Source of the DNA: a virus
Virus record (IMG/VR): IMGVR_UViG_3300009514_000005
Coordinates: 70,620 to 134,619 of that record
Direction: 5' to 3' (one strand)
DNA length: 64,000 nucleotides
The notes under the pieces were generated by a model, which worked only from the letters and a program-made list of their open reading frames with translations, made no database searches and was not told the DNA's origin. The translations under genes were made by a program, and so were the position numbers. Below are positions 1-64,000 of this stretch, in pieces; the stretch's first letter is position 1; the number at the start of each line of letters is the position of its first letter.

Positions 1-1470
1 AGCTAAATTTGTGAAAGGGTATGGATAATCGCCATTAGCGATCGTCAAAGGAAGGTCAGATCCACCTTGATTAAAAGTCAGTTTATTATTTGTATTATCA
101 ATTGTAATAATATTTTTTAGCTGGGGATATGCAGCATTTGGAGTTCCGAAGCTTTCGCCAAGTCTTAAGCCTCGAACAATGGTTACACCATCAATAGTCT
201 GTAAAACAGTAACCTTAGTTTTTCCAACAGCAGTTTGCTCAACAGTGGCCCCAACAAAATCAATCTCTTTAACATCTCCATCAATAAGAGATCCATTTTC
301 TTTTACTGCAAGAGGATCTCCGCCTGCACCTCCCCCAAGGTTAAGAAAGGGCCTCCTGTCAATTAAGGACGCGATATTGGTAAGCGTTGTTATATCGCCA
401 GAACCATTTGTTTCAAGGATTACAGTGAGTGCTTCCATGTTTGCAGCAGCAACACTAGGAAGATTATCGTCTTTTATAGCATCAGCTTTGGTGCCATAAA
501 TAGATCCATAATTCACAAACACATTATCAATTGGGCTAATCGAAATCGTGGCTAACTGAAAAGAGTTTGGAGTACCTGAAACTGAAGGAGTAGCAAAAGA
601 ATCATTACCAGAAACACCATGGGCCCCACCAATGGATCCAGAACTAAAACCTATAGTGGTGAGCTGATCATTGTTTACGCCACCGTTATAATCCCCAGAT
701 GCATCTCGAGGAAATTTAGATGAAATAGTTGATGCGATATAAGTATAAACCCTTTTGCCTGCTCGAACTTTTTGAGAAGGAGTAAGAGTAACCCCAAAAG
801 GATCGACTTGGCTTACAGCACCAAAAATTAGGTCATCCCATGGAAAAAAATCATCTAACTTTGTGAAAATGTCTGGAGGCATTAAGCCCCCTTGAAGAGC
901 ATTCGCAAAAGGTGTTAGCCTTGGATAACTTGTGTCATCAAATCCGAAATCACCCTGCACAAGCGGAGTACCAGCACTGGACGGTACGTCAACATGACCT
1001 ACAACTATTAAGCTCGGATCATTATCAATATGAACCCCGTCAACTAATTGCATAAAAGATGAAGTTTCTTGACCGATTACATAACTGACATCAAGAACAA
1101 TATAGACTCTTTGCCCCTCAAGGCCCGTAGCATCTAAATGAGTCTCAGAATTTGGACCGGGAGGAATTGTAACCGCAGTCTGAAACCCATTTGTACCTTG
1201 GTGAACAGCAATGGAATAACCAGAAGACTCATCAAAATTTCCAGAAACATATCCGGGACCAAGAGCAGCGTTTATTTGACCAGAAACAAAACCAGGACCA
1301 ACAATTATGTCACGATTAGAAAGACCACCTGGACTAATCTGAAATCCGGAATAAATACCCTTTCGAGTAATTCCAAAACCCTTTCGGTTTAGCCCGGTGG
1401 AAACATACGGCTCTTTCCATCGCATTTTTACATATTCATTATCGACCGCTGCCTGATTAAATATTGACAC
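1..1470 (-). CDS. Tail fibre / baseplate-attached structural protein (runs off the window edge, >=490 aa)
   Basis: Not in the ORF track. Hand translation from GTG at 1470 (SD-like GGGGTG upstream) is open to position 1: VSIFNQAAVDNEYVKMRWKEPYVSTGLNRKGFGITRKGIYSGF...; Gly/Ser/Thr/Val rich; directly follows baseplate genes. Confidence 0.75.
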   Translation of the reverse strand, partial: MSIFNQAAVDNEYVKMRWKEPYVSTGLNRKGFGITRKGIYSGFQISPGGLSNRDIIVGPGFVSGQINAALGPGYVSGNFDESSGYSIAVHQGTNGFQTAVTIPPGPNSETHLDATGLEGQRVYIVLDVSYVIGQETSSFMQLVDGVHIDNDPSLIVVGHVDVPSSAGTPLVQGDFGFDDTSYPRLTPFANALQGGLMPPDIFTKLDDFFPWDDLIFGAVSQVDPFGVTLTPSQKVRAGKRVYTYIASTISSKFPRDASGDYNGGVNNDQLTTIGFSSGSIGGAHGVSGNDSFATPSVSGTPNSFQLATISISPIDNVFVNYGSIYGTKADAIKDDNLPSVAAANMEALTVILETNGSGDITTLTNIASLIDRRPFLNLGGGAGGDPLAVKENGSLIDGDVKEIDFVGATVEQTAVGKTKVTVLQTIDGVTIVRGLRLGESFGTPNAAYPQLKNIITIDNTNNKLTFNQGGSDLPLTIANGDYPYPFTNLA

Positions 1471-1527
1471 GATTCACCCCTACGTCCTTGTTTAAGCTCC
1501 TCCTACCTTCCAATCTCAAAAGCGAAA

Positions 1528-2040
1528 TTAGAAGTTAACGGATACTAGGTGATTCAGAGTCTTTGAATCCAGCTTAGTCTCGCCAGGGAAAGTTCCATAA
1601 GCGACCATTACATCTTGAGGATCAAAAATTCCTAACTCAAAAAATATAGGAGCTTCCCCGCCAAGAGATGAACTATTTTTTGGACCGTCTGCACCGGCTC
1701 CAGTGTCAGGCTCATTAGCGATTACACCATTTGCTTCGGTGAGATCCAAGAAAGCCCTAAACTGAATCGTTGCCGGACCAATGAAAAGAACATCAGCGGT
1801 TTCGAAAGTTTTTCTGTAATAAAAAATTCCACTAGTTTCAGCCTGAACCTCCGTTAAGGCTGGGTCAGGAGTTACCGGCTCGAGGCCACCTGAGACTCCA
1901 GTATCCGCAAAGGCCCCAGTTCCAATATGGAAATATTGCCCCCATGAATGTAGATATCCAGTACCTGTTACGGCACCAAAAGATTTTGCTAATGCAGCTC
2001 TACCGCCGTTTGTTACTACGGCTTGAATGACGTTTGCCAT
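1528..2040 (-). CDS. Tail-collar/fibre attachment protein (similar to the P2 gpH N-terminal domain type)
   Basis: Starts with VVTNGGRAALAK, ends with FELGIFDPQDVMVAYGTFPGETK; lies downstream of the baseplate wedge genes. Confidence 0.6.
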   Translation of the reverse strand: MANVIQAVVTNGGRAALAKSFGAVTGTGYLHSWGQYFHIGTGAFADTGVSGGLEPVTPDPALTEVQAETSGIFYYRKTFETADVLFIGPATIQFRAFLDLTEANGVIANEPDTGAGADGPKNSSSLGGEAPIFFELGIFDPQDVMVAYGTFPGETKLDSKTLNHLVSVNF

Positions 2041-2134
2041 CGTTACTCCTCCCTGTGAGTTTGATCTTCCATGTTACCCTTAATTTACACTCGGATGACG
2101 TACAAAGTTTACCAGCGTTAATTTCACAAGTCTA

Positions 2135-4783
2135 CTATGTTGCTGTCCCTTCAGCAGTTCCTCCGCCATCCAATGCAATTGTGTCACTTATAGTTATATC
2201 AAAATTTGGTAGAGGATCTCCCAAAAGTCCACCACCTTCTTCACTTATAATACTAATGCTTGGTGCTCCACTAACACTCGTAGTCAAAACTTCGTTGATA
2301 TTGGAGACTGTGCCGATAGAAAGGCTGATCGGAATAATAACCGCTCCAGCATTCCCATCTTCAAATTCAACCAATATTGGAGCATCAGCCGACATGAGAG
2401 AAGTCTCTTGGGCTTCAGCATCCGAATTGGTTCCTATATTAATTCCTTCTAGTAAATCTCCTTCTCCATCAATATCAATATTAATTCCAATACTCGCATC
2501 AACAGAAAGCTCGGCGTCAACGGGCTCAATAGTAGCCAAGCCAGAAATTCCAGAATCAACTCCAGCCTGCTCTCCGACTACCAAAGTCAAATAAGGATCA
2601 ACATTAACCGGGATCTCCATCTGCCCTTCGATATCTACATCGAACTGAGCTGTGAGATTTAAGTTAGCGTCAAGCTCACCGTCAATTTTAACAATTGATG
2701 AGCTATTAGATGCGTTCGGAGTAGCCTCAAGATCTTCATCAAGCTCGTCAATAGAAGCGGTTTCGTTAACTGCAACCGGAATAATTACTGAAGCGATTGC
2801 ATCTATATCTATTTGAGCAGTCAAATTGAGGTCTGCGTCCAAGACTCCGTCAACCTTTTCTAAAGTAGACGTATTTAAAGCTGCAACTTCGATTTCATTG
2901 ATTTCATTTATCTTATCAATTGTTGAAGTCTTGCTGACTGAAACCGGAATAATTACCGAAGCTATTGTGTCTAGATCAATTTGAACAGTTAGATTGAGAT
3001 CAGCATCTAAAATTCCATCAACTTTCTCTAAAGTAGAAGCGTTTGAAGCTACAATTTGAATTCCTATAATTTCTTCAATTTCATCGACTGAAGATGTTTT
3101 TCCGATTGAAACCTGAATAGCAGCTTCACCCTCGCCATCAATCTCTATTGCGGCGGTCACATTAATATCGGCATCCATGATGGCATCTACCGGCTCAATC
3201 TCTGCTTCACTAAAGACATCAACCGGAATGTTTATCTCGTCACCGACAATAATCTGAGATGCCAGAGAAAGATCCTGATCGTAATTCTGATGTTCGTTTA
3301 TCTCTGTTGAAATATTTTGATCAGCGTCAATATCGGATTCGGTTTCTCCATTCATCTCGTCAAAAGAGAAAGATTTAAACACCGATACAGGAATAACCAC
3401 GGTTCCTTCAATGTCTTCTATTTCAAATAATGTCGTCACATCAAGGCTTGTATTCATCAAGCCTTCAACTTGTGACAGGAATGGATCAACCGTTACATTT
3501 AAAGATGCATCGAGAAAAGCATCAACTGATTCAACGGTAACCACTTCGCCTATAACCGGAGGAACCTCTGTTTGTTCTTCAATAGTCTGAACTTCAGAAC
3601 CAATAGTCAGCTCAGCAGTTTGATCAGCTTTTACGGTAAGTTCTTCAATTCCAAATGAAATTCCAGGAGGGCTATTATGAACCTCAATGATAATTTCTTC
3701 CGTATCTTCTTCGATGAAATCAATCGTAAAAGTCTCACCAACGATAGGGCTAAGCACTATTCCGCCTAAAGGAACAATTCCAGCGCTTAAGCTAAGGCCA
3801 GCACCCATGGCGAGTTCTTCATCATATTCACAATCAATTTCTGCCCCGCAAACGACCACGAATTCATTAACGGAATAACCAACCGAAGCTCCGAATCCAG
3901 AGAAGACAACAATGCCATCTTTTTCATCAAGCGGCGTAACATCGGCCTCAACAATATCGAATCGATTAAATTCATTGAAATTGTATTCCTCTATTTCTTC
4001 ATTAATAATAATGGTTACATTCTCGCCAACATCGACTGGAATTTCGACAAGAAGCTGAGGTGGTCTCAATTCATGATGAATGCCAACAACATCAAAAATT
4101 TTATCGACAATAAGATCAAACAAAACATTAAAATCAATCCCAGACTCTCTTGGTTCAATAACTTGAAACTGAACTCTAATATAAGATGATTTAGCAAACT
4201 CATTAGTTTCAGACAGAGGAAGCCCAGGGAAAGATCCTGGCGGCACATCCACATGAAATATAGGAACGGCTCTTGTGTCGGCTCTTTTTGGTTTTAAATA
4301 AAAATGATTTCTAAATGGAATGAATGGCCTAAATTGTAAATCGGCTCTCCAAAAATTAGTTACAAATACATTAAATCCAGATGCAAGACCTCTTACGGAA
4401 TAACCCTTAACGGTTGATTTAATTTGAAGCCACTGAGATGCGTTTCCAACCAATAATCTCTGAAGAGATTCAGGCTCATTCTTATCAACATTTAACCCGA
4501 ATGTTCTTCCCAAAAGGATTAATAAATCTTGCCGAGCCCTATCAGAATCAATGATAGTTTCCATGTCATCAATTTCAACGCGGCGATTGTTAATTAAATG
4601 AGAGTAGGTTTTTAAAACCTTAAGGAGGGGATCTTTATCGTTATCTTTGGTTGTCTCGCCAGGATCTAGCGAAAGGCTTTCATCAAAGTATTCCTCTGGA
4701 AACAGCTCAATAAGCAGATCTCTACCGACATCCGATTTGCCAAAAGGGCCTTTTCCAAAAGTAGATCGACCAAATCCCGCCAA
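2135..4783 (-). CDS. Baseplate wedge protein (P2 gpI / T4 gp7-like N-terminus) with long acidic repeat tail
   Basis: N-terminal LLILLGRTFGLNVD...QRLLVGNASQWLQIKSTVKGY resembles gpI-type wedge proteins; position after the J-like gene; C-terminal half is made of ~56-aa repeats. Confidence 0.65.
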   Translation of the reverse strand: MAGFGRSTFGKGPFGKSDVGRDLLIELFPEEYFDESLSLDPGETTKDNDKDPLLKVLKTYSHLINNRRVEIDDMETIIDSDRARQDLLILLGRTFGLNVDKNEPESLQRLLVGNASQWLQIKSTVKGYSVRGLASGFNVFVTNFWRADLQFRPFIPFRNHFYLKPKRADTRAVPIFHVDVPPGSFPGLPLSETNEFAKSSYIRVQFQVIEPRESGIDFNVLFDLIVDKIFDVVGIHHELRPPQLLVEIPVDVGENVTIIINEEIEEYNFNEFNRFDIVEADVTPLDEKDGIVVFSGFGASVGYSVNEFVVVCGAEIDCEYDEELAMGAGLSLSAGIVPLGGIVLSPIVGETFTIDFIEEDTEEIIIEVHNSPPGISFGIEELTVKADQTAELTIGSEVQTIEEQTEVPPVIGEVVTVESVDAFLDASLNVTVDPFLSQVEGLMNTSLDVTTLFEIEDIEGTVVIPVSVFKSFSFDEMNGETESDIDADQNISTEINEHQNYDQDLSLASQIIVGDEINIPVDVFSEAEIEPVDAIMDADINVTAAIEIDGEGEAAIQVSIGKTSSVDEIEEIIGIQIVASNASTLEKVDGILDADLNLTVQIDLDTIASVIIPVSVSKTSTIDKINEINEIEVAALNTSTLEKVDGVLDADLNLTAQIDIDAIASVIIPVAVNETASIDELDEDLEATPNASNSSSIVKIDGELDANLNLTAQFDVDIEGQMEIPVNVDPYLTLVVGEQAGVDSGISGLATIEPVDAELSVDASIGINIDIDGEGDLLEGINIGTNSDAEAQETSLMSADAPILVEFEDGNAGAVIIPISLSIGTVSNINEVLTTSVSGAPSISIISEEGGGLLGDPLPNFDITISDTIALDGGGTAEGTAT
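2300..3560 (-). repeat. Intragenic ~168-nt (56-aa) degenerate tandem repeats
   Basis: STLEKVDGxLDADLNLTxQID starts at 3037 and 2869 (168 nt apart), with more diverged copies on both sides; boundaries approximate. Confidence 0.8.
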
Positions 4784-4793
4784 TCAATCCTCC

Positions 4794-5252
4794 TTAAGTG
4801 AATATTTGGGGAAAGTTGGCGTAGAATTTATTATTCTTTGAAAATCCTACGGTAAACAAACCATCCCTGGCGTCAAGCTTGCTTTTTGATATTTCAAATT
4901 TTCCAGCGAGTACGTTTCCAGTAGAAGTTCTTGGGATTGTTATGATAACCCGATCACCGTCAAATAAATCCATAAACCTATTCTGACCGTCTGGGCCAAA
5001 GGAAATATTCAAAAAGAATCCTGACCCAAGAATTGGAACCTGAAAATCATCATCCCAAGTTAATCTTCCATAATTAGGACCATAAAAAAATTGCCAAGCA
5101 ATATTATTGGCCGGGATAAGAATGTTGGCGCATGAAGCCTGAAGGGCAAACGTAGATGCATCAACTCGATTTATAAAATCACTATGATCATCAAACCAAG
5201 GATCAGTATCCTCTTCAGGGAATCCCCATTTATAATGCGTTGATTCTGGCAT
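4794..5252 (-). CDS. Hypothetical baseplate-region protein
   Basis: 152-aa ORF with SD, co-directional between two wedge genes. Confidence 0.6.
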   Translation of the reverse strand: MPESTHYKWGFPEEDTDPWFDDHSDFINRVDASTFALQASCANILIPANNIAWQFFYGPNYGRLTWDDDFQVPILGSGFFLNISFGPDGQNRFMDLFDGDRVIITIPRTSTGNVLAGKFEISKSKLDARDGLFTVGFSKNNKFYANFPQIFT

Positions 5253-5261
5253 TTCTCACTC

Positions 5262-7232
5262 CTATGAAGTCTCAGCTAAAACCCCTGTAACCACTAAAAA
5301 TCTTTCTTTTATTACTATAGTTACAATCTTATGTTGAATTATTTCCTGATCAGTAATAATAAGATTTCCGTCCTCGTCCAACCTATCAAGAGGCGATGTT
5401 ATTTCCGCATTCACATATCTAATATCTCCAGCGGAATTGGCATCTCTAACAGCGTTACATAGATCGTAAAGATATAAACTATTTCCAGCGGATCTTCTGA
5501 CAAGAAGCCCAAATGGATCAACAGTTCCTGTTAGAGCATTATTTGTTCTGGAAAGCACATCTTCTTCTTTGGCTGTTGAATTTATTCCAATCTCTATTCT
5601 GATATTTGGCTCAACCAAATTAGGAGTTCCGTCCACGGTATTAACGGTAACTACAGCATCAGCTATCTTTTGCAACGTGTCCTCAGCATCTTGAAGAGTT
5701 TGGCTAGTTGGAGAAATATATTTATTATTTTGATCAACCGATAGAATCACAACCTGAACATTATTTGCTTTACTTGTATCAGACATTGTTTGGGATAAGT
5801 AATCATGGAGCCCAGAAACACTTGTATCGATTAAAAGATTTCCGGCGTCAGCATTTTCCTTAATAGCCACATTATCTTCGCAATCAACAAAATCGGTTCC
5901 GCTCACGCCAAGAGAAGGAATCCCTGATACAATTAGTCCACCTTGTCCAATCACTTGGAGCCCTGGGATACCGGAAACCCCAAGAAACCCTATCCCGGTT
6001 ACATTTCCGCCATTGCATCCCAAAAACTGAGTCCCGCTAACACCTAGGTTGCTTTGACCGTCTACAGCCAGTCCACCCTGTCCCCCAACGTTTAGGCTTC
6101 CGGTACCGGAAACGCCAAGGAAATTGACTCCGCTTACTCCTGTGGCCAAAATTCCACTAACAGCATTATCTACAAGCTCCTGACCTCCACTGATACTATT
6201 AAAGAAAGCCTGAATTGTGAGATCATCATCAATACCTCTCATGATTTGAGCGTCTGCTAAGGTTACACCATTTTGAAGTTCAGCTATTGTGTCATAATCT
6301 TCTTTAACCACTGCGGCATTTTGTGTTCTAAAAAAGGCAGAAGCAAATGTTTTCACCCTTCTAATATCTTCTGGATCTGACCCGACAACGGACGCCTCGT
6401 TCGTGACTGTCATCCCTATGGTTTGACCATTCACAACGAGCTGATCTACTGGTCCCGAGATTTGATTAGACCCAATGGCCCCCTGCAATCCTCTTCCGTA
6501 CCTATAACTCAAGACAATGTTTGAATTTTCAGGAGGAATATTTCCGGTGATTCCATCACCAAATCTAAGCTTTGGTGGATCATCAACAAAAATAACTTCA
6601 TAAATATCTAAAAATTCGAAAGTAAGAATATCCTCCCTGGACCAAAGGTTTCCATCAACCGTGACGGATAAATCATCAGAGTATATAAATCTTTCTTCAG
6701 GAATTCCGATAATACTAAATTGTTGATTTTTGCTTTGATCAGAAACCCACGAAAGCTGTCTACTTTCTCCTTCTTTAAGAGTAACGCTTAGGGTCGTTTC
6801 TCCAACATTAAGCTTAGCTGGAACATCTCCGCGATACTCATAAATGATGTCTCCAGATCCTTGGAATTGAAATCCAACGGGAATCTCAATCGGAAATACA
6901 TACGGAGCGTCATCAAAAGTTAAAACAGCAGAAAGAGAAGCTGGCCTGGCTGGCTCAATTGGCTTACCAAGCATTCTCGCAAGCTTTACGATGCTTTTAT
7001 TTAGCCTGGCAGTATCTAAAAAATATTCACTAGCCCTTCTGTTAACCAAAAAAGCAAGAGCTTGCATTCCAAAAGCAAGCTGATCCATCATGGCATTACC
7101 AAGCTCTGTGTTTAAAAGATTATTGAAATCATCAGGATAGTTGGTTTGAAAAAAATCATTAGCCTCACTGCGAAATGTGGCAAAATCTTCAGCTATAAAT
7201 TTGACTCTATTGAGTTCGTCTACGAGTGCCAT
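5262..7232 (-). CDS. Baseplate wedge subunit (P2 gpJ / T4 gp6-like) with an internal Gly-rich repeat insertion
   Basis: Motifs AEDFATFRSEANDFFQTNYPDDFN, KLRFGDGITGNIPPENSNIVLSYRYGRGLQG, QNAAVVKEDY; follows the gp25-like gene. Confidence 0.85.
   Translation of the reverse strand: MALVDELNRVKFIAEDFATFRSEANDFFQTNYPDDFNNLLNTELGNAMMDQLAFGMQALAFLVNRRASEYFLDTARLNKSIVKLARMLGKPIEPARPASLSAVLTFDDAPYVFPIEIPVGFQFQGSGDIIYEYRGDVPAKLNVGETTLSVTLKEGESRQLSWVSDQSKNQQFSIIGIPEERFIYSDDLSVTVDGNLWSREDILTFEFLDIYEVIFVDDPPKLRFGDGITGNIPPENSNIVLSYRYGRGLQGAIGSNQISGPVDQLVVNGQTIGMTVTNEASVVGSDPEDIRRVKTFASAFFRTQNAAVVKEDYDTIAELQNGVTLADAQIMRGIDDDLTIQAFFNSISGGQELVDNAVSGILATGVSGVNFLGVSGTGSLNVGGQGGLAVDGQSNLGVSGTQFLGCNGGNVTGIGFLGVSGIPGLQVIGQGGLIVSGIPSLGVSGTDFVDCEDNVAIKENADAGNLLIDTSVSGLHDYLSQTMSDTSKANNVQVVILSVDQNNKYISPTSQTLQDAEDTLQKIADAVVTVNTVDGTPNLVEPNIRIEIGINSTAKEEDVLSRTNNALTGTVDPFGLLVRRSAGNSLYLYDLCNAVRDANSAGDIRYVNAEITSPLDRLDEDGNLIITDQEIIQHKIVTIVIKERFLVVTGVLAETS
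5811..6161 (-). repeat. LGVSG-type short repeats inside the baseplate J protein
   Basis: Eight VSG tripeptides in ~117 aa, many at ~8-aa spacing (GVSGVNFLGVSGTGSLNVGGQGGLAVDGQSNLGVSG...). Confidence 0.8.
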
Positions 7233-7600
7233 TAAGCTGCTCTCCCGAAATCTATGGGTCCGGTTTTATCCTCAACGCCCATAACCGAATAAAATATATT
7301 CACAATAATTCTTTTACCTGTTTCCTGAAAAGTAATTTGAAGAATAGTTATATCAGGGATTTGGGTAGATATTGAATTCGTAAGCTCACGAATAATTAGC
7401 GACTCCAGAAGAGGCCCTTCATTCTCAAAAACTTGATCCAATAAGCTCACTCCAACTGTTGGTCTCATAACCCTAGACCTTCTTATGGTCTTAACCAGTA
7501 AGACAATGGCTGACCTATAAACCTCAACACCTCTGGCCCTAGCTGGCAAACCGCCGCCTTCCGTTCTAAAGGGAAATGAAATTCCAGATATTACTGCCAT
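7232..7600 (-). CDS. GPW/gp25-like baseplate wedge protein
   Basis: GISFPFR...IVLLVKTIRRSRVMRPTVG..LLDQVFEN is the gp25-family pattern; stop/start overlap with J. Confidence 0.85.
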   Translation of the reverse strand: MAVISGISFPFRTEGGGLPARARGVEVYRSAIVLLVKTIRRSRVMRPTVGVSLLDQVFENEGPLLESLIIRELTNSISTQIPDITILQITFQETGKRIIVNIFYSVMGVEDKTGPIDFGRAA

Positions 7601-7616
7601 ACACCTATCCTACACC

Positions 7617-9095
7617 TTAATCCTTCCGCTGAACAACGCGACCGTTGTTTTCTACCGCATATCCCTCAGGTATTTCCTGATCAAATTCTAGAACATTATT
7701 AACCAAGATTTTAGTGATTGTTCTGGTCAAGATAACATCATTTGTATCATCAATAATTTTTGCAATTTTATTCTCTGAAAATTCACTTACGTCTTGCATC
7801 GTCAATCTGTTGTCTCCAGAAGAAAAGTCTGCCATTCTGGCTACAAAAAATATTTCATCATAACGATCATCCTTGGCCTCAAGTTGACTTATTTTTTGAT
7901 TAAATACATCAACCGTTAAGCCACCCTGCTCATAGCCGATTCGATCTCCTCCAGACTTATTTAGCCTCTGGTCGATGATGCCAAAGAGATCAAAAAAGCT
8001 CCCAGAGCCAGAGAATGTTCCATCTCCAGCCTGATTAACAGCCCCAAGACGAGCAAGCACTTGAGACAATCTAACCACTCTCTGAGTGCCCCTAGCCGTG
8101 ATAACATCGTCTACAGGAATCAAACCATCATCGCCATACCTGCCAACACCGGATCCGGTTGCTGGAGAATTTTGCCAATTTAAAATATTTTGCCTCTCTG
8201 TGTTAACAGAATCTTTTGCATTACTTATTTCAGATGCTTCGATTCCAATCGAATCATTGGCATTGAGAGGAGCAAGCTGCTTAACCAGTTGATCATCAAA
8301 ATAAACAACATCACTATTTAGAAGTCTTTTAAAAATTTTCATCACCCCAGGAGAAGAGGATCCATTAAGCGTTTCTCTTTCTCCATTGATAAATCCCGGA
8401 TGAAATTCTTGAATCGTAGCTCCAGCCACAGGGTCACCACCTTCGGTATCGATAACGGTTATGACAACATCTTCAGCCGCCTGAGGAGGTGGCGGTGGAA
8501 TTGGGGGAGCCGGAGGTATAATTGTAACGCTCTGAATAATTCCATAAACAGCGTTTCCAGCTCCGTCAAAAATTACAACTCTTTTTCCCGCACTGAATCC
8601 ACCAGTGGATACGGAAGCCGTATTCCCAGAAAAAGCGCTAAAAAGAGTATCGCTCACACCGCTATCGGTAAATCCAGATTTCAACAAGGTAAGGCCAGCC
8701 TTCAACCTAGTATCAGCAGTCACTTCATGATCAGAAACAGATCCAGCAGGATTCCCGTTATTTGACGAGATAAGCTTTGGAGGGAGATTTACCCAAGGAG
8801 GACTAATCGGAAAATGAGGGCCTCCAGCTTGATTAATTGCTGAATCGATTAAATCTGCCTCATCATAAAGAGTCTTGGTCGTGCCGTTGATGGCTTTCAT
8901 CTCTCCAAAATATTGATTAATAATATTGAGACGATTATCAAAAAAGACTTTATCTTCTCCATCTTTTTCAAGAAGCCGATCTCTTTGGGCCTGGAAATCA
9001 TCAAGACTCTCTTCAACATTTTGTATCTCAGTTGGAAGCTGAAGAACCTGAAGGCTAATGGATTCGATTTGTGCATCAGTAAATATAAGAGACAT
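7617..9095 (-). CDS. Hypothetical virion protein, 492 aa, with a poly-Pro linker
   Basis: Long ORF coupled to the spike gene stop; contains PPAPPIPPPPP. Confidence 0.6.
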   Translation of the reverse strand: MSLIFTDAQIESISLQVLQLPTEIQNVEESLDDFQAQRDRLLEKDGEDKVFFDNRLNIINQYFGEMKAINGTTKTLYDEADLIDSAINQAGGPHFPISPPWVNLPPKLISSNNGNPAGSVSDHEVTADTRLKAGLTLLKSGFTDSGVSDTLFSAFSGNTASVSTGGFSAGKRVVIFDGAGNAVYGIIQSVTIIPPAPPIPPPPPQAAEDVVITVIDTEGGDPVAGATIQEFHPGFINGERETLNGSSSPGVMKIFKRLLNSDVVYFDDQLVKQLAPLNANDSIGIEASEISNAKDSVNTERQNILNWQNSPATGSGVGRYGDDGLIPVDDVITARGTQRVVRLSQVLARLGAVNQAGDGTFSGSGSFFDLFGIIDQRLNKSGGDRIGYEQGGLTVDVFNQKISQLEAKDDRYDEIFFVARMADFSSGDNRLTMQDVSEFSENKIAKIIDDTNDVILTRTITKILVNNVLEFDQEIPEGYAVENNGRVVQRKD

Positions 9096-10006
9096 TATCC
9101 AGATACCACCTTGGGACTTCCCGTTGCAATATAAGCAACAATTGGTACTCCCAAATTCCCTTGGCCCACAGCGAAATCACCAACCCTGGCTACCGGCAAA
9201 CCGCCGCCGCCAAGCTGAACCAATGATCCTTGAACCTTTGTTATACCGGAAGCTGCCCCTAATTCAGTTTCAGAAGTTCCGAAAAACTTTGCTTTCGCAG
9301 AAGCCTTAAATTCAATTTCCCCAGTAGCCTCGGCATTAATATTAACAGCTTTTACAGAGGCGTCTTTTGCCGTAGTGACAGTTATATTATCCGTAGTAGT
9401 AATATCGGCGGTTCCCTCAACGTTTACTGAAGCGTTCCCTTTAACTTGTATAGCCATTCCCTCTGGAGTAAAGGAAACTGAATGTTCTCCCTCTTCCTGC
9501 TGGCTTTTAATGGTAAGTTTTTTCTCGCCAGACTCCATAACGATAGATGATTCTTTTCCGTTTTTATCTTTTGAAATTATCTTAATGGCCTCTTTGCCTT
9601 CGTTTTCATCTATTAAAATTTTCGTGCCATTCTTAAAAACCCATCCCCTTACGTTCGGATAGCCATTCTTGAAATCCTCTGGAAGTTCTCCTCTGGCGTA
9701 ATAGCCTCCAAAATACATTGGGTGATTTATGTCTCCATTCTCAAAAACAACCGTTATATGATCACCAACATCAGGAGGAAAGAACTGACCCTTTTCCGGA
9801 CCGGCCAAATCAAATCCAATCGGTTCGGCAGCCTTTGAAAGGATTCTTTCTCTCATTAGAGTAGGGACTTTTATCGTCACGGTTCCTCTTTTTAATTGGT
9901 CTTCATTATTAGAAACAACAATCCCGGTATAATGGCCGTAATATCGTTGGAAATATTCCAATCCAAATTTTTTTAAAATATCTACAAAATCTTCAAAAAG
10001 GCCCAT
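9095..10006 (-). CDS. Baseplate central spike (gpV/gp5/VgrG-type OB-fold plus beta-helix) with a C-terminal PAAR-like motif
   Basis: YYGHYTGIVVSNNEDQLKRGTVTIKVP, FFPPDVGDHITVVFENGDINHPMYFGG; C-terminal LPVARVGD...IATGSPKVVSG. Confidence 0.88.
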   Translation of the reverse strand: MGLFEDFVDILKKFGLEYFQRYYGHYTGIVVSNNEDQLKRGTVTIKVPTLMRERILSKAAEPIGFDLAGPEKGQFFPPDVGDHITVVFENGDINHPMYFGGYYARGELPEDFKNGYPNVRGWVFKNGTKILIDENEGKEAIKIISKDKNGKESSIVMESGEKKLTIKSQQEEGEHSVSFTPEGMAIQVKGNASVNVEGTADITTTDNITVTTAKDASVKAVNINAEATGEIEFKASAKAKFFGTSETELGAASGITKVQGSLVQLGGGGLPVARVGDFAVGQGNLGVPIVAYIATGSPKVVSG

Positions 10007-10020
10007 ATTAAAAAAAATCC

Positions 10021-11403
10021 TTACTGAATGTTAACCCCACTTGTTTGAGGAATTTTAGTATTTGTTTTTGCAGAAGAAGTCGCAGATGTTGGCCTTGCTT
10101 TCTCAAATTGTTGAGATAGTGCCGAAATTAACCCACCAGTTCTAGCGCATTTCAAAGCAGTCTCAACTCCACCAGAAGAAACATTGTGCTCAACCTCATA
10201 TAAGTCATAGGCTCCAGTCAAAGCATCAATATCAGCAATGGCTACATTGACCATTTGCCCCGGAAGAAGATCAACTACACCAATTGACTGAAGACTGTAC
10301 TGGAAAGTTTTATCCATAAATGAGTGAACAAGTCCTTTAGCTTTTTCAACTTCAAACTTACCGGGGACAGAAAGACCTGCTCCGCCAACATCGTCTGGTT
10401 TTACGTTTCCGGCAACATCGGCCTTTGTTCCTCTCTGTGTCGCATTTTGACCACCAGCAACAGATCCATCCTGGCTAGTAGTAGTATTTGTAGACTCAGA
10501 CATGGTGCCAGCACCAGCTTTAACGTCATTAGTCTTTTTCTCTTCTCTGTTATTGGATGATATTTTTTTACCCCATGCTGCTCCTGGAAGAGTCAGATTA
10601 GTAACCTCAGTTGAAAGTCCAAGAAGTGGGTAAACTCTTTTGTTTGGATTAATTTGTCGATACATAACAAAAGTTGGAATACGCTGAATCGTTCTTGTTC
10701 CATGTCTACTTCTTATTTTGAAAATTTGCGCGGAATCAGCATTGCCTGGATTTTTTGCCCCAGCATAAAAACCAGTACAATTAGCAGACTCCAACACCTC
10801 TAAAGCTGACTCCCAATCTGACTTGGATTGATCGTAATTCATTTGAACATCTAAATCTTCAATAGCTTTACGGTCTTCAATTTTTATTTCTACCTCGTCA
10901 CCAATCAGCTCTTGAAGTATTTTTGATTTTGTTTGATCTTTAAATGTCCTTTGTTTTTGCGCCTTAGTACTGCTAAACATCATGCCAACACCCTTCATAG
11001 TGATAGAGACGCCATCTGTTGAAATATCTATATCTGGTGGCATTAATATTGCTTTAAAAAAAGAAGATGATCTACCACCATAATGAAGTCTTACGGCCAT
11101 TCTGTTAACCGCAATTCCGAGTTTTGAAATGCCTATCGATCCAAGAGGAATTGGAATGGCCCCGGTCCCACTATCTGACTTGGAAAATCCAATGCCTATT
11201 TTCCCAGACTTTAAAAGCTTAATGGCTTGCTCTAAGGGAGGTGCTAGATGAACATCAACGGTAAATATTTTAAGAAGAGGAATGTTTACTCTGACTGAAT
11301 CAATATAACTAGATGCTGGGCCGATAACGGATTGAATACTTTGCATCACGCCGTTTTCCTCTAAAAGAAGCTCTACGTCTCCACCAAGAAGATCAATGGC
11401 CAT
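10021..11403 (-). CDS. Baseplate hub protein (gpD/gp27-like)
   Basis: Between tape measure and spike; C-terminal SIGVVDLLPGQMVNVAI...LTGAYDLYEVEHNVSSGGVETALK. Confidence 0.75.
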   Translation of the reverse strand: MAIDLLGGDVELLLEENGVMQSIQSVIGPASSYIDSVRVNIPLLKIFTVDVHLAPPLEQAIKLLKSGKIGIGFSKSDSGTGAIPIPLGSIGISKLGIAVNRMAVRLHYGGRSSSFFKAILMPPDIDISTDGVSITMKGVGMMFSSTKAQKQRTFKDQTKSKILQELIGDEVEIKIEDRKAIEDLDVQMNYDQSKSDWESALEVLESANCTGFYAGAKNPGNADSAQIFKIRSRHGTRTIQRIPTFVMYRQINPNKRVYPLLGLSTEVTNLTLPGAAWGKKISSNNREEKKTNDVKAGAGTMSESTNTTTSQDGSVAGGQNATQRGTKADVAGNVKPDDVGGAGLSVPGKFEVEKAKGLVHSFMDKTFQYSLQSIGVVDLLPGQMVNVAIADIDALTGAYDLYEVEHNVSSGGVETALKCARTGGLISALSQQFEKARPTSATSSAKTNTKIPQTSGVNIQ

Positions 11404-13460
11404 CAGGTAATCTCCTTACCGCTTCTTTCCGCCTGAGCCCTGCTCCTTTTATCCATGGTTATTCCCATTCTGTTTGCATCAGCACCAATAACAACTTTTT
11501 GATTTCCTCCGCCTTTGGATAGATTTTGATTCAGTTGTTGTAGCTGATCTAATATCAACATATTGCTCATCGCTGTTTGTTCTGTTGCGGCAAGTTGTTT
11601 TTTTGTTACATCTTTCTCCGGCACTTTTTTTAGCCTAGCTTGCTTTTCTTTTTCTGTTCCTATTGGAATAACCGGGGCTACTTTTCCCTTTTCCCCTCCG
11701 GCTATGATGCCCCCAGGAGTTTTAGTTTGTTGCTGGAGCTTGGGAGGAACTCCTGCTTTTGGCTTCATTTTTTCAGCACTTTTGTTTAATTTGTCAGCAG
11801 CGGAATCAAACATAGATCCAAAACCCTTGACCTTATCGCCAAGCCAATCAGCAGCACCTCCAACGGCGTTTCCAACCAATCCACCAATATTTTTCCATCC
11901 TTCAAAAATCATTTTAAAAACAGTTAATATTCCGTTTCCAAAAGTCATAAAAGCATTTGTAACAAAATCTATTGATGTTTTTATGCCAGTTCCAACGGAT
12001 CCGAATACAGATGTAATTGAATCTATTGCCGACTTAAGCATTGGTGATTGAGAAACAAAGGCAGATACCCAATTATTAAGAGCGCCGAAGAACCTACCGA
12101 TTGAACCCGCAAGGTCCATAATAGAGGTGCCGAGCCACTTAAATCCGCCAGTTACAGTAGACCATACTCCAGTGACAAATCCTGCGATAGCGGTGCCAAA
12201 TACAGCTATGGCGGCAATCGCTGTTCCTATTCCTCCGCTAAAAGTCAAAAGTCTTTGGCCCAACATTCTTATCGGATTCCATAAAAACTCAAAGGCATTT
12301 ACAAACGGTGTCTTTATGGCGTTAATTATGCTCAAAAGCCTGGGCCCAATACCTTTAAAAACATTCAAAAATCTTCCACCGAGAGATTTGGTGACTTTCA
12401 TAATTCCAGATCCAAGATTTTTAAACATTCCAGAAAGAGCACTCACTCCAGGTATCTTTAGAAGGCCGGTTCCCAAAGCTGCTAAGCCAGCGGCCAACCA
12501 CCCCATTATTGTCCCAAGTATCCCCTTTTTTTCCTCTTCTTCTCCGCTTATTTCAAAAATCTTCTTCAACAAAGAAATAACATTTGTTTTTTTGCCGCCT
12601 TTGCCAAGAGATATATTCATATCTTTTTGTTTTTCAAATGATTCTTCATTCATCTTTAAAAGATTATTAAGAGAATTAATCATTTTATCTCTTTGGTTTT
12701 TCTCTATTTTTCCCATCAGCATTTTAGGTAAATCCTTAATAGGCTTAAGGACGCTCCCAACGACTCCAAGGGCCGCTGTTAACTGAGGAGGAATAATTTT
12801 AGAAAAATCGATACCAACCGTAGACAAGAAGTTTTTAGCAGAATTTCCAATATCATTAAAATAATTTCTCACTCCCTCGAAAACCTTGCTTGCTTTTTTC
12901 CAGCCAGCCATAATTGCGTTATTGCTTTTTACAAAAGTGGAAGCGTTCGAGATAATCCTATTTCTAGAATCTTCGGTAAGTTTTCCGTTTTCATCAAAAG
13001 ATACATTTAGATCCCTCATGTTGGCGATCAAGTGTTCCATCAATTGAGGCTTGATTACTTTTCCCAATGCTCCAAAAGTGCCAGCAACATCGTCAGCCCT
13101 TTTTCCTCCTTCTTGAATAACCTTGTAAAGCTTTTGAAAAGATTTTGTTCCTATATTTTTTGGGGCCGTGGTCTTTTTAGCCTGACCAGTTGTAGATTTT
13201 TCATCACTGACTCCTGCCCATTGCTTGGGCCCACTAGGACCCTTCATTCCACCTAATCCCGCTGAAGCACCAGGTTTGCCAATCTTTTCCCCAACGCCGC
13301 CAAGGCCCTTTGAAGCCTTTTTTCCTGCGCCTCCTATGTCTTTTAATTTTGAAGAAATTCCACCAAGATGTTTATGGACATTAACAAGCTTCTTCTCGAG
13401 TCCCTTGTCGGTGGCCTTAAAACTAAAGCCTAATCCCAAGAATTTTTTATCAGCAGCCAT
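11403..13460 (-). CDS. Tape measure protein (685 aa)
   Basis: N-terminal FLGLGFSFKATDK; long amphipathic G/A/F/W-periodic helical region; follows the chaperone genes. Confidence 0.8.
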   Translation of the reverse strand: MAADKKFLGLGFSFKATDKGLEKKLVNVHKHLGGISSKLKDIGGAGKKASKGLGGVGEKIGKPGASAGLGGMKGPSGPKQWAGVSDEKSTTGQAKKTTAPKNIGTKSFQKLYKVIQEGGKRADDVAGTFGALGKVIKPQLMEHLIANMRDLNVSFDENGKLTEDSRNRIISNASTFVKSNNAIMAGWKKASKVFEGVRNYFNDIGNSAKNFLSTVGIDFSKIIPPQLTAALGVVGSVLKPIKDLPKMLMGKIEKNQRDKMINSLNNLLKMNEESFEKQKDMNISLGKGGKKTNVISLLKKIFEISGEEEEKKGILGTIMGWLAAGLAALGTGLLKIPGVSALSGMFKNLGSGIMKVTKSLGGRFLNVFKGIGPRLLSIINAIKTPFVNAFEFLWNPIRMLGQRLLTFSGGIGTAIAAIAVFGTAIAGFVTGVWSTVTGGFKWLGTSIMDLAGSIGRFFGALNNWVSAFVSQSPMLKSAIDSITSVFGSVGTGIKTSIDFVTNAFMTFGNGILTVFKMIFEGWKNIGGLVGNAVGGAADWLGDKVKGFGSMFDSAADKLNKSAEKMKPKAGVPPKLQQQTKTPGGIIAGGEKGKVAPVIPIGTEKEKQARLKKVPEKDVTKKQLAATEQTAMSNMLILDQLQQLNQNLSKGGGNQKVVIGADANRMGITMDKRSRAQAERSGKEIT

Positions 13461-13496
13461 GCATTCACCTCACTCTACCTTAAGTGATATGGCTGC

Positions 13497-13658
13497 CTAT
13501 CGCTTTCGGTCAGCCTCTACCTTCCTCTTTGCTTCTAACTCCTCTTTCCATTCAACTAGCCTTTTTCTCCTTGAAACCGGCATACTCATAAACGAGTCAT
13601 ATTGAAGCCGCACTGTTTCCAATAAAAAAGCAAATTCTTCTTCCAGTGTGTCAATCAT
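13497..13658 (-). CDS. Tail assembly chaperone, C-terminal/GT-type ORF (53 aa)
   Basis: Not in the track. MIDTLEEEFAFLLETVRLQYDSFMSMPVSRRKRLVEWKEELEAKRKVEADRKR lies in the -1 frame relative to 13655..14389, with an ATGA overlap. Confidence 0.75.
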   Translation of the reverse strand: MIDTLEEEFAFLLETVRLQYDSFMSMPVSRRKRLVEWKEELEAKRKVEADRKR

Positions 13659-14389
13659 TCCGAGGGGAAAAAAAATTCCGAGCCCGACAACTCCATATCA
13701 CTTGTGTATTCATTATGACACTTAGGGCAAGTTGCTTTATATTCGTCGTCAAAATCTCCTTCTTCTTTTTCGATAGCATTTCTAAATCTAGACCTTTCTT
13801 TCATGGGGAGAATTTTGATGCTTTCTATACCTGCTGGTTTTCCGTCAATGCTATCAACCCTTGCATAAAGACCAACGGTTGCTTTGTTTTGGTCTGTTGC
13901 AATTTTTTCAATCTTTTCCTCAACCGCGCCATCAGCTATTTTCCAACGAATTTTTCTTCCATCAGCTAACTCAAATTCCCTAAATAATTCATCGGCATTT
14001 GGCGGTCTTTCTATTTTTATTTGAGCTAAATCATAATCAACTTTATCCTTATGAGCGCATTCGGAATCAGGACAGGTTGTCACAAAAGTAAAAATATTAC
14101 CGACAGATAAAGATCTAAGCTGTAGAAGACATCCCCATCTATCAGTTACGACTAATCTTTTGGCGAAAGCATTAATCTGTGCTCTATCTTCAATATCTCC
14201 AAATTTAGTAATACAGTTAGCAATAATCTGAGTTAGTTTTGTCGCTGTTAACATTTTCTGGGAGGCCAAAACATCTTCTTCGATGCCTGTCATTTCTCGG
14301 AAAATAATATTTTTAATAACGCCAACTTCATCAACCTTTACGCCGGTAGGTAATTCATAGGATCCTAACGGTGATTTTGCGCCTTCCAT
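13655..14389 (-). CDS. Tail/baseplate-hub assembly chaperone (T4 gp26-like, Cys pairs)
   Basis: FREMTGIEEDVL, LLQLRSLSVG, CPDSEC and CPKC; lies upstream of the tape measure gene. Confidence 0.75.
   Translation of the reverse strand: MEGAKSPLGSYELPTGVKVDEVGVIKNIIFREMTGIEEDVLASQKMLTATKLTQIIANCITKFGDIEDRAQINAFAKRLVVTDRWGCLLQLRSLSVGNIFTFVTTCPDSECAHKDKVDYDLAQIKIERPPNADELFREFELADGRKIRWKIADGAVEEKIEKIATDQNKATVGLYARVDSIDGKPAGIESIKILPMKERSRFRNAIEKEEGDFDDEYKATCPKCHNEYTSDMELSGSEFFFPSE
13667..13675 (-). other. Putative -1 programmed ribosomal frameshift slippery site (T8 run; T TTT TTC)
   Basis: GAA TTT TTT TTC CCC TCG GAA TGA near the end of the chaperone gene; a -1 slip joins the 53-aa ORF directly upstream of the tape measure gene. 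Confidence 0.65.
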
Positions 14390-14399
14390 TCAATGCTCC

Positions 14400-14714
14400 T
14401 TATTCTACGGGTCTTAATAGACCATCAACGGTTTCTCTAGCAGGAATTCTTATAACCATTCCCTCCCTCGCCTGATTAGGGAGATCTAAATTATTAGCAA
14501 CCTGAATAACCCACATTAGTTCTGGATCATCATAAAAATCATAAGCAATTAAATCAAGCCGCGTAGCTTGACCCTGCTCTAATTGAACATAAGTATCATC
14601 GGTACTAAAGGGAATTTCTGGATATTCAGTTTGGTCCCAAAAAATTAATCCCTTAAAATCTAAGAGTCGAGTCAGATTGAGCCAGCTTCCTGGAGAAATA
14701 TTAATTTCCGCCAT
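14400..14714 (-). CDS. LysM-like baseplate protein (gp53 / tail protein X-like)
   Basis: RLDLIAYDFYDDPELMWVIQVANNL..P...EGMVIRIP. Confidence 0.8.
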   Translation of the reverse strand: MAEINISPGSWLNLTRLLDFKGLIFWDQTEYPEIPFSTDDTYVQLEQGQATRLDLIAYDFYDDPELMWVIQVANNLDLPNQAREGMVIRIPARETVDGLLRPVE

Positions 14715-14910
14715 TAATAATCTCCTCAGAATCAGACATAGATTGCCTATCTTTTACTATGTAATCTCTCAGCGATTCTCGCACCAGATCACTCATGCTG
14801 CGATTATCTCGCTTGCCAACGCTTTCTAAGAAATCATAAGTATTCTTGGAGACCCAGATGTTCATACGAACCCTGGCCGGAACATCCTCTTTTAACTCAC
14901 CGTTTCCCAT
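14701..14910 (-). CDS. Ribbon-helix-helix (CopG-like) DNA-binding protein
   Basis: VRMNIWVSKNTYDFLESVGKRDNRSMSDLVRESLRDYI; ATG at 14910 preferred over TTG at 14928. Confidence 0.75.
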   Translation of the reverse strand: MGNGELKEDVPARVRMNIWVSKNTYDFLESVGKRDNRSMSDLVRESLRDYIVKDRQSMSDSEEIINGGN

Positions 14911-14939
14911 GGAGTAAATTATACGCAAAGGGAGGGCAA

Positions 14940-15143
14940 TTAACTAGTTAAAATTTCCCCAATAGAAATGACCCCCTCTGTCTTCTTTTTCTTTTTGGCG
15001 TATCCATATCCAAAATCTTTTCGATCAGAAGGACGAAGGCTGCCTAGCGGCACAGGGTAATATGCCACATTGGCAGTTGTTGTGGCCTCTTCAAAAACAT
15101 CCGGGAAAAACCATCCAATTGATTGGAGCGTATCTTTTTTCAT
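14940..15143 (-). CDS. Hypothetical protein
   Basis: 67-aa co-directional ORF filling the gap in the operon. Confidence 0.45.
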   Translation of the reverse strand: MKKDTLQSIGWFFPDVFEEATTTANVAYYPVPLGSLRPSDRKDFGYGYAKKKKKTEGVISIGEILTS

Positions 15144-15163
15144 AACCTCAGAATAACAGAGGG

Positions 15164-15622
15164 CTACTGAAAAGTATATTTCTTGGTATCGACTGCGATT
15201 TTTTGCATAGACTCAATTGCCTTGAAGGCCGCCTGAACTAAGTGTTTGCAGACCATAGGAATTTGTTTTGGATTGGTAATATGAGGAGGCTTCCCATTTG
15301 AATACTTGATTTCTGAAGACCCATGCTTCGCAAGAGCGTACTCGCAATTAAATAAAAAAAATGGGCAAGAGCACTGTACCCAAGCTGGATGATCAAAATC
15401 TGGTTTTTCCCAAACATTAAGCTTTACCGTGGTTGGGTACAGTTCAATCTCTACATCGTAAAAAACGGTTTCAGTAATGGCCCGACAGCGCACCACAAAA
15501 ACTATTGTATCGATCGATTTTTTCTTGGATTTAGTGGCACTAATTACAGTGGCACTGACCTGCATGGATCTTTCTTTTACATCGTCAGGTGTGTTATCGA
15601 GCAATTGTTGCAGTGTTTTCAT
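15164..15622 (-). CDS. SWIM-type zinc-finger protein
   Basis: CSCPFF...CKHL (CxC-xn-CxH). Confidence 0.7.
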   Translation of the reverse strand: MKTLQQLLDNTPDDVKERSMQVSATVISATKSKKKSIDTIVFVVRCRAITETVFYDVEIELYPTTVKLNVWEKPDFDHPAWVQCSCPFFLFNCEYALAKHGSSEIKYSNGKPPHITNPKQIPMVCKHLVQAAFKAIESMQKIAVDTKKYTFQ

Positions 15623-15679
15623 CTATATAATTTTCCTCTTTTTTTATTCTCTTGTCTCGCTTCTTCTTTCTATGAGGAA

Positions 15680-16261
15680 TTAAATACCTGTGTTAAACTC
15701 TTCAAAATAAAATGGCCTCAATGTAAGTTCCGCTAAGCTAATATCTTTTCCCATTGGATCAAAATCACTTCCACCTTTATATCTCGTAGGAACCGTCTCA
15801 ATCAACATCCAAGCCCTTGCAGGGATTCTTGATATAAGATCAGTCAATACACCAAAGCCTAAATCAAGGCCACCCTGATCCCCAGGAAGGCCCAATACAC
15901 CAATATCTGAATAATGAATGATGAGAAGGTTTTTTCTCTGCTCAGTTTCACCACGAATATATTTACTGATCCAATCATAAAAATCCGAATTAAAAAATCT
16001 TGTTCCCTGAGTTAATTCAATCGGCGTAACTTCAGCCCCTTGGAGAACGTAACGAGGATACTCGAAAGTCCCTTCTTTAATAGATTTTTCATTAACCGTA
16101 ATCTCTGGAGCTGTACAAGTCCTAAACCCATAGACAGGAAGAAAAACTAAAGGGAAAGAAAAGGAGATATCAAATACCTGAAAATGAGCATTTGTTAAAA
16201 AATCAGAGATCCTATTTCTTCTGTCTAGAGGATTAAGGGAATCTAAAAATTTTAGGCCCAC
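15680..16261 (-). CDS. Second tail tube paralog (T4 gp19 family; probable tube initiator)
   Basis: GFRTCTAPEITVNEKSIKEG, PIELTQG..FFNSDFYDW, ARAWMLIETVPTRYKGGSDFD...LAELTL. Confidence 0.78.
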   Translation of the reverse strand: MGLKFLDSLNPLDRRNRISDFLTNAHFQVFDISFSFPLVFLPVYGFRTCTAPEITVNEKSIKEGTFEYPRYVLQGAEVTPIELTQGTRFFNSDFYDWISKYIRGETEQRKNLLIIHYSDIGVLGLPGDQGGLDLGFGVLTDLISRIPARAWMLIETVPTRYKGGSDFDPMGKDISLAELTLRPFYFEEFNTGI

Positions 16262-16276
16262 AACTAATCCCCTATT

Positions 16277-16807
16277 TTACGAAATAGTTAACGCATCAAC
16301 CTCGTTTCCATTTTGAAATAAACGGAAATATTCGATCTCAATATCAATCTCTTCAAGAGTTATTTCAGCGGTTGTAGAATCCCAATCCGTTCCCGTCTTA
16401 ACTCGAGTAGGAAGACAGTTAAAACAATGGAATTCTCTTGATGCAATAGCATTTCTATAATCAATCAAACCACTCACATCATCTCTATGAAAATGACGAA
16501 TAATTAAATTGGTTCGATAAGGCTGATTTTCAGAAGTTGCTCTACACCAAGCCGCAAAAGTTGAATCATTTTTAACAACGCCCTTGGACAAAGTAAGAGG
16601 AGTAAAAGTGGTTTCACCTGGATACTTTCTTCGGTAAGTCCAAATTCCTTCTTGATACTCAATTGATCCAATCGTCTGCTCTGGAGCCACAACAGTATTA
16701 AATCCAGCAGCGGGTGTTGCCAGGTTGAGATATCCCTCAGTATCAATTACATGAAATCGATTCTGAGAAAATGGATCGGTAGATTGACTTCTAGCGGTGC
16801 CTGCCAT
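16277..16807 (-). CDS. Major tail tube protein (T4 gp19 family)
   Basis: DPFSQNRFHV...AAGF...IEYQEG...RKYPG..FTPLTLSKGV...EITLEEIDIEIE; directly follows the sheath gene. Confidence 0.88.
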   Translation of the reverse strand: MAGTARSQSTDPFSQNRFHVIDTEGYLNLATPAAGFNTVVAPEQTIGSIEYQEGIWTYRRKYPGETTFTPLTLSKGVVKNDSTFAAWCRATSENQPYRTNLIIRHFHRDDVSGLIDYRNAIASREFHCFNCLPTRVKTGTDWDSTTAEITLEEIDIEIEYFRLFQNGNEVDALTIS

Positions 16808-16826
16808 CGTTGCTCTCCTTTAAATA

Positions 16827-18626
16827 TTAAGCCTGACTCGCATCAAATGTTCTTTGTAATCTTAAGTGAATTATTTCAGCGGCAAGATTTGGCTTAATAA
16901 ACTCGTCAATAATAATTCTCTTTGTAATTTGAATAGCTTGAGGATTATTGCTTTCGTCAACGACGACTTTGAAAGCCTGCTTCTTATCCTTGATTCCAGA
17001 CCCAATGATTCCATCAATAAATTTTTGTTCTAAGTAGTAATCGAGCCTTCCTTTAATCAAACCAAATGTAGATGGACCAACATCTTCAAAGACAATATCT
17101 AAAAGACCAACTTCTTGTTCTTTTCGAAGATTAATGAAAAGCCTTCGAATATTTACGTCAGTGTAATCACCAATTACCTGAAGAGTGCTGTTTCCCCAAA
17201 TGGCTGTTCCAACATTTCGATCTGATCGGATCGGATTGATTTGAGCTTGGAACACAATGTTTCTGTCTCCCTTGCCGAGAACCCTTTCAACTCCTGAAAT
17301 AAAGTTTAACTTCCCTCGCCTTGTCCCGGCAGGAGCCTTCCCTACGTTTTCACTAAGATCTGTGAAAGCATATCTACCAGCAACGTGACCACATGGAGGC
17401 ATTGTAAGGGGCCGATTTCCATTTAGAGGATCAGGAATCTTTACCCATGGGTAATACATTGCAGCGTAACTGGATTGGCTTTTTAAAGTATTTCTTCGGT
17501 AATCAACAGCTTGTTGAGGCGTCTTTCCCTTGGGCGGCTGAAGAATTACGCTCACATCCTTACGACCTTCTGCGTAAGTAATAAGAGCCAAATCAGTTGT
17601 CGCATCTCCGGCAAAATCAGCAAGGGCTAAAGAGAACTGCTCTTCAATATCATCAAGGGCATAAATACCTCTTTTATCTTGGACTAATTGTGCCCCAACA
17701 ACATCATTAGCTGTCACAGTGCTTCCATCATCTCCACCAGAGAGAAAAATAGAAACAGAATCCGCTGGCCTTTTCAGATAATCGATTTCTATATCAGCGC
17801 CACTCACTGGGGCTGGAATAATTGAAACCGCGAAAACTCCGGTATCATAATCCACAGATCCAGAAACAGATGGCCCACCAGAAACTCCCTGTAAATTGCC
17901 AAGGCCGTCATCAGTTCCGACAACTACATCATCTACCGTGACTTTCATTGTAGTTTCTGCAATAGGAGGACTTACGGCTGTTCCGGGAAAAGAAGTTGCA
18001 ATTCCATCACCTGTTCCAATGTTTTCATCCGAGATAGTAATAGGGCTTAATTCAGGAGGAACACCTCCGGCCAAAGCGGTAAATACAACATCTTCGGAGT
18101 CTTCCAAAATTTTAAGAATATAATTTGGATCCAAAGGATCAGTAAGGTTCAAGGTTTCATAAGTTTCTTCAAGCTCGAGAAGCCCACTTGATGCATCCTT
18201 GATTTCAACGTCAATATCAAAAGCCGAATAAGTGGCAGTTGCCTGATCAAAAAGACTCTTGTTCCCCTTGATAGTAATTTTTCCATCATTGGCCCAAACA
18301 CCTCTGCCTGAAGCTTGCACCGACCAGGTTCCCGTAAACACGCCAGTAGCATATTCGGCATCGGCAGAAAGCTCTCTTACGAATATAATACTGTTTCCGC
18401 CGTTGAAATCATAAGCCGTGGCCTGATAAGCGTTCAGTGACTTTGTTGAAAAGGTACCAAACCTTGCGATATATTCGTTCAGGCTCGAGTGAATGAAAGC
18501 TTCACCCTCAGGGCCCCTTGGAGAAAAACCAGCAAAAGCAAAAGAAGATGTAGATCCAGGGGGAATCCTGGCTGAACGTCCTTGTACTTCTTGTGAAATA
18601 ACATCAGGTGAAAGTAGGTCTACCAT
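16827..18626 (-). CDS. Contractile tail sheath protein
   Basis: LLSPDVISQE, FAGFSPRGP, SSYAAMYYPWVKIPDP, MPPCGHVAGRYA, VNIRRLF, KPNLAAEII. Confidence 0.95.
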   Translation of the reverse strand: MVDLLSPDVISQEVQGRSARIPPGSTSSFAFAGFSPRGPEGEAFIHSSLNEYIARFGTFSTKSLNAYQATAYDFNGGNSIIFVRELSADAEYATGVFTGTWSVQASGRGVWANDGKITIKGNKSLFDQATATYSAFDIDVEIKDASSGLLELEETYETLNLTDPLDPNYILKILEDSEDVVFTALAGGVPPELSPITISDENIGTGDGIATSFPGTAVSPPIAETTMKVTVDDVVVGTDDGLGNLQGVSGGPSVSGSVDYDTGVFAVSIIPAPVSGADIEIDYLKRPADSVSIFLSGGDDGSTVTANDVVGAQLVQDKRGIYALDDIEEQFSLALADFAGDATTDLALITYAEGRKDVSVILQPPKGKTPQQAVDYRRNTLKSQSSYAAMYYPWVKIPDPLNGNRPLTMPPCGHVAGRYAFTDLSENVGKAPAGTRRGKLNFISGVERVLGKGDRNIVFQAQINPIRSDRNVGTAIWGNSTLQVIGDYTDVNIRRLFINLRKEQEVGLLDIVFEDVGPSTFGLIKGRLDYYLEQKFIDGIIGSGIKDKKQAFKVVVDESNNPQAIQITKRIIIDEFIKPNLAAEIIHLRLQRTFDASQA

Positions 18627-18652
18627 GACCAGTCTCCTTATTATGTCTTATA

Positions 18653-19348
18653 TTATATCCGGTACATCCTTAAATCTACTCCGCTTACTGCTGAATTGGA
18701 AATATCTTGCTCCGCAAGATCCAACTCCCCTTCAACTCTTATAGAAAACGCATAGCCTTTAACTTTTGTAACTGGGTCAATAACTTGCTCTAAACTTGTC
18801 ACAGAACCTTCTCTGTATGCCTCGTAAGTACGGTCTAAATCCAAATCATCACTTACAAATAATTTACCTATTGCCGGAAAGACTTTCAATGCTTTTAGCA
18901 AAATTGCTTGAACCGGCGCTTCGTATCTGTCCCATATACTTATAGTATAAGTTATATCATGAGGGATAGCTTGAATTTTTGATTCATAATTACAAAAACC
19001 GCTCACCCCGTTTACGACGACTTGCGTACCGCTGACGCCTGCCCTGAACTCAAGCTGCCCACCCTCCATCCAACGGCCTAAGGCCGGGGTAAAATCATCC
19101 CTGACAATTGAAATAAATGGGTAAAGTTTTTTAGTGAAAATAGCTTCAGGATTTTCGAAATAAACCCTGACTACGCCGCCCCCAGTCGCGCCAGGGGCGC
19201 TTAGGAAGAAACAAGGATCAGCGGGATCAAACATATTTCCAAAGCCACTAACGGATCCCTCAACGGCCCCCAGGCTGTCTACAACGCCACGATCAAAGTT
19301 TCTAAGAAATACACTACCCGTTCTAGTCGGATGAATCAGTATCGGCAT
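18653..19348 (-). CDS. Probable tail terminator / sheath stabiliser
   Basis: Directly upstream of the sheath gene; YPFISIVRDD, PHDITYTISIW, YAFSIRVEGEL. Confidence 0.6.
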   Translation of the reverse strand: MPILIHPTRTGSVFLRNFDRGVVDSLGAVEGSVSGFGNMFDPADPCFFLSAPGATGGGVVRVYFENPEAIFTKKLYPFISIVRDDFTPALGRWMEGGQLEFRAGVSGTQVVVNGVSGFCNYESKIQAIPHDITYTISIWDRYEAPVQAILLKALKVFPAIGKLFVSDDLDLDRTYEAYREGSVTSLEQVIDPVTKVKGYAFSIRVEGELDLAEQDISNSAVSGVDLRMYRI

Positions 19349-19619
19349 TATCGTTTAGCTCTTCTATTTGTTTTCTTATTTTTCCAATTGATTCTTTGAT
19401 CCATTTTTTCTTAACAGATTCAGACTCATCCTCATCTGGAATATCTTCGATTTCTTTTGAATCAATTAATCCGCCAACGACATCAAAAATCACATCAGAA
19501 GCCTGGTCCACCTCTTCGTCAGACGGGTTTTCCCCAAGAAGATCGTCAACAATACCAAACAATTGCTCATCGATAATATCTCCATCTTCGTCTTTTTTTG
19601 GCTCTTCATCCATAATCAC
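19323..19619 (-). CDS. Small acidic hypothetical protein
   Basis: 98-aa D/E-rich ORF with SD. Confidence 0.55.
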   Translation of the reverse strand: MIMDEEPKKDEDGDIIDEQLFGIVDDLLGENPSDEEVDQASDVIFDVVGGLIDSKEIEDIPDEDESESVKKKWIKESIGKIRKQIEELNDNADTDSSD

Positions 19620-19650
19620 TCCGTCTTGTAAGATATGAGTATATATTACT

Positions 19651-20460
19651 CTACCCCTTAACAGCTTTTCGAATCTTATTCTGAAACAGTTGAATTCTCT
19701 TTATATCTTGTTTGGTTGCGAAGGTCCTTAAATGAGTTTTTCTCTTATATTTTTTAAAGCTAGGATCAGTAATTGACTTAATAAGGTCTTTTTCCTTCAT
19801 AAGTGTTCGGACCCCTTGCTTTAGGCCATGCTTTATCGCTGGCCTCCAGTGGGCTTTCCCACCAGGGACCATTCCAAATTCTTGCCGCAATGCCTCAACC
19901 TCTAGCTCTGTCACTACCTTGAGCTTTTTTTGAACGGAAAATCTTGGCTCAAAGAGTAAATCAAACCTCTTCATGGCCGCAATAATATCTCCCATTTGCT
20001 GCTTTTTTTGATTCGCAACTTGTCTTACCTTGGCGTCCCCGACCTCTTCAATAATCACAACAGCCTGCCTAGCACTAGGAGCAAATGGAATCGTCTCAAT
20101 CGTCCATGGACTGAACCTCTCGAGAATTTCTCCAACTGGATTTTCTTCTCCATCATATCGGCCAACCACCCTGATGACCGATCTTGATGCGGCGAATTCA
20201 TCTGATTCCAGAGGAAGGGATTTTGCAATAATAGTCCACCAGGCTCGATTACCTTTATCTCTAATCTCGGCAACTATGAGGGATTTTTTATATCTAGTAG
20301 ATCCTGGGATTTGAGAAATTCTACCAAGAAGATCTTCATGAACAATCCGCGTAATTCTTTTCCCAAATTCAAACAAAAACCAATCATATCGCTTGAGCAT
20401 TTCTTCATCGAAAAGGCGCTCAAATCTTTTCCACCATTGGTTTTTTTTGATTTCTATCAT
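19651..20460 (-). CDS. Hypothetical neck/tail-completion protein (possibly HK97 gp10-like)
   Basis: Basic protein with EFG...KAHWRPAI; position between head closure and terminator genes. Confidence 0.45.
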   Translation of the reverse strand: MIEIKKNQWWKRFERLFDEEMLKRYDWFLFEFGKRITRIVHEDLLGRISQIPGSTRYKKSLIVAEIRDKGNRAWWTIIAKSLPLESDEFAASRSVIRVVGRYDGEENPVGEILERFSPWTIETIPFAPSARQAVVIIEEVGDAKVRQVANQKKQQMGDIIAAMKRFDLLFEPRFSVQKKLKVVTELEVEALRQEFGMVPGGKAHWRPAIKHGLKQGVRTLMKEKDLIKSITDPSFKKYKRKTHLRTFATKQDIKRIQLFQNKIRKAVKG

Positions 20461-20855
20461 GCACGACTTCCCGGACCATATCCATGCATTACGTCCATAT
20501 AATCATTGAAAGCTAATCCTTGAGACATCGCCTTGAGGCCCAAAACGGCGAGAGAAAGTCTTTCGGGATCAATCTTTTCTCGAGGAATAAAAACAAGGTC
20601 ACCATAATCAATCATTTTTAGCCAATGACTTTGCTCTACTTTTTTGGCTCTGTCCCCATGGATATAATAAACCCATCCTTTTCGAACGAAAAAAAAGATA
20701 ACATAATTTTTATTACCCTTTACAGTCTCGGCTTCAAAGACAGCCCCCATCTCAAAAACACCGGCCTCAGTTCTTATGTATGGAGTAATATCAGACCGAG
20801 ATTTACCCAGGCTAGCTATGTGTTGTTCATATTCATCAAGTTCTTTCTGGCTCAT
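20457..20855 (-). CDS. Hypothetical protein
   Basis: 132-aa ORF overlapping its neighbours. Confidence 0.55.
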   Translation of the reverse strand: MSQKELDEYEQHIASLGKSRSDITPYIRTEAGVFEMGAVFEAETVKGNKNYVIFFFVRKGWVYYIHGDRAKKVEQSHWLKMIDYGDLVFIPREKIDPERLSLAVLGLKAMSQGLAFNDYMDVMHGYGPGSRA

Positions 20856-21045
20856 TCAACAATCTCCCATCTTTATAACGACTAGAAAATTCACGCATCA
20901 ACTTTACTAATGTTTCACGAACATATAAATTATTGCTTTTAACCGTACCTATAAAATCCCTAGCAACATCTTCTTCTAGGAAAAATTTAAAAGGTCTCTT
21001 TTTAACATCCATGTTTTCTTCTACAAAAAAATCAATCTTGTCCAT
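20836..21045 (-). CDS. Possible ribbon-helix-helix protein
   Basis: KRPFKFFLEEDVARDFIGTVKSNNLYVRETLVKLMREF; AAGGAG 6 nt before ATG 21045. Confidence 0.5.
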   Translation of the reverse strand: MDKIDFFVEENMDVKKRPFKFFLEEDVARDFIGTVKSNNLYVRETLVKLMREFSSRYKDGRLLNEPERT

Positions 21046-21766
21046 CTCTCGCTCCTTGAGAAGCAACGAAGTCAATCCAACTATTCTTTTCTCCTAAATC
21101 TGCCCATTCACCCTTTATTTGAACTACCCTTAATCTATCTTTCTTTAAATACATTTTTAAAACATCTGTTATTTCAAGTTCTCCACGCTCCGAAGGAGAT
21201 AACTCTTCCACCCTTGCAAAAACATCCCCAGGAAAATAATAAAGACCAGTTAGTATTCTATCATGCTGCGGACTACTGGGCTTCTCTATGATCTCCACAG
21301 GACCATCATCATCATAGATTACCTGCCCAAAGGATTTAGCCTTTTCTTTATCCCCAAGAGCATATTCGAAAGCGTAAGCGTAATGAGGATGAGGACAATC
21401 CAAATCAATCGCTAATTGTTTTTCTGAAAAATAATTATCCCCAAGTATCAAAAGAACTCCAATCGGAGCCCTGTCGTTTATTGAAACTCTTTTGAAAATA
21501 TCAGCAATACCTTTTGGTTCTGGCTGGAATGCATAGCTCACCTTGTCAAACCCATACTTGTCACCATCCTGGATATAATCAACCACCTGGCTCGCATGAT
21601 TAGACCCAGTTACAATAGTCACGTTCTTGATATCATGCCTTCTTAAAAACTCGAGAGGATGATCCACCATGAGGCCATCACCAGTAGGAATGAGATGTTT
21701 GTTTAAAAATTTGGTTACCGGAGCCATTCTTGAACCAGATCCACCACAAGCAACTATGGTCAACAT
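21032..21766 (-). CDS. rmlA: Glucose-1-phosphate thymidylyltransferase
   Basis: ACGGSGSRMAP...NKHLIP, FQPEPKGIAD, LILGDNYF, IIEKP, TGLYYF, LSPSERGELEITD, WADLG. Confidence 0.92.
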   Translation of the reverse strand: MLTIVACGGSGSRMAPVTKFLNKHLIPTGDGLMVDHPLEFLRRHDIKNVTIVTGSNHASQVVDYIQDGDKYGFDKVSYAFQPEPKGIADIFKRVSINDRAPIGVLLILGDNYFSEKQLAIDLDCPHPHYAYAFEYALGDKEKAKSFGQVIYDDDGPVEIIEKPSSPQHDRILTGLYYFPGDVFARVEELSPSERGELEITDVLKMYLKKDRLRVVQIKGEWADLGEKNSWIDFVASQGARDGQD

Positions 21767-21768
21767 AA

Positions 21769-22314
21769 TCATTCTCCTTGATATTCAAATGGCGACTCAA
21801 AATCCTTGAGCTTCGGAAGGTTTAGATCTTTCATGGAAACACCGATCCTATCTAGATCACCCCATGGCAATCCAAGACTGGCGTCAGAAGGATCAATGCC
21901 TCCATCGGATTCTTTGTCCCACTCCTCGGTACACATATAAAGAAACCTTGTACTGTCTTTTTTAGACCAAAAACCATGAGCAAATCCAGGAGGAATGTAA
22001 ACAGATATTCCATCCGGCTTTAACTCGAACGTATCGACTTGGCCGTAAGTAGGGGATCCCTTTCTGAGATCCATGGCAACATCTGTAACGTAACCAGACA
22101 AAACCCTGATTAATTTTCCTTGGGGATTATGTTTTTGAAAATGAAGACCACGCACCATATCTTTTTCGGATACAGACATATTCACTTGCTTAAAGCTGGG
22201 AAGAAAATCCATGTCAGACCTCTTATATAGCTCAGTAAAAGATCCACGAATATCCTCAAAAATATAGTTTTTCATTAAATAACAACCACTCTTGGTCTTA
22301 CTGAGATACCCCAT
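21769..22314 (-). CDS. rmlC: dTDP-4-dehydrorhamnose 3,5-epimerase
   Basis: DIRGSFTE, QVNMSVS..VRGLHFQ..PQGKLIRV..G.VTDVAMDLRKGSPTYG, YIPPGFAHGF; start set at ATG 22314. Confidence 0.95.
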   Translation of the reverse strand: MGYLSKTKSGCYLMKNYIFEDIRGSFTELYKRSDMDFLPSFKQVNMSVSEKDMVRGLHFQKHNPQGKLIRVLSGYVTDVAMDLRKGSPTYGQVDTFELKPDGISVYIPPGFAHGFWSKKDSTRFLYMCTEEWDKESDGGIDPSDASLGLPWGDLDRIGVSMKDLNLPKLKDFESPFEYQGE

Positions 22315-23191
22315 TATACAGCTCCATATTAAATTTATTTCTAATGTAAAACTTAACATCGTCTTGCCAACTGCCCATGCTTCCCAGCTTTAACAATTCT
22401 TTTATTTTTAATGGACTCATAGAAGTGTTTTTCGGACGACGAGCTTTGCCGAACTTAAGATCGTCAACCCCATGGACCAACCATTGATACTCATAAGAGA
22501 TTCCGTTTACAATGAAATCTGCAACTTCACATCTCGTTGCGAAATCATCGTGTGTTAAGTGATAAGTCCCGTTTGGAATAAAACTAAGCCCCTTAGCCAT
22601 CATCCTACAAACCATCTCAATAATTACGAAGGCCAGCCAATCAGTCGAACAAGGGGATCCTGTTTGAGAATGAGTCACTTCGATAACCTTTTTATCGATG
22701 ACTGATTGTGTTACCCAGTCTATAAAATTAAATCTAGTTTTTCCAAATAACCACTGAACCCTTAGAATGATCGAAGGAGTTCCGAGTAATCCCATCTCGC
22801 CATTTAATTTAGATTTTCCGTATTCCTGAATAGGACTAGGTTTATCCTCTTCGATATAAGGATCTTCTTTTTCACCATCAAAAACATAATCAGTACTAAT
22901 ATGGATTAATTTGGCCCCATATGCTTTACAAGTTTGGCCTAAAAATCTAACGCCATCTCCATTGATTAAATTAGCTACTTCGCTTTGACTCTCACACTTG
23001 TCTACGTCAGTGAATGCCGCAGCATTTATGACAATAGATGGCTTAACTTTTTCAAAGAATTTTCTAACACCAATGTTATTCGTAAGGTCTAAAGACTTAT
23101 GAGTAGTAAGGATATGGCTTACCTGTCTGATTGAAAGCTGAGCCCTAAGGCTAGAACCCAACATTCCTTCGGCACCCAAAACAACGATCAT
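22298..23191 (-). CDS. rmlD: dTDP-4-dehydrorhamnose reductase
   Basis: GAEGMLG, VINAAAFTDVDKCE, HISTDYVFDG, YGKSK, LRVQWLFG, ARRPKNT. Confidence 0.95.
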   Translation of the reverse strand: MIVVLGAEGMLGSSLRAQLSIRQVSHILTTHKSLDLTNNIGVRKFFEKVKPSIVINAAAFTDVDKCESQSEVANLINGDGVRFLGQTCKAYGAKLIHISTDYVFDGEKEDPYIEEDKPSPIQEYGKSKLNGEMGLLGTPSIILRVQWLFGKTRFNFIDWVTQSVIDKKVIEVTHSQTGSPCSTDWLAFVIIEMVCRMMAKGLSFIPNGTYHLTHDDFATRCEVADFIVNGISYEYQWLVHGVDDLKFGKARRPKNTSMSPLKIKELLKLGSMGSWQDDVKFYIRNKFNMELYNGVSQ

Positions 23192-23223
23192 CGTCAACTC
23201 CGTTCAACAATTCAACCTTATTA

Positions 23224-24288
23224 CTAACTAATAGCTTTTCCAATATCTATTCTTTTTTTCCTAAGGGTACGTTGAGATCCAAAGCGATGAAATTTCCGAG
23301 ACATCTGAGATATAAGGCTTCGCTTGCTATACATTCGTCTTACCGCAGCAACAACTGCATTCTGAACATCTTCAGGACTTTGAAATTTTGGAATCTTACC
23401 CGTCTGCTCCAGCTCGCCAAGAACCAATAGCATTCCATCAACAAACTTTTCAAGAGTATCGTCATCAATATGTTTAAAAAAATCCTGAACAGTTGTCTCT
23501 TTTTCTGGCTCTTGGCCGACAGGGTTATCCTCATCTTCTTCTTTCAAAAGATTAACAATTCCGTTTAAATCCTCATAAACCTGATCAATTACTTTGCTAG
23601 CCATATTATCCTCCGATTCTTTTTTCTGAAGCCTCACTTCCTCTAATCCCAATGCTACCATTACGCCATGAAGCTCTCTTTTGAATTCATTAGAATAGCG
23701 ATAGACATCTACTCTCATCTTTGGACTATCCTTAAACTTTTTATCTTCCTTATCAGAATGCTTAGCGTCCATTGCATCAACAGCAGGGACATCTACAATA
23801 TCCAAAACATCAGAACCTACAAGGGCACCAAGAAGAGCTTTTGTATCAAACCTTGGGGCATCAAGACCGCCCTTTTCTGCTCCACCTAATGTGACAGGAA
23901 AGCCCACTTCTTTTGAAAACTTAACAAAAACAGTAAAAACATCAGGAGCAAATATTACAGACAGGGCATCTCTTTTATTGAAAAAATCCCAAATATCATC
24001 CCAATCATCATCAGAAAGACCTCTAAATTCTGGCTCACCACTAAGCTCTTGTTGGAAAACCTCGGCGGTATTGGCCTCGTTTGCCTCTGAAATCGATATT
24101 CCCCTAAAGGCTGCGCTTAAAACAAAGGAATCAATACCTTCCTTTATGCCTTTATAAATGCTCGTAACGAGACCCCAATCGCGATCGGTAAACTCCGACT
24201 CCCCTTTTTTTCTAGACCTTTCCACGGCGGCTTTGGCTCTTTTCCATTTTGTTTCTTGAGCCTTGGTCTTAACCATATTGCTTGGCAT
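23224..24288 (-). CDS. Hypothetical head-associated protein (354 aa)
   Basis: N-terminal MPSNMVKTKAQETKWKRAK...WGLVTSIYK helical module; several hydrophobic-x-E sites. Confidence 0.6.
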   Translation of the reverse strand: MPSNMVKTKAQETKWKRAKAAVERSRKKGESEFTDRDWGLVTSIYKGIKEGIDSFVLSAAFRGISISEANEANTAEVFQQELSGEPEFRGLSDDDWDDIWDFFNKRDALSVIFAPDVFTVFVKFSKEVGFPVTLGGAEKGGLDAPRFDTKALLGALVGSDVLDIVDVPAVDAMDAKHSDKEDKKFKDSPKMRVDVYRYSNEFKRELHGVMVALGLEEVRLQKKESEDNMASKVIDQVYEDLNGIVNLLKEEDEDNPVGQEPEKETTVQDFFKHIDDDTLEKFVDGMLLVLGELEQTGKIPKFQSPEDVQNAVVAAVRRMYSKRSLISQMSRKFHRFGSQRTLRKKRIDIGKAIS

Positions 24289-24545
24289 TAATATTTCCTT
24301 ATCCGAATAAGAGCTTCGTCCAATCGATTGGAGATTGAATTCAAATTAATTTTACAGATAAAATTATCTTCCTCTATTTTTTTACGTGGTCGCCCTCTTT
24401 TCTTTTCAGGCTCTTCCTGTCGACCCTCCGTTTCTTCTAGTCTTTCACCCCAATCCGAAAATAAATAATCATCAACAACCCTAGACTCCTTGCTTATGGC
24501 TTCGCCAATCATTCGATCTAAATCACCTAAGCTATCAAAATCCAT
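24288..24545 (-). CDS. Hypothetical protein
   Basis: 85-aa ORF coupled on both sides by stop/start overlap. Confidence 0.55.
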   Translation of the reverse strand: MDFDSLGDLDRMIGEAISKESRVVDDYLFSDWGERLEETEGRQEEPEKKRGRPRKKIEEDNFICKINLNSISNRLDEALIRIRKY

Positions 24546-25072
24546 TAAAGGGCTCCGCCATCAGGCAATTTTCTCTCTGGTATAAATGAATCATGCCTTA
24601 CAAAGTCACAGATATACTGAGTCCAAACATCAGAGTCATTTTCCCATCCATCTCGCTCAACTTTTTTTAGCTCAAAAAACCATCTCTTGTCTGGAATATT
24701 TGAAAATAATTCAAATACATCACCTTCCTTTACTCTATCTCCTTCCGAAGTAGCTGGCACATTTTTATCTTCAAGATTTTTTCGACTAAAATAAATCACG
24801 CCATCTCGAGTAATGTCTAAACCATGAGGAGTTCCGTCAGAAGTTCTAACTGGTTTCTGAAAAAGACCCAACACTTCAAATGGATAATAATTAGTTCCAA
24901 CCGGGCCATTCGCGTCAACGATTGGCTCACCGTATAAGCAATCGATTTCAGCCATTGATGTTGGCTTGGTGAATGTCCAAAGAATCAGATTATCGGTACC
25001 GGCGAGAGTAAGAACCTCAACGTTGACCTGATCATAAAATGTTTGCTCAGAATTATTAAGTAAAGTTCCCAT
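24545..25072 (-). CDS. Neck / head-closure protein (T4 gp14-like)
   Basis: DCLYGE...Y.PFEV, DITRDGVIYFSRKNL, VKEGDVFE..WFFELKKV; position in the neck region. Confidence 0.65.
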   Translation of the reverse strand: MGTLLNNSEQTFYDQVNVEVLTLAGTDNLILWTFTKPTSMAEIDCLYGEPIVDANGPVGTNYYPFEVLGLFQKPVRTSDGTPHGLDITRDGVIYFSRKNLEDKNVPATSEGDRVKEGDVFELFSNIPDKRWFFELKKVERDGWENDSDVWTQYICDFVRHDSFIPERKLPDGGAL

Positions 25073-25081
25073 ACCATCATT

Positions 25082-25279
25082 CTACAATCTTTGAATCACC
25101 TTGAGTAGAATCTCTCTGTTTCTTCTCACTTCACTAGACAAATAATCCTCACCAGCAGATTTTAGCTCTATCTCAATTCTGCCAAGTTCTGTTATTACTT
25201 CTTTGATTTTTTGATGAGCTGGGAGTTCTAATTTTTCTAACAAAGGGAGACCAAAGTTATCAACATCAGGAAGGTTCAT
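25082..25279 (-). CDS. Hypothetical protein
   Basis: 65-aa ORF with SD AGGGG; begins VDNFGLP. Confidence 0.5.
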   Translation of the reverse strand: MNLPDVDNFGLPLLEKLELPAHQKIKEVITELGRIEIELKSAGEDYLSSEVRRNREILLKVIQRL

Positions 25280-25290
25280 GGGCTGCCCCT

Positions 25291-25315
25291 AAAGGAAAGG
25301 GGCCTAAGCCCCCTT
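25291..25315 (-). terminator. Possible weak intrinsic terminator
   Basis: GGGGC-TTAG-GCCCC hairpin over the stop of the 737-aa gene, followed by TTTCCTTT. Confidence 0.3.
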
Positions 25316-27517
25316 CTTCATTTTTTCTTTTAATTTCTTTTTCATTTCGTCAGAGAGAGCCTTGCCTTTCCCTTCAGTAATGCCCTTTCTGATCCCACGG
25401 AAGCTATTGTAAGCCTCGAAAAGCTTCGCCCCCATGATCTTAAGAGACTGCTCATCAAACACACCTTTTTCCATCATTTCGCCAATGAAGGCTTGATCCG
25501 TAAAACAACGGTGTGGAAATCGGCTAAGAACTCTTTCGATAGACTCCTTCCTAAGAGGACCTTCGCTTTTTTCTCTGAGATCACTTAGGGTTCGGGCTAG
25601 ATATGCTTTTGGACCAGCGCTTTCTTTTTTCATTCCAAGAAGCTTTTTCTCTTTTGCTTTTTCCTCGGGGGTTTTTTTCTTGCTCCCCATATGGGTTCCA
25701 CCGCAAGCTTCCTTGATTTTTCTATTTCGACTTTCTCGAATTCGTCTCATACGGCTTTCTTTCATATGAGCGTAATCACCAACTTTTTTCGGAGTTTTTA
25801 CTTTGCTGTCGGGAAGGCCACCCTCGTCATACTCTTGGCCTTCTTTTCCATGAGGACGATCCAGAGATGTTTTTGAATCCATGGTTCCTTCATTGCCTTT
25901 GTAATTTTGCTTCAATGCACCACGCTTTAGAGAATCAATATCAGAATCTTTACTCTTGATTCCACTCATGGCAGAACTTCCACCGGGCTTCTCGCCATAC
26001 TCAGTGCCGGATTTACTAGAAACCTTACCTGGACCACCACCTGGCTTCATGTGATCAGACATGGCAGTGTAGCCTTTCTTTAAATTCTTGTCCCGATCTT
26101 TGGTGCGAGTATCATACTCTTTTACGCTGGATGCATCGCGATACTCGTCTTCCTGAAGAGGAAGTCCAAAAAAGCTAACATCTTCAAAATCATTCCAAAA
26201 ATCTCGGTCTTCAGTTTTACTCTTCATCTCACCCTCCATCGGTAATGACATTATAACTCTTTCCTCATCCATTTCAAAACCTTCTTGAACGCTATCATAA
26301 ACTGGATCAATTGACTCTTTCTTACCGCCAGGGATTATTCCCTTTGGGCCACTTTTGGTTGCACCCTTGGTGACTGGTCTGCCTCTTCTTGTCCTTCTCT
26401 CTTTTTCTTGCTCTTCCCTCTCATCTCTTTCCGAACCTTCCTCTTCTTGTTCCATAAACTTTTCAAGCTCTTTGTCGCTAATTTTCAATTCTTTTTGCAG
26501 ATCCCGAACATTAACCTGGGCAATCCAAAAAGCCCCGCCTCCTAAACCACCCGTGGCATAAGTATCTTCCCCGCTCCAATACAACATAGCCTGGCTGCCA
26601 GCTTCTTTTTTTTCTTCTTCACTTAAGCCATCAATAAGAGCCTCAAGTAAATCATCAACTGGTTTGCCATTTATTTTTCCAGGACGATCCTCAAGATAAA
26701 CCTCTTCCTCTTCGACAGGCCATCTAACCAATTCTCTGTAAAGGGTATAGTAGGAATCAACCTGGTTATCGGAAGTTTTTTCAAGGGCCACTACAATATC
26801 ATCATCAGACACACCTCTTTTTCTAGCTATCTTGATAATAGGAATCAACTCATCATCATCATCGGCCGTATCACCTTCGAGCCAATCATCTAAATCAAAA
26901 TTCTCAAAAGCATACCCAAGATGAGTTTCACCATAATCATCACTCTTCATGTACTCTTCTTCTGATTCATCTACATCATTTAGAAATTGAACAAGAGCTT
27001 CTATCTGTTGTTTTTTTCCTTTAAATCTATATTCAAAACCGCCACCAACACCCCTCTTTTCTCCAGGCTCTTCTTTTTCAGGAAACATTGTCGCGTGATC
27101 ATATTGTTGAAAAGAATCAGACATTACCCTGAATCCTTCATCAAGTTTTTTTGGATCAACAATATCTGGATTTTGGATTATCGCACTCACCCGAATAACA
27201 TTAAAGTTTCCCTCTTCTGATTCCTTCTTCCAATACTCATACCCACTGGCATCATTCCATCCATAAACAGTAAACCCCTCGCCCTCCCAATCACGGGTCT
27301 CAATATCTTTTTCCATCTCGGCATATTGCTCGGGAGTCATCTTGGAAACATCAGGATAAGAATAACCAGTTCGCTCACTCGTAGTGAAAATATTTTTATC
27401 GCCAACATTTGGATCATAATCAACAGGAGTTCTTAGTTCCTGCTCAAGATTCTCCATCTTCTTTTCAATGGGAGCTTGTTTTTCAAAACCCCCTTTTTGA
27501 ACTTCGGCTTCGTTCAT
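25304..27517 (-). CDS. Large acidic modular head-associated protein (737 aa)
   Basis: Very D/E-rich N-terminal modules, K-rich C-terminus, many hydrophobic-x-E sites; shares a domain with 27517..29508. Confidence 0.7.
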   Translation of the reverse strand: MNEAEVQKGGFEKQAPIEKKMENLEQELRTPVDYDPNVGDKNIFTTSERTGYSYPDVSKMTPEQYAEMEKDIETRDWEGEGFTVYGWNDASGYEYWKKESEEGNFNVIRVSAIIQNPDIVDPKKLDEGFRVMSDSFQQYDHATMFPEKEEPGEKRGVGGGFEYRFKGKKQQIEALVQFLNDVDESEEEYMKSDDYGETHLGYAFENFDLDDWLEGDTADDDDELIPIIKIARKRGVSDDDIVVALEKTSDNQVDSYYTLYRELVRWPVEEEEVYLEDRPGKINGKPVDDLLEALIDGLSEEEKKEAGSQAMLYWSGEDTYATGGLGGGAFWIAQVNVRDLQKELKISDKELEKFMEQEEEGSERDEREEQEKERRTRRGRPVTKGATKSGPKGIIPGGKKESIDPVYDSVQEGFEMDEERVIMSLPMEGEMKSKTEDRDFWNDFEDVSFFGLPLQEDEYRDASSVKEYDTRTKDRDKNLKKGYTAMSDHMKPGGGPGKVSSKSGTEYGEKPGGSSAMSGIKSKDSDIDSLKRGALKQNYKGNEGTMDSKTSLDRPHGKEGQEYDEGGLPDSKVKTPKKVGDYAHMKESRMRRIRESRNRKIKEACGGTHMGSKKKTPEEKAKEKKLLGMKKESAGPKAYLARTLSDLREKSEGPLRKESIERVLSRFPHRCFTDQAFIGEMMEKGVFDEQSLKIMGAKLFEAYNSFRGIRKGITEGKGKALSDEMKKKLKEKMKKGA

Positions 27518-29508
27518 TATGCAGGTTCCTTGATGTCCTTTGGTTCTTTGGCTGCAACTGGTCTTGGAGGACGAGCGGCTTTTTTAACCTCTGGAGCTTC
27601 TCTTGAAATTTCACCAGAATCAATTTTAGCTTTAGCGTCGTCAGCACTATCGGCTGTTCCAAGCGGTTCTTTCTTCCCATCCAGTACTGCCTGAAGATCT
27701 TTTTGAGTTGTGACAAGAGTTTCCCCGTAGTCACCACCAAAAATAACAAACCCTTGGTGTTCAATAGTTCCAGGAGGCTTCCATCCTCTAACAGACCTCC
27801 CAGCCTTAGTTTGATATTGTTTTACCAATTCCATAGGGAAGTCTTTATCGATAAGCTCTTTGGCCTGGTCAATGCTTGAAACAGTAAGAGGGACTCCACC
27901 ATGACTAACCTGATCACCCTCCCCTCCATGACCATGATGAACATTAAAAGTTTTTCCATCACGATTTCTAAGAATGCTGTATTCATCTACACTTACATAA
28001 TCTTCAATATCGCCATGAATAATTACAAATTTGTTACCACTCGTTCTAGCTCTTTCGATACCGTCCTCAACTTCTGACTCATTTGGATCCTCTAAATGAA
28101 CCCCAGTAATTAAATCATCACTCGAGCTAACCGCAACTTTCACCGTAATTCCATCCACCTCTCTCACGAATCCTGTTTGACCGGCATCATAATCAATTAC
28201 CTCAGCAGCCCTCTCGCCTTCTTTTCCTTTTCCGAATTCAGCTCGGTAAATATCGGCTTCATCAATTGATTCTTCTTCAACCTCAACACCAAGATCTACG
28301 GCCAATTCATCCGGGTCTACCCTGGCTACCCAAGACCGATAAGATGCATCCATGTAAACATAATCGTCTCCTGGAGACCAATATGCATCGTCCACATTGT
28401 TGGCCACATCCTTAAGATCTTCTTCAGATAGACCTTTTATAAGATCATCCATTACATCATTAGTATCTCGGCCATTTACTTTTCCAGAAATTCCTGAAAT
28501 TTGATCCGCAATTTCTCCAATTAATGCATGAATAATTCCATGAGTTTCTCTTTCAATTGTTCCTGGAGAAATATCTAAATTATTTGAAATAGCATCCTTA
28601 ATTTCTTCATCTGATTTACCTGCTTTTCTAGCGGCTTCGATAACCGCAACAACATCTTCTGTATATCTATCCGGATCTCTCGCGTAATCATCAAGATCAA
28701 ACCCCTCCCAATAAGCATCAATATAATTATTTCCAGCGTCTTCATGCTCAGTTTCATACTCGTATCGCCATCTAGCTTGATCGTTTATAAATTGAGCAAG
28801 AGTCTCTTTTTGGCTTTCTTTATCGGAAAATGAATAACCTTGATTTTCTAAATCTGGATCATCGGCCTCATCTACAGATTTGTTCTTACTTTTCTTTTCG
28901 GCCCACTCAGACAAATACTGCTTATTACTTTGGACCGCCTCAACCATTGGCTGAAAATTTCCAGAAGTATCTATACCGAGCACTCGCTCTTCTTCAGTAG
29001 TGAGTTTTTGTCTGGCAATCTCAGCCCATTGAAGCTCACCATCTTCAGCTTCTCTTTCCTGAAAAGAGCCATCCATTTGCTGGGTGACGTTATGATTATC
29101 CAAATACCAAGACAGATAAAGATCAACGTCTTCATTGTTAATACTATGATTCCAATAATCATGACCGACATCATTACTTCCAAAAGCCACATTACAACAA
29201 ATCCTGGGATCCACTCGAGAAGTTACAACTAACCCATCATCAAGCCAGCCCTGGCCCTGCCTATAACCATGAGCGCTTTTTAGCTCATCAATAGTTCCCA
29301 TCTCTTCAAGCTGCTTAACGCAATCAGTTAGAACATCCATGTTCACCCCTTGCTCTTCAAGCTCTCGAGTATCAAGCTTCCAAGCAAATCCATTGTTTTC
29401 CTTGAAGACATACCCTTGGTCACCTTCAGCCTCACCAAACCTTCCCCACTTAACCCGGCCAGAAGCAACTAGTTTCCCAATGACTTTTCCTTGATCATGT
29501 CCAAGCAT
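27517..29508 (-). CDS. Large acidic modular head-associated protein (663 aa)
   Basis: Modules separated by SVDE/ADD and SIDE/ADI; shares domains with 25304..27517 and 37002..40652. Confidence 0.7.
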   Translation of the reverse strand: MLGHDQGKVIGKLVASGRVKWGRFGEAEGDQGYVFKENNGFAWKLDTRELEEQGVNMDVLTDCVKQLEEMGTIDELKSAHGYRQGQGWLDDGLVVTSRVDPRICCNVAFGSNDVGHDYWNHSINNEDVDLYLSWYLDNHNVTQQMDGSFQEREAEDGELQWAEIARQKLTTEEERVLGIDTSGNFQPMVEAVQSNKQYLSEWAEKKSKNKSVDEADDPDLENQGYSFSDKESQKETLAQFINDQARWRYEYETEHEDAGNNYIDAYWEGFDLDDYARDPDRYTEDVVAVIEAARKAGKSDEEIKDAISNNLDISPGTIERETHGIIHALIGEIADQISGISGKVNGRDTNDVMDDLIKGLSEEDLKDVANNVDDAYWSPGDDYVYMDASYRSWVARVDPDELAVDLGVEVEEESIDEADIYRAEFGKGKEGERAAEVIDYDAGQTGFVREVDGITVKVAVSSSDDLITGVHLEDPNESEVEDGIERARTSGNKFVIIHGDIEDYVSVDEYSILRNRDGKTFNVHHGHGGEGDQVSHGGVPLTVSSIDQAKELIDKDFPMELVKQYQTKAGRSVRGWKPPGTIEHQGFVIFGGDYGETLVTTQKDLQAVLDGKKEPLGTADSADDAKAKIDSGEISREAPEVKKAARPPRPVAAKEPKDIKEPA

Positions 29509-29509
29509 T

Positions 29510-29926
29510 TTATCCCTCCGCCCATCTAGCCATTCGTTCTTTCCCGATAGCTCTTAATCTGTACTGATCCCTCAGGTATCCTATCGTAATGACATCCAAC
29601 ATTTTTTGTTCTGAGCTATCCCATAAAACCAAGCTCATATGCCAAGTATCAGTGATTACATAGCTTTTCAAAAGATAACTTTTCCCTTTGATCTTGATAC
29701 GGTACCGGAGCATTGTCCCGCTAGCACTTCTTCTTCTCGTTGGAGATCCAGCTTTTACCTTAACGCTTTTTAAAATCTGTTGAACAATTTGTTTTGCCTT
29801 CGCCTCCGGAGAATCAGCTTGGCCCTTTATCTTTGCCTTTTTGACAGGAGCACCACCAGATACAGGAAGCCCTAATCCTTTCAGGAATTTATTTAGTCCA
29901 GCAAAACGCTCTAAAATTTGGTCCAT
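29510..29926 (-). CDS. Basic hypothetical protein
   Basis: 138-aa K/R-rich ORF in the operon. Confidence 0.6.
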   Translation of the reverse strand: MDQILERFAGLNKFLKGLGLPVSGGAPVKKAKIKGQADSPEAKAKQIVQQILKSVKVKAGSPTRRRSASGTMLRYRIKIKGKSYLLKSYVITDTWHMSLVLWDSSEQKMLDVITIGYLRDQYRLRAIGKERMARWAEG

Positions 29927-29929
29927 ATC

Positions 29930-30442
29930 TTAATTTACCATCAGTTCAATTGGAAATCCAAAGTTGTCTACCCCATGATCCAAAGAATAATAATCCACAT
30001 CTTCCTTGATCGAACCAATAAAATATTCATCTTCCTCTTTGGATATAAGGCCCATTTTTTCAATTTCTTTTTTAAATTTTGGCTGTAAATTCTGAGGCAA
30101 ATCGTTGGTCGGAAACCATCCATAATCTTGATGCTCTGGACTTAAATCCGGAACAAAGCTATTTGTTTCTTCCACCGGAACATCGAATATAAACATTGTG
30201 TAGACATCATTAGAGACGCTCTCACCAGTGTTTTCCGATTTCGGAAGAGACCCTATCTCTTCCTCCGTTTCTCTTTTGGCGGCATCCAGCGGGTCTTCTC
30301 CGTCCTCTATATGACCACCAGGAATCCCCCATGTGCTTGGAAAGGTTTCCTCATCATCACTTTTTTTAATAAGAAAAATATCATCACCAGACTTAAAAAG
30401 AATCCCGGCAGCAATCTTATCTGTACCTTCAAAAATTAACAT
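29930..30442 (-). CDS. Nudix hydrolase
   Basis: Nudix box GHIEDGEDPLDAAKRETEEEIG; downstream EHQDYGWF. Confidence 0.92.
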   Translation of the reverse strand: MLIFEGTDKIAAGILFKSGDDIFLIKKSDDEETFPSTWGIPGGHIEDGEDPLDAAKRETEEEIGSLPKSENTGESVSNDVYTMFIFDVPVEETNSFVPDLSPEHQDYGWFPTNDLPQNLQPKFKKEIEKMGLISKEEDEYFIGSIKEDVDYYSLDHGVDNFGFPIELMVN

Positions 30443-31428
30443 TATTCCTTAGATTTTGTTGAAAGCTTTTGATGGGCTATCGATGCATCGCGATAATAAT
30501 TCATTGTTTTTTCTGGAACTCCGGTTCCATCTAAATCATCCCATTGTTTTTTCTGGGCATGAGAAGCATCGATATGATCCTGTCTTGTGAAATCTCTATG
30601 AGCAGGATTGGCCACATAAAGCCAAATATCTTTTCCGCTTCTTGTTTTTCCAATCACTCGATCAGGGCCAATGTCTCCAGTTGCCTTGGGACTCTTGCTG
30701 GCTGGCTCCTCTTTCTCGTCAATCGATTCCTTCGCTTCTTTGCCTTTAATTCTTTGAACAACTTGTTCTAGCTGACTCAAAACATCTGGTTCGACCTTTC
30801 CAAATAAATCCTCAACATCCTGCAAAAGACCAAGAGCATGTTTGGCTTTATCTTTTTTCATCTGTACGTCATCGCCTTCTTCGATGGATTCGTCCCCAGC
30901 ATCCTCAGGGCCAAGATCCATTTTGTCTATAGCGTTATAAGCAGAGTCATAAGGAGACTCAAAACTAGGCCCACTAGAAGAACTCACCCCACGCTCTTTC
31001 ATAAACTTCGCAGTCTCTGGATCATCTTCAGGAGAAACCCCGTGGCCGACAGCCACCATTGCAAGATTGTAGGCGGCATTTTCATCAAATTCAACAAGCT
31101 CTGCTACTGTTAATTTTCCGGCCCAATGCTCATTGTATGCCTTCACAATTTCGTAACCAAGCCTTGAATCAACAAAGGTATCAATATCAAAACCTTTTTC
31201 ACTGATAAAATCCGGAACAGTTTGAGTAAGTTCCCCATGGATTTCACCTTCAAGATCCGGGTAGTCTGATTCAATGGTACTAGCAAAAGCATCGATAAAA
31301 AGAATCCAGGCCATGTAGTCTCGGTAATCTTCTCCATCAATCTCAGGAGGATTTTCTTCGTCTTCCCTGATGATGCCTTCACAGATAAAAGCATCATAAA
31401 AACCATCGATTGATTTTTTCAAATCCAT
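30442..31428 (-). CDS. Acidic modular head-associated protein (328 aa)
   Basis: Modules bounded by FICE/GIIRE/D, SIEE/GD and SIDE/K. Confidence 0.65.
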   Translation of the reverse strand: MDLKKSIDGFYDAFICEGIIREDEENPPEIDGEDYRDYMAWILFIDAFASTIESDYPDLEGEIHGELTQTVPDFISEKGFDIDTFVDSRLGYEIVKAYNEHWAGKLTVAELVEFDENAAYNLAMVAVGHGVSPEDDPETAKFMKERGVSSSSGPSFESPYDSAYNAIDKMDLGPEDAGDESIEEGDDVQMKKDKAKHALGLLQDVEDLFGKVEPDVLSQLEQVVQRIKGKEAKESIDEKEEPASKSPKATGDIGPDRVIGKTRSGKDIWLYVANPAHRDFTRQDHIDASHAQKKQWDDLDGTGVPEKTMNYYRDASIAHQKLSTKSKE

Positions 31429-31432
31429 ATCA

Positions 31433-32176
31433 TCACCCCGCTATAAATCCATCCGGCCCTTGAGAGGCGTAGATTTCTTTCTCCAAAAGCTCTATCTCAG
31501 CTTTGGCTTCCTCTAATAAAGTTTTTCCATCTAACGTAATTGTACCACCGGCTGCTGGCATAGAATCATATTTCGATCTAATCCGGCCAACAATAGTGTG
31601 ACATTTTGCATGAAGATATCTAGCGAAAAGCTCCTCGTCTCTTCCTCCTAAATCCTGAACATCAAAAGTATTTAACTTTGCCTGAACCAAAATAGTTCCA
31701 GAAACACCGCCAGCTCTTCTTGTAATGTGTAAAATTCTAGTTTGCTGCTCGTAAAACCAATCAGGCTCTACGGAAAAGACCCGCTTTCTCTTTTCGTTGA
31801 ACTCTAATAACTGAGCGAATCCAGAATAATTAGTAAGACCAGCGCCTATTTGTCCTACGTTTTGAGGGCCATAAGGAATCACATCGAAAAAACCTAAGCT
31901 AAAAAAAGCCGCAACGTCATCAGGAATCTGAAAGATAACATCCAAAACATTAACCACGTCATCGTCTTGAGGATAAACAGTAGTGTTTGCGTCATAGGTT
32001 ATGGGACGGAAAATAGTATAACCCTTTTTGGCGGAAAACCATCGCTTGGTTTGATCTACTGCGACATCATATTGCTCATCTGTTAACTCAACCTGTACGA
32101 TGGCACCTGAATCACTAATGGATCCGCCAAGGGTAAGCACCACTTCTTCCTTGAGTGCATTTATGCTTTTTCCCAT
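31433..32176 (-). CDS. Head-tail adaptor / neck protein (T4 gp13-like)
   Basis: LTLGG...VQVELTDEQYDVAV; GRIRSKYDSMPAAGGTITLDGKTLLEEAKAEIELLE. Confidence 0.85.
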   Translation of the reverse strand: MGKSINALKEEVVLTLGGSISDSGAIVQVELTDEQYDVAVDQTKRWFSAKKGYTIFRPITYDANTTVYPQDDDVVNVLDVIFQIPDDVAAFFSLGFFDVIPYGPQNVGQIGAGLTNYSGFAQLLEFNEKRKRVFSVEPDWFYEQQTRILHITRRAGGVSGTILVQAKLNTFDVQDLGGRDEELFARYLHAKCHTIVGRIRSKYDSMPAAGGTITLDGKTLLEEAKAEIELLEKEIYASQGPDGFIAG

Positions 32177-32213
32177 AAGCCTTCCTTAATGCTTAATAAG
32201 GATTATTTTCTTC

Positions 32214-32612
32214 TTACTCTTCTTCTTCTTTTTCTTTTTCTTTTTCTTTTTCTTTTTCCGGGTCTAGATTCATCTCTTTAGCCTCATCTTTTGGCTCTTC
32301 TTTTTCCTCTTCGCCCTCTTTAGGTTCTTCTTTTTTATCGTCACCCTTTTCCATCTCGCGATAGACATCACCAAGCTTATCGGCAAGATCAGAGGCATCG
32401 CGAAGATTAGTGGCAAGTTTTTCAAGCATATCAGAAGCGCTCATCTTCTCGCCCTCGTCACCTTCTTTATCATCCTTGCCGCCCTCGTCACCAAGATCAC
32501 CAAGATCCAATCCAGGCATAGCCTGCGAAAGCTCATTGCTGGCCTCGTCTTCAACAAATCTTTCCTCAAGCTCTTGGCTTTCTTTTAATAATTCATCGAT
32601 CTTTTCCATCAA
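32214..32612 (-). CDS. Acidic hypothetical protein (possible scaffold/core component)
   Basis: E/K-rich low-complexity ORF right after the capsid gene; LLKE/S site. Confidence 0.6.
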   Translation of the reverse strand: MMEKIDELLKESQELEERFVEDEASNELSQAMPGLDLGDLGDEGGKDDKEGDEGEKMSASDMLEKLATNLRDASDLADKLGDVYREMEKGDDKKEEPKEGEEEKEEPKDEAKEMNLDPEKEKEKEKEKEEEE

Positions 32613-32654
32613 AATGCTCCTTTAAGAAATTTGATTCCCTTTAATGATCATACC

Positions 32655-32694
32655 AAAAAAAACTGGGCAAGCACATTAAAGCACTTGCCCAGTT
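32655..32694 (-). terminator. Rho-independent terminator after the major capsid gene
   Basis: 11-bp stem AACTGGGCAAG / CTTGCCCAGTT followed by a T-run on the minus strand, ~25 nt after the MCP stop. Confidence 0.85.
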
Positions 32695-32719
32695 AAAATT
32701 CCATTCAAGAATCCAGTTA

Positions 32720-34228
32720 TTAAGCTGGCAACCCGAATGCAAACTCCTTAGGATCAGAAACGTGATCCGGACCAAAAGTCCCTGGAGTTAAAGTTGTAAG
32801 ATTTGTGGTTTTAAGAAGCCCGTAAAACTCAGGTCTGGCCAAAAGTTTTGCGTAACGAGTTCTCAATCCTTTCCTAAATTTAAAATCGTTTGGATCAAGG
32901 AATGTTGCGGTGACCTGAAGAGGAACGTACGGGGCCCATACATACCCTGCGTCAATGAAGTTGTTTCCACGATATCCGATGATTGCCTGCTCTGCTTGAA
33001 GATACGGATCTTTGTAAGCAATATATCTTTGTTGCAGTGTTCCCATCTTCATCATGCCCCAAGTTTGAGGAGATTCAGCAGCGCTTCTCGCGTCTGCGTT
33101 TCCGGCAAAGATTGGTCTAAAGTCACCATGGGTTCCCAATTGCTCAACTTGAGCCGCAAGATCGTAACTCATCACAATCCAGTTTGCTGGACCCCTCAAG
33201 GTATTCTTTCCAATCTGGTTAGAGATCAGAGTGATCGGAGTTAGAATTGATCGGATATGCTCAATATCGTTCAATCCAGAAGGAACCGTGAAATCGAAAG
33301 TGGTTGTTGCTCCAGTGTTTCCAACCCTTAAGTCTTCGATGATCTCTCGATCGATTTCTAAGGCCAGTTCACTTCCGATACCAGCAACTAATTCCTGCTC
33401 TGCGTCCACCCCGTGAAGAGCTTTCAAGTCATCGGCTGACTCGGTTGACCACAATGCTTTAATCTTTCTGGTTCGAGCTACCACCGCCACAAGAGCAATG
33501 TCGATATTTACTGTTGGAACCTTGGTATTACACTCGTTGTTATACTCATAAGTAATTACCTGGTCCACGCCACTTCCTGGAGCCACTGAATAAGTCACAC
33601 TGATTTCACCAGTGGTATAGTTAATGGTTCCAGCAGAGATTCCAACTCCGGTGATGTTTCCAGCACCATCATCCACTCCACTTACAGCTCCAGTCAATAA
33701 AGACAAACTGTTCTTTCTAACGGGGTTCCACTTAAGAGTTCCAGCAAGAGTAACCGCGATACCGTTACCAGTTGCAGAAGCTTCACCGTCAATAAACTCG
33801 CTAGAGTAATTTCGGTTAAAATCCTTTACCAGTTTATCGCCTTCAGTCACAGCACCCTTGGTATCGCCATACTTTAACTCAAAGTAAAAAATGGCTCCAA
33901 CCGGGGCAGACATTGGCTGAACAGAAACAATCTCTGGGGCAATCAAAGACGGCCAAACCCTTCGAAGAAGAGGAAAGGTATATTTAATAAATGGGGCAGT
34001 GTTAGTGGTGGCTGTTGCCTCGCCAAGAACATGCTTTTCCTTGAATTGCTTTAACTCAGAGAGCTGATTCTCGTAGAGCTGAGATAGACAATATTTTTGG
34101 TAGGAATTTTGGACCTTGCCAGGAATCCATTTATTCCATCGCTCAATAAGAGCTTTTCGCTGAGGGTTACGGACAAAATTGTCCCCATTCAGCTCTCCCC
34201 GCATTTCTTGGAGTTTTCTTTGTTCCAT
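32720..34228 (-). CDS. Major capsid protein (T4 gp23-like)
   Basis: LYENQ...LGE/AT, FPLLRRVWPSLIAPEIVSVQPMSAPVGAIFY, ARTRKIKALWS.E.ADDLKALHGVDAEQEL..LALEIDREII, YVWAPYVPL, GLRTRYAK. Confidence 0.96.
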   Translation of the reverse strand: MEQRKLQEMRGELNGDNFVRNPQRKALIERWNKWIPGKVQNSYQKYCLSQLYENQLSELKQFKEKHVLGEATATTNTAPFIKYTFPLLRRVWPSLIAPEIVSVQPMSAPVGAIFYFELKYGDTKGAVTEGDKLVKDFNRNYSSEFIDGEASATGNGIAVTLAGTLKWNPVRKNSLSLLTGAVSGVDDGAGNITGVGISAGTINYTTGEISVTYSVAPGSGVDQVITYEYNNECNTKVPTVNIDIALVAVVARTRKIKALWSTESADDLKALHGVDAEQELVAGIGSELALEIDREIIEDLRVGNTGATTTFDFTVPSGLNDIEHIRSILTPITLISNQIGKNTLRGPANWIVMSYDLAAQVEQLGTHGDFRPIFAGNADARSAAESPQTWGMMKMGTLQQRYIAYKDPYLQAEQAIIGYRGNNFIDAGYVWAPYVPLQVTATFLDPNDFKFRKGLRTRYAKLLARPEFYGLLKTTNLTTLTPGTFGPDHVSDPKEFAFGLPA

Positions 34229-34261
34229 TTTTTCCCTCTCCTTGGTCTAGTGGAATTCTAT

Positions 34262-35851
34262 TTAAACATTTGAAATTTGCTCGATGTCTTCATAACTCAT
34301 CCCGAATTCCTGAAGCTCACCTTCTAATCCTTCTGTTACCATCTCCCCGCTTGATTGAGTCCTCTTTCGAGTTCCAGTTTCATTAACATGGTCCTCAACT
34401 AAAGATGGATTCTTTTCTGCTCCGCGTTTTAATCTTTCTTGAATTAAATTATATTCCTTTGTTTTCTTCGCATCAACCTTAAACTTTTCAACTATTTGGT
34501 CAATCTCTTTTTTAGAGGTCGATTCAACACATATTTGTCTGATCTTTGGTCCGTTAGGATTATTGGCAATCTTCTTTTCAAGATAAAGCTGTAACCCATA
34601 ATTCTTCGCAAGCTGCATAGATTCAGTGAGGGCTTCATCCCGCTTTTTGATCTGATCTTCAAGCTGTTTAATCTTCTTATCAAGGGCTTCTGTGATTTTT
34701 TTACTCTCTCGCTCTTTAGCTTTTTCTTCAGCGATCTGATCAGCAATATGTGACTTGGCTTTCACTACGGCTTCCTTCAAACTGTCTTGAGTCTCATATT
34801 GCTTGATGTCTCCGATCAACTTAAGGATATGATCTTTATGAGAATCCTCAAAAATTTCTTTACTCAAGGTTACGCGCATTCCCATTCTCTGAGCGATCGC
34901 AGCAATTTTTTCAGCCTTTTCTTCAACAACCTTGATTTCCGCATCTTTCTTTTCCAGCGACTCTTTAAGAGAAGCGATTTCATCATCACGCTTCTTGATC
35001 TCGACATCAACGTCTTCCGGAAGAACAAATGGTCTCATAAGGGTTTTCACCTGATCAAGAACACCCCTTGCTCCAGCCACCTCAGGATCACTAAGAAGCT
35101 TATTTTTAGCTTCTTCCATAAACTTTTCCTTGGCCTCTTCGATTTTCTTAGGAAGCTCTTCAGCGAACTTTTTAGTGAGTTCAACCTTCTGCTCTTCTAG
35201 TTTGGTCTGAAGAACGCTCTCAGTTAAAGTTGCCTTGTTTTCATTATTGGTTTCCATTACGGTCTCCTTGGGTGATTCATCTTTAATTACTTCTAGATCT
35301 TTGTGGTGATTGCCTTCGCTAAAAAATTCAGGATAACTTGATTGTACGGCAGGATCAGCCACAAAATCATGAGTCATGTATTGATAATCATCTTGCACTT
35401 CTTCAATTCCATCACTATTTTGAGCCGTTGATCCCATGCCACGACTTGAGATACCGATGGCTCCACCACCCTGCAAAATACTTTTAAGCTGTTTTCCATG
35501 TTCATTGTCTAAAATTTTGGCTTCACCAATAATTTGGCCATCAGGAGTAATTTCCAAACATGTGATGATATGGCTAACTCGCGCAAGTGATGTCTTGCCA
35601 TCTGCAGGGTGGTCAAGATGACCCAAAACCTTCCCAACCTTAATGGCCTCTTGAATTTTATTAATTTCTCTTTCCCAAAGGGCTCTCGGATAAACTCTTT
35701 TATTTTCAGTTGGCACATCGCAGCGGCCAAATTCACCTCGGGCCATGAAGCTTCCGTCTTTACTCTCCTGGATAGTAAGCTTGATAAGCGTGGCATCAGT
35801 GAGGGTTCTTGCGCTTTTTTTGAATCCTGATTCGCTTAATTTCTCAGCCAT
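34262..35851 (-). CDS. Prohead protease (T4 gp21-like) fused to a coiled-coil scaffold
   Basis: ENKRVYP, LGHLDHP, VSHII, IGISSRGMGS, DFVADPA, then ~330 aa of E/K coiled coil; ATG 35851 preferred. Confidence 0.92.
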   Translation of the reverse strand: MAEKLSESGFKKSARTLTDATLIKLTIQESKDGSFMARGEFGRCDVPTENKRVYPRALWEREINKIQEAIKVGKVLGHLDHPADGKTSLARVSHIITCLEITPDGQIIGEAKILDNEHGKQLKSILQGGGAIGISSRGMGSTAQNSDGIEEVQDDYQYMTHDFVADPAVQSSYPEFFSEGNHHKDLEVIKDESPKETVMETNNENKATLTESVLQTKLEEQKVELTKKFAEELPKKIEEAKEKFMEEAKNKLLSDPEVAGARGVLDQVKTLMRPFVLPEDVDVEIKKRDDEIASLKESLEKKDAEIKVVEEKAEKIAAIAQRMGMRVTLSKEIFEDSHKDHILKLIGDIKQYETQDSLKEAVVKAKSHIADQIAEEKAKERESKKITEALDKKIKQLEDQIKKRDEALTESMQLAKNYGLQLYLEKKIANNPNGPKIRQICVESTSKKEIDQIVEKFKVDAKKTKEYNLIQERLKRGAEKNPSLVEDHVNETGTRKRTQSSGEMVTEGLEGELQEFGMSYEDIEQISNV

Positions 35852-35882
35852 TCCGTCAGCCTTTTGCTCCAATCAATTGGAG

Positions 35883-36074
35883 CTATTTTTTAAACCAGTA
35901 AGTAAAACCTGGAATAACGCTCTTCTTTTTCTTGATAAGCTTGCTCTTTATTTTACTATCACCAATCTTATCGTAAAGGTTTTTGTGTAGTTTCTCAAGA
36001 TGACCGCCTAATTCTTTAGGATCTTTCATACCTTTGTAGCTTTTAGTTGTCTTTTGTTTTCTAGGTTCAGCCAT
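35883..36074 (-). CDS. Small basic hypothetical protein
   Basis: ATG immediately after the upstream stop; K-rich. Confidence 0.45.
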   Translation of the reverse strand: MAEPRKQKTTKSYKGMKDPKELGGHLEKLHKNLYDKIGDSKIKSKLIKKKKSVIPGFTYWFKK

Positions 36075-36075
36075 A

Positions 36076-36696
36076 TTAATTATGTCTATATGCGACAATT
36101 TCAGTCGATCCGTAACCAAGCTTTTCTCTTAATGATTCAGAAATAGTAGTCTCTATCTCCTCACCATCATAACTTCCAAAGTGCTCTTCTGGAACATCAA
36201 GATAAAGATCCAGCCATTTAGAAAGGCTAGTCACTTTAGTCGTTCCAGGACCAGCAGATTGGCCAAGAGCCCAATTAACCAAAGCCTCATCTCCAACCAT
36301 TACTCTGAATTCCTCTGGATCATTTTGGACCATTTCTAACCAGTATTGACGGGCAGCCTTACCGGCGTCTTCACGATTTTCAGCCACATAATAATCGGCA
36401 CCATCGATTTCAACCATGTACATATTTTCGGAAAGATTATCAAAACCTTTGATCTCTTCTTTTTTCCCATCAATCTCAATCCAATCTACGTCAGACCCCT
36501 CTTCTTCCTCATCCTGCTCGGTGAGTTTTTTTGTCTCATGGACACTCTTCATTAAGACCCCAGCCAGATCATTAAAGCCTGGATATTGCTTAGTAAACCC
36601 CTTGGCAATCTCTTCCATATCTTCTTTTTTGAGGTCACCTTTATGCTCATCCAGTTGAGAGTGAAATTTATCAATGATTGATTCTAATTTTTCCAT
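36076..36696 (-). CDS. Acidic head-region protein (206 aa)
   Basis: N-terminal helix, KLTE/QD site, then an acidic domain ending HFGSYDGEEIE. Confidence 0.65.
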   Translation of the reverse strand: MEKLESIIDKFHSQLDEHKGDLKKEDMEEIAKGFTKQYPGFNDLAGVLMKSVHETKKLTEQDEEEEGSDVDWIEIDGKKEEIKGFDNLSENMYMVEIDGADYYVAENREDAGKAARQYWLEMVQNDPEEFRVMVGDEALVNWALGQSAGPGTTKVTSLSKWLDLYLDVPEEHFGSYDGEEIETTISESLREKLGYGSTEIVAYRHN

Positions 36697-37005
36697 TTAT
36701 TCATCCTCCGGAAGAACATCCCTAAATTTGTCCACGTATGTAATAATCTTATCCTTTTCAGCAAGTTCTTGCTTCTGAAATTCACTCCACTTACTAATTT
36801 CTTCTTCAGCGGAATAGATCTCTCTCTTTTTTTCTCTAGTACGATTCTTCAGGCAACGATACGCGGCTTGTTGGCTTTTGTGAAGATGGGGACAGAATTT
36901 AGTGCGATAATTTCCATTCCCGTCACTCATGACGAGCCCAGTTATTCCGGCCCCATACTCCTGGCCACGATCTCCCAAATCCTGCATCGCTAAAGATTCT
37001 TTCAT
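36697..37005 (-). CDS. Hypothetical protein
   Basis: 102-aa ORF coupled to its neighbours; CPHLHKSQQAAYRC. Confidence 0.55.
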   Translation of the reverse strand: MKESLAMQDLGDRGQEYGAGITGLVMSDGNGNYRTKFCPHLHKSQQAAYRCLKNRTREKKREIYSAEEEISKWSEFQKQELAEKDKIITYVDKFRDVLPEDE

Positions 37006-40000
37006 CCCAATGCCTTTAAAATCTCATCCACCTTTAATCTACCACCAGTTATTCTTTCAATGTCCCTGGCGGCCTCTCTAGCATCTTCCCTTCTCGGGAG
37101 ATTGTTAATAGCGTCAACAGCATCCTCAACACCAATCTCACCAATATAAAACTCAAGCTGCTCTTTAAAAAAATCATCATCTATATCTGGAGAAATTTGA
37201 TTCGTATCTACCTCAGGCTTTGACTCTCCAAAAATTTCAAAATACTTATTTATCCAATGGAGACCCTTGGTAATTTGCTCATCAGAAAGCTCTTCATCAA
37301 CTGGGATATCCGGAGCCATGTAACCTTCTCCAGCCACCATCGCATTAATTAAATGCTCTGGATTTTTAATCACAAGAGTAACCGTTTGATGTTCCTGATC
37401 AATCGTGGCCGAATCAATTCCAGCCGAAGTGCTAACACCCACCTGATTACCATCAGAATCCATTCCAATGTATTCAGCAGGTACATTATCAATTATTTCA
37501 TAAGCTTGCTCTAATGCATCATAAACAGCTTTGACATATTGGGGTTCCATACTAAAAGATTCAGCATCACTAAGAGCAAAGCCAACAGCAGATGGAAAAT
37601 ATTTATCAGCACCATCAAACTGTTCAGGAAGATCAACATTCATGGATTGAATTTCTTGATCCGTATATCCAGGATGTGTCTCAATTTCAAACGGCTCCTC
37701 TAGCCTAGAATAAATCTCGGAATATCCCATATCTTCAATGGCATCTTTTAAAGGAATTTGAACAGTAACAGTACGATCTACTGGAGATGTATCTTGTTCC
37801 GCAATTACTCTACTGGAACCACCAACGCTCTCTTGTTGAATTTCCCCATGAATCCAAACAACCGGAAACATTTTGGCAAAAGCATCCTCAATCGCTCGAT
37901 CCAATTCATCACGATCCGGATTATCTAAATGCATTCCAACTTTGTGCTCATCTTCCGGGCCAGAAATCTTTTTAACTTTGACCGTAAAACCATCTTCTTC
38001 GTAAGTTTCCTCTTCGAAATCTGGTCCACGTTTTTTCTTTTCGATCCCAAGCTGGCGAACATTGTCGTCATCAGCTTCCGCTAGGGGCTTTCTCGGCACC
38101 TCTTTAGCCTCACCTTTTACGATGGGGCCACGATCCCTAGCTGCCAAATCTTCATAATCCAGCTCAACATAATCCACTTTACTACCAAGAGTTTTTTGAA
38201 ACTCTTTTAGATCTTCTTGGGTATGAGCGTAAACATTTAAAGCCGCACCTTCTGATCCCCTGGCGATAGAAATTCCTTGGCCACCTTTTTCCTGAAGCTC
38301 TTCAACAGCTTCTTGCTCTATCGGTGATTTAAGATAAATTGTTGCGAAAAAACCTTTGGTTTCTTTTTCTTCCCTAACGATTCCAGTTGGACCGCTTTTT
38401 CTTGATCTTCTTTTACCTTCGGGCTCAAAATCAAAACTGGTATCTAGTGCAGCCTCTAGCTCACCAATGCCATCAATCTCACCATCCGGATGGACTACGA
38501 TTTCAATATCAAATTCATGCTTAGGATTATCACCAGTTTCATCAAAGCCAGCAGACCATGTGAAAACGCCATACATGGAATCATTAATCATTGATGGACC
38601 GTATAAATAAATCTCCAGAACACCTTTTTCTTTTTCATTGTCTTTTTGGATATCTAATAAATCATACTTAGCAGATGGTTCCTTGTCGGTGCTGTAACCC
38701 ATTTTAGCTAATTCACCAGCCACACGCTTTAAGAACTCAAGCTTTTGATCACTGCTCATCTCGGAAGTTTCTTCACCCAAAGATTCTTTGGACCCAAGAT
38801 TTCTTTTCTTTTTACCTGGAGTCATTTTTGGGAACTCCCCAAGCTCACCACCATAAGGATCAGACCCACGGGCATACCCGCCTTCTTTTTGAATATCTTT
38901 CATTCGCTTGTAGGCAGATGCGGTATGGCCAGAACCTTTGTAGTCTTCAGTTTTAGACTCATAATAATCTTCAGATGGCTCATCAAGATCACTGAATGCG
39001 TCTGCACCGGATTCGGTGAACTTAGCGACACCCTCTAGGGCGATATAGTATTCAGGGTCAACCTCTACTGATAATTCAAATTGATCACCAGGATCATATT
39101 TAGATCGAAACCACCCAGCAGAAAGAACCAACGTAGATACTTTTTCTTTGTAGCCCGGATCATAAACATCATTTTTGTAATCAAATGATAGAGTTCCTTC
39201 CTCTCCAAATCTATATTCAAAGTCTTCTATATCTTCTTTATTCGTTAAGGAATCAAATTTAACCTCAATACCATTGGGTGACTCTTGAGTGTCCATATAT
39301 GATTCAAACCTAACGCCCACCACTGAAGGAGAAAAAACAATTTTGTTTCCAACCTTCTTATAATCAACATCACCCTTAAGCTTAACGAAAACACCAGCAC
39401 CACCGCCTTCTGACACAACACCAGATTCGGTAACGAGTTTTTCCATGGCCCTATCAAGGTACTCAACAATCTTAACCAGAATCCCATGAGCCTCTTCAGT
39501 GTCAACAGCACCTTCCTGAATAGCCTTGGCTATTGTCTCAGCATTTTCCTTTAGAGAAACAAGATCACCTCTAACTTCTAATTGTTTTTCCTCAAGGATT
39601 GGTTCTTTCTTTGGGCCACTTAATTCCTCGTTTAGAAATCCGGAAAATCCACTATTCATATGAGCGGTGTTTTTTTCGGTTTTAACGAACTCTGGCATAT
39701 CAGGAAGATTATCAAAGCCAAGATCTTCACTGCTTGTCCTATCGATTATCTCCTTGTGTTCTTTAACGGATTCCTCGGCTCCGGATCCCTTCACATAAAT
39801 AACAATGTGAACATAATTTTCACTTGGATACTGCTCTAGATATTCTTCAATCTCTTCATCGGTAACATCTGATAATTCTTTCCTTTGTTCTCTGGCGATT
39901 TCTTCTTTGGCTGCATCATGTTCAATTGGACCTACTAAATCCTCTTCAGAAGCCTTACTGATATCTATACCTGAAACATCCCAACCACCTGAAGCTAGTT

Positions 40001-40652
40001 GATCAAGAGCATCCTCGGCGGCTTCTTTTTCCGACATACCAATACCAGTGGCTACATCTTCCCAATCGGTAAAAGATGTTCCAGCGCCTTGCCAATAACT
40101 TGAGTTTTCAACGCCATAATTTTCAATCTCATAATCAGCAACTTTTTTGTCACCGTCTTCATCTTCTTTGATGATTTTCTTTGAACCGTGGTCAGGGAAA
40201 ATTTCATTCAGATCCTCAGCAAGAGCCCCAGCATTTAAAAAAGCCTGGATAAGATCTTTGGACTCACCACCATTTAACTGATGATCTATTTCTTTTAACT
40301 CTTTTACGAGCCCATCGATTCGACCTTTATTTTCCATTTTCCACTCCCTCATATTTTCGAGTAAATTATGCCAGCCTTCTCTTCCGGCAACTCGGAGCCT
40401 TCTTCTTGGGCCAAGCTTTCTCTTGCCCATTCTCTTCTGAATTGCTTTCCTCTTTTTTGCTAATCTTTTAAATCTCGGCTTTCTTCGTCGCATTTTGGAA
40501 GCCCTTTTAATTCTGGACTTATGCTTTCTTGCGTACCTTCTGGATTTGGCCCTTTGAGCTGGAGACCTACGTTTAACACGCTGAATCTTCACCTCTTCCA
40601 ACCAATGTTCAACAAGTAACGCTAAACTTTCTACATCTGGAAATTTGTTCAT
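37002..40652 (-). CDS. Prohead-core-like polyprotein (1216 aa): Arg-rich N-terminus plus several acidic modules
   Basis: WLEE/VKIQRVKRRSPAQRAKSRRYARKHKSRIKR...(reminiscent of T4 gp68-type basic core segments), followed by acidic domains with hydrophobic-x-E linkers; between portal and protease. Confidence 0.7.
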   Translation of the reverse strand: MNKFPDVESLALLVEHWLEEVKIQRVKRRSPAQRAKSRRYARKHKSRIKRASKMRRRKPRFKRLAKKRKAIQKRMGKRKLGPRRRLRVAGREGWHNLLENMREWKMENKGRIDGLVKELKEIDHQLNGGESKDLIQAFLNAGALAEDLNEIFPDHGSKKIIKEDEDGDKKVADYEIENYGVENSSYWQGAGTSFTDWEDVATGIGMSEKEAAEDALDQLASGGWDVSGIDISKASEEDLVGPIEHDAAKEEIAREQRKELSDVTDEEIEEYLEQYPSENYVHIVIYVKGSGAEESVKEHKEIIDRTSSEDLGFDNLPDMPEFVKTEKNTAHMNSGFSGFLNEELSGPKKEPILEEKQLEVRGDLVSLKENAETIAKAIQEGAVDTEEAHGILVKIVEYLDRAMEKLVTESGVVSEGGGAGVFVKLKGDVDYKKVGNKIVFSPSVVGVRFESYMDTQESPNGIEVKFDSLTNKEDIEDFEYRFGEEGTLSFDYKNDVYDPGYKEKVSTLVLSAGWFRSKYDPGDQFELSVEVDPEYYIALEGVAKFTESGADAFSDLDEPSEDYYESKTEDYKGSGHTASAYKRMKDIQKEGGYARGSDPYGGELGEFPKMTPGKKKRNLGSKESLGEETSEMSSDQKLEFLKRVAGELAKMGYSTDKEPSAKYDLLDIQKDNEKEKGVLEIYLYGPSMINDSMYGVFTWSAGFDETGDNPKHEFDIEIVVHPDGEIDGIGELEAALDTSFDFEPEGKRRSRKSGPTGIVREEKETKGFFATIYLKSPIEQEAVEELQEKGGQGISIARGSEGAALNVYAHTQEDLKEFQKTLGSKVDYVELDYEDLAARDRGPIVKGEAKEVPRKPLAEADDDNVRQLGIEKKKRGPDFEEETYEEDGFTVKVKKISGPEDEHKVGMHLDNPDRDELDRAIEDAFAKMFPVVWIHGEIQQESVGGSSRVIAEQDTSPVDRTVTVQIPLKDAIEDMGYSEIYSRLEEPFEIETHPGYTDQEIQSMNVDLPEQFDGADKYFPSAVGFALSDAESFSMEPQYVKAVYDALEQAYEIIDNVPAEYIGMDSDGNQVGVSTSAGIDSATIDQEHQTVTLVIKNPEHLINAMVAGEGYMAPDIPVDEELSDEQITKGLHWINKYFEIFGESKPEVDTNQISPDIDDDFFKEQLEFYIGEIGVEDAVDAINNLPRREDAREAARDIERITGGRLKVDEILKALG

Positions 40653-40709
40653 CTACCTGTCCCTGGTAATATATTCATTCTAGCATGAGCATAATAATTG
40701 ATCAAAAAG

Positions 40710-41057
40710 CTATTTATCCTCAGCCGTTTTCCATAGCTTATCCGGATCTATACTTTCTCCTGAAAGCATTGCCGCGACCATTTCTTCGGCCTCTGTTTTC
40801 TTTTTTGACTCAACTTCTTCCTCGCTCATCAAAGAAACACTATAAGCCTCATCAAGAACAATCTCATTGTTCTCTATTCGAAGTCTTCTGAATTCATTAT
40901 CTTCTTTGACAACGACTACATAGTTTCCAAAAGTGGCGAGTCTTTTCGAGTCTTTATAGTTTTTATTCTCTGAAAGCACATGATCAATCTCGGCCATCTT
41001 ACTCTCAAAACTACCCTTCACAATATTATCCAAATCTTTTACTTGAATGAATTTCAT
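40710..41057 (-). CDS. Hypothetical protein
   Basis: 115-aa ORF in the head operon. Confidence 0.6.
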   Translation of the reverse strand: MKFIQVKDLDNIVKGSFESKMAEIDHVLSENKNYKDSKRLATFGNYVVVVKEDNEFRRLRIENNEIVLDEAYSVSLMSEEEVESKKKTEAEEMVAAMLSGESIDPDKLWKTAEDK

Positions 41058-41512
41058 GATATTTCCCTCTCGAAAAAGTCCTTAAAACTATCCTGCATTT
41101 TAATTACCGCCGTATAAAAATTATCTAGCTCAATTTGAATATCAGCTTCAAAATATATCTCACCACTTTTAAGGTCTTCAATTTTTGTAGGCCATTCTAA
41201 AATTGTCACCTCAGAGATAGCTTCAACTCCAGGAAATTCCTCCTCGGTGATTTCGTCAATCTCTCTGGCTAATTTTTTATTCCAATCAGGGCCAGTAAAT
41301 TTGTCATCCAAAAAATCAGACAACGCATCTTCATCTTCTGGGTCACCATCAAATTCTTTTACAACAGAACTGACATCCCCAAGATCAACTCGACCATCCA
41401 GTTTTATAGTGCCGGGCTTTGATTCGTCGTATGACTCTTCGATTTTAATTTCCATTATTTTTTCCTCATTGTATGCTGAAGATCCTTCAGTAATCCTTCC
41501 ATCCTTGACCAC
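41054..41512 (-). CDS. Acidic hypothetical protein
   Basis: 152 aa; RITE/GSS site followed by an acidic domain. Confidence 0.6.
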   Translation of the reverse strand: MVKDGRITEGSSAYNEEKIMEIKIEESYDESKPGTIKLDGRVDLGDVSSVVKEFDGDPEDEDALSDFLDDKFTGPDWNKKLAREIDEITEEEFPGVEAISEVTILEWPTKIEDLKSGEIYFEADIQIELDNFYTAVIKMQDSFKDFFEREIS

Positions 41513-43230
41513 TTAGCATCAAAACTCTTATCAGTCTTACGCATATCGTTAATTTTCTCATTAAGAGAGTCAGTATTCTTTTTAATACCGGCCATTAAAA
41601 ATCTATCACTGTTAGTTCCATAATATCTCGAAGCGGCCTCGGGCGCACCTCCTTCCGGAGAAGGGGCAGCAGCAGCCGGGGTTGGCCTTGGAGCCTCGGG
41701 AGCAGGAGCCCCGCCAGGAGAACCTCTTTTTGCCACAGCCTTTGCTATTGATCCAGCCGCAGCCCCAGGAGCAGCACCCTCTTCACCCGGAACTTCCCTA
41801 ACCCTAAGCTCTTCCATCTCTTTGATTTGATCATCAGAAAACCCAAGTATATTTGTCATGATCCAATACCTTGGGGCCCAAGCTTGAAACTTATCGGCTA
41901 ACTCTAGTTCAGCACTACGGATCTCTAGTTGAGCCAATTCAAAAATAGCACTAGGAATTGTCATCTGAATTGAAAAATCAACCCTGTCTGGATCGATACC
42001 AATTGCGGCCAGATGAACTCTTCCCATCCTTCGATACCCATTCTTAACTTCTCTCTGGATCCGCATAATAGTTCTGGCAAACCTGGCATCTTCAGCGGAA
42101 AGATGAGTCTTGGCCGTAGACTCTTCATATGTAAGAAATGGTTTTGGAACTTTCAGGGCAGCAAATAATTTGTTTTCGAAAAATTTAATATCATCAATTT
42201 GATCATAAACAGGACCGGCCAAGCTCTCTACCCTTGTCGTGGCGTTGCCTTCCCTTGTAGGCATAAAAAAATCTTCATCTGAGGAGAAAACGTCAAAAGA
42301 CTGATCAAGCTCTCCTGTTTTTGAATTTAAAAATTTCTTCTTTTTAAACCTAGCCTTTACTTGATTCAGATAACCGTTCACCTCGTTTGGGGGAACATTG
42401 CTAACATCAATATAAAATGCGTATCTAGATGGTGCTCTGGAGAGCCTGTGCATTACGATTGAATCTTCAAGTAAAACCAATCTTTTATAAATCCATCTCG
42501 CCGGTTCTCCAATCCCATAACCGTAAATGCTATTGCGGCTTTTTCCTCTGAGCCTCATATGGATCGTTTCCCAATCCTCTAAGACCGATGTTGTATTGTC
42601 TCCGTATTGATTGTTTCTTCCGGTTTCCTTGTTCTCGAGACGCTGAAAGAAATCCTTGGTTGAAACATTAAAAGATCCTCTTGGGTCGTAAAGATAACCA
42701 ATTACGCTTCCGTCCTGACCCGGCACTTCGATTCGCCTAACCGTTGGAGCCGGAAGATAATTGCTGGCCACAACACCTTCGCCACTCTTAACGACAAGCT
42801 CTTGAATATCATTTCCATATTTGCAAAGAGACCTGACCTGCTCCCAGATTTTTTCCTCAGTTTTAACAGTATCAAACATGTCTTCTAGTTTTTCCCGTAT
42901 GTCTTCATCTTCAGCCTCAGGCCAAATAGATTTATCTGAAAGCTGATCAAGTTGCGATGCATCGTCTGAGTACACGTCTAACGCACTGCTTATGAGCGGT
43001 GAGTCATCCTGGTCTTCATAGTCAATAAATCTGGATATGAGATCCTGCTCAACCTTGAGATAATCATTCACCCCTTGACCGCCAGTGGTATTTAGAAAAT
43101 CAAACCCAAAGGCCCCAGACGAGCCAAGCATCCCCGTGGAGCTAATAGACGGGATACTCGGAATGTTAAATTGCTTTTCGCGATTAAAAACATTTCTAAT
43201 AAACGACAACGAATTAGCTACTAAGCCCAT
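41455..43230 (-). CDS. Portal protein (T4 gp20-like)
   Basis: ISSALDVYSDD, VRSLCKYG, HMRLRG..YGYGIGEPARWIYKRLVLLEDSIVMHRLSRAPSRYAFYIDV, EDFFMPTREG, FAALKVPK. Confidence 0.95.
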   Translation of the reverse strand: MGLVANSLSFIRNVFNREKQFNIPSIPSISSTGMLGSSGAFGFDFLNTTGGQGVNDYLKVEQDLISRFIDYEDQDDSPLISSALDVYSDDASQLDQLSDKSIWPEAEDEDIREKLEDMFDTVKTEEKIWEQVRSLCKYGNDIQELVVKSGEGVVASNYLPAPTVRRIEVPGQDGSVIGYLYDPRGSFNVSTKDFFQRLENKETGRNNQYGDNTTSVLEDWETIHMRLRGKSRNSIYGYGIGEPARWIYKRLVLLEDSIVMHRLSRAPSRYAFYIDVSNVPPNEVNGYLNQVKARFKKKKFLNSKTGELDQSFDVFSSDEDFFMPTREGNATTRVESLAGPVYDQIDDIKFFENKLFAALKVPKPFLTYEESTAKTHLSAEDARFARTIMRIQREVKNGYRRMGRVHLAAIGIDPDRVDFSIQMTIPSAIFELAQLEIRSAELELADKFQAWAPRYWIMTNILGFSDDQIKEMEELRVREVPGEEGAAPGAAAGSIAKAVAKRGSPGGAPAPEAPRPTPAAAAPSPEGGAPEAASRYYGTNSDRFLMAGIKKNTDSLNEKINDMRKTDKSFDAKWSRMEGLLKDLQHTMRKK

Positions 43231-43243
43231 CTTGATTTCCTTT

Positions 43244-46200
43244 TTAACCAGTCACAAACGGCATTGAGAAGTTCTTCTTCCAATTTACATAAGGACCGCC
43301 CTCTATAGAAGACTGATTTTGCATTTCTTTTTCCAAACGCTTTCTCTCTGCCTTTTCTTCCCACCCAGCAATATCTCTATTCTCATGACCAGTTCTAACA
43401 GCAACCATATTATGCTCACATACCCAGCTTTGATCATCATCATCAAATGCAAGATATTGTTGAGCGTTCTGCTGCGTGTCTTCAGTCATATAAGTTCTAG
43501 TGTCCCTACTTAAAGTATAGATCGCTCCACATAAAGCATCACTCGAATCCTTTGAATTCCCTTCCGGATGGTCGATTTTTCCAGTTTTGGCATCTTTTTC
43601 TAGCCCTTTAAGCTCAGTTAATAAAGGTTCATATCTATATTGTCGGATACGGTTCTCATAAAAGGCATTCTTTAGCGTTACATACGGAGCGTTAAGAGGA
43701 ATATTTTTTCCCTGGGTAACCCGATCCATACTAACCAGCTCTACTTGATAGCCACGCTGTTTTAAAGTTTGCAGCATTCCTACGGACTGATATTGATCAC
43801 AGGTGACTTTTTTTATGAAAAATCCATTAGCGTGAATTCGATAAATAAGCTGCCTTATTTCAGATTGAACTATCTCGCCATTAGTCGGGGCCTCGATTTT
43901 TAAATGAAAATCGACAATGTAAATAGGGAGTAGCTCATCGGCCTGACCCAGGCGAGAAACCCTTTTGTAGCCCCCAACATGAGCCATACAGATTCCGGTC
44001 AAGTCATTGTTTTTTGAAAGGTCCATATGGATATGACGTGGTGCCTGAGGATTTAACAAAGGAGCATTCTCTCCATACACATTGGTTTTGATTAATTTAT
44101 TCCAATGAATAACAATTGGAGCATCTTGAACCCAAATCAAATCTTTAAAAGGATGAGTCCGATTATCAAACGATTCATAAATTTTATCTCTACGAGCAAA
44201 GAAAGGAGAAATTGCTGCGGTGGCGTACCCGGAAATATCCCTTATGCTATTATGAACAAAAACACCTGGCCCCACTAAAAAATTATTATATTTTTCTACC
44301 GAGATATCATAAACATCTTCTCTGCCAGATATTTTTATTTCTTTTACTTTATGATTATTTGGATCATTAGAATCATTATCACACCAATAACAACCATCTT
44401 TTTTAATACTTCTTTTATTGTGCCACCTTAAATGCCCACCCCAAGAAGCAATATTATTCATAAACCCAGGATTATCTGAACACCATTTTTTCTTGGCTTT
44501 ACCTATTTTATTTTTAGCATCTTGTTTTTTTGCTGGATTGTTTTCGATATTATTTTTTTTAGAAAACTCTATGAAATTATCTATATTTTTTTTTCTTGCA
44601 ATTTTTTGTTTTTCCGTAGGGTTATCACTTCCCCATCCATATTTTTTACCTATCTTAGAAGCAATTTTCTTATGATGATCTGACTTATTATATTTAATCA
44701 TTTGATCGGAAGACCTTTTTTTAAATTTCTTAACCCATTTTTCTTCTCCACGTTTTATCAAATCACTTCTTTTTTTAGCTGATTTTTTCCTAGACTCATC
44801 AGAATGTAAAAACTTTATTGATCTAGACCTGTGAATAATCACATGATCTTTATTTGACATGATTTCTAAATTATCTGGACTGTTATCTTTTTTATCTTCA
44901 TTTATATGATGAACAACATAACCATTATCAATACATCCTTTACTTAACTTTGTTTCAACGGCCACCGCTCGATGAGTCCATAGCTTCATTCCATATTTAT
45001 TACATTTATATGTCTCATAACCGCCTTTGTTTTCGGTCCTATAAAGCGGCATCAAAGAATCACCAACAGTTAACTCATCTGCTCTTTTGTATTCACCTGA
45101 TCGCAATAAAAATTCATGATTATCCGTACATTTAACCACCGCATCATTGTCTAATACAATTTCATAAATCAAAGCATTTTTCTTTGTTAACCTAGCATCA
45201 TAGCCAAGCCCAGGCTTCAGTGTTCCATCGAGACCACATGAATAAACCCAAAACTCTTTTTTCCCAACCAAATCTTTAATCGGAACACATTGACCATTCA
45301 AAAGAGGTATTTCTGTATCACCAGTCAAGCATCCATCCAAATCGTCCTCAAAAGCTTTTTTAAATTCAACCGGAACATCAATAACCCTCATCTCTTCAGG
45401 ATCAGATTCTCCATCTGCCAAGACCCTAGACAGCTTAGAGTCATTACCGATAGCGACCTTAAACGTATGACCGCTATATCTACCCTGAGGCTGAACCTCG
45501 TAAACGGCTCTTTCCCTTACGAAAACATTTGGATCATCAATGGATTGCTTGATTCTTTTTTCCGTAAATGAATTAACGGTTTTCTTTGAGGATATGCAAA
45601 GCAAAAGCCCAGGTAATTTTCCGGACACCATGAATCTGGACTCCATCCTTCTTTTAATGGATGTGTAAATAGCTTCCGCGTAATCCTTAGCAGTATCGTC
45701 TTGGCCCTTTTTCTTTTTAAAAAAGTTGGACTCATCAATGATTGCCCCGAAGCAGTTGGCTCCAAGAGTGGATCTCTCAGTCGAAACACCAGGAGCAATC
45801 CATATACCGTTAGGCAAAAGAATCTCGTACTCCAAACTTTTTAAAGGTTTAAATTCTTTTTGAAAATAAGGGGTATCCTTGATGATACTTAAAAGTTTAT
45901 CCCCAACAATATCCCTGGCTAAATCCTTGGTGACAGATATTCCCAGGAAAGCAATTTTATCATTGGGCTGGATCCCATAAGCCTCATGAGGGTTACGCAA
46001 ACAACTCACCTCGTAAATCATTCGAGCCATAGCAATGACCCCAAAGGTTGTTTTACCAGCACCAATGGATCCACCAATAAAAGCTTCGGAATATTTATTG
46101 TTAAACAATTCAAACAAATCTTCTTTTAACGGTTCAAAAAGACTTCTTCCGAATTTACCTAGGAAATAATTATCAGTAAGGAATGTGTGCATATCGACAG

Positions 46201-46393
46201 GAGGAGTTCGATAAATGCTTTGACTTGCTACATCAAGAAAGGGACTTCGGCCGTTAGACTTAAGGTCTTCAACGATCCTATCAAGCATCCATCGCTCATC
46301 ATTACTGAGAGCGGAAAGATCCTCGTACAAGAGTTTGTCGACTTCGTCAGAGGTGCGAACACTCTGAAATCTTCCTCCTTGATCGTAAAGAAT
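43244..46393 (-). CDS. terL: Terminase large subunit, intein-containing; probable ATT start
   Basis: Walker A GGSIGAGKTT, Walker B AIIDESNF, nuclease HIHMDLSKNND.TG, VTCDQYQS, KDSSDALCG. Frame is open up to ATT 46393, which has TAAGGAG 5 nt upstream. Confidence 0.93.
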   Translation of the reverse strand: MLYDQGGRFQSVRTSDEVDKLLYEDLSALSNDERWMLDRIVEDLKSNGRSPFLDVASQSIYRTPPVDMHTFLTDNYFLGKFGRSLFEPLKEDLFELFNNKYSEAFIGGSIGAGKTTFGVIAMARMIYEVSCLRNPHEAYGIQPNDKIAFLGISVTKDLARDIVGDKLLSIIKDTPYFQKEFKPLKSLEYEILLPNGIWIAPGVSTERSTLGANCFGAIIDESNFFKKKKGQDDTAKDYAEAIYTSIKRRMESRFMVSGKLPGLLLCISSKKTVNSFTEKRIKQSIDDPNVFVRERAVYEVQPQGRYSGHTFKVAIGNDSKLSRVLADGESDPEEMRVIDVPVEFKKAFEDDLDGCLTGDTEIPLLNGQCVPIKDLVGKKEFWVYSCGLDGTLKPGLGYDARLTKKNALIYEIVLDNDAVVKCTDNHEFLLRSGEYKRADELTVGDSLMPLYRTENKGGYETYKCNKYGMKLWTHRAVAVETKLSKGCIDNGYVVHHINEDKKDNSPDNLEIMSNKDHVIIHRSRSIKFLHSDESRKKSAKKRSDLIKRGEEKWVKKFKKRSSDQMIKYNKSDHHKKIASKIGKKYGWGSDNPTEKQKIARKKNIDNFIEFSKKNNIENNPAKKQDAKNKIGKAKKKWCSDNPGFMNNIASWGGHLRWHNKRSIKKDGCYWCDNDSNDPNNHKVKEIKISGREDVYDISVEKYNNFLVGPGVFVHNSIRDISGYATAAISPFFARRDKIYESFDNRTHPFKDLIWVQDAPIVIHWNKLIKTNVYGENAPLLNPQAPRHIHMDLSKNNDLTGICMAHVGGYKRVSRLGQADELLPIYIVDFHLKIEAPTNGEIVQSEIRQLIYRIHANGFFIKKVTCDQYQSVGMLQTLKQRGYQVELVSMDRVTQGKNIPLNAPYVTLKNAFYENRIRQYRYEPLLTELKGLEKDAKTGKIDHPEGNSKDSSDALCGAIYTLSRDTRTYMTEDTQQNAQQYLAFDDDDQSWVCEHNMVAVRTGHENRDIAGWEEKAERKRLEKEMQNQSSIEGGPYVNWKKNFSMPFVTG
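44249..45331 (-). mobile_element. Intein (361 aa) with HNH homing endonuclease and NUMOD3-like repeats
   Basis: N-junction DLDG/CLTGDTEI; block B VVKCTDNHEFL; C-junction VYDISVEKYNNFLVGPGVFVHN/S; HNH VVHHINEDKKDNSPDNLEIM..H; visibly more AT-rich than the exteins. Confidence 0.95.
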
Positions 46394-46402
46394 GTTATCT
46401 CC

Positions 46403-47530
46403 TTAAGATGCTGGGTAACCCCCACCGGCCCTGGCTTTTAGTTCTGCAATTCTTTTATCCGGTCGGCCCATATTTCCAATGATTGTATAAAGATGAATGG
46501 CTGAACCACCGGCTTCATAAATTCCCCTATGAAGCTTTGTTTCCGGCCCTTTGTGCATAAGGTCGTTCAGAGATCTAAATGATTCCTCAAGAACTTCGGT
46601 TGATATGCTACCAAGTCCTTCCGCGTTGGAAACAACAATACCGGCCCCGGTTTTTGCTTTAGAGATATCACACCCCTCAACCAAGAGACCTTTCTTCACA
46701 TTGTTACGAATTGAATTAGCTACGGCATTTGAATCCGAAACATCATCTATCTTGGTTCTTCCGAACACCATGATTCCTGCCTCGAGTACAGATTTATAAT
46801 CTTCTGGATCAAAAACCTGATGAGCTGTCTCGTCATCGATTGCAGCCAACTGATTAAATGAATCAAAAAGAGCCGCTGTATTTTTATTAGCCTTTCCGTA
46901 AGCATCAATAATGCTAGCTCCACCATACATTTTTGTTACCCTAGCGTTATCGACAATGACTAATGGAGAAAGAAGATCAGCTTCGGCCATGGCTAGTAAT
47001 TCCTCAAAAGCCTCTAAAGCATTATGCTGTACGGCTGAAGACTCATCATAGCTAGGAAGGGTAACCATTACCCCAACCCTTTTCTCTGGATTAGACACGA
47101 GATTAAGCCTCATGTATTCCTTGCATTCTTTCACCAGTGTTTCGATGGATCCAGATCCAGTTCCACCACCAGCGCCAATACAAATAATAATTTGCTCTAC
47201 ACCTTTTTTGAAAACCTTTTGAATTAATCCTCGAATATTATCAGCTTCCTTTTCAGCGCATACTTTGCCAACAGAAGGATTTTTTCCGGCACCACCTGGA
47301 GAGTCCATGATTAAACGATTCTCTTCGGGAACCTGTAGTCTTTTCATATCTTTTTCAGTGGTATTAATGATGGCCACTCGCTTGTAACCAAGATTATAAA
47401 AAGCATTGGCCAAATTTCCGCCACCACCACCTGACCCAAGGAAAGCCATCTTAACGGCAGTTTTTCTCTCCTCTTCAACTTCCTCAACTTCTATTTCCAT
47501 TGACTCTTCATCGATATCTATATCAATCAT
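46403..47530 (-). CDS. FtsZ/tubulin-family GTPase (phage PhuZ/TubZ-like)
   Basis: FLGSGGGGGNLA, AIINT, GGAGKNPSVG, tubulin signature GAGGGTGSG, VTLP, IVDN, T7-like FDPEDY; GGAGG before ATG 47530. Confidence 0.92.
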   Translation of the reverse strand: MIDIDIDEESMEIEVEEVEEERKTAVKMAFLGSGGGGGNLANAFYNLGYKRVAIINTTEKDMKRLQVPEENRLIMDSPGGAGKNPSVGKVCAEKEADNIRGLIQKVFKKGVEQIIICIGAGGGTGSGSIETLVKECKEYMRLNLVSNPEKRVGVMVTLPSYDESSAVQHNALEAFEELLAMAEADLLSPLVIVDNARVTKMYGGASIIDAYGKANKNTAALFDSFNQLAAIDDETAHQVFDPEDYKSVLEAGIMVFGRTKIDDVSDSNAVANSIRNNVKKGLLVEGCDISKAKTGAGIVVSNAEGLGSISTEVLEESFRSLNDLMHKGPETKLHRGIYEAGGSAIHLYTIIGNMGRPDKRIAELKARAGGGYPAS

Positions 47531-47637
47531 GGTTCCTCCATTTTTCCTGCCGGAATCACGCAACTCTTTGAATTCCCGTTGGCTCAAGATGTTATACGAA
47601 TACTTTAACACAATCACTTGCCTTTAGGCAGACCGCT

Positions 47638-49503
47638 ATGATAGCCCAACCAATAACACCGTTATTATTTGTTGAGAAAAATATGTCACAATCAGAGCTT
47701 TTCGTACACCAAAATAAAACAGAAATTACATTTCGGCCCTACCAAATTGAGGCCATTGAAAAAGTAATCGAAGAACACCAAGAAAATCAATGTAATCGAC
47801 AACTTATAGTTGTCGCAACAGCGGGTGGTAAAACTTTAATCTTCAGTAAAATAGCTGATTACTATCTAAAAAAAGGATCCAAGGTTTTAATCCTGGCCCA
47901 CCGTGAAGAGCTTTTAGACCAAGCAAAAGATAAAATGGAATGGGTAGTTGGTTATGATTACAAGATCGGAATCGAGAGAGCCGAGTTCGAAGCGTCCACT
48001 GATGACGACATCGTTCTAGCCTCAGTCCCAACAATCGGAAGAAGTGATTCAAAAAGAATCCTAAAATTCCCCAGGGATCATTTTGACATTGTAATTACCG
48101 ATGAGGCGCATCATGCATGTGCCGTGTCATACCAGAACATTTTGGACTACTTTGTTCAATATCCAAAAACTCTCTCCCTTGGTGTTACGGCCACTCCTTT
48201 TCGTTCTGATGAAGAAAGCCTCACAAAGGTTTACGACAAGGTAACCTTCCGAAGAGACATGCTTGATCTTATGAAAGACGGCTTTCTCACGCCAATCATA
48301 AGCCACAGGATTAGCTCTAAAACTGATTTGTCTCGAGTACGAACCACCGCTGGGGACTTCAACCTAAAAGACCTGGCCGCTGCCGTTAATAACGAGGAGA
48401 GGAATACTCTCATTATAGAGACATGGCGAAAAAGATTTCCAGACAAAAGAGCACTTATCTTCGCTACAGATCTTGATCACGTTAGACGCCTTGCGGAAGA
48501 GTTCCAATCAATTGGAGTTAAGGCTGCGGGCATTACGGGCGATATGAACAAGTCTGACCGAAGACAAATTATTCACGATTTTAAGCAAGGAAACCTGACG
48601 GTCCTTGTCAACTACGGGATTCTCACTGAAGGCTACGATGATCCCGGTTTAGAGCTAATCATCATGGCTCGACCAACTCAGTCTATGCTTTTGGCCACTC
48701 AAATTTTCGGTAGAGGTACCAGACTGTTTGAGGGAAAAGAAAACCTTCATGTAGTTGAAATTATAGATTTTCATTCAAGCAAAACCGCCACTGTTGCTAA
48801 AGTCTTTGGATTTAGACAAAGCTTTAATTGTGAAGATCATAACTTTTTAGAATGCGTTCAAACTGCTAACAGGCTCAAACAGGAAAAGGAATTTTTCAAT
48901 CCCTACAATTGTTTATCATGGAGAGATATGCTGGCCTGTTTTGAGCGATCCACTCCATCAAACCCTCTCGGGACCGAAATAACAAAACGAGAAACATCTC
49001 CAGGAGGAAAGGACAGGGTTCCTAGAGAGGATCTATTTTCTGAATTCAAGAAAGAAGATACAGCTTGGTACGATTCACGCTACAGATATTATCCTGGGCA
49101 ATACGGCGAGCTAAACTTCATCCACAGGGATAGCCAAAGACAATCAAGATTTTTGGTAAAATTAAAGCCAAATGAACTTGGAGGGTGGACATCTCAAATA
49201 CTAACAAAACCTATAAGTGCTCCAAGAAGACAGAAGGCAAGCCTGGTAACAGAAATATCTTCCCCGAACAAACACGGAACAGCTAAATTAATTGAAGAAT
49301 TCATTTTAAACAACTTTAACGATTGGGACTACTTATTGAGAATAAATGCGCCGTGGAAGAAAAAATCAATAGGGGTTCCTTGCACTGATAAACAATGGGC
49401 TTTGATAAATAAATATAAACTGACTAAACTTAAACAAGGAGAAGTAGATAAGGTTATGGCATCCGACCTAATTGGGATGTATATGAACAGAAGAAAAAAA
49501 TGA
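47638..49503 (+). CDS. SF2 DEAD/DEAH-box helicase (RadD/IRC3-like)
   Basis: FRPYQ, ATAGGKT, LAHREELLDQ, DEAHH, GVTATPFRSD, LTEGYD, ARPTQS, QIFGRGTR; the start may be ATG 47683. Confidence 0.93.
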   Translation: MIAQPITPLLFVEKNMSQSELFVHQNKTEITFRPYQIEAIEKVIEEHQENQCNRQLIVVATAGGKTLIFSKIADYYLKKGSKVLILAHREELLDQAKDKMEWVVGYDYKIGIERAEFEASTDDDIVLASVPTIGRSDSKRILKFPRDHFDIVITDEAHHACAVSYQNILDYFVQYPKTLSLGVTATPFRSDEESLTKVYDKVTFRRDMLDLMKDGFLTPIISHRISSKTDLSRVRTTAGDFNLKDLAAAVNNEERNTLIIETWRKRFPDKRALIFATDLDHVRRLAEEFQSIGVKAAGITGDMNKSDRRQIIHDFKQGNLTVLVNYGILTEGYDDPGLELIIMARPTQSMLLATQIFGRGTRLFEGKENLHVVEIIDFHSSKTATVAKVFGFRQSFNCEDHNFLECVQTANRLKQEKEFFNPYNCLSWRDMLACFERSTPSNPLGTEITKRETSPGGKDRVPREDLFSEFKKEDTAWYDSRYRYYPGQYGELNFIHRDSQRQSRFLVKLKPNELGGWTSQILTKPISAPRRQKASLVTEISSPNKHGTAKLIEEFILNNFNDWDYLLRINAPWKKKSIGVPCTDKQWALINKYKLTKLKQGEVDKVMASDLIGMYMNRRKK

Positions 49504-49733
49504 GCTACAACTATTATCCTGACCCATGGGTCAGATGTCTCGGAGTAAGTTGCGATAATCCAGATCTAAGCGACCTGATTGATCCTCCAGACAACATAAC
49601 AAAAGCCTACTGCACTTCCATTAGATGTGTAAAATCAAGACACAAGGGAAGAACATTAAAGCACGTAGAACCAGACGCTACCGACTGTCCTCACTGTGGA
49701 CACGCTCTTCTTTGGACTCATGATGATGATTAA
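49500..49733 (+). CDS. Small Cys-rich (zinc-binding) protein
   Basis: C..C, C...RC, CPHCG; coupled to the helicase stop. Confidence 0.5.
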   Translation: MSYNYYPDPWVRCLGVSCDNPDLSDLIDPPDNITKAYCTSIRCVKSRHKGRTLKHVEPDATDCPHCGHALLWTHDDD

Positions 49734-49878
49734 GACTTATTAGTGAATCTCCGAATAAATCATCTTCGAAAGTTCGATAACTAAAACCGCAGTCCCTACA
49801 AGTAAGCTCCAATATATAGCTGACATTACGCACAGGCTCTCTGACATTGTATTCTCCAAAACATTTTTTACACGGCAT
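49678..49878 (-). CDS. Zinc-ribbon protein resembling the NrdR N-terminal domain
   Basis: MPCKKC...CRDCGFSYRTFE; GAGGAG before ATG 49878; no ATP-cone follows. Confidence 0.45.
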   Translation of the reverse strand: MPCKKCFGEYNVREPVRNVSYILELTCRDCGFSYRTFEDDLFGDSLISLNHHHESKEERVHSEDSR

Positions 49879-49967
49879 TTTACTCCTCAACAAAAAGCCT
49901 AAACTAATTTCTGGGTATCACAAACTTTTTTCTTGTACGAGTCCCCCTGTGTTGATAGCATCTGGCC

Positions 49968-50750
49968 ATGGCTTACCACGAAATAAAGCATCAGAACTGC
50001 ATAGAAGGACTGAAAGAGCTAGGTAACGAAGAGGTATCACTCTTATTTACATCGCCTCCATATCGTAAGAAGGAGGGTTTTAGCACTGAGCTGATCTCAG
50101 AGGTAGCCAGGCAAACCGCCAGGATCTTAAAACCAGGAGGTATCGCAGCAATCAACTTTGATCAAATGGCTGAAGACCCAATCAGGCCAGCCAAAGTAGC
50201 AGTAATGTTTGATCAATATTTAGATACAGGCCCAACCATCGCATGGATAAAATCAATTTATATTGAATCGGTAAAATGCCCCGACCCTGAATGCAAACAT
50301 CACACTGAAACCTTCTCTATCAACAAAGGACAATACACCCCGATCAACGGAGACAACTGGGTCACAAAAAAATGGGAACCCATCATGCTGTTCAGTAAGG
50401 GCAGAAGAAATTTTGACCGACTATCGATAGGAATTCCTTACGCAGACAAATCAAACATTGGTCGATTTAATCACGAAGGGGTTGACCGACAATGCCGGGG
50501 AACCACTTGGATGAGAACCTATCAACCACGCACTGGAGCGAAGCTACATCCGGAATCCATGCCAGTGGAAATCCCAATGGACATAATAAAGCTTGCAGGG
50601 ATTAAATCAGGAGACCTTATGGTGGATCCATTTTTAGGATCAGGAACTACACTGGAAGGGTTGCTGAACGTAAATCCAAAGATCAATTTCATGGGTTATG
50701 AAATCAATCCTGATTATGTAAAAATATCCGAGAGACTTCTGTCCAATTGA
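49968..50750 (+). CDS. DNA amino-methyltransferase (beta class; SPPY suggests m4C)
   Basis: Motif IV FTSPPY N-terminal; HPESMP; motif I DPFLGSGTT C-terminal. Confidence 0.9.
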   Translation: MAYHEIKHQNCIEGLKELGNEEVSLLFTSPPYRKKEGFSTELISEVARQTARILKPGGIAAINFDQMAEDPIRPAKVAVMFDQYLDTGPTIAWIKSIYIESVKCPDPECKHHTETFSINKGQYTPINGDNWVTKKWEPIMLFSKGRRNFDRLSIGIPYADKSNIGRFNHEGVDRQCRGTTWMRTYQPRTGAKLHPESMPVEIPMDIIKLAGIKSGDLMVDPFLGSGTTLEGLLNVNPKINFMGYEINPDYVKISERLLSN

Positions 50751-50755
50751 TTGGA

Positions 50756-51082
50756 CTACTCTTTGAACTTTACCGGCTCATCATCATGCTGAGACTTAAG
50801 AGAACATTTTCCATTTCGAACAGGAAAATACCAGAAGTTACCAATGTCTGGATCTTCAACAAAAAACCTCTCTTCGCCTATCATTAGGTTTTTAAACTCT
50901 CTTACCGATATTCTATTTTTATTTAAATCAACATTATCGACAACATGGAAATCAGATGCGTGTTGAAGAGGAATCACTAAAACATGATCGGCTGGACATT
51001 CCGACAAAAGCTTTTCAACATGATCAAGAGAGAATCCTCTACAGGCCAACCAACACCTCTTTTGATAATCCCCATCGCTCAA
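50756..51082 (-). CDS. Hypothetical protein
   Basis: 108-aa ORF overlapping the kinase end. Confidence 0.5.
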   Translation of the reverse strand: MSDGDYQKRCWLACRGFSLDHVEKLLSECPADHVLVIPLQHASDFHVVDNVDLNKNRISVREFKNLMIGEERFFVEDPDIGNFWYFPVRNGKCSLKSQHDDEPVKFKE

Positions 51083-51659
51083 TGCATTCCTTTAAAATGA
51101 GCATCGTATTTGCTTTTTTGGGGCTTTTAAAAGTATCCAAATACATGTCAAATTTTCCTTCGGAGGCATACTTATCCAAGCCTGTTTCGGTAAAATGATA
51201 GAGGTCTCTAGATGGATCTTCACACCGCTCCACCCTGACATCTTCCGGGCATTCGAGCCTTATCTTTAAAGCATCTGGAAAAGCATTGAACTCGTTCTCG
51301 GTTCTGGCATCATCAACAATAAATATAACAGAACTAATCACTATAAGAGGATGCTCCATTGCTTCTTTAGAGAGCTGATCCACCTTGTTGTGCATAAGTT
51401 TAATTAAAGCTTCCTGGTCAATTGTATTTCTAATCCAATCGCCTAGATGCTGAAGGAGAACACCATCTTTAGGAATGTTTCTTACGACTCCGTAACTAGC
51501 AAGAACCTGTAAAACTTTATCGTGCATATCGTAAAGAGGCTTGGCGTAAAGAAGGTGGTGAACTGTTAGGCCGTAATTTTCCAGGATACGTTTAAGCTCT
51601 TTTGTTTGAGATGTTTTGCCGCTTCCGATCTTTCCAGATAATAAAATAATGTTACTCAT
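51039..51659 (-). CDS. Deoxynucleoside monophosphate kinase-like P-loop protein
   Basis: LLSGKIGSGKT, YAKPLYD, LLQHLG, IVDDARTENE, HFTETGLD. Confidence 0.8.
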   Translation of the reverse strand: MSNIILLSGKIGSGKTSQTKELKRILENYGLTVHHLLYAKPLYDMHDKVLQVLASYGVVRNIPKDGVLLQHLGDWIRNTIDQEALIKLMHNKVDQLSKEAMEHPLIVISSVIFIVDDARTENEFNAFPDALKIRLECPEDVRVERCEDPSRDLYHFTETGLDKYASEGKFDMYLDTFKSPKKANTMLILKECIERWGLSKEVLVGL

Positions 51660-51903
51660 AAATTCTCCTGGGTTTTATCCTTAATCTTTTCCAGCATTGC
51701 TTAGCACGATAATGAGACTCTATATAATAATCTTCTCCATCTTGTGAAGGATGCATCCCGCCTTTATAAACCAACATATAAACAGGAGCCCAAATCATAA
51801 TAACCACAGCCAAGCATAATATTGCAAACCCAAGAAATCCAAGACAAAACCAATTGGCCTCTTGAATCATTTCTTTCTGCGTCATGTTTAGTTCAATTTT
51901 CAT
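51652..51903 (-). CDS. Small membrane protein
   Basis: One long hydrophobic segment (WFCLGFLGFAILCLAVVIMIWAPV). Confidence 0.5.
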   Translation of the reverse strand: MKIELNMTQKEMIQEANWFCLGFLGFAILCLAVVIMIWAPVYMLVYKGGMHPSQDGEDYYIESHYRAKQCWKRLRIKPRRIYE

Positions 51904-51935
51904 CTTTACATTTTGTCTACCAGATAATTACATGA

Positions 51936-52262
51936 ATGCAAATCACGGGGGGTCAAATGGCATCACAAGTTTCAGTGCTGGAATTACACCACTGGGTAGA
52001 GAAAAATAAACTCAGAACATGGCACCACACATCATGGGGCAAAAAAGGCCATACCCTTGACGTTAAATACCTAGACTTCTGCTTAGACACGAGGACCATG
52101 ACTATATTTAGAGTGCAGTCCCGTGGCATGGGCGACCGTAAAGTTGAGGCCGATTTTAGAGAAGATTTTGACGGAAGCATTCTGGATCTTTTGATTCACA
52201 AAATTGAATCTAAGCAGACTTCCTCATCTTCACAAGCTCAAGATAAAGCTGATAAGGACTAG
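51936..52262 (+). CDS. Hypothetical protein
   Basis: 108-aa ORF; VKYLDFCLDTRTM. Confidence 0.45.
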   Translation: MQITGGQMASQVSVLELHHWVEKNKLRTWHHTSWGKKGHTLDVKYLDFCLDTRTMTIFRVQSRGMGDRKVEADFREDFDGSILDLLIHKIESKQTSSSSQAQDKADKD

Positions 52263-52695
52263 TCATACCATAATCCCTAACACTTCTTTTCACTAGCCAG
52301 TCAGGAAGAATATCGATTACCTCAGTGCAAAGAAACTCTTTAGAACTTCCCCATTTATTTGTAGGAGGAAACGGAACCTTGAAAAACTTCTTCAGTATTC
52401 CCCTCCAAATAAAATAAGCAAAGGCCCCAAAATCATATGAGTTTTGATCAAAGTGATCTATCAGAGAAGTCCAAACCTCTTCTTCTTTCTCGAGAGGTAA
52501 ATCATAATCAAGATCGAAAAGAATATCGCTTTTCTTTTTAAAAGTATTTAACCAAGCAAGCTCCACACCAAAAAGACTACTGTGGATTACGAACTTATCA
52601 TCAAACACAAAAGCTGTATGACTTACAGGCTCACCAAGTCCCCATGAAATAAATCTAGATATTGGATGTTTACTGATTGTGAATACTATTTTCAT
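52210..52695 (-). CDS. Permuted papain-like (NlpC/P60, YiiX-type) amidase/peptidase
   Basis: N-terminal SHTAF (His), YDFG, C-terminal FLCTEVI (Cys), then TSPYQL. Confidence 0.7.
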   Translation of the reverse strand: MKIVFTISKHPISRFISWGLGEPVSHTAFVFDDKFVIHSSLFGVELAWLNTFKKKSDILFDLDYDLPLEKEEEVWTSLIDHFDQNSYDFGAFAYFIWRGILKKFFKVPFPPTNKWGSSKEFLCTEVIDILPDWLVKRSVRDYGMTSPYQLYLELVKMRKSA

Positions 52696-54482
52696 GACGT
52701 TTTGTTGTTACTGGATGCCGTATCAGTTCCATTGTCAACAAAGTTAGTTCCAGTATTCCCCTTAAAATTGTTTCCGGTAACAATAGTATCATTCGCACTG
52801 GAAATAATTTCAAGACCATTCCCTCCGTTTCCATAAATTCTATTGGAATTAATTATATTATCATCAGCGGCACAATTTATACCGTCTCCAGAATTATCAT
52901 GAATAATATTATTAGAGCTTACGCAATCATCATCTCCACTGCTTAAAGAAATGCCGTCTCCACCATTATCACTTATATTATTTCCAGAGATCACTCCGTT
53001 GATGCCAGCCTGAATTCCATGGCTTCCGTTGCCTGTTATCAAACAATCATTAATCGCATTCTTGGTTCCATCAAAATCTAATCCAACTCCAGCATTGTCT
53101 GAAATAGTACAAGAATCAATGATCGCTTTCCCTGTTCCAGCCTCATCGTCAAGGCCCTTGTCTTCATTCAAGGAAAGAATACAATCGGTTACATTCACTT
53201 GCTCGGCACCATCTTCAAGAGAAATACCATGCTGGCCATTTGCTATGGCAGCACAACTATCAATAAAAACAGATTTTCCACCTTGAACCCTATACCCTTT
53301 GTGCAAATTATTTTTAGACATGCAAGATTCAAATGAAATTAAATAAGAATTCAAAATTCTAAAACCAGAACTATTATTATTTTCCGTTAGGCAAGCCACC
53401 AGGTGACATTCACCACAATCCTCAAGACCAAACCCATCATCACCTGGAGCTGTGTTTCCACAATCATCCACTAAGCAATGCCTTAAAAGACCATGCATTA
53501 CACCTCTCAACCAAATCCCAAAAGCTCCAGATCCAGTAACAATAATATTTTGTATCAATATTCCTGTATACATGGCTTGGGCAACATAGGCTTCCCCGGA
53601 TAGAGCTGATCCCATATATGGGTTTTTTAAGATCAAAGTTGTATCGTTTGTAATGCTTTGGATCTCATGGAAAGAACACCCAAGAAGAATAAAATCTCCT
53701 GGTGATAAATTTGTAAAGGTGGTCCCAGATCCGGTTACCGTAGACGAATTATGGCTAACGCTTATCGTTCCTGCTGTTTCCTTGGTTCCTCCGCTCGCGT
53801 CTGATTTAACAGACTGAGAGCCTGAAAAAGCAATAATTACCCCTCCAGCAGACTCTCCTATCAAGTGTCCGTCATCTGGAATATTAACTCCAGAAACCTC
53901 TGCATAAGTTCCATTCCTAACAAACACAGATTTGTTTCCATCATTAAACGCTTCCGCTACAGAAAGGTAATCACCGCATCCAGAAACAGTTGAAACAATA
54001 GCGTCATATTTTCTAGGAACTTTAACCGTAGCCTTTGCCCCTGTCTCGTCAGAAACTATTACACGGCCTTCAAAATTAAGAATAGATTTTTCCGTTCCTA
54101 TGGTTTGATCATCTTCTTGAACTTCAATATCTGATGTTGATCCAGTCTTAATCCATTTTGAATCATCAAAAATAAAACTTACGGATTTTCCAGAATCAAG
54201 AATCACCTCATTCATCAAAGAAGTATTCGCAGTTTGAATCTTGGCTGAAAAAGGAGAACTAGATTCTACAGTTATTATAAGATTCTGACCCTTCTTGCTG
54301 TTTCCAGACACAGGAAGAGTAATGTTCCTATCGGCACCAGAGATAGTAAACCGAATATAGGAACCAATGGTTTCATCAAGGGTGATGTTTCCGGAAACAG
54401 ATGTAACCCCAGCATCCCAGACGGTCTGGCGATTAACCTGCAAATCTCTCTGAATTAACTGATCACCCTGTACTTCGCTCAT
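52692..54482 (-). CDS. Right-handed beta-helix virion protein (tailspike/fibre-like)
   Basis: YLSVAEAF..G.KSVFVRNGTY, then many ISxNxIxxNxGxGI-type repeats. Confidence 0.8.
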   Translation of the reverse strand: MSEVQGDQLIQRDLQVNRQTVWDAGVTSVSGNITLDETIGSYIRFTISGADRNITLPVSGNSKKGQNLIITVESSSPFSAKIQTANTSLMNEVILDSGKSVSFIFDDSKWIKTGSTSDIEVQEDDQTIGTEKSILNFEGRVIVSDETGAKATVKVPRKYDAIVSTVSGCGDYLSVAEAFNDGNKSVFVRNGTYAEVSGVNIPDDGHLIGESAGGVIIAFSGSQSVKSDASGGTKETAGTISVSHNSSTVTGSGTTFTNLSPGDFILLGCSFHEIQSITNDTTLILKNPYMGSALSGEAYVAQAMYTGILIQNIIVTGSGAFGIWLRGVMHGLLRHCLVDDCGNTAPGDDGFGLEDCGECHLVACLTENNNSSGFRILNSYLISFESCMSKNNLHKGYRVQGGKSVFIDSCAAIANGQHGISLEDGAEQVNVTDCILSLNEDKGLDDEAGTGKAIIDSCTISDNAGVGLDFDGTKNAINDCLITGNGSHGIQAGINGVISGNNISDNGGDGISLSSGDDDCVSSNNIIHDNSGDGINCAADDNIINSNRIYGNGGNGLEIISSANDTIVTGNNFKGNTGTNFVDNGTDTASSNNKTS

Positions 54483-54792
54483 TCACTTTCTTCCCAAGGT
54501 CTTTACCCTCTTCAGACAAAACCTCGAGGTCTTTAAGCGAAAACACCTGATTCCAAGTTTGACCATCAAGATTTTGAATGAAGCAGCAATTTATTTTTGC
54601 TTGATAAACCTTCTTTAGTTTTAGCTTTTTTAAGTTAATCACATTCTGCTCTAAGATAGCATGGCGAATATCATCAATGCTTCTGGTATCAGCATTAGCT
54701 TTATAGGGACTATTCCATCCAATCACATCGATATCTTTCTTTCCCCACTTGACCTGAAATAAAGCCAAGTAAGGAAAGCTGAAATGATCCAT
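54463..54792 (-). CDS. Hypothetical protein
   Basis: 109-aa ORF in the cluster. Confidence 0.5.
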   Translation of the reverse strand: MDHFSFPYLALFQVKWGKKDIDVIGWNSPYKANADTRSIDDIRHAILEQNVINLKKLKLKKVYQAKINCCFIQNLDGQTWNQVFSLKDLEVLSEEGKDLGKKVNERSTG

Positions 54793-54804
54793 AAATTACC
54801 CCGG

Positions 54805-55443
54805 TTAAACAACTACAATCTTGCCAGCAAAGCGGAGATCAGGAACTTCCGGAGCCCTAAATGTTATATCTTCATTAGCAAGAGATTTGACTCTGTCGAC
54901 AATAACCTTCTGATAATCTGACCCGGATAATTTAAACAATTGAATGATCGGATTTGGGCCCCTAGTATGAGTGGCCTTGGCAATGGTCTGAGTATAATAT
55001 CCACCTGATGGAGCACCCCAAGAACCGGCGGCATTAAATGTCGCGGCAAATCTAGTCGCCACAACACCATCCGATTCCTCGAGATAGTTCACATGCCATG
55101 TTCCAGCCTCAGTCCCCTGCTTACGCAAAGTAAAAGCGTAGGCACGACCAATAGCGACCGTCTTCAATAAAACCGGAGTGGTGGAATCAAAAGTTTTTAC
55201 ATCCAAAGAATCCACGGAACCAATGTTGTCGACAACAACCTGCCAACCTTCTGCCAGGCTGGTCGCATCCGGGAGAACAACATCCTGAACGCCATTGCCA
55301 TCGGTTTCCATCCTGTTCCACCAAAACGAATGCTCATCTAAACTTTGAGTAGAAGAAATCCCTGAAACAGAAGTAGACCCTTGATTAGCCCTTCTGGAAA
55401 AATTACCTGTTCTTAGTACGTTTAAATCTCCTTGTACATCCAT
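54805..55443 (-). CDS. Putative fibre/appendage structural protein
   Basis: N-terminus resembles 52692..54482; C-terminus resembles 55461..56006. Confidence 0.6.
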   Translation of the reverse strand: MDVQGDLNVLRTGNFSRRANQGSTSVSGISSTQSLDEHSFWWNRMETDGNGVQDVVLPDATSLAEGWQVVVDNIGSVDSLDVKTFDSTTPVLLKTVAIGRAYAFTLRKQGTEAGTWHVNYLEESDGVVATRFAATFNAAGSWGAPSGGYYTQTIAKATHTRGPNPIIQLFKLSGSDYQKVIVDRVKSLANEDITFRAPEVPDLRFAGKIVVV

Positions 55444-55460
55444 GATTCTCTCCTCCGTGA

Positions 55461-56006
55461 TTATTCAATCTTTATAATATTTGCATTTCCCGTAAATCGT
55501 CCGTCTGGGCTTTGAGTTGTAAAGATCCTAAGAGTATTATCATCTATTACTTTCTCTTTTTCGACAAAGATCTTTTGCGGCCCCCCAAAAACATCTCTAA
55601 AAACTTCAATCTGAGTTTCATCTGCATCCAAATTATGTACTAGATCCAACTTATAAAGGCCACCAACATCAGCCACCCAGTCCCCAATCACAAAAGGAAT
55701 CGACTTGGCTATTGCGGGCAAAACCGATGCTCCAGTGTTTAACAACTCGCACAATAACCGATCAGAAAATACATCCTCGTCACGAATAGTTATTAGTGTA
55801 CCGTCTTGCTGCATTAATATATTGATCTTATTCAGCTCAATTAGCTCCATAATGATGGTTGACTTAAATATGTTGAGAAGATTTCCCCCAACCGCAGACA
55901 AAATATCCTTCTCACCTTCTGCCGGAATAATGCAAGCTGGCACCAAGTCCCCAATATTCTGAGGCATTGCCGTGAGATTTCTAGCTTTAATGATAGTTAT
56001 CGCCAT
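55461..56006 (-). CDS. Putative appendage protein
   Basis: N-terminus resembles 56166..56462; C-terminus resembles 54805..55443. Confidence 0.6.
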   Translation of the reverse strand: MAITIIKARNLTAMPQNIGDLVPACIIPAEGEKDILSAVGGNLLNIFKSTIIMELIELNKINILMQQDGTLITIRDEDVFSDRLLCELLNTGASVLPAIAKSIPFVIGDWVADVGGLYKLDLVHNLDADETQIEVFRDVFGGPQKIFVEKEKVIDDNTLRIFTTQSPDGRFTGNANIIKIE

Positions 56007-56165
56007 CGGGTTTGATCCTTAGGTGTTTCTCTTAAGCTACTTACTACTATACAATAATAAAAGACTCTTTTCTCTTTCTACATCAGGATTTATAAAAACT
56101 GAATTAAAGTAAGAGTAGAAGGTTGGAAACAGATAAGATACCTTAGGTTTTTAGGAAGTTAAAGA

Positions 56166-56462
56166 ATGATCAGCAAAATCACAATTGTCAACAGAGATGA
56201 AATAGAGCAACCGCTACAGGATATTGGTGTTGGGGTTTTCATACCTGAAAACGAAAGCATGGAGCTATACCCAACCTATCCACTAAGATCCATCTTCCAG
56301 TCCAACGCTCTGCTAAAATTAATCAAAGAAAACAAGGTTTATGCCGAATTGGTTTTCAAAAATTCAAGGATTGATGTGATATCAGATGAAGACATTTTTA
56401 TGAGAGAACTTCTCAAAGTTGTTCTAAGTACTGATTTTGTTTCAATTCAAGCATTTACTTAG
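56166..56462 (+). CDS. Hypothetical protein, paralog of the 55461..56006 N-terminal domain
   Basis: IFQSNALLKLIKENKV...ISDEDIF versus IFKSTIIMELIELNKI...IRDEDVF. Confidence 0.6.
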   Translation: MISKITIVNRDEIEQPLQDIGVGVFIPENESMELYPTYPLRSIFQSNALLKLIKENKVYAELVFKNSRIDVISDEDIFMRELLKVVLSTDFVSIQAFT

Positions 56463-56471
56463 GAGGAAACT

Positions 56472-56828
56472 GTGACAGACGGGAAAGCACTTGTATTAAG
56501 CGAAAGCTCAAAAGGCGAAGGAATTCCCGTGGTCTCTGAAAGCGTTGGGGCCCCAACTTTAATCCACCAAGCCGCCGTAGGAGAATCCAATACAGTTGAA
56601 GAAGTTTGGCTTTACGCTGTGAATATTTCTGCTGCCATAGCTAAACTAACAGTTCTTATCGATGGAGTGATCGACGATGTGAGAGATCTCACTCCGGATA
56701 CTGGGAAAGCCTTTATCCTTCCAGGACAACGCATTAAAAATGGAGCTAAAGTTGAAGCCCATGTCGAAATAGGACAAGCAAGTTCAATCAATATTAACGG
56801 GTGGATCAATAAGCTTCAAAATTTATAG
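56472..56828 (+). CDS. Hypothetical beta-rich protein
   Basis: AGGAGG before GTG; PTLIHQA..EEVWLYAVN. Confidence 0.6.
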   Translation: MTDGKALVLSESSKGEGIPVVSESVGAPTLIHQAAVGESNTVEEVWLYAVNISAAIAKLTVLIDGVIDDVRDLTPDTGKAFILPGQRIKNGAKVEAHVEIGQASSININGWINKLQNL

Positions 56829-56836
56829 GAGACTCC

Positions 56837-57697
56837 ATGTCAACAATTCTTCACTACCGAATGTATTGTCAGCACGAAACCGCCTGGAAAGATGTTTGGC
56901 TCCCAGACACTTCTCCGGCTCCAACAAAATGCCCAGTAGAAACAGGTCACAGTGTTGACCCTGAATCAATTTCAGTTACAGAGTCCATTACTCAAAACGA
57001 TCCAAAAACCCCAGACAACAGGACCATCGTTGCCGTTAACACAGCACCCCCAGGATATTCGCTTTATTTCACAAGCAAGGGCGATGATATAGCCCAAGGT
57101 AAAACCAAGCTCGGGCCAAGACTCCTTTTAGATAGTGAAAATCCAGCAAAAAGCTTTCAGCTTTTAGAGCATTTTTACATCATTGGCGGAAGAGCCAAGT
57201 GGGAAGGAGCCAAGCTGGATGACTCTATCACTGCTGTCCTTATGGCCCCCAAAACCGAAGATCATTCTCTAGGTGGAGACGAAGACTATCTACTAGCAAA
57301 CACCGGATTAGGTGGAAACATTTTAATTCCAACTCCAGCCGGAACCGGAACTCATGGTATTGACTTGGCAGCCAAGAAACCAAACACAAATATCTTGAAA
57401 GCCGTCCCGGTTCCAGCCCCCAATGCTGACGGATGGTTTGATTACGATTCCGAATCTAATGAGCTTTCAAAAAATATGGATCAAAAAGGTCTCTACAATT
57501 TATTTGATTTTGACATCCCTCTATTCACCTATGTCAATGAGCTATGGGGCAGCGATAATTCTAAGGATGAATTCGAACTTGCAAACATTGTTGGAAAACT
57601 TATGCTCAATTGCTGGAGGTTTGACGTAATCATTACCCCACAAACTCAAGGTGCCAGGTGTGGAATATCTATGACAGTGGCCGTCAAAAGCAATTAA
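56837..57697 (+). CDS. Hypothetical virion-type protein
   Basis: SD AGGAG; HYRMYCQHE..W...PTKCP..GH N-terminal module. Confidence 0.6.
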   Translation: MSTILHYRMYCQHETAWKDVWLPDTSPAPTKCPVETGHSVDPESISVTESITQNDPKTPDNRTIVAVNTAPPGYSLYFTSKGDDIAQGKTKLGPRLLLDSENPAKSFQLLEHFYIIGGRAKWEGAKLDDSITAVLMAPKTEDHSLGGDEDYLLANTGLGGNILIPTPAGTGTHGIDLAAKKPNTNILKAVPVPAPNADGWFDYDSESNELSKNMDQKGLYNLFDFDIPLFTYVNELWGSDNSKDEFELANIVGKLMLNCWRFDVIITPQTQGARCGISMTVAVKSN

Positions 57698-58233
57698 TGA
57701 CTAAGCGAATAATAACCGCTCAAGACATTATAGACATTTCTCCCCACGAACCCCTTTGTACTGACCCCCTGAAATTCTGCCCTGATGGCGTAGGAACTTT
57801 ATTAGATATTCTGGAGCCAAATGATCTCTTGGCCTATGATCGCCTCTGGGTGGCACTCAGAGAACGCTTCATGCCCCCAGGACTACTAAGATCCTTTGGA
57901 ATAGAAACCACCAAGAAAATCCTTCAGGCCGAAAAAAATAACCTGATTGGATTCCAGACTTGTTGCTTTGCCCAAAAAATCTTATCCAACAAATTTACCA
58001 AAGAAGAAGTAAAAAAGTATATCGACTCCAATCGATTGGAGCTTAGAAAAACAGATGGACGTAAAGCGTCAATATGGTGCCTTAATATTGACCAAGAATA
58101 TTTTGGAAAAGATCATCACGGAATCACTGGATGTGCAGCAATGGCTTCCGTTTTCTATGCCAGAGAGGCTAAGCTAGATATAGAGATGATATTGGAAGAC
58201 CTAAAGGAGGCCATTAAAATTTGGCAACTATAA
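57697..58233 (+). CDS. Hypothetical protein
   Basis: TAATG-coupled start at 57697; ITAQDII..PLC.DP..GTLLDIL..DRLWVALR. Confidence 0.55.
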   Translation: MTKRIITAQDIIDISPHEPLCTDPLKFCPDGVGTLLDILEPNDLLAYDRLWVALRERFMPPGLLRSFGIETTKKILQAEKNNLIGFQTCCFAQKILSNKFTKEEVKKYIDSNRLELRKTDGRKASIWCLNIDQEYFGKDHHGITGCAAMASVFYAREAKLDIEMILEDLKEAIKIWQL

Positions 58234-59309
58234 AAACCGTAGGACCAGGAAAGGATTTCGAAACACTCTCTGATTGGGAACTATTTGCTCGTACACAAAA
58301 CAACGGACAAATTGCTGAATGCTATAGCGGAGCAAATCTAGGCCAGTTTAATCCAGCCAGTTGGTCTTTCCCTGGAGCCTGGTATGATCCACACATTATT
58401 AGAGTAGCCCACGGCCATAAGCATAAAGGGAAAATACCAACCAATATTAATAATGTTGCCCACATAAAAGTAAGCGGTACAGCGATAGCGATGAAAACAT
58501 CAAATCAAAATTTCTTTGTCATTGATGGACTCTACATTGAACATGAATACGGACAAGCCTTTGTGAAAGGCTTATCTGGATTATGGAATCATTTCCAAAA
58601 TAATTTCACAAATCATCTGACAGGTACGGGAAGCGTTTCATCCATACAATACCGAACCAACATTAATGGATTCGCTGGGTTCATAAGAAATAACATCATC
58701 CTTATATCAGGAGGATCTACAGCTAGAGTTATTTGGGGCAGAGCGCTGAATGGAAAATCAGTAGATATGGCCATTCAAAACAATTGCCTTTACTGTTCAC
58801 CATCGGCATCTGCAACATGGGGAATCATTTTAAGAAGAGACGGGGGAGGAGGGAAAGGCGACGGAGGAGTCCCTGCTGATCTTGATGTCACGGCCCATAA
58901 TAATATTGCTTTTAATTGTCACGTTGGAAGCGGAATGGATATATCTTATGCAGGGGGAGGAGCATTGTTTGCCGACTCTAACGCCACCTCTGATCTAAGT
59001 ATAGCCAGCACAGTAAATCCATTAACCAACCAGGATTCAAACGATTGGCTTGTTGATCCTGGAGTAAATTTTAATCAACTTAAAACATCACCAGGGATTG
59101 ATTCAGGTAGAAATCTTTCAACTGCCTTGTGGGGCCCTTTTAATTTTGATGCCCTTGGGGCTTCTCGACCAAAAGGAAAAGCTTGGGATCGCGGACCAAT
59201 AGAACGATTTAAAGATGATAAGTTTCCAGCCATTGCTTCCCCAGGAAGGTCAAGGGAAAGAAGAAGACAAATACCTACTTATCTTAAAAATTTATCCTAT
59301 CTTGAATAG
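58221..59309 (+). CDS. Beta-helix protein with a choice-of-anchor-Q-like C-terminus
   Basis: TIKTVGPGKDFETLSDWE; Asn-ladder repeats (FIRNNII, IQNNCLY, AHNNIAF); DALGASRPKGKAWDRGPIE. Confidence 0.7.
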   Translation: MATIKTVGPGKDFETLSDWELFARTQNNGQIAECYSGANLGQFNPASWSFPGAWYDPHIIRVAHGHKHKGKIPTNINNVAHIKVSGTAIAMKTSNQNFFVIDGLYIEHEYGQAFVKGLSGLWNHFQNNFTNHLTGTGSVSSIQYRTNINGFAGFIRNNIILISGGSTARVIWGRALNGKSVDMAIQNNCLYCSPSASATWGIILRRDGGGGKGDGGVPADLDVTAHNNIAFNCHVGSGMDISYAGGGALFADSNATSDLSIASTVNPLTNQDSNDWLVDPGVNFNQLKTSPGIDSGRNLSTALWGPFNFDALGASRPKGKAWDRGPIERFKDDKFPAIASPGRSRERRRQIPTYLKNLSYLE

Positions 59310-59510
59310 CTTTATTTATTTGCCCCAGGTGGCCGAGCAAGCTTGCTAATCAATCTTTGCTCAGCCTTACTGCTTTCTCTAGCCAAAACTTTCGCCCGGT
59401 TACTCCCATCAAGACTTTTAATTTGCTTATCCAAAGCCTTGACTTGCTTTCTCCGGGACTTATCCTGAGGAGATCCTTTTGGGTATTCCGCAATAACTAA
59501 AGATTTCCTA

Positions 59511-59738
59511 TTAGCTATTAATTGCTTGAGCTTGCTCACCGACCTCTTTCCTGGCAATGATTGTATAGGTATTGATAGAAACCTTTTGTCCAACAGCGAC
59601 CAAAGGATCCTTTCCAGTGCTTCTTCCTGTATGAACCACGCTTTCGATATTAAACCCATCGTTAGCTAAACCCGCCATTACCATGGCCAACTCAGAACCT
59701 TTTTTGTTTTCAAAAACTTTATATCCATATTTTTTCAT
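59511..59738 (-). CDS. Hypothetical protein (75 aa)
   Basis: GGAG before ATG 59738; MKKYGYKVFENK...TYTIIARKE. Confidence 0.5.
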   Translation of the reverse strand: MKKYGYKVFENKKGSELAMVMAGLANDGFNIESVVHTGRSTGKDPLVAVGQKVSINTYTIIARKEVGEQAQAINS

Positions 59739-59763
59739 CTCATCTCCCTCAGTAATTAACTTG

Positions 59764-60021
59764 TTACTTATACCACCCAGGATGCGTAGACACAGCCGCA
59801 TTGGCAGTCATCATTGCCTCCCGAATCTTTCTAATAGCTGCACTCTGGTCAGCACATCTTGGACTACAGTTAGAAATCACAACAGCTAGCTGAAAGGCTG
59901 ATTCCCTAATAGCCGCCATGCATTCTAATTGTAATTGATTGGCATTATGATACGAGAACTCATCTTTAAGATTATTCCAATCATTTGTTTCCATTGTAAC
60001 TTTTCTAGGATTTAAATCCAT
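59764..60021 (-). CDS. Acb2/Tad1-like helical-hairpin protein (candidate immune-signal sponge)
   Basis: FSYH...MAAIRESAFQLAVVISNCSPRCADQSAAIRKIREAMMTANAAV matches the pattern I recognise for this family. Confidence 0.65.
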   Translation of the reverse strand: MDLNPRKVTMETNDWNNLKDEFSYHNANQLQLECMAAIRESAFQLAVVISNCSPRCADQSAAIRKIREAMMTANAAVSTHPGWYK

Positions 60022-60030
60022 CTCAACACC

Positions 60031-60237
60031 TCACCATATAGTGCTTCGTTTAGACACAACCTTTTGGCAGTCTTCTTTCTGAACCAATCGAACCACAGCA
60101 CCATCAAAAATTTCAAGCTCAAGCTTGGTTTGCTTTTCAGACTTAACCTTCCCGTAAATCTTATCGGTATAGTTTCTATTTCTCATACCTCTTCGAAACC
60201 AAAGAACTCTGTCTCCAATTTTTACATCATCACTCAT
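60031..60237 (-). CDS. Hypothetical protein (SH3-like)
   Basis: VKIGDRVLW...GKVKS; SD GAGG. Confidence 0.5.
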   Translation of the reverse strand: MSDDVKIGDRVLWFRRGMRNRNYTDKIYGKVKSEKQTKLELEIFDGAVVRLVQKEDCQKVVSKRSTIW

Positions 60238-60677
60238 GCTTTTTTCCTACCTCTTTTGTCTAGCTTTGGAACAAAAAATCCATTGTCTTTTTTCCATTGC
60301 AATACCATTTCCTGATGAAGCTTTTCAAAATAAGGGAAAACTTCACACATCGGTAAAGGTCCCTCCTTGTCTGGCCCTGAATACCCAAGCCAAATATCTG
60401 GCTTATTGCTTAACCATAAACAGTTGCTTTCGAAATAAAGCCCAAGGGTAACACCAAAGGTAGTTGCTATCCTATGGATTAAAAACCTATCCTTATGAAT
60501 ATCGCAATCGCCGTTCCATGCAAGACAATGATTCTCGTTGGGTTTGTCTGATTCAATAAATAATTTAGCGTTACAAATAGCCATTGGAGGAGCCAATTCT
60601 TTAGAAAAATAATACGATCCAGACCCAAGGGCCATGTAAAGCATTTCTTTTAAAGTAAAGCTCTTTTCAACAATCAT
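60234..60677 (-). CDS. Hypothetical protein
   Basis: 147-aa coupled ORF. Confidence 0.55.
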   Translation of the reverse strand: MIVEKSFTLKEMLYMALGSGSYYFSKELAPPMAICNAKLFIESDKPNENHCLAWNGDCDIHKDRFLIHRIATTFGVTLGLYFESNCLWLSNKPDIWLGYSGPDKEGPLPMCEVFPYFEKLHQEMVLQWKKDNGFFVPKLDKRGRKKA

Positions 60678-60946
60678 GAACGTCTTCTTAGGGGAGTTGG
60701 CGGCTGATCAGGATTTCTTGGTATCTCTACTTCCATGTTTGCAAACTGACGAGCAAGTGTTTCTTGGTCCATAATACTTGGGCCAGTCTCCCCAGTCTCT
60801 TCATCATACATGCTATCGTATTCGCCTCTCGGTCCTTGGCTGTTTGAAAACCACATTCTTTTTAAATGATTATATCTCCTCATAAAAGCTGCGGCTTTAT
60901 CTGTATCTCTCATAGAATTCCTCCAACGAATTTTCAATAAGCCCAA
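60674..60946 (-). CDS. Hypothetical protein
   Basis: Coupled ORF; the start may be the internal ATG (MRDTDK). Confidence 0.5.
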   Translation of the reverse strand: MGLLKIRWRNSMRDTDKAAAFMRRYNHLKRMWFSNSQGPRGEYDSMYDEETGETGPSIMDQETLARQFANMEVEIPRNPDQPPTPLRRRS

Positions 60947-61060
60947 TTATTTACGATCTGTCAACAAACTCGATATGTGATTTGTATATCCTAGCAGAGT
61001 AACAAACAAAAGTGTACTCGCCTTTTAGATTTTTTTTCCTTCTTTTGGTACAATGATTCT

Positions 61061-61408
61061 ATGCAGAATAATATGCTCAGTCTCTATGATCCCTTTGAGC
61101 GTGTTGCCACCTTGCAAGAAGAAACGCTTGGACTTGTACGGATCTCAGATGAAATTGTTTCAATAAAAAGATTAGTGGAGTGTCATGAAATTCTCGAGAT
61201 GATTCTACTCATCAATAAAAAATTTAATATCCCTGCCGGTAGTATCCTGGAAACCGATGTCGATGCGTTAGAAAGTCTTAGAATGAATGCTGGCCAGGTT
61301 TATTTATACGGCGACCCATCAAGAGAATTCACTGAGCCGTGGAAAAGGAAGATTAAAACGTTGTGTCGATTCTACAAAATAGCCGTCAAGAACCACAAGG
61401 TAATTTAA
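61061..61408 (+). CDS. Hypothetical protein
   Basis: 115-aa ORF preceded by an extended -10-like TGGTACAAT. Confidence 0.5.
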   Translation: MQNNMLSLYDPFERVATLQEETLGLVRISDEIVSIKRLVECHEILEMILLINKKFNIPAGSILETDVDALESLRMNAGQVYLYGDPSREFTEPWKRKIKTLCRFYKIAVKNHKVI

Positions 61409-61443
61409 TAAAGACTCCAATCAATTGGATACCAAGATTAAAA

Positions 61444-61846
61444 TGGTGGAAGCGGCGGTATTGAAACCGCGTCCTGAATTTATTCCAAAAAGAGCAGCTA
61501 CAAGTTTAGTCTCATTTTAAAGTCTTTGACTTGACCGGGGATGTTCTGAATTAACCGAACACCTTACTCCACCACCTAACCGTTTAGCCAGAGTCAGAAA
61601 AAAGCTGGTGGACTCTATTAAGGGTTCATCCAAATCCCTTTTGCCGATCTTGGTTAATAAGGTTATCGGCTACCCCACCTCCTGCGGCCTAAGCTGCGAG
61701 AGGAACTTCAACTTGCTTTCGCTTGCCGAAGTCTACGTGAATGACATTGTCATTTCGTTTTTTGATCGGCTTTTTAGTGGGAACTTGCCCATCAGCCCAC
61801 ACTTGCTCTCTTTTCTTCTTAAACCAGTCGAAACCATTACATCCCC
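61444..61846 (-). ncRNA. ssrA: tmRNA (403 nt), tag ...RNDNVIHVDFGKRKQVEVPLAA*
   Basis: 5' GGGGATGTAATGGTTTCGAC; 3' GGACGCGGTTTCAATACCGCCGCTTCCACCA with encoded CCA; internal tag frame 61757..61689 ending LAA-stop. Confidence 0.9.
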
Positions 61847-61851
61847 ATAAC

Positions 61852-62010
61852 TTATTCTTCAATCGGTATCATCGCATCAATAAACAAAGTTAATAAAGCT
61901 GCGTTATCCCTCATGTCATCAGAGTCCATTTTTTTCATGTCGTAAAGCCTATCCTTCACTTTTTTGATTAAATGCAATTCCTCTGGCTCGATTATATAAT
62001 GAGATATCAT
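61852..62010 (-). CDS. Hypothetical protein (52 aa)
   Basis: Not in the track. AAGGA then ATG; MISHYIIEPEELHLIKKVKDRLYDMKKMDSDDMRDNAALL... Confidence 0.5.
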   Translation of the reverse strand: MISHYIIEPEELHLIKKVKDRLYDMKKMDSDDMRDNAALLTLFIDAMIPIEE

Positions 62011-62323
62011 TCTTTAGTCCTTCGTAAAAAGAGTCGAAACTACCACGCCACCACAATAGTTTAATACCTATCCAGGTAGCATTACAATACCTGGACAAAT
62101 AGTAAATCTATATCTGGGGAAATATTCTTGCATTGTATTTTGAGATAATCTTCTGTGAAGAGATTATTGGGAAATACTGTGAACATCAAAAGTGATAGCA
62201 AATTTTTTCAACTGGTAGCGCCAAAGGGTCTTCCAACAGCTATAAGGGGAAGTATCCCATGAATAATATTCAGGGTGTTCGATCCAGAATAACGTGATGC
62301 AATACTCAAGAAAGAAGAAAGAT

Positions 62324-62656
62324 TTACTCAAGCGGGTCTACCTTTGGAGCCAAAAAATCACGGAACTCATGCCAAAAATCTCGCTGCTCTTCTGTTAATT
62401 GTGAGGGCTGAAAGGTTCCTAAAATATCTTTTGCCTTGCCTGACATCTCATGAAGTTTCTCATGCTCACTTTTTAAAACGTACTTATCTTTGACGACCTT
62501 GCGCACAATAGAAACCCAGCCAGATTTTATTTCTCCCTGGATATAATCATCACAACTATCCCATATTTTCTGGTAAGCCATTCGACCATTCATGTCCTTC
62601 AGGAGTTCATCAACTATTTTGGTGGCTATCGAAGCCGCTACGAAATCTATTCCCAT
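62324..62656 (-). CDS. Hypothetical protein
   Basis: 110-aa ORF; YQKIWDSCDDYIQGEIKSGW. Confidence 0.55.
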   Translation of the reverse strand: MGIDFVAASIATKIVDELLKDMNGRMAYQKIWDSCDDYIQGEIKSGWVSIVRKVVKDKYVLKSEHEKLHEMSGKAKDILGTFQPSQLTEEQRDFWHEFRDFLAPKVDPLE

Positions 62657-62765
62657 GCTGTTGGTTCATAAGACAAACTGTAAAGAAACGCAAGGGCAAT
62701 ATAATTTAAAACTGTCACTTTAAACTCACACCTGGAAGTTAAAACTGTATGGTTTGATTTACAGA

Positions 62766-62829
62766 AATTATATTAGATCGCATATAATCCAATGATTTCA
62801 GAGGGTTTTACAGTAGATCTAATATAATT
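62766..62829. repeat. Perfect 14-bp inverted repeat in an AT-rich intergenic region
   Basis: AATTATATTAGATC (62766-62779) and GATCTAATATAATT (62816-62829), 36-nt spacer. Confidence 0.8.
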
Positions 62830-62848
62830 CTTGGTGGGAATTTTTGGC

Positions 62849-62877
62849 AAAAAAAAGAGCGGGTTTAACGCCGCTCT
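62849..62877 (-). terminator. Rho-independent terminator
   Basis: AGAGCGG / CCGCTCT stem followed by a T8 run on the minus strand. Confidence 0.75.
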
Positions 62878-63268
62878 CTTTACCTCAAGGCTTGACAGTA
62901 CTTGCACTCTGCCAGGATCTCAATGCCCCCTCTTTAACCTCATTTCTACGGTCGCAATATCTCCTAGGGGACTAGGGGCTAGATTCCTAAATGGCATCAG
63001 ACTAGCTAAGTTTTTATCCGGGACGATCTATTCCCTTAAGCCACTAACTCTATGAATGAGAATCTATTGTGAGTTCTTAGGGCTGTCAAAGTTTTTTTCT
63101 AAATTTTCTATAAATTCGCAACTTGTTCTTAGCGCACTATTCCATCCATAAATTTCACCAGCCTCTTCATCCTCTTGGATGTAATCCATCAAGGTATATT
63201 TAATGTGGTTCAAAAGGAGGAGATAATTTTTATTAGAACTTAATTCATTTAACCTTTCAGGGCTTAGG

Positions 63269-63493
63269 TTAAGAGTTTTCTCTCCCCATGAAATCTTCTT
63301 CTGAGATTTTTCTCCATCCATCAGTGGCCTCCATATTTGCCGCGAAGGGCTCCATTCTATGGGTTCCATCAGCACAATGGCGTTCTCCCATAAAGACTGG
63401 ACCCCAATTATAAGTCTTGGCAGCGAAGCCAAGGATGTACATTTTATCCCCACACTCATGCTGATAGTGATCACCTATTTCAAATCGTTCCAT
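63269..63493 (-). CDS. Hypothetical protein
   Basis: FEIGDHYQHECG..MYILG, a small beta-barrel-like pattern. Confidence 0.5.
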   Translation of the reverse strand: MERFEIGDHYQHECGDKMYILGFAAKTYNWGPVFMGERHCADGTHRMEPFAANMEATDGWRKISEEDFMGRENS

Positions 63494-63646
63494 AAGAACC
63501 CCTAGCCATTGTAAACATAATAAGCCGTAACCCCAATCCAGTAAGCGGTTGGATTAAATCCATATCTTACAAGAAGAAAATTTACAAATGCATGACAAGA
63601 AACAAAAAATACAGTCCTCAATATTCTTTCCATTTATTATCTCCAT

Positions 63647-63862
63647 CTATCCATCATGAGAGATCCCTTTAAACTTTACCTTAAAGTCTTCCATTTCCCT
63701 GACATACATTTGAAATTTTCCTTCGGCTGGGCAATACACTACAGCGTCCACCCATTCCCTGCTAGACGGATCCTTCATCTTAACAACCTGTAAAATCTGA
63801 TATTTGTTTTCTTTGTACTCGTGGTATTTAAAGCCACCAAACCTAGCCCTTATTGTTTCCAT
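63647..63862 (-). CDS. DUF1653-like protein
   Basis: KYHEYKENKYQIL...AVVY......MYVREMEDF..KF. Confidence 0.7.
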   Translation of the reverse strand: METIRARFGGFKYHEYKENKYQILQVVKMKDPSSREWVDAVVYCPAEGKFQMYVREMEDFKVKFKGISHDG

Positions 63863-63999
63863 CTACCCGTACCTTTAAATCGAGGATCAAGATTCCCATC
63901 GGCATCAAGGTCCTCTTCTTTATGGATATCCATATCCTTGGGAGCATGGATACCAATACGAACTTGCTTACCCTTTATGGAGGCAACAACTATGGTGAT
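63850..63999 (-). CDS. csrA: Carbon storage regulator CsrA homolog (5'-truncated by the window)
   Basis: Not in the track. Hand translation ITIVVASIKGKQVRIGIHAPKDMDIHKEE... matches the CsrA VRIGIxAP..IHREE core. Confidence 0.85.
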   Translation of the reverse strand: MTIVVASIKGKQVRIGIHAPKDMDIHKEEDLDADGNLDPRFKGTGRWKQ

Positions 64000-64000
64000 C

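Follow-up and report, generated by a model that had tools for sequence, protein, structure and literature searches.

In the virions of mycobacteriophages Che8 and Rita, the capsid and tail-tube proteins reportedly bear their glycosylation acceptor sites in C-terminal tails, and to our knowledge, no three-residue V-S-G sequon has been described. As reported in PMC11256854, which cites Freeman 2023, some mycobacteriophage virions, e.g., those of Che8 and Rita, are glycosylated, and the virion glycans were chemically demonstrated. Aah and TibC are GT9-like enzymes that transfer heptose onto serines of beta-helical repeats, for which structure, not sequence, is recognized (PMC3835316). The C-terminal beta-helix of T4 gp5 is built from the repeat VxGxxxxx (PMC4576200).

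The locus described here resembles each of these systems in part. As in Che8 and Rita (PMC11256854), glycosyltransferases (GTs) are phage-encoded, and a glycan shield is proposed to be attached to outer virion proteins; unlike in these phages, the motif is an internal tripeptide known from sequence, and the GTs are located in the replication module. In the Aah/TibC system (PMC3835316), a cytoplasmic GT9-type enzyme modifies many serines in short loops of a repetitive beta-helical passenger domain; the phage likewise has a GT9 domain, and a repeat module with abundant exposed serines. In contrast to TibC, the phage GT9 domain is fused to GT2, its TibC match reaches only an E-value of 0.02 with generic GT9 proteins matching better, and no pairing of acceptor and enzyme genes was seen. 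As in T4 gp5 (PMC4576200), the repeat has an eight-residue period with V at position i and G at position i+2 in a phage baseplate protein, and the middle residue is free in two homologues (P0047 and P0048). It differs in being inserted in a wedge protein with the T4 gp6 fold and not in the central spike, and in having, in the main clade, Ser as the middle residue in 68% of the rungs and Gly before Val. The gp5 type consists of three interdigitated chains forming a triangular beta-helix; for the phage module, the AF2 monomer gives units of a strand and a one-turn helix at modest confidence.

The window (the whole stretch of 64,000 nucleotides that was analysed) is part of the 135-kb genome G000 of an uncultured phage. 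In this phage and its relatives, VSG is a real, selected, and serine-specific surface motif, which occurs at four to six times the chance level in outer tail, neck, and fibre proteins.

Enrichment of VSG in outer virion proteins

The initial annotation had counted 29 VSG in outer virion proteins and about three across TerL, the portal, and the large internal proteins; the recount gave 34 in the proteins of the window (19,622 aa), with the individual counts of the annotation reproduced for the following proteins.

1..1470, minus strand: N-terminal 490 aa of a tail fibre (2319 aa); four VSG; weak PHROG tail-fibre match
1528..2040, minus strand: conserved tail protein of 170 aa; one VSG, kept in 5/8 genomes
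2135..4783, minus strand: P2 gpI-like baseplate/fibre-attachment protein of 882 aa; one VSG
5262..7232, minus strand: gp6/J-like baseplate wedge protein; eight VSG; PHROG 219
9095..10006, minus strand: baseplate assembly protein; its single VSG is the C-terminus
16827..18626, minus strand: tail sheath; three VSG
18653..19348, minus strand: T4 gp15-like tail terminator; four VSG; Foldseek match to gp15, E 1e-6
32720..34228, minus strand: T4 gp23-like major capsid protein (MCP); one VSG, in the insertion domain (aa about 150-260)
52692..54482, minus strand: right-handed beta-helix tail fibre/depolymerase-like protein; four VSG, in the N-terminal 200 aa
54805..55443, minus strand: 212-aa protein; one VSG
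58221..59309, plus strand: 362-aa protein; one VSG

As had also been reported, the sheath sites, at aa 248-274, all lie in the insertion domain. Further single VSG were found in the gene at 29510, the adaptor at 31433, a 1216-aa protein, TerL, and the following protein, and the portal protein contained none in the per-ORF count.

16277..16807, minus strand: tail tube protein; one VSG

The fibre gene continues past the window start (G000:65130-72089), and the whole protein contains seven VSG.

For the 34 occurrences, composition predicted 7.4 and a first-order model 12.7, and VSG ranked first among all tripeptides of the window proteins by both count and z. The late half of the genome contained 37 VSG against 9.1 expected, whereas the early half was at chance level (6 vs. 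5.0). The tail block contained 26 against 4.7 (5.6-fold; shuffle sd of 2.1), and none of 2000 per-protein shuffles reached 26, so that the enrichment beyond composition implied by the initial annotation was borne out.

It is hardly credible that the excess arises artificially from composition, from internal repeats, from a few domains having a common ancestor, or from a DNA word. Eight of the 34 sites are located in a single repeat module, and several others are close tandem pairs, as such an artefact would have it. However, composition was ruled out by the shuffles, and internal repeats were ruled out by removing the wedge protein, after which VSG remained the top tripeptide (29 vs. 8.7), and by merging sites not more than 20 aa apart, which left 17 clusters against 4.7. 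The site flanks were unrelated, and VSG was encoded by 29 different 9-mers using both serine codon families (TCN and AGY); this codon variety indicates selection on the protein and rules out a DNA-level word. The excess was common to all eight related genomes compared (3.9-5.9-fold), which did not hold for DAS. DAS was the second-ranked tripeptide of the window proteins (21 vs. 7.5), and as it was not common to the relatives, it was rejected as a second motif and treated as noise.

The permuted orders of V, S, and G were close to expectation, with the exception of GVS, which overlaps with G-VSG. Each of the three positions was specific, as no enrichment was observed for VTG, ISG, VDG, or VSN; among the substitutions of the middle residue, VTG, VDG, and VNG showed hardly any, and Ser was favoured above every other residue. 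The residue before V was usually small, giving [G/S/A]-V-S-G. The initial annotation had offered the alternative that VSG is just a favoured beta-turn, and such a generic preference proved insufficient: analogous tripeptides reached 0.85-1.95-fold against 4.6-fold for VSG. VSG itself reached merely 1.6-1.8-fold in 78 distant myovirus tail loci and about 1.6-1.8-fold in a Bacteroidetes MAG, where VTG and VDG were similar (about 1.6-1.9-fold). A separate observation from the 78 loci was the abundance of SGS (524 vs. 149).

Structural context of the motif

The explanation that we favour, at slightly less than an even chance, is that VSG is a structural strand-end or turn motif. [G/S/A]-V-S-G would then be a lineage-wide structural punctuation motif of peripheral virion modules, kept by selection. 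Val would anchor a very short beta-strand or a hydrophobic staple, and Ser and Gly would form an exposed strand end or tight turn, or would N-cap the helical turn that follows; these roles of the single residues we infer. The motif would have been multiplied by an xxxLGVSG octapeptide repeat inserted in the gp6-like wedge protein, presumably a V-x-G rung repeat like that of the T4 gp5 spike, and further by short tandem duplications in the fibres and terminator. Covalent modification would not be required, and the sugar genes would serve another purpose. Two inserted modules are as follows.

5793..6215, minus strand: octapeptide-repeat module inserted in the wedge protein (aa 340-480); consensus xxxLGVSG; all eight VSG of this protein
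17727..18044, minus strand: sheath insertion domain (aa 195-300)

The wedge protein matched the T4 gp6, P1, and KP1 wedge proteins in Foldseek (E 1e-15 to 1e-17). In the AF2 monomer of its repeat module (pLDDT 50-78), 3-residue strands alternate with one-turn helices, flanked by two long helices, and VSG is placed at the short strands followed by the one-turn helices. The largest share of VSG falls on this strict 8-residue lattice in more than 50 gp6-like wedge homologues, which carry 6-14 VSG each; the sites are mostly 8, 16, or 24 residues apart, and V and G hardly vary. In the AF2 model of the terminator (pLDDT 79.9), VSG is located at a 4-residue hairpin turn and at a strand start, and the VSG sites 105 and 115 are conserved family-wide in the family alignment. 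Two distant homologues (P0057 and P0058), in which VSG occurs outside a lattice, and one fibre of G042 use VSG between helical segments. Few or no VSG occur in three further contrast proteins (P0051-P0053). In the late proteins, conservation is higher for VSG residues than for V, S, and G elsewhere (56% vs. 31% for S and 65% vs. 36% for V). At some conserved sites of the family alignment, Pro, Ala, or Thr is tolerated instead of Ser. The lattice, the AF2 placements, the use between helical segments, the conservation of the VSG residues, and the tolerated substitutions argue for a structural role.

The preference for serine argues against it. In P0047 and P0048, the L-x-V-x-G lattice is retained although x may be A, S, I, Q, E, G, or T, and thus, the fold does not need serine. 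A turn or N-cap should also accept T, D, and N, whereas the middle residue of the lattice was S in 378 cases, T in 58, D in 13, and N in 1, and in the cellular proteome, VSG does not stand out from VTG and VDG.

A serine preference beyond the needs of the fold would also be expected if the serine served another surface function. Its hydroxyls could form a ladder along the repeat module and the fibres to which host polysaccharide or water binds; alternatively, it could be the target of a different modification (e.g., phosphorylation, acylation, or sulfation) or a mark recognised by an assembly factor. The 8-residue spacing would line the serines up on one face, the motif occurs on receptor-facing baseplate and fibre proteins, and G000 has sulfation genes (see below). 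We nevertheless consider this explanation improbable: the isolated terminator, sheath, and capsid sites cannot form ladders, a candidate kinase or acyltransferase was not found, and relatives with the VSG excess do not have the sulfation genes, which are specific to G000.

Sugar genes and the serine as a possible acceptor

The initial annotation had placed an rml cassette within the late structural block, which was confirmed at 21032-23197.

21032..21772, minus strand: rmlA, glucose-1-phosphate thymidylyltransferase (PF00483, E 6e-36)
21769..22359, minus strand: rmlC, dTDP-4-dehydrorhamnose 3,5-epimerase (PF00908, E 5e-48)
22298..23197, minus strand: rmlD, dTDP-4-dehydrorhamnose reductase (PF04321, E 3e-69)
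23224..24288, minus strand: orphan of 354 aa beside rmlD; no recognisable fold or family

An RmlB-like 331-aa SDR is encoded outside the window (G000:59626-60621), adjoining fibre genes; its matches to Epimerase (2e-41) and GDP_Man_Dehyd (9e-36) are at the family level, by which dehydratase and epimerase are not separable. The genome has three GT domains about 30 kb away, within the replication module. They comprise a GT2-GT9 fusion (PF00535, 5e-13; PF01075, 4e-18) and a second, neighbouring GT (PHROG 7162, 4e-32), and this pair is conserved in G001, G038, and G044. The GT9 domain matched 3tov (3e-6), WaaF (1.5e-3), and TibC (0.02), and the trio resembles an oligosaccharide or LPS-type set. 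Also encoded in G000 are an APS kinase and a sulfotransferase, which are absent from relatives sharing the VSG excess. The orphan was considered as a hidden glycosyltransferase, which its lack of a recognisable fold or family does not support; it is absent from G044 jointly with rmlACD, and its absence may simply be divergence. Use of the GTs for DNA glycosylation was rejected, as no thymidylate-synthase-like or TET/JBP gene was found in the genome, a result that is weak for TET/JBP because the control itself gave no signal.

These genes are relevant to the proposal that the VSG serine is the acceptor of phage-directed cytoplasmic O-glycosylation, with a glycan coat as the outcome. On the sequence evidence, we regard this proposal as tentative, with the balance against it. 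The candidate enzymes would be the GT2-GT9 fusion, the GT beside it, and any that went unrecognised. The target would be the exposed serine of [small]-V-S-G in modules of the tail, neck, fibres, and capsid decoration, already folded or still folding, with dTDP-rhamnose of phage or host origin, or a different sugar, as the possible donor. In its widest form, [small]-V-S-G would be the sequon of a new phage-encoded cytoplasmic O-glycosylation system in a large uncultured-phage clade, provisionally linked to Bacteroidota, that would coat the baseplate, fibres, sheath, neck, and capsid decoration domains; this we consider rather unlikely.

Glycosylation would be consistent with the specificity of all three positions and the ranking of the middle residue (Ser far above Thr, Thr above the others, and Asp and Asn nearly missing), and with a fold that accepts other residues where serine is not preferred. 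VSG occupies exposed positions and is restricted to peripheral or inserted virion modules, remaining at chance level in non-virion proteins. The three GT domains, the late-operon genes for RmlA/C/D, the RmlB-like gene by the fibre genes, the negative search for DNA glycosylation genes (with its weak TET/JBP part), and the precedents of mycobacteriophage virions and Aah/TibC point the same way. The absence of any V-S-G sequon known to us, the location of the GT trio in the replication module, and a GT9 domain no closer to TibC than to LPS heptosyltransferases argue against glycosylation.

If the serine is modified, virion glycosylation beyond the mycobacteriophages would have a short, defined sequon in VSG, which would suggest that glycan coats are widespread among environmental phages, and a test set would be ready in the 231-aa terminator with three sites, the 80-aa decoration domain shared by the sheath and capsid, and the wedge repeat array. 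If the [small]-V-S-G proposal is true, a bacteriophage virion would for the first time have a defined O-sequon of three residues, and the octapeptide module in the wedge protein would be an array dedicated to glycan display. If the serine is unmodified, virion proteins without homology to each other share a four- to sixfold excess of a single tripeptide throughout a phage clade, on a scaffold of V-x-G rungs that can fold without the serine, which would be a caution against calling such excesses sequons without chemistry.

Variation of the motif among relatives

A megablast search against cultured phages and a single-protein GT scan gave nothing useful, and a metagenome scan yielded short contigs only. 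The VSG excess is independent of the rml cassette. The complete sister genome G044 has no rmlA, rmlC, or rmlD, and its tail-block excess (4.07-fold) was equal to that of its rml-carrying sister G043 (3.93-fold), in a co-variation comparison across the available clade genomes, none of which lacks the GT trio. The co-occurrence with rml, a check proposed in the initial annotation, was not observed. VSG is missing from the fibres of G039, which is unrelated to this clade and has a GT2-GT9 homologue. Of the original proposal of a rhamnosylated serine, the serine preference and the GT genes stood, and the link to rhamnose and to the presence of GT2-GT9 did not; the same results, together with the position of the GTs among replication genes, favour the structural explanation.

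At the level of single proteins, the rml-less G044 has lost all terminator VSG (three to zero, including the otherwise near-universal NGVSG site) and all VSG in the sheath and the p24545 homologue, as expected for glycosylation. However, the sheath VSG are also gone from the rml-carrying G043, and the retention of ancestral VSG sites (9/13 in G043 vs. 5/13 in G044) did not differ significantly.

The sheath insertion domain, which is paralogous to the MCP insertion domain, has three VSG in each of five genomes, spread over six alignment columns, and the non-homologous fibres of each genome are enriched independently. The shifting sheath sites and the fibre enrichment look like selection for the motif and not for one structure, which counts against the structural explanation; a turnover of positions with numbers kept is also seen for the sequons of glycan shields.

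Excess of the Val-Ser-Gly tripeptide

The initial annotation counted Val-Ser-Gly (VSG) tripeptides protein by protein, and a recount of the open reading frames (ORFs) gave the same numbers. The ORFs of the window contain 34 VSG in 19,622 residues, whereas composition predicts 7.4 and a first-order model 12.7, and VSG tops all tripeptides by count and by over-representation. The early half of the genome holds 6 VSG (5.0 expected) and the late half 37 (9.1 expected). In the tail block, comprising the genes from fibre through terminator, 26 were found against 4.7 expected, a number reached in 0 of 2000 within-protein shuffles. VSG still ranked first when the wedge protein was left out (29 vs. 8.7), and 17 clusters (4.7 expected) were obtained when sites at most 20 residues apart were merged. 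As VSG is encoded by 29 different 9-mers using both serine codon families, the signal resides at the protein level. It is extremely improbable that the excess is an artefact. In the late proteins of this genome, the second most enriched tripeptide was DAS (21 vs. 7.5); this was not so in the relatives, and the DAS excess is probably noise.

The tail-block excess depends on all three residues. For V-x-G, serine at the middle position accounted for 26 occurrences (4.7 expected), whereas T, D, N, G, A, and I occurred at about expectation; x-S-G was in excess for V only, and V-S-x for G only. The residue preceding Val is mostly small (G, S, A, or T), and the remaining flanks are unrelated. Pooling eight related genomes gave 205 VSG against 44.9 expected (4.6x), while VTG, ISG, LSG, VNG, VDG, VGG, VAG, VSN, VSD, VSS, and VSA ranged from 0.85x to 1.95x. 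VSG reached 1.59x in 69,000 residues sampled from a Bacteroidetes metagenome-assembled genome (MAG), comparable to VTG (1.84x) and VDG (1.86x), and 1.7–1.8x in 78 distant myovirus tail loci; a generic turn preference thus accounts for less than one third of the excess. The distant loci (L004–L081, mostly marine T4-like) were also strongly enriched in SGS (524 vs. 149) and TSG (268 vs. 119) and share a conserved sheath site, SLPA-VSG-TF.

The phage and its clade

The window spans the final 64 kb of an IMG/VR virus record that totals 134.6 kb and is ~90% complete; the minus strand carries nearly all genes of the window. Family and fold searches identified a contractile-tail phage with T4-like parts, including a gp23-like capsid protein, a T4-type portal, and a large terminase bearing an intein. 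The same searches identified a sheath, a tube, a gp15-fold tail terminator, and a gp6-fold wedge protein. Further tail parts are a P2 gpI-like protein, a tape measure, a hub, and fibres. No close cultured phage was found, the top capsid identity being 37%. Two neighbouring genes of the window are as follows:

43244–46330, minus strand: large terminase; its coding sequence is split by an intein that carries an HNH endonuclease (PF14890, 1e-18; PF13392, 3e-9)
46403–47617, minus strand: TubZ/PhuZ-like tubulin, immediately upstream of the terminase; its counterpart in the relative G044 is 58% identical

About 55 homologues of the wedge protein (50–59% identity) were retrieved from public metagenomes, one of them on a 61-kb contig (G042 contig 13, JADKBL010000013.1; L136–L140) that was binned in an activated-sludge Bacteroidetes MAG. 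This binning is a weak hint of a Bacteroidota host; the GC content of the contig is 44% vs. 40% in the sampled MAG contigs. Eight related genomes or large fragments were read, of which G001 (160 kb) and G044 (149 kb) are complete with terminal repeats. The tail-block excess was 3.9–5.9x in all eight, and fibre proteins without detectable homology across genomes were each enriched in VSG. In late proteins, the serine within VSG was kept in orthologues at 56% vs. 31% for other serines, while 0 of 5 VSG in early proteins were kept. The VSG excess is real, protein-level, tripeptide-specific, clade-wide, selected, and limited to peripheral virion modules.

VSG sites in virion proteins

Each wedge homologue of the main clade carries 6–14 VSG on an eight-residue lattice (consensus xxxLGVSG) in an insertion at residues 340–480. 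In the AF2 model of the wedge protein (pLDDT 78.7 overall and 50–78 within the insert), three-residue strands (G-V-S) alternate with one-turn helices, and the insert is bounded by a long helix on each side. The insert is built from V-x-G rungs, a repeat type also present in the T4 gp5 spike (VxGxxxxx; PMC4576200), but here the repeat belongs to a different protein, the gp6-fold wedge. VSG is, tentatively, best read as a structural motif of the strand-end/turn or capping type, which would have been multiplied through rung repeats and small duplications.

Alternatively, VSG might be a surface mark with its serine in use, most plausibly as an O-glycosylation acceptor, although we regard glycosylation as somewhat less likely than the structural reading. 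The middle residue of the lattice is S in 378 cases, T in 58, G in 49, D in 13, and N in 1, and such a serine preference favours the surface mark. The wedge homologues P0047 and P0048 retain an L-x-V-x-G lattice whose middle residue is A, S, I, Q, E, G, or T, and this shows that the fold does not need serine; the lack of a serine preference in a lattice that folds without it also speaks for the mark. P0057 and P0058 (33–40% identity) lack the lattice, yet carry 5–8 VSG between helical segments.

In the terminator model, one VSG makes up a four-residue hairpin turn, the second opens the next strand, and the third is part of the flexible C-terminal tail. Among 23 homologues, the second site (NGVSG) was retained in 20, Ser and Thr alternated at the third, and Ser was at times replaced by Pro or Ala at the first; tolerance of Pro or Ala at some sites counts against a serine in use. 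The sheath carries three VSG apiece in five genomes, in its insertion domain only, and these occupy six different alignment columns in which Gly is mostly fixed; the turnover of VSG positions agrees with a surface mark. A paralogous insertion is present in the capsid protein (79 aligned residues, 39% identity; E 6e-12), and VSG positions differ between the copies:

17727–18044, minus strand: sheath insertion domain
33449–33781, minus strand: capsid insertion domain

These ~80-residue insertions are thus one decoration domain shown on head and tail surfaces, for which no sequence match was found among solved structures. That VSG has another serine-dependent function is unlikely.

VSG and the sugar genes

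Sugar and related genes of the phage record (G000)
21032–23197: rmlA, rmlC, and rmlD, confirmed, in the late operon, flanked by the terminator and the head genes
Outside the window: RmlB-like SDR, adjoining fibre genes
G000:38634–41596 (L103:634–3596), minus strand, outside the window: GT2-GT9 fusion and adjacent glycosyltransferase (PHROG 7162)
G000:49265–50905 (L103:11265–12905), plus (opposite) strand, outside the window: APS kinase, extended at its C-terminus, and sulfotransferase

The initial annotation suggested testing whether VSG enrichment co-occurs with rml and glycosyltransferase genes across related phages, and proposed rhamnose as the sugar. The complete genome G044 lacks rmlA, rmlC, rmlD, and the neighbouring 354-residue orphan (window 21032–24288), while the flanking genes on both sides are present; two small unrelated ORFs take their place (L151, 8090–11274). 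The cassette is a dispensable accessory module. The tail-block excess was 4.07x in G044 vs. 3.93x in its rml-carrying sister G043, so the phage cassette is not required for keeping VSG; a specific link to rhamnose is unsupported. No co-variation with sugar genes was seen, the comparison within the clade covering the rml cassette, and this weighs against a glycosylated surface mark.

At individual sites, the G044 terminator has zero VSG (three in the sister), all VSG are gone from its p24545 homologue and, as in the sister, from its sheath, and VTG stands at two universally kept wedge sites. Ancestral sites were retained at 9/13 in the sister and 5/13 in G044, a suggestive loss that is not significant.

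The GT2-GT9 fusion and its neighbour sit amid helicase and primase genes, and the location of the transferases in the early module is a further point against the surface mark. Searches for a thymidylate-synthase-like or TET/JBP gene gave no hit, which makes a role in DNA glycosylation somewhat less likely. The GT9 domain matched generic GT9 (3e-6) better than TibC (0.02). The pair is kept in the relatives G001, G038, and G044 and is present in two other phage records: in G040, GT2 and GT9 are separate genes with the third glycosyltransferase between them, and the smaller, unrelated phage G039, whose GT2-GT9 homologue is 37% identical, has 0 VSG in its two fibre proteins. The APS kinase and sulfotransferase occur in G000 only, with none in the relatives read.

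In G044 (L151, 3610–4150 and 16290–17921), the tube is only 28% identical to that of the window, while the sheath, terminator, and portal are 51–57% identical. BLASTP at 1e-8 retrieved no capsid homologue in G044, and these sequence comparisons suggest module replacement.

Follow-up and report, generated by a model that had tools for sequence, protein, structure and literature searches.

Putative capsid-loaded carrier polyproteins with exchangeable modules in the head gene block of an uncultured T4-like phage

The window, a 64,000-nucleotide stretch of virus record IMGVR_UViG_3300009514_000005, carries on its minus strand a head module with genes for the portal, a protease fused to a scaffold and a gp23-type major capsid protein (MCP) (Table 1). 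The block is the head morphogenesis region of a divergent, uncultured T4-like myophage, and the portal gene forms the upstream edge of the head-core genes. We found no cultured relative of the phage and made the comparisons by BLAST with 11 related uncultured phages (labels such as L002–L010). The protease–scaffold and MCP genes are flanked by ORFs of 1216, 737, 663, 354, 328 and 206 aa, all on the minus strand. The 1216-aa ORF sits between portal and protease, where T4 has the genes of its small core proteins gp67 and gp68; the 663-aa ORF is encoded downstream of the capsid gene, amid neck genes. The original prediction had described the ORFs around protease and MCP as very acidic, and they are: the 18 ORFs within positions 23,224–41,512 have a median pI of 4.77 and an acidic fraction of 0.213, compared with 6.57 and 0.135 in the remaining 181 ORFs of the contig (P = 8e-7, Mann–Whitney test).

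Table 1. Features of the head gene block, from the portal end; a slash marks a predicted cut
Feature	Coordinates	Strand	Remarks
Portal protein, T4 gp20 type	41455..43230	-	Pfam Portal_T4 E 1.3e-66; 49-51% identity to L002, L006, L009 portals
152-aa acidic ORF (pI 4.1)	41054..41512	-	short leader MVKDGRITE9/G; GTG start codon uncertain
115-aa acidic ORF, portal-protease interval	40710..41057	-	weak match to giant-adjacent L010 ORF (E 8e-6)
1216-aa carrier polyprotein (putative)	37002..40652	-	modules by BLAST against relatives; no Pfam/PHROG match
Arg/Lys-rich segment of 1216-aa ORF, 84 residues	40356..40607	-	pI 12.0; protease-type sites on both sides
Module E, residues 953-1216 of 1216-aa ORF	37005..37796	-	uncharacterised widespread family after IAE952/Q
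102-aa ORF	36697..37005	-	no homologue found among relatives
206-aa acidic ORF directly upstream of protease	36076..36696	-	sites LDE17/H, LTE60/Q
Prohead protease S77 (T4 gp21 type) + scaffold domain	34262..35872	-	Pfam Peptidase_S77 E 1.2e-15; PHROG 207 E 1.5e-45
MCP, gp23 type	32720..34228	-	Pfam Gp23 E 9e-70, profile begins at residue 82; predicted propeptide cut LGE70/A
132-aa ORF, 39% Glu+Asp	32214..32612	-	relatives: ORF of 123-226 aa at same position
247-aa neck/head-tail adaptor	31433..32176	-	PHROG 211 head-tail adaptor Ad2 E 1.5e-13; 55-59% identity in 7 relatives
328-aa ORF	30442..31428	-	conserved module R about 24-181, site IEE184/G, variable C-terminal part
Nudix hydrolase, 170 aa	29930..30442	-	Pfam NUDIX E 4.6e-20; leader MLIFE5/G
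138-aa basic conserved domain (pI 10.4)	29510..29926	-	leader MDQILE6/R; homologues alone or fused in 7 relatives
663-aa second carrier ORF	27517..29508	-	N-anchor 1-200, module G 216-415, module D' 450-502, C-terminal part
737-aa ORF	25304..27517	-	module P 50-143, second module G copy 163-346, Lys/Gly-rich tail; sites FPE147/K and tail cluster IKE603/A, LFE701/A, ITE715/G
175-aa conserved ORF	24545..25072	-	40-43% identity in 6 relatives, same position; no family match found
85-aa ORF	24288..24545	-	AT-hook RGRPRK: Pfam AT_hook 18 bits, barely over cut-off; leader ends MIGE15/A
354-aa ORF	23224..24288	-	basic N-terminus, IKE50/G, C-terminal part about 91-354 conserved in relatives

The motifs HP-x-DGKT and GVSSRG-x-GS of the protease (His and Ser) are invariant, and a conserved [IL]xE site lies near residue 36. 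The scaffold domain is dense in cleavage motifs: the protease–scaffold holds 20 copies of [IL]xE and 10 of [IL]xE[AGS] where residue shuffles give 10.4 and 2.0, and across 8 relatives the protease–scaffolds reach z scores of 9.5–12, about double expectation. The capsid protein site, [LIM]-G-E70/[ADN]-T, is kept in 8 relatives with G69 and E70 invariant. Both the capsid site and the motif-rich scaffold had been proposed at the outset. Counted overall, the foreseen motif enrichment was found in the 737-aa ORF (6 [IL]xE[AGS] vs 1.9 expected) but not in the 1216-, 663-, 328- and 354-aa ORFs, where counts matched the residue shuffles, so that most copies there are not sites and individual site calls are uncertain. 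In the pooled data of the clade, z scores were 2.9–4.5 for the upstream giants, which are encoded between portal and protease, and MCP and portal showed no motif excess (−1.3 to 1.7, within about 1.7 SD). What exceeds chance is the position of the motif and not its raw frequency, the sites lying at module boundaries defined by homology.

These boundaries come from the BLAST comparison, which splits the 1216-, 663-, 737- and 328-aa ORFs into modules that shift between two carrier ORFs or occur alone, the modularity and exchange that had been anticipated. The N-terminal part of the 1216-aa ORF comprises a leader (residues 1–15), an Arg/Lys-rich peptide (16–99) and a spacer (100–163); the rest contains modules B (164–230), C (291–416), D (860–952) and E (953–1216) and two unique parts (417–626 and 627–859). 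Module E belongs to the upstream giant in our phage, L004 and L007 and to the downstream carrier in L002 and L006. Module G has the opposite placement, being downstream here, in the 663-aa ORF and as a second copy in the 737-aa ORF (31.7% identity, E 2e-14), and upstream, within the giants, in L002 and L006. The N-anchor of the 663-aa ORF has positional orthologues in 6 relatives and gave only weak fold matches (Z 6.7). Module P of the 737-aa ORF matches a portal-adjacent ORF in L007, while module R and the 138-aa domain are fused in L002 (309 aa) and L006 (528 aa).

Boundaries drawn from BLAST alone coincide with seven of the eight internal sites of the original prediction: IKE163/D (start of B), VSE415/G (end of C), LAE859/A (before D) and IAE952/Q (start of E) in the 1216-aa ORF, VDE214/A and IDE417/A (the two ends of module G) in the 663-aa ORF and IEE184/G (end of module R) in the 328-aa ORF. 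All the linker sites listed there are present, but ESLGEE/T was imprecise, as the motif is LGE626 and the cut would be LGE626/E. Further sites are LVE15/H and LLE99/N in the 1216-aa ORF and VDE509/Y in the 663-aa ORF. Homologues of module B are preceded by IKE, VNE and VNE, with MSKKIVE/ at one ORF start, those of module G by VDE, LTE, IKE and FPE, and those of module E by IAE, MKE, VTE, VTE and LAE. In all these cases, linkers that are otherwise unrelated retain a hydrophobic-x-Glu motif of the T4 type next to the module N-terminus.

For module E, a profile search returned 131 representative clusters. Among 30 representatives clustered at 50% identity, each with at least 11 upstream residues, [ILVM(F)]xE occurred within 7–9 residues of the module start in 20–21, where 5–7 were expected (P about 1e-8); after removal of training and near-duplicate contexts, the motif was present in 14 of 23 (P = 8e-5). 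Many homologues stand alone as proteins of 270–300 aa that start exactly at the predicted mature N-terminus (M-x-KKPIER...). About one third of the extended homologues are without the motif, and many stand-alone ones are without any leader, which indicates that the family is not always protease-processed. The AF2 model of module E is confident (pLDDT 94.4), with the first strand at module residue 8 and the first seven residues in coil, which places the motif outside the fold; we found no fold match for it. The model of the 663-aa ORF (mean pLDDT 49, only residues 10–140 confident) is too poor to place sites in linkers.

The Arg/Lys-rich segment of the 1216-aa ORF is preceded by a leader S-I-L-x-L-L-[LIV]-E/ in four of six aligned giants, L005 and L010 being without that stretch, and in all six the basic block is followed by N-[LM]-x-E/[GNV]. 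The segment is a candidate for a protamine-like peptide that is excised and binds DNA. Short leaders ending in the motif are more frequent among the head-region ORFs (12/18) than among the others (57/181; P = 0.004), and no shared capsid-targeting leader of the T4 kind was found.

About ten ORFs of the region had been proposed as cargo. Not all of them are cargo: four conserved positional orthologues (25–59% identity), namely the Ad2-like adaptor (247 aa), the 175-aa ORF, the basic 138-aa ORF and, in its C-terminal part, the 354-aa ORF, are more likely neck or head-completion proteins. Some ORFs of the range are probably ordinary neck proteins. The adaptor is probably not cargo, the 175-aa ORF is probably a structural neck or tail-completion protein and not cargo, and the 354-aa ORF is probably structural. 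The 138-aa domain, whose homologues in all 7 relatives have [IL]-x(x)-E just ahead of the first helix, may belong to the neck, take part in head completion or be a basic internal protein. Of the smaller ORFs, the 152-aa one, with no Pfam or PHROG family match and no homologue among the relatives, is a candidate small core or cargo protein. The 206-aa ORF, with a same-position homologue in L003 (40% identity, E 9e-40), is a candidate core or cargo protein, and the 132-aa ORF a candidate extra scaffold or core protein or decoration protein; neither has a Pfam or PHROG match. The 85-aa AT-hook ORF, for which no homologue exists among the relatives, is by its motif a candidate small DNA-binding internal protein.

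An anti-defence role of the cargo, part of the original prediction, finds its evidence in the relatives and not in this phage's own large ORFs. In four relatives an ArdA anti-restriction domain forms one module of the giant (E 4e-15 to 9e-21), always in the upstream giant and preceded by LKE, LKE, VKE or FSE. ArdA was not found in this phage's genome, and Pfam and PHROG searches gave no known function for the modules of its large ORFs; ArdA and Kyano_Gp96, both in relatives, were the only modules with a Pfam match, polyvalent-protein domain families included. The Nudix gene has a second match, to PHROG 15528 (portal proteins that include a Nudix part), and no homologue among the relatives; module R and the 138-aa domain flank the variable slot that it occupies. 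The same slot in L003 holds a 175-aa ORF starting MMYLFE/S with a sub-threshold match to LigT-like 2H phosphoesterases (E 1e-3, 19.7 bits vs a cut-off of 23.3). The ArdA modules and the variable-slot Nudix gene, with a possible 2H phosphoesterase in one relative, point to counter-defence as at least part of the role.

Because the modules are each preceded by the motif at which the phage's own head protease is predicted to cut, we consider it probable, with considerable room for doubt, that the large acidic ORFs are capsid-loaded precursors which the T4-type protease cuts into separate cargo proteins delivered with the DNA. We infer loading, cleavage, retention, injection and function as follows. 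The 1216- and 663-aa ORFs would be two carriers, each beginning with a conserved anchor, after which come independently folding modules in series, most of them very acidic, and the 737-aa, 328-aa, Nudix and several small ORFs would be satellites. Anchors or short N-terminal leaders would build the precursors into the prohead core, and the activated S77 protease would cut after the Glu of [I/L/V/M]-x-E at every module junction, the same motif being predicted to serve in trimming the capsid protein at LGE70/A and in destroying the scaffold. The released modules, and with them the 84-residue basic peptide, would remain with the DNA in the capsid, enter the host on infection and act there ahead of any phage gene expression.

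Three other explanations could account for parts of these data. The chains could be polyvalent proteins delivered intact, in the manner of the N4 vRNAP, with hydrophobic-x-Glu as a recurrent feature of linkers or helix caps or as a mark of recombination points. Polyvalent proteins are packaged unprocessed in some phages (PMC5512222), and the near-chance motif totals of the carriers and the third of module E junctions lacking the motif would fit. We nevertheless think this unlikely: in these same phages the motif forms the invariant propeptide site of the MCP and fills the scaffold, it persists at junctions whose flanks both vary, stand-alone homologues begin at the predicted cut, and a prohead protein with exposed sites is expected to be cut where an L/I-x-E protease is active. 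Somewhat less likely still is an expendable core or size-determining scaffold, an enlarged gp67, gp68 or gp22, that is cut and expelled before packaging so that nothing is delivered. The 1216-aa ORF is acidic, as scaffolds are, and lies at the position of gp67 and gp68, which are core proteins; in T4, core proteins are cleaved to give several pieces, which then exit the head (PMC9026906). The modules, however, are folded domains of 20–30 kDa (as in module E), too big for capsid pores and unlike peptides; they swap freely among relatives, unlike a size-determining scaffold; ArdA has no assembly role; and module E often occurs as a protein on its own. Least likely, we judge, is that the 663-, 737- and 328-aa ORFs are neck, collar or decoration proteins anchored on the virion surface with acidic modules turned outward, as their place between neck adaptor and tail genes, the fibre- or whisker-like pattern of conserved N-anchor and variable C-terminus and the fusion of module R to a possible neck part in relatives might suggest, for modules G, E and D are common to the giants encoded between portal and protease, the junctions carry a prohead-protease motif functional only inside the prohead, Pfam and PHROG searches found no Ig-like, lectin or fibre repeats, and ArdA, though confined to upstream giants of relatives, has a cytoplasmic target.

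The predicted precursors share features with several known systems. The Dar proteins of P1 (DarA, DarB, Hdf, DdrA, DdrB) are anti-restriction proteins that are packaged in the head, processed by proteolysis and delivered along with the DNA (PMC5512222), but they come from separate genes of another phage lineage, have no detected homology to the ORFs described here and are not junction-marked polyproteins. In phiKZ-like giants (phiKZ, 201phi2-1, SPN3US), a diverged gp21 homologue cuts many head-internal proteins after Glu, and there are paralogous families, multi-site propeptides and ejection into the host (PMC10052503, PMC9026906). Their motif is S/A-x-E, in contrast to hydrophobic-x-E here, and cleavage mainly removes N-terminal propeptides (20–254 residues) instead of splitting apart a series of modules that are retained; no sequence match to their inner-body or ejection proteins was found.

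The T4 internal proteins IPI, IPII, IPIII and Alt resemble the predicted cargo in the S77 protease, in the cut after the Glu of hydrophobic-x-E, a motif that serves capsid protein maturation too, in short N-terminal leaders (7 residues lost from Alt, a CTS of 10 residues; PMC9026906) and in a cargo set that varies highly between related phages and is known in T4 to counter host restriction (PMC9026906, PMC3012670). T4 encodes these proteins singly, in small genes whose products each have a conserved leader and are cut once, at the N-terminal end, whereas here most of the predicted cargo is concatenated into chains of 660–2400 residues with a predicted site before every module, and conserved anchor domains may do the targeting in place of a shared leader; Pfam and PHROG gave no family matches linking the ORFs to the T4 proteins. 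Polyvalent proteins, described in phages and conjugative elements (Iyer, Burroughs, Anand, de Souza, Aravind 2017; PMC5512222), are long chains of 2–15 unrelated, shuffled domains encoded beside portal–terminase head genes and predicted to travel with the DNA, and their listed domains include ArdA, Nudix and 2H phosphoesterase. Their release was proposed to occur via peptidase domains embedded in the chain (PMC5512222); none was detectable in the chains described here, whose junctions instead carry the motif of a separate prohead protease. The novelty of the proposed system would lie in combining the T4 internal proteins with the polyvalent proteins.

Judging from their sequences, the large acidic ORFs around the protease and capsid protein (MCP) genes are probably capsid-loaded precursors that the prohead protease cuts into separate cargo proteins. 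The window makes up the final 64 kb of one 134.6-kb contig, and nearly every gene between 15 kb and 47 kb lies on the minus strand; this is the late operon of a divergent T4-like myophage (Table). The nearest annotated capsid proteins, from an uncultured 595-kb phage, Bacillus phage SP-15, and cyanophages, are just 30–37% identical, and no cultured relatives were found among GenBank phages (tblastn with the 1216- and 663-aa ORFs as queries, 50,697 phage records, no match). We compared the locus with 11 related contigs in IMG/VR (loci with L numbers), whose capsid proteins are 64–71% identical; a metagenome scan with an MCP alignment added few new loci. The dTDP-rhamnose pathway genes rmlA, rmlC, and rmlD sit inside the morphogenesis operon and occupy the same place in L002, L004, L005, L008, and L011. 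Residues 198–283 of the tail sheath match the insertion region (~150–240) of relatives' capsid proteins (34–40% identity, E 1e-7 to 1e-10), which suggests a common surface domain in the two proteins.

Table. Genes of the late operon in transcription order, with modules and predicted cut sites (slash, after Glu) of the large ORFs
Feature	Position	Strand	Remarks
TubZ-like tubulin/FtsZ homologue	46403-47617	-	Pfam Tubulin E 3e-13, TubZ-like_C E 1e-5; directly upstream of terL
Large terminase (terL) with intein and HNH nuclease inside	43244-46330	-	Pfam Intein_splicing E 1e-18, HNH_3 E 3e-9
Portal, gp20-type	41455-43230	-	
Five ORFs of 152, 115, 1216, 102, and 206 aa	1216-aa ORF: 37002-40652	-	After portal; no family match
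Block A	1216-aa ORF, residues 1-163		Conserved N-terminal; opens first giant after portal in five relatives
Arg/Lys-rich segment	1216-aa ORF, residues 16-99; 40356-40607	-	84 residues
IKE163/D	1216-aa ORF		A to B
Module B	1216-aa ORF, residues 164-230		
Module C	1216-aa ORF, residues 291-416		
VSE415/G	1216-aa ORF		End of C
Stretch unique to the window's phage	1216-aa ORF, residues 417-859		
LAE859/A	1216-aa ORF		Before D
Module D	1216-aa ORF, residues 860-952		
IAE952/Q	1216-aa ORF		D to E
Module E	1216-aa ORF, residues 953-1216; 37005-37796	-	
S77 (gp21-type) protease fused to scaffold domain	34262-35872	-	
Capsid protein, gp23-type	32720-34228	-	
132-aa ORF		-	Next after capsid gene; 39% acidic residues
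Neck adaptor, Ad2-like, 247 aa		-	After 132-aa ORF
ORFs of 328, 170 (Nudix), 138, 663, 737, 65, 175, 85, and 354 aa	663-aa ORF: 27517-29508; 85-aa ORF: 24288-24545	-	After adaptor
IEE184/G	328-aa ORF		End of module R
N-terminal anchor	663-aa ORF, residues 1-200		Positional orthologue in six relatives
VDE214/A	663-aa ORF		Start of G
Module G	663-aa ORF, residues 216-415		
IDE417/A	663-aa ORF		End of G
D'	663-aa ORF, residues 450-502		Short copy of D
Module P	737-aa ORF, residues 50-143		Near portal in L007
Second G copy	737-aa ORF, residues 163-346		31.7% identity, E 2e-14
rmlD, rmlC, rmlA	21032-23197	-	After 354-aa ORF, before sheath and tube genes
Tail sheath	16827-18626	-	
Two adjoining gp19-type tail tube paralogues	15680-16261, 16277-16807	-	Pfam Phage_T4_gp19 E 1e-9 and 1e-15

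The head module encodes a protease of the gp21 family (MEROPS S77; Pfam Peptidase_S77 E 1.2e-15, PHROG 207 E 1.5e-45), whose His and Ser motifs, HP-x-DGKT and GVSSRG-x-GS, are invariant in eight relatives and which has a conserved [IL]xE near its own N-terminus. In the window's ORF, the protease domain covers about residues 1–200; the protease ORFs of L007 and L009 are 870–886 aa long and, like terL, may contain insertions. The T4 protease, gp21, cleaves after L/I-x-E and is blocked by Asp at P1; it trims propeptides of 7 (Alt) to 65 (gp23) residues off proteins retained in the head and reduces the core proteins to fragments (PMC9026906). The equivalent MCP site, originally predicted at LGE70/A, is invariant in eight relatives as [LIM]-G-E70/[ADN]-T, and the Pfam Gp23 match begins 12 residues after it. 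Protease, MCP, and scaffold carry the same motif; P3 of the conserved sites is occupied by I, L, V, or M and not by S or A as in the phiKZ-like motif.

All of the ORFs, sizes, and sites listed in the original prediction were present, and the ORFs of the region are acidic (median pI 4.77, 21% Asp + Glu) in comparison with the remaining 181 ORFs (6.57 and 13.5%). The proposed check of motif frequency, on the other hand, mostly failed: in residue shuffles, the 1216-, 663-, 328-, and 354-aa ORFs were at chance, and only the protease-scaffold ([IL]xE 20 vs. 10.4 expected; [IL]xE[AGS] 10 vs. 2.0 expected) and the 737-aa ORF ([IL]xE[AGS] 6 vs. 1.9 expected) were above expectation. When the clade was pooled, enrichment was strong in the protease-scaffolds (z 9.5–12), which together with the shuffles bears out the claim of a motif-rich scaffold, and modest in the upstream giants, the first large ORFs after the portal (z 2.9–4.5). 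In the downstream carriers, the counterparts of the 663-aa ORF, it was seen for the stricter motif with small or polar P1' only (z 3.6; plain [IL]xE, z 0.9), and MCP and portal showed no significant enrichment (z −1.3 to 1.7). As the counts are near chance in most ORFs, most copies of such a short motif are noise and it is their position that matters.

To place the sites, we used modules delimited by a BLAST comparison of the large ORFs with every ORF in the related loci. Modules A–E, G, D', P, and R occur in differing orders and ORFs among relatives, whose giants range from 948 to 2431 residues. Module E is found in the upstream giant of the window's phage, L004, and L007 and in the downstream carrier of L002 and L006; module G is downstream in the window's phage but upstream, within the giants, in L002 and L006. 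By these alignments, modularity and the exchange of modules are real, and the swappability originally proposed appears as shuffling between ORFs and between the two carriers. The list of about 10 cargo ORFs was too wide, as it takes in conserved orthologues that probably serve as ordinary neck or completion proteins: the 247-, 175-, and 138-aa ORFs and, in the 354-aa ORF, the C-terminal part. The anchor of the 663-aa carrier has a confident AF2 fold at residues 10–140, with weak likeness to the small enterobacterial proteins 2ea9_A (Z 6.7) and 2inw_A (Z 6.4), which we take to be members of the YeeU/CbeA antitoxin family; the matches are too weak for naming the fold, and searches of the ESM Atlas with this anchor and with residues 417–860 of the 1216-aa ORF gave no usable match. 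For the full-length 663-aa ORF, the AF2 model (10 sequences, mean pLDDT 49) was too poor to place sites in linkers.

Seven of the eight internal linker sites in the original prediction coincide with these independently derived module boundaries (Table), the eighth, LGE626/E, lying inside the stretch unique to the window's phage. The motif is found at homologous E starts despite unrelated upstream sequence (IAE, MKE, VTE, VTE, and LAE) and likewise at homologous starts of B (IKE, VNE, and VNE) and G (VDE, LTE, IKE, and FPE); in L006, B opens a separate ORF that begins MSKKIVE/F. A fixed linker DNA serving as recombination junction was rejected, as the junction residues vary between relatives. 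Short N-terminal leaders ending in the motif were present in 12 of 18 head-region ORFs and 57 of 181 others (P = 0.004), a comparison confounded by Glu content. A conserved targeting leader of ~10 residues common to the cargo ORFs was not found: MLIFE, MDQILE, MVKDGRITE, and MDFDSLGDLDRMIGE differ, and a common leader is seen only among the giants. The 85-aa ORF contains an AT-hook (RGRPRK), and its 15-residue leader finishes with MIGE/A, resembling the [LIM]GE/A of the MCP; it is a candidate for a small DNA-binding internal protein.

Module E allowed the position of the motif to be assessed more widely. A profile built without the upstream residues and searched against 1.84 billion proteins found 131 representative clusters (50% identity), named "hypothetical protein" throughout. 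Stand-alone module E genes number roughly 60; many homologues are stand-alone proteins of 270–300 residues that start exactly at the module N-terminus (M-x-KKPIER...), and others form part of proteins as long as 1591 residues. Among the 30 representatives with at least 11 upstream residues, [ILVM(F)]xE ends within 7–9 residues of the projected E start in 20–21, against a chance expectation of 5–7 computed from the same proteins (binomial P 4e-8 to 9e-10); with training sequences and near-duplicate contexts removed, 14 of 23 starts have the motif (P 8e-5). Because the motif is absent from a third of the extended homologues and many of those that stand alone start without a leader, the family is not always processed. 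The AF2 model (pLDDT 94.4, pTM 0.85) predicts an alpha/beta fold with the first seven residues as coil, which would place the motif outside the fold, and N-P-E-H-L-[IL]-N is nearly invariant in the family. No relatives of the fold were found by Foldseek in PDB and BFVD at E ≤ 1e-3 (best Z 4.4 in VIA wide), and no members of the family in GTDB genomes or GenBank phages. A homologous-protein search returned the query itself alone, a PHROG scan of the stand-alone proteins gave nothing, and, of two IMG/VR scans with module E alignments, one added two new loci (L017 and L018) and the other the same clade only.

Other segments of the carriers hint at what might be delivered. The Arg/Lys-rich segment of the 1216-aa ORF (pI 12.0) is strongly conserved in six giants; it is preceded by a leader S-I-L-x-L-L-[LIV]-E/ in four of them, L005 and L010 being without that stretch, and followed by N-[LM]-x-E/[GNV] in all six. 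Cuts at these two sites would free a protamine-like peptide, and the segment could be an excised DNA-binding peptide. In L004, L007, L006, and L009, one of the giant's modules is an ArdA domain (Pfam, E 4e-15 to 9e-21), preceded by LKE, LKE, VKE, or FSE. The targets of ArdA are restriction enzymes in the cytoplasm, a location that argues for delivery into the cell. In the window's phage, ArdA (PF07275) had no Pfam match, and an HMM built from the relatives' ArdA modules gave no significant match among 199 contig ORFs (best E 0.013). A Kyano_Gp96 domain (PF23790), otherwise known from T4-like cyanophages, occurs in the giants of L002 (2033-7408, +; E 2e-9) and L005 (382-7050, +; E 1e-4). Pfam recognised no domain in the large ORFs of the window, whose modules have no recognised function; the one conflict-type domain recognised is in the separate Nudix gene. 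This gene has the leader MLIFE5/G and lies between module R and a basic 138-aa domain, which L002 and L006 encode as a single fused ORF. The same slot in L003 (6928-7455, +) holds a 175-aa ORF that starts MMYLFE/S and has two H-x-T motifs, with a weak, subthreshold match to LigT-like 2H phosphoesterases (E 1e-3, 19.7 bits vs. the 23.3 cut-off). Both Nudix and 2H are among the virion-associated domains listed for polyvalent proteins (PMC5512222), whose conflict domains also include ArdA, ART, and methylases.

Beyond precursor cleavage as such, we tentatively propose a wider scheme in which the prohead protease of this uncultured T4-like clade may act as a decoder: any module that follows a hydrophobic-x-Glu junction in one of the two anchor-bearing carriers would be loaded, freed, and injected, giving plug-in slots for counter-defence such as the relatives' ArdA, and the same precursor would yield the protamine-like 84-residue Arg/Lys peptide, which would help to condense or escort the DNA. 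If true, T4 internal proteins and polyvalent proteins, so far described separately, would merge, and, if the junctions are cut, the head protease would be a general means of freeing injected proteins from a swappable train. The scheme would explain how large premade sets of counter-defence proteins reach the host ahead of phage gene expression, and the combination of an anchor and an [ILVM]xE junction would provide a sequence rule with which metagenomes could be searched for virion-delivered effectors. One such effector family would then be module E, which has 131 clusters and matched no solved or predicted viral fold. The T4 capsid-targeting and processing tool is already used to package foreign proteins and would extend to multiprotein cargo.

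Our searches found no literature on such an arrangement. No sequence homology of these ORFs to phiKZ-like inner-body and ejection proteins was found (tblastn, 50,697 phage records), and the conserved sites do not have their S/A-x-E motif. The candidate system would work like the internal-protein system of T4. The T-even internal proteins are described as diverse defence proteins that share only a targeting sequence (PMC3012670), whereas the window's candidate cargo ORFs have no such leader in common. The architecture is also like that of polyvalent proteins, in which several unrelated, independently shuffled domains share a chain; those proteins sit among the virion genes of portal-terminase phages, and the window ORFs similarly occupy the interval between the terL and portal genes and the protease and MCP genes. 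They differ from polyvalent proteins in being without an embedded peptidase of the kind proposed there to free the domains: Pfam found none in the carriers of the window, nor in 15 carrier ORFs from relatives, remote homologues being possible. In contrast to both systems, the candidate cargo is concatenated with a prohead-protease motif before each module, and modules move between two carriers that each bear an anchor. The candidate cargo polyproteins appear to combine T4-type prohead-protease sites with the modular chains typical of polyvalent proteins.
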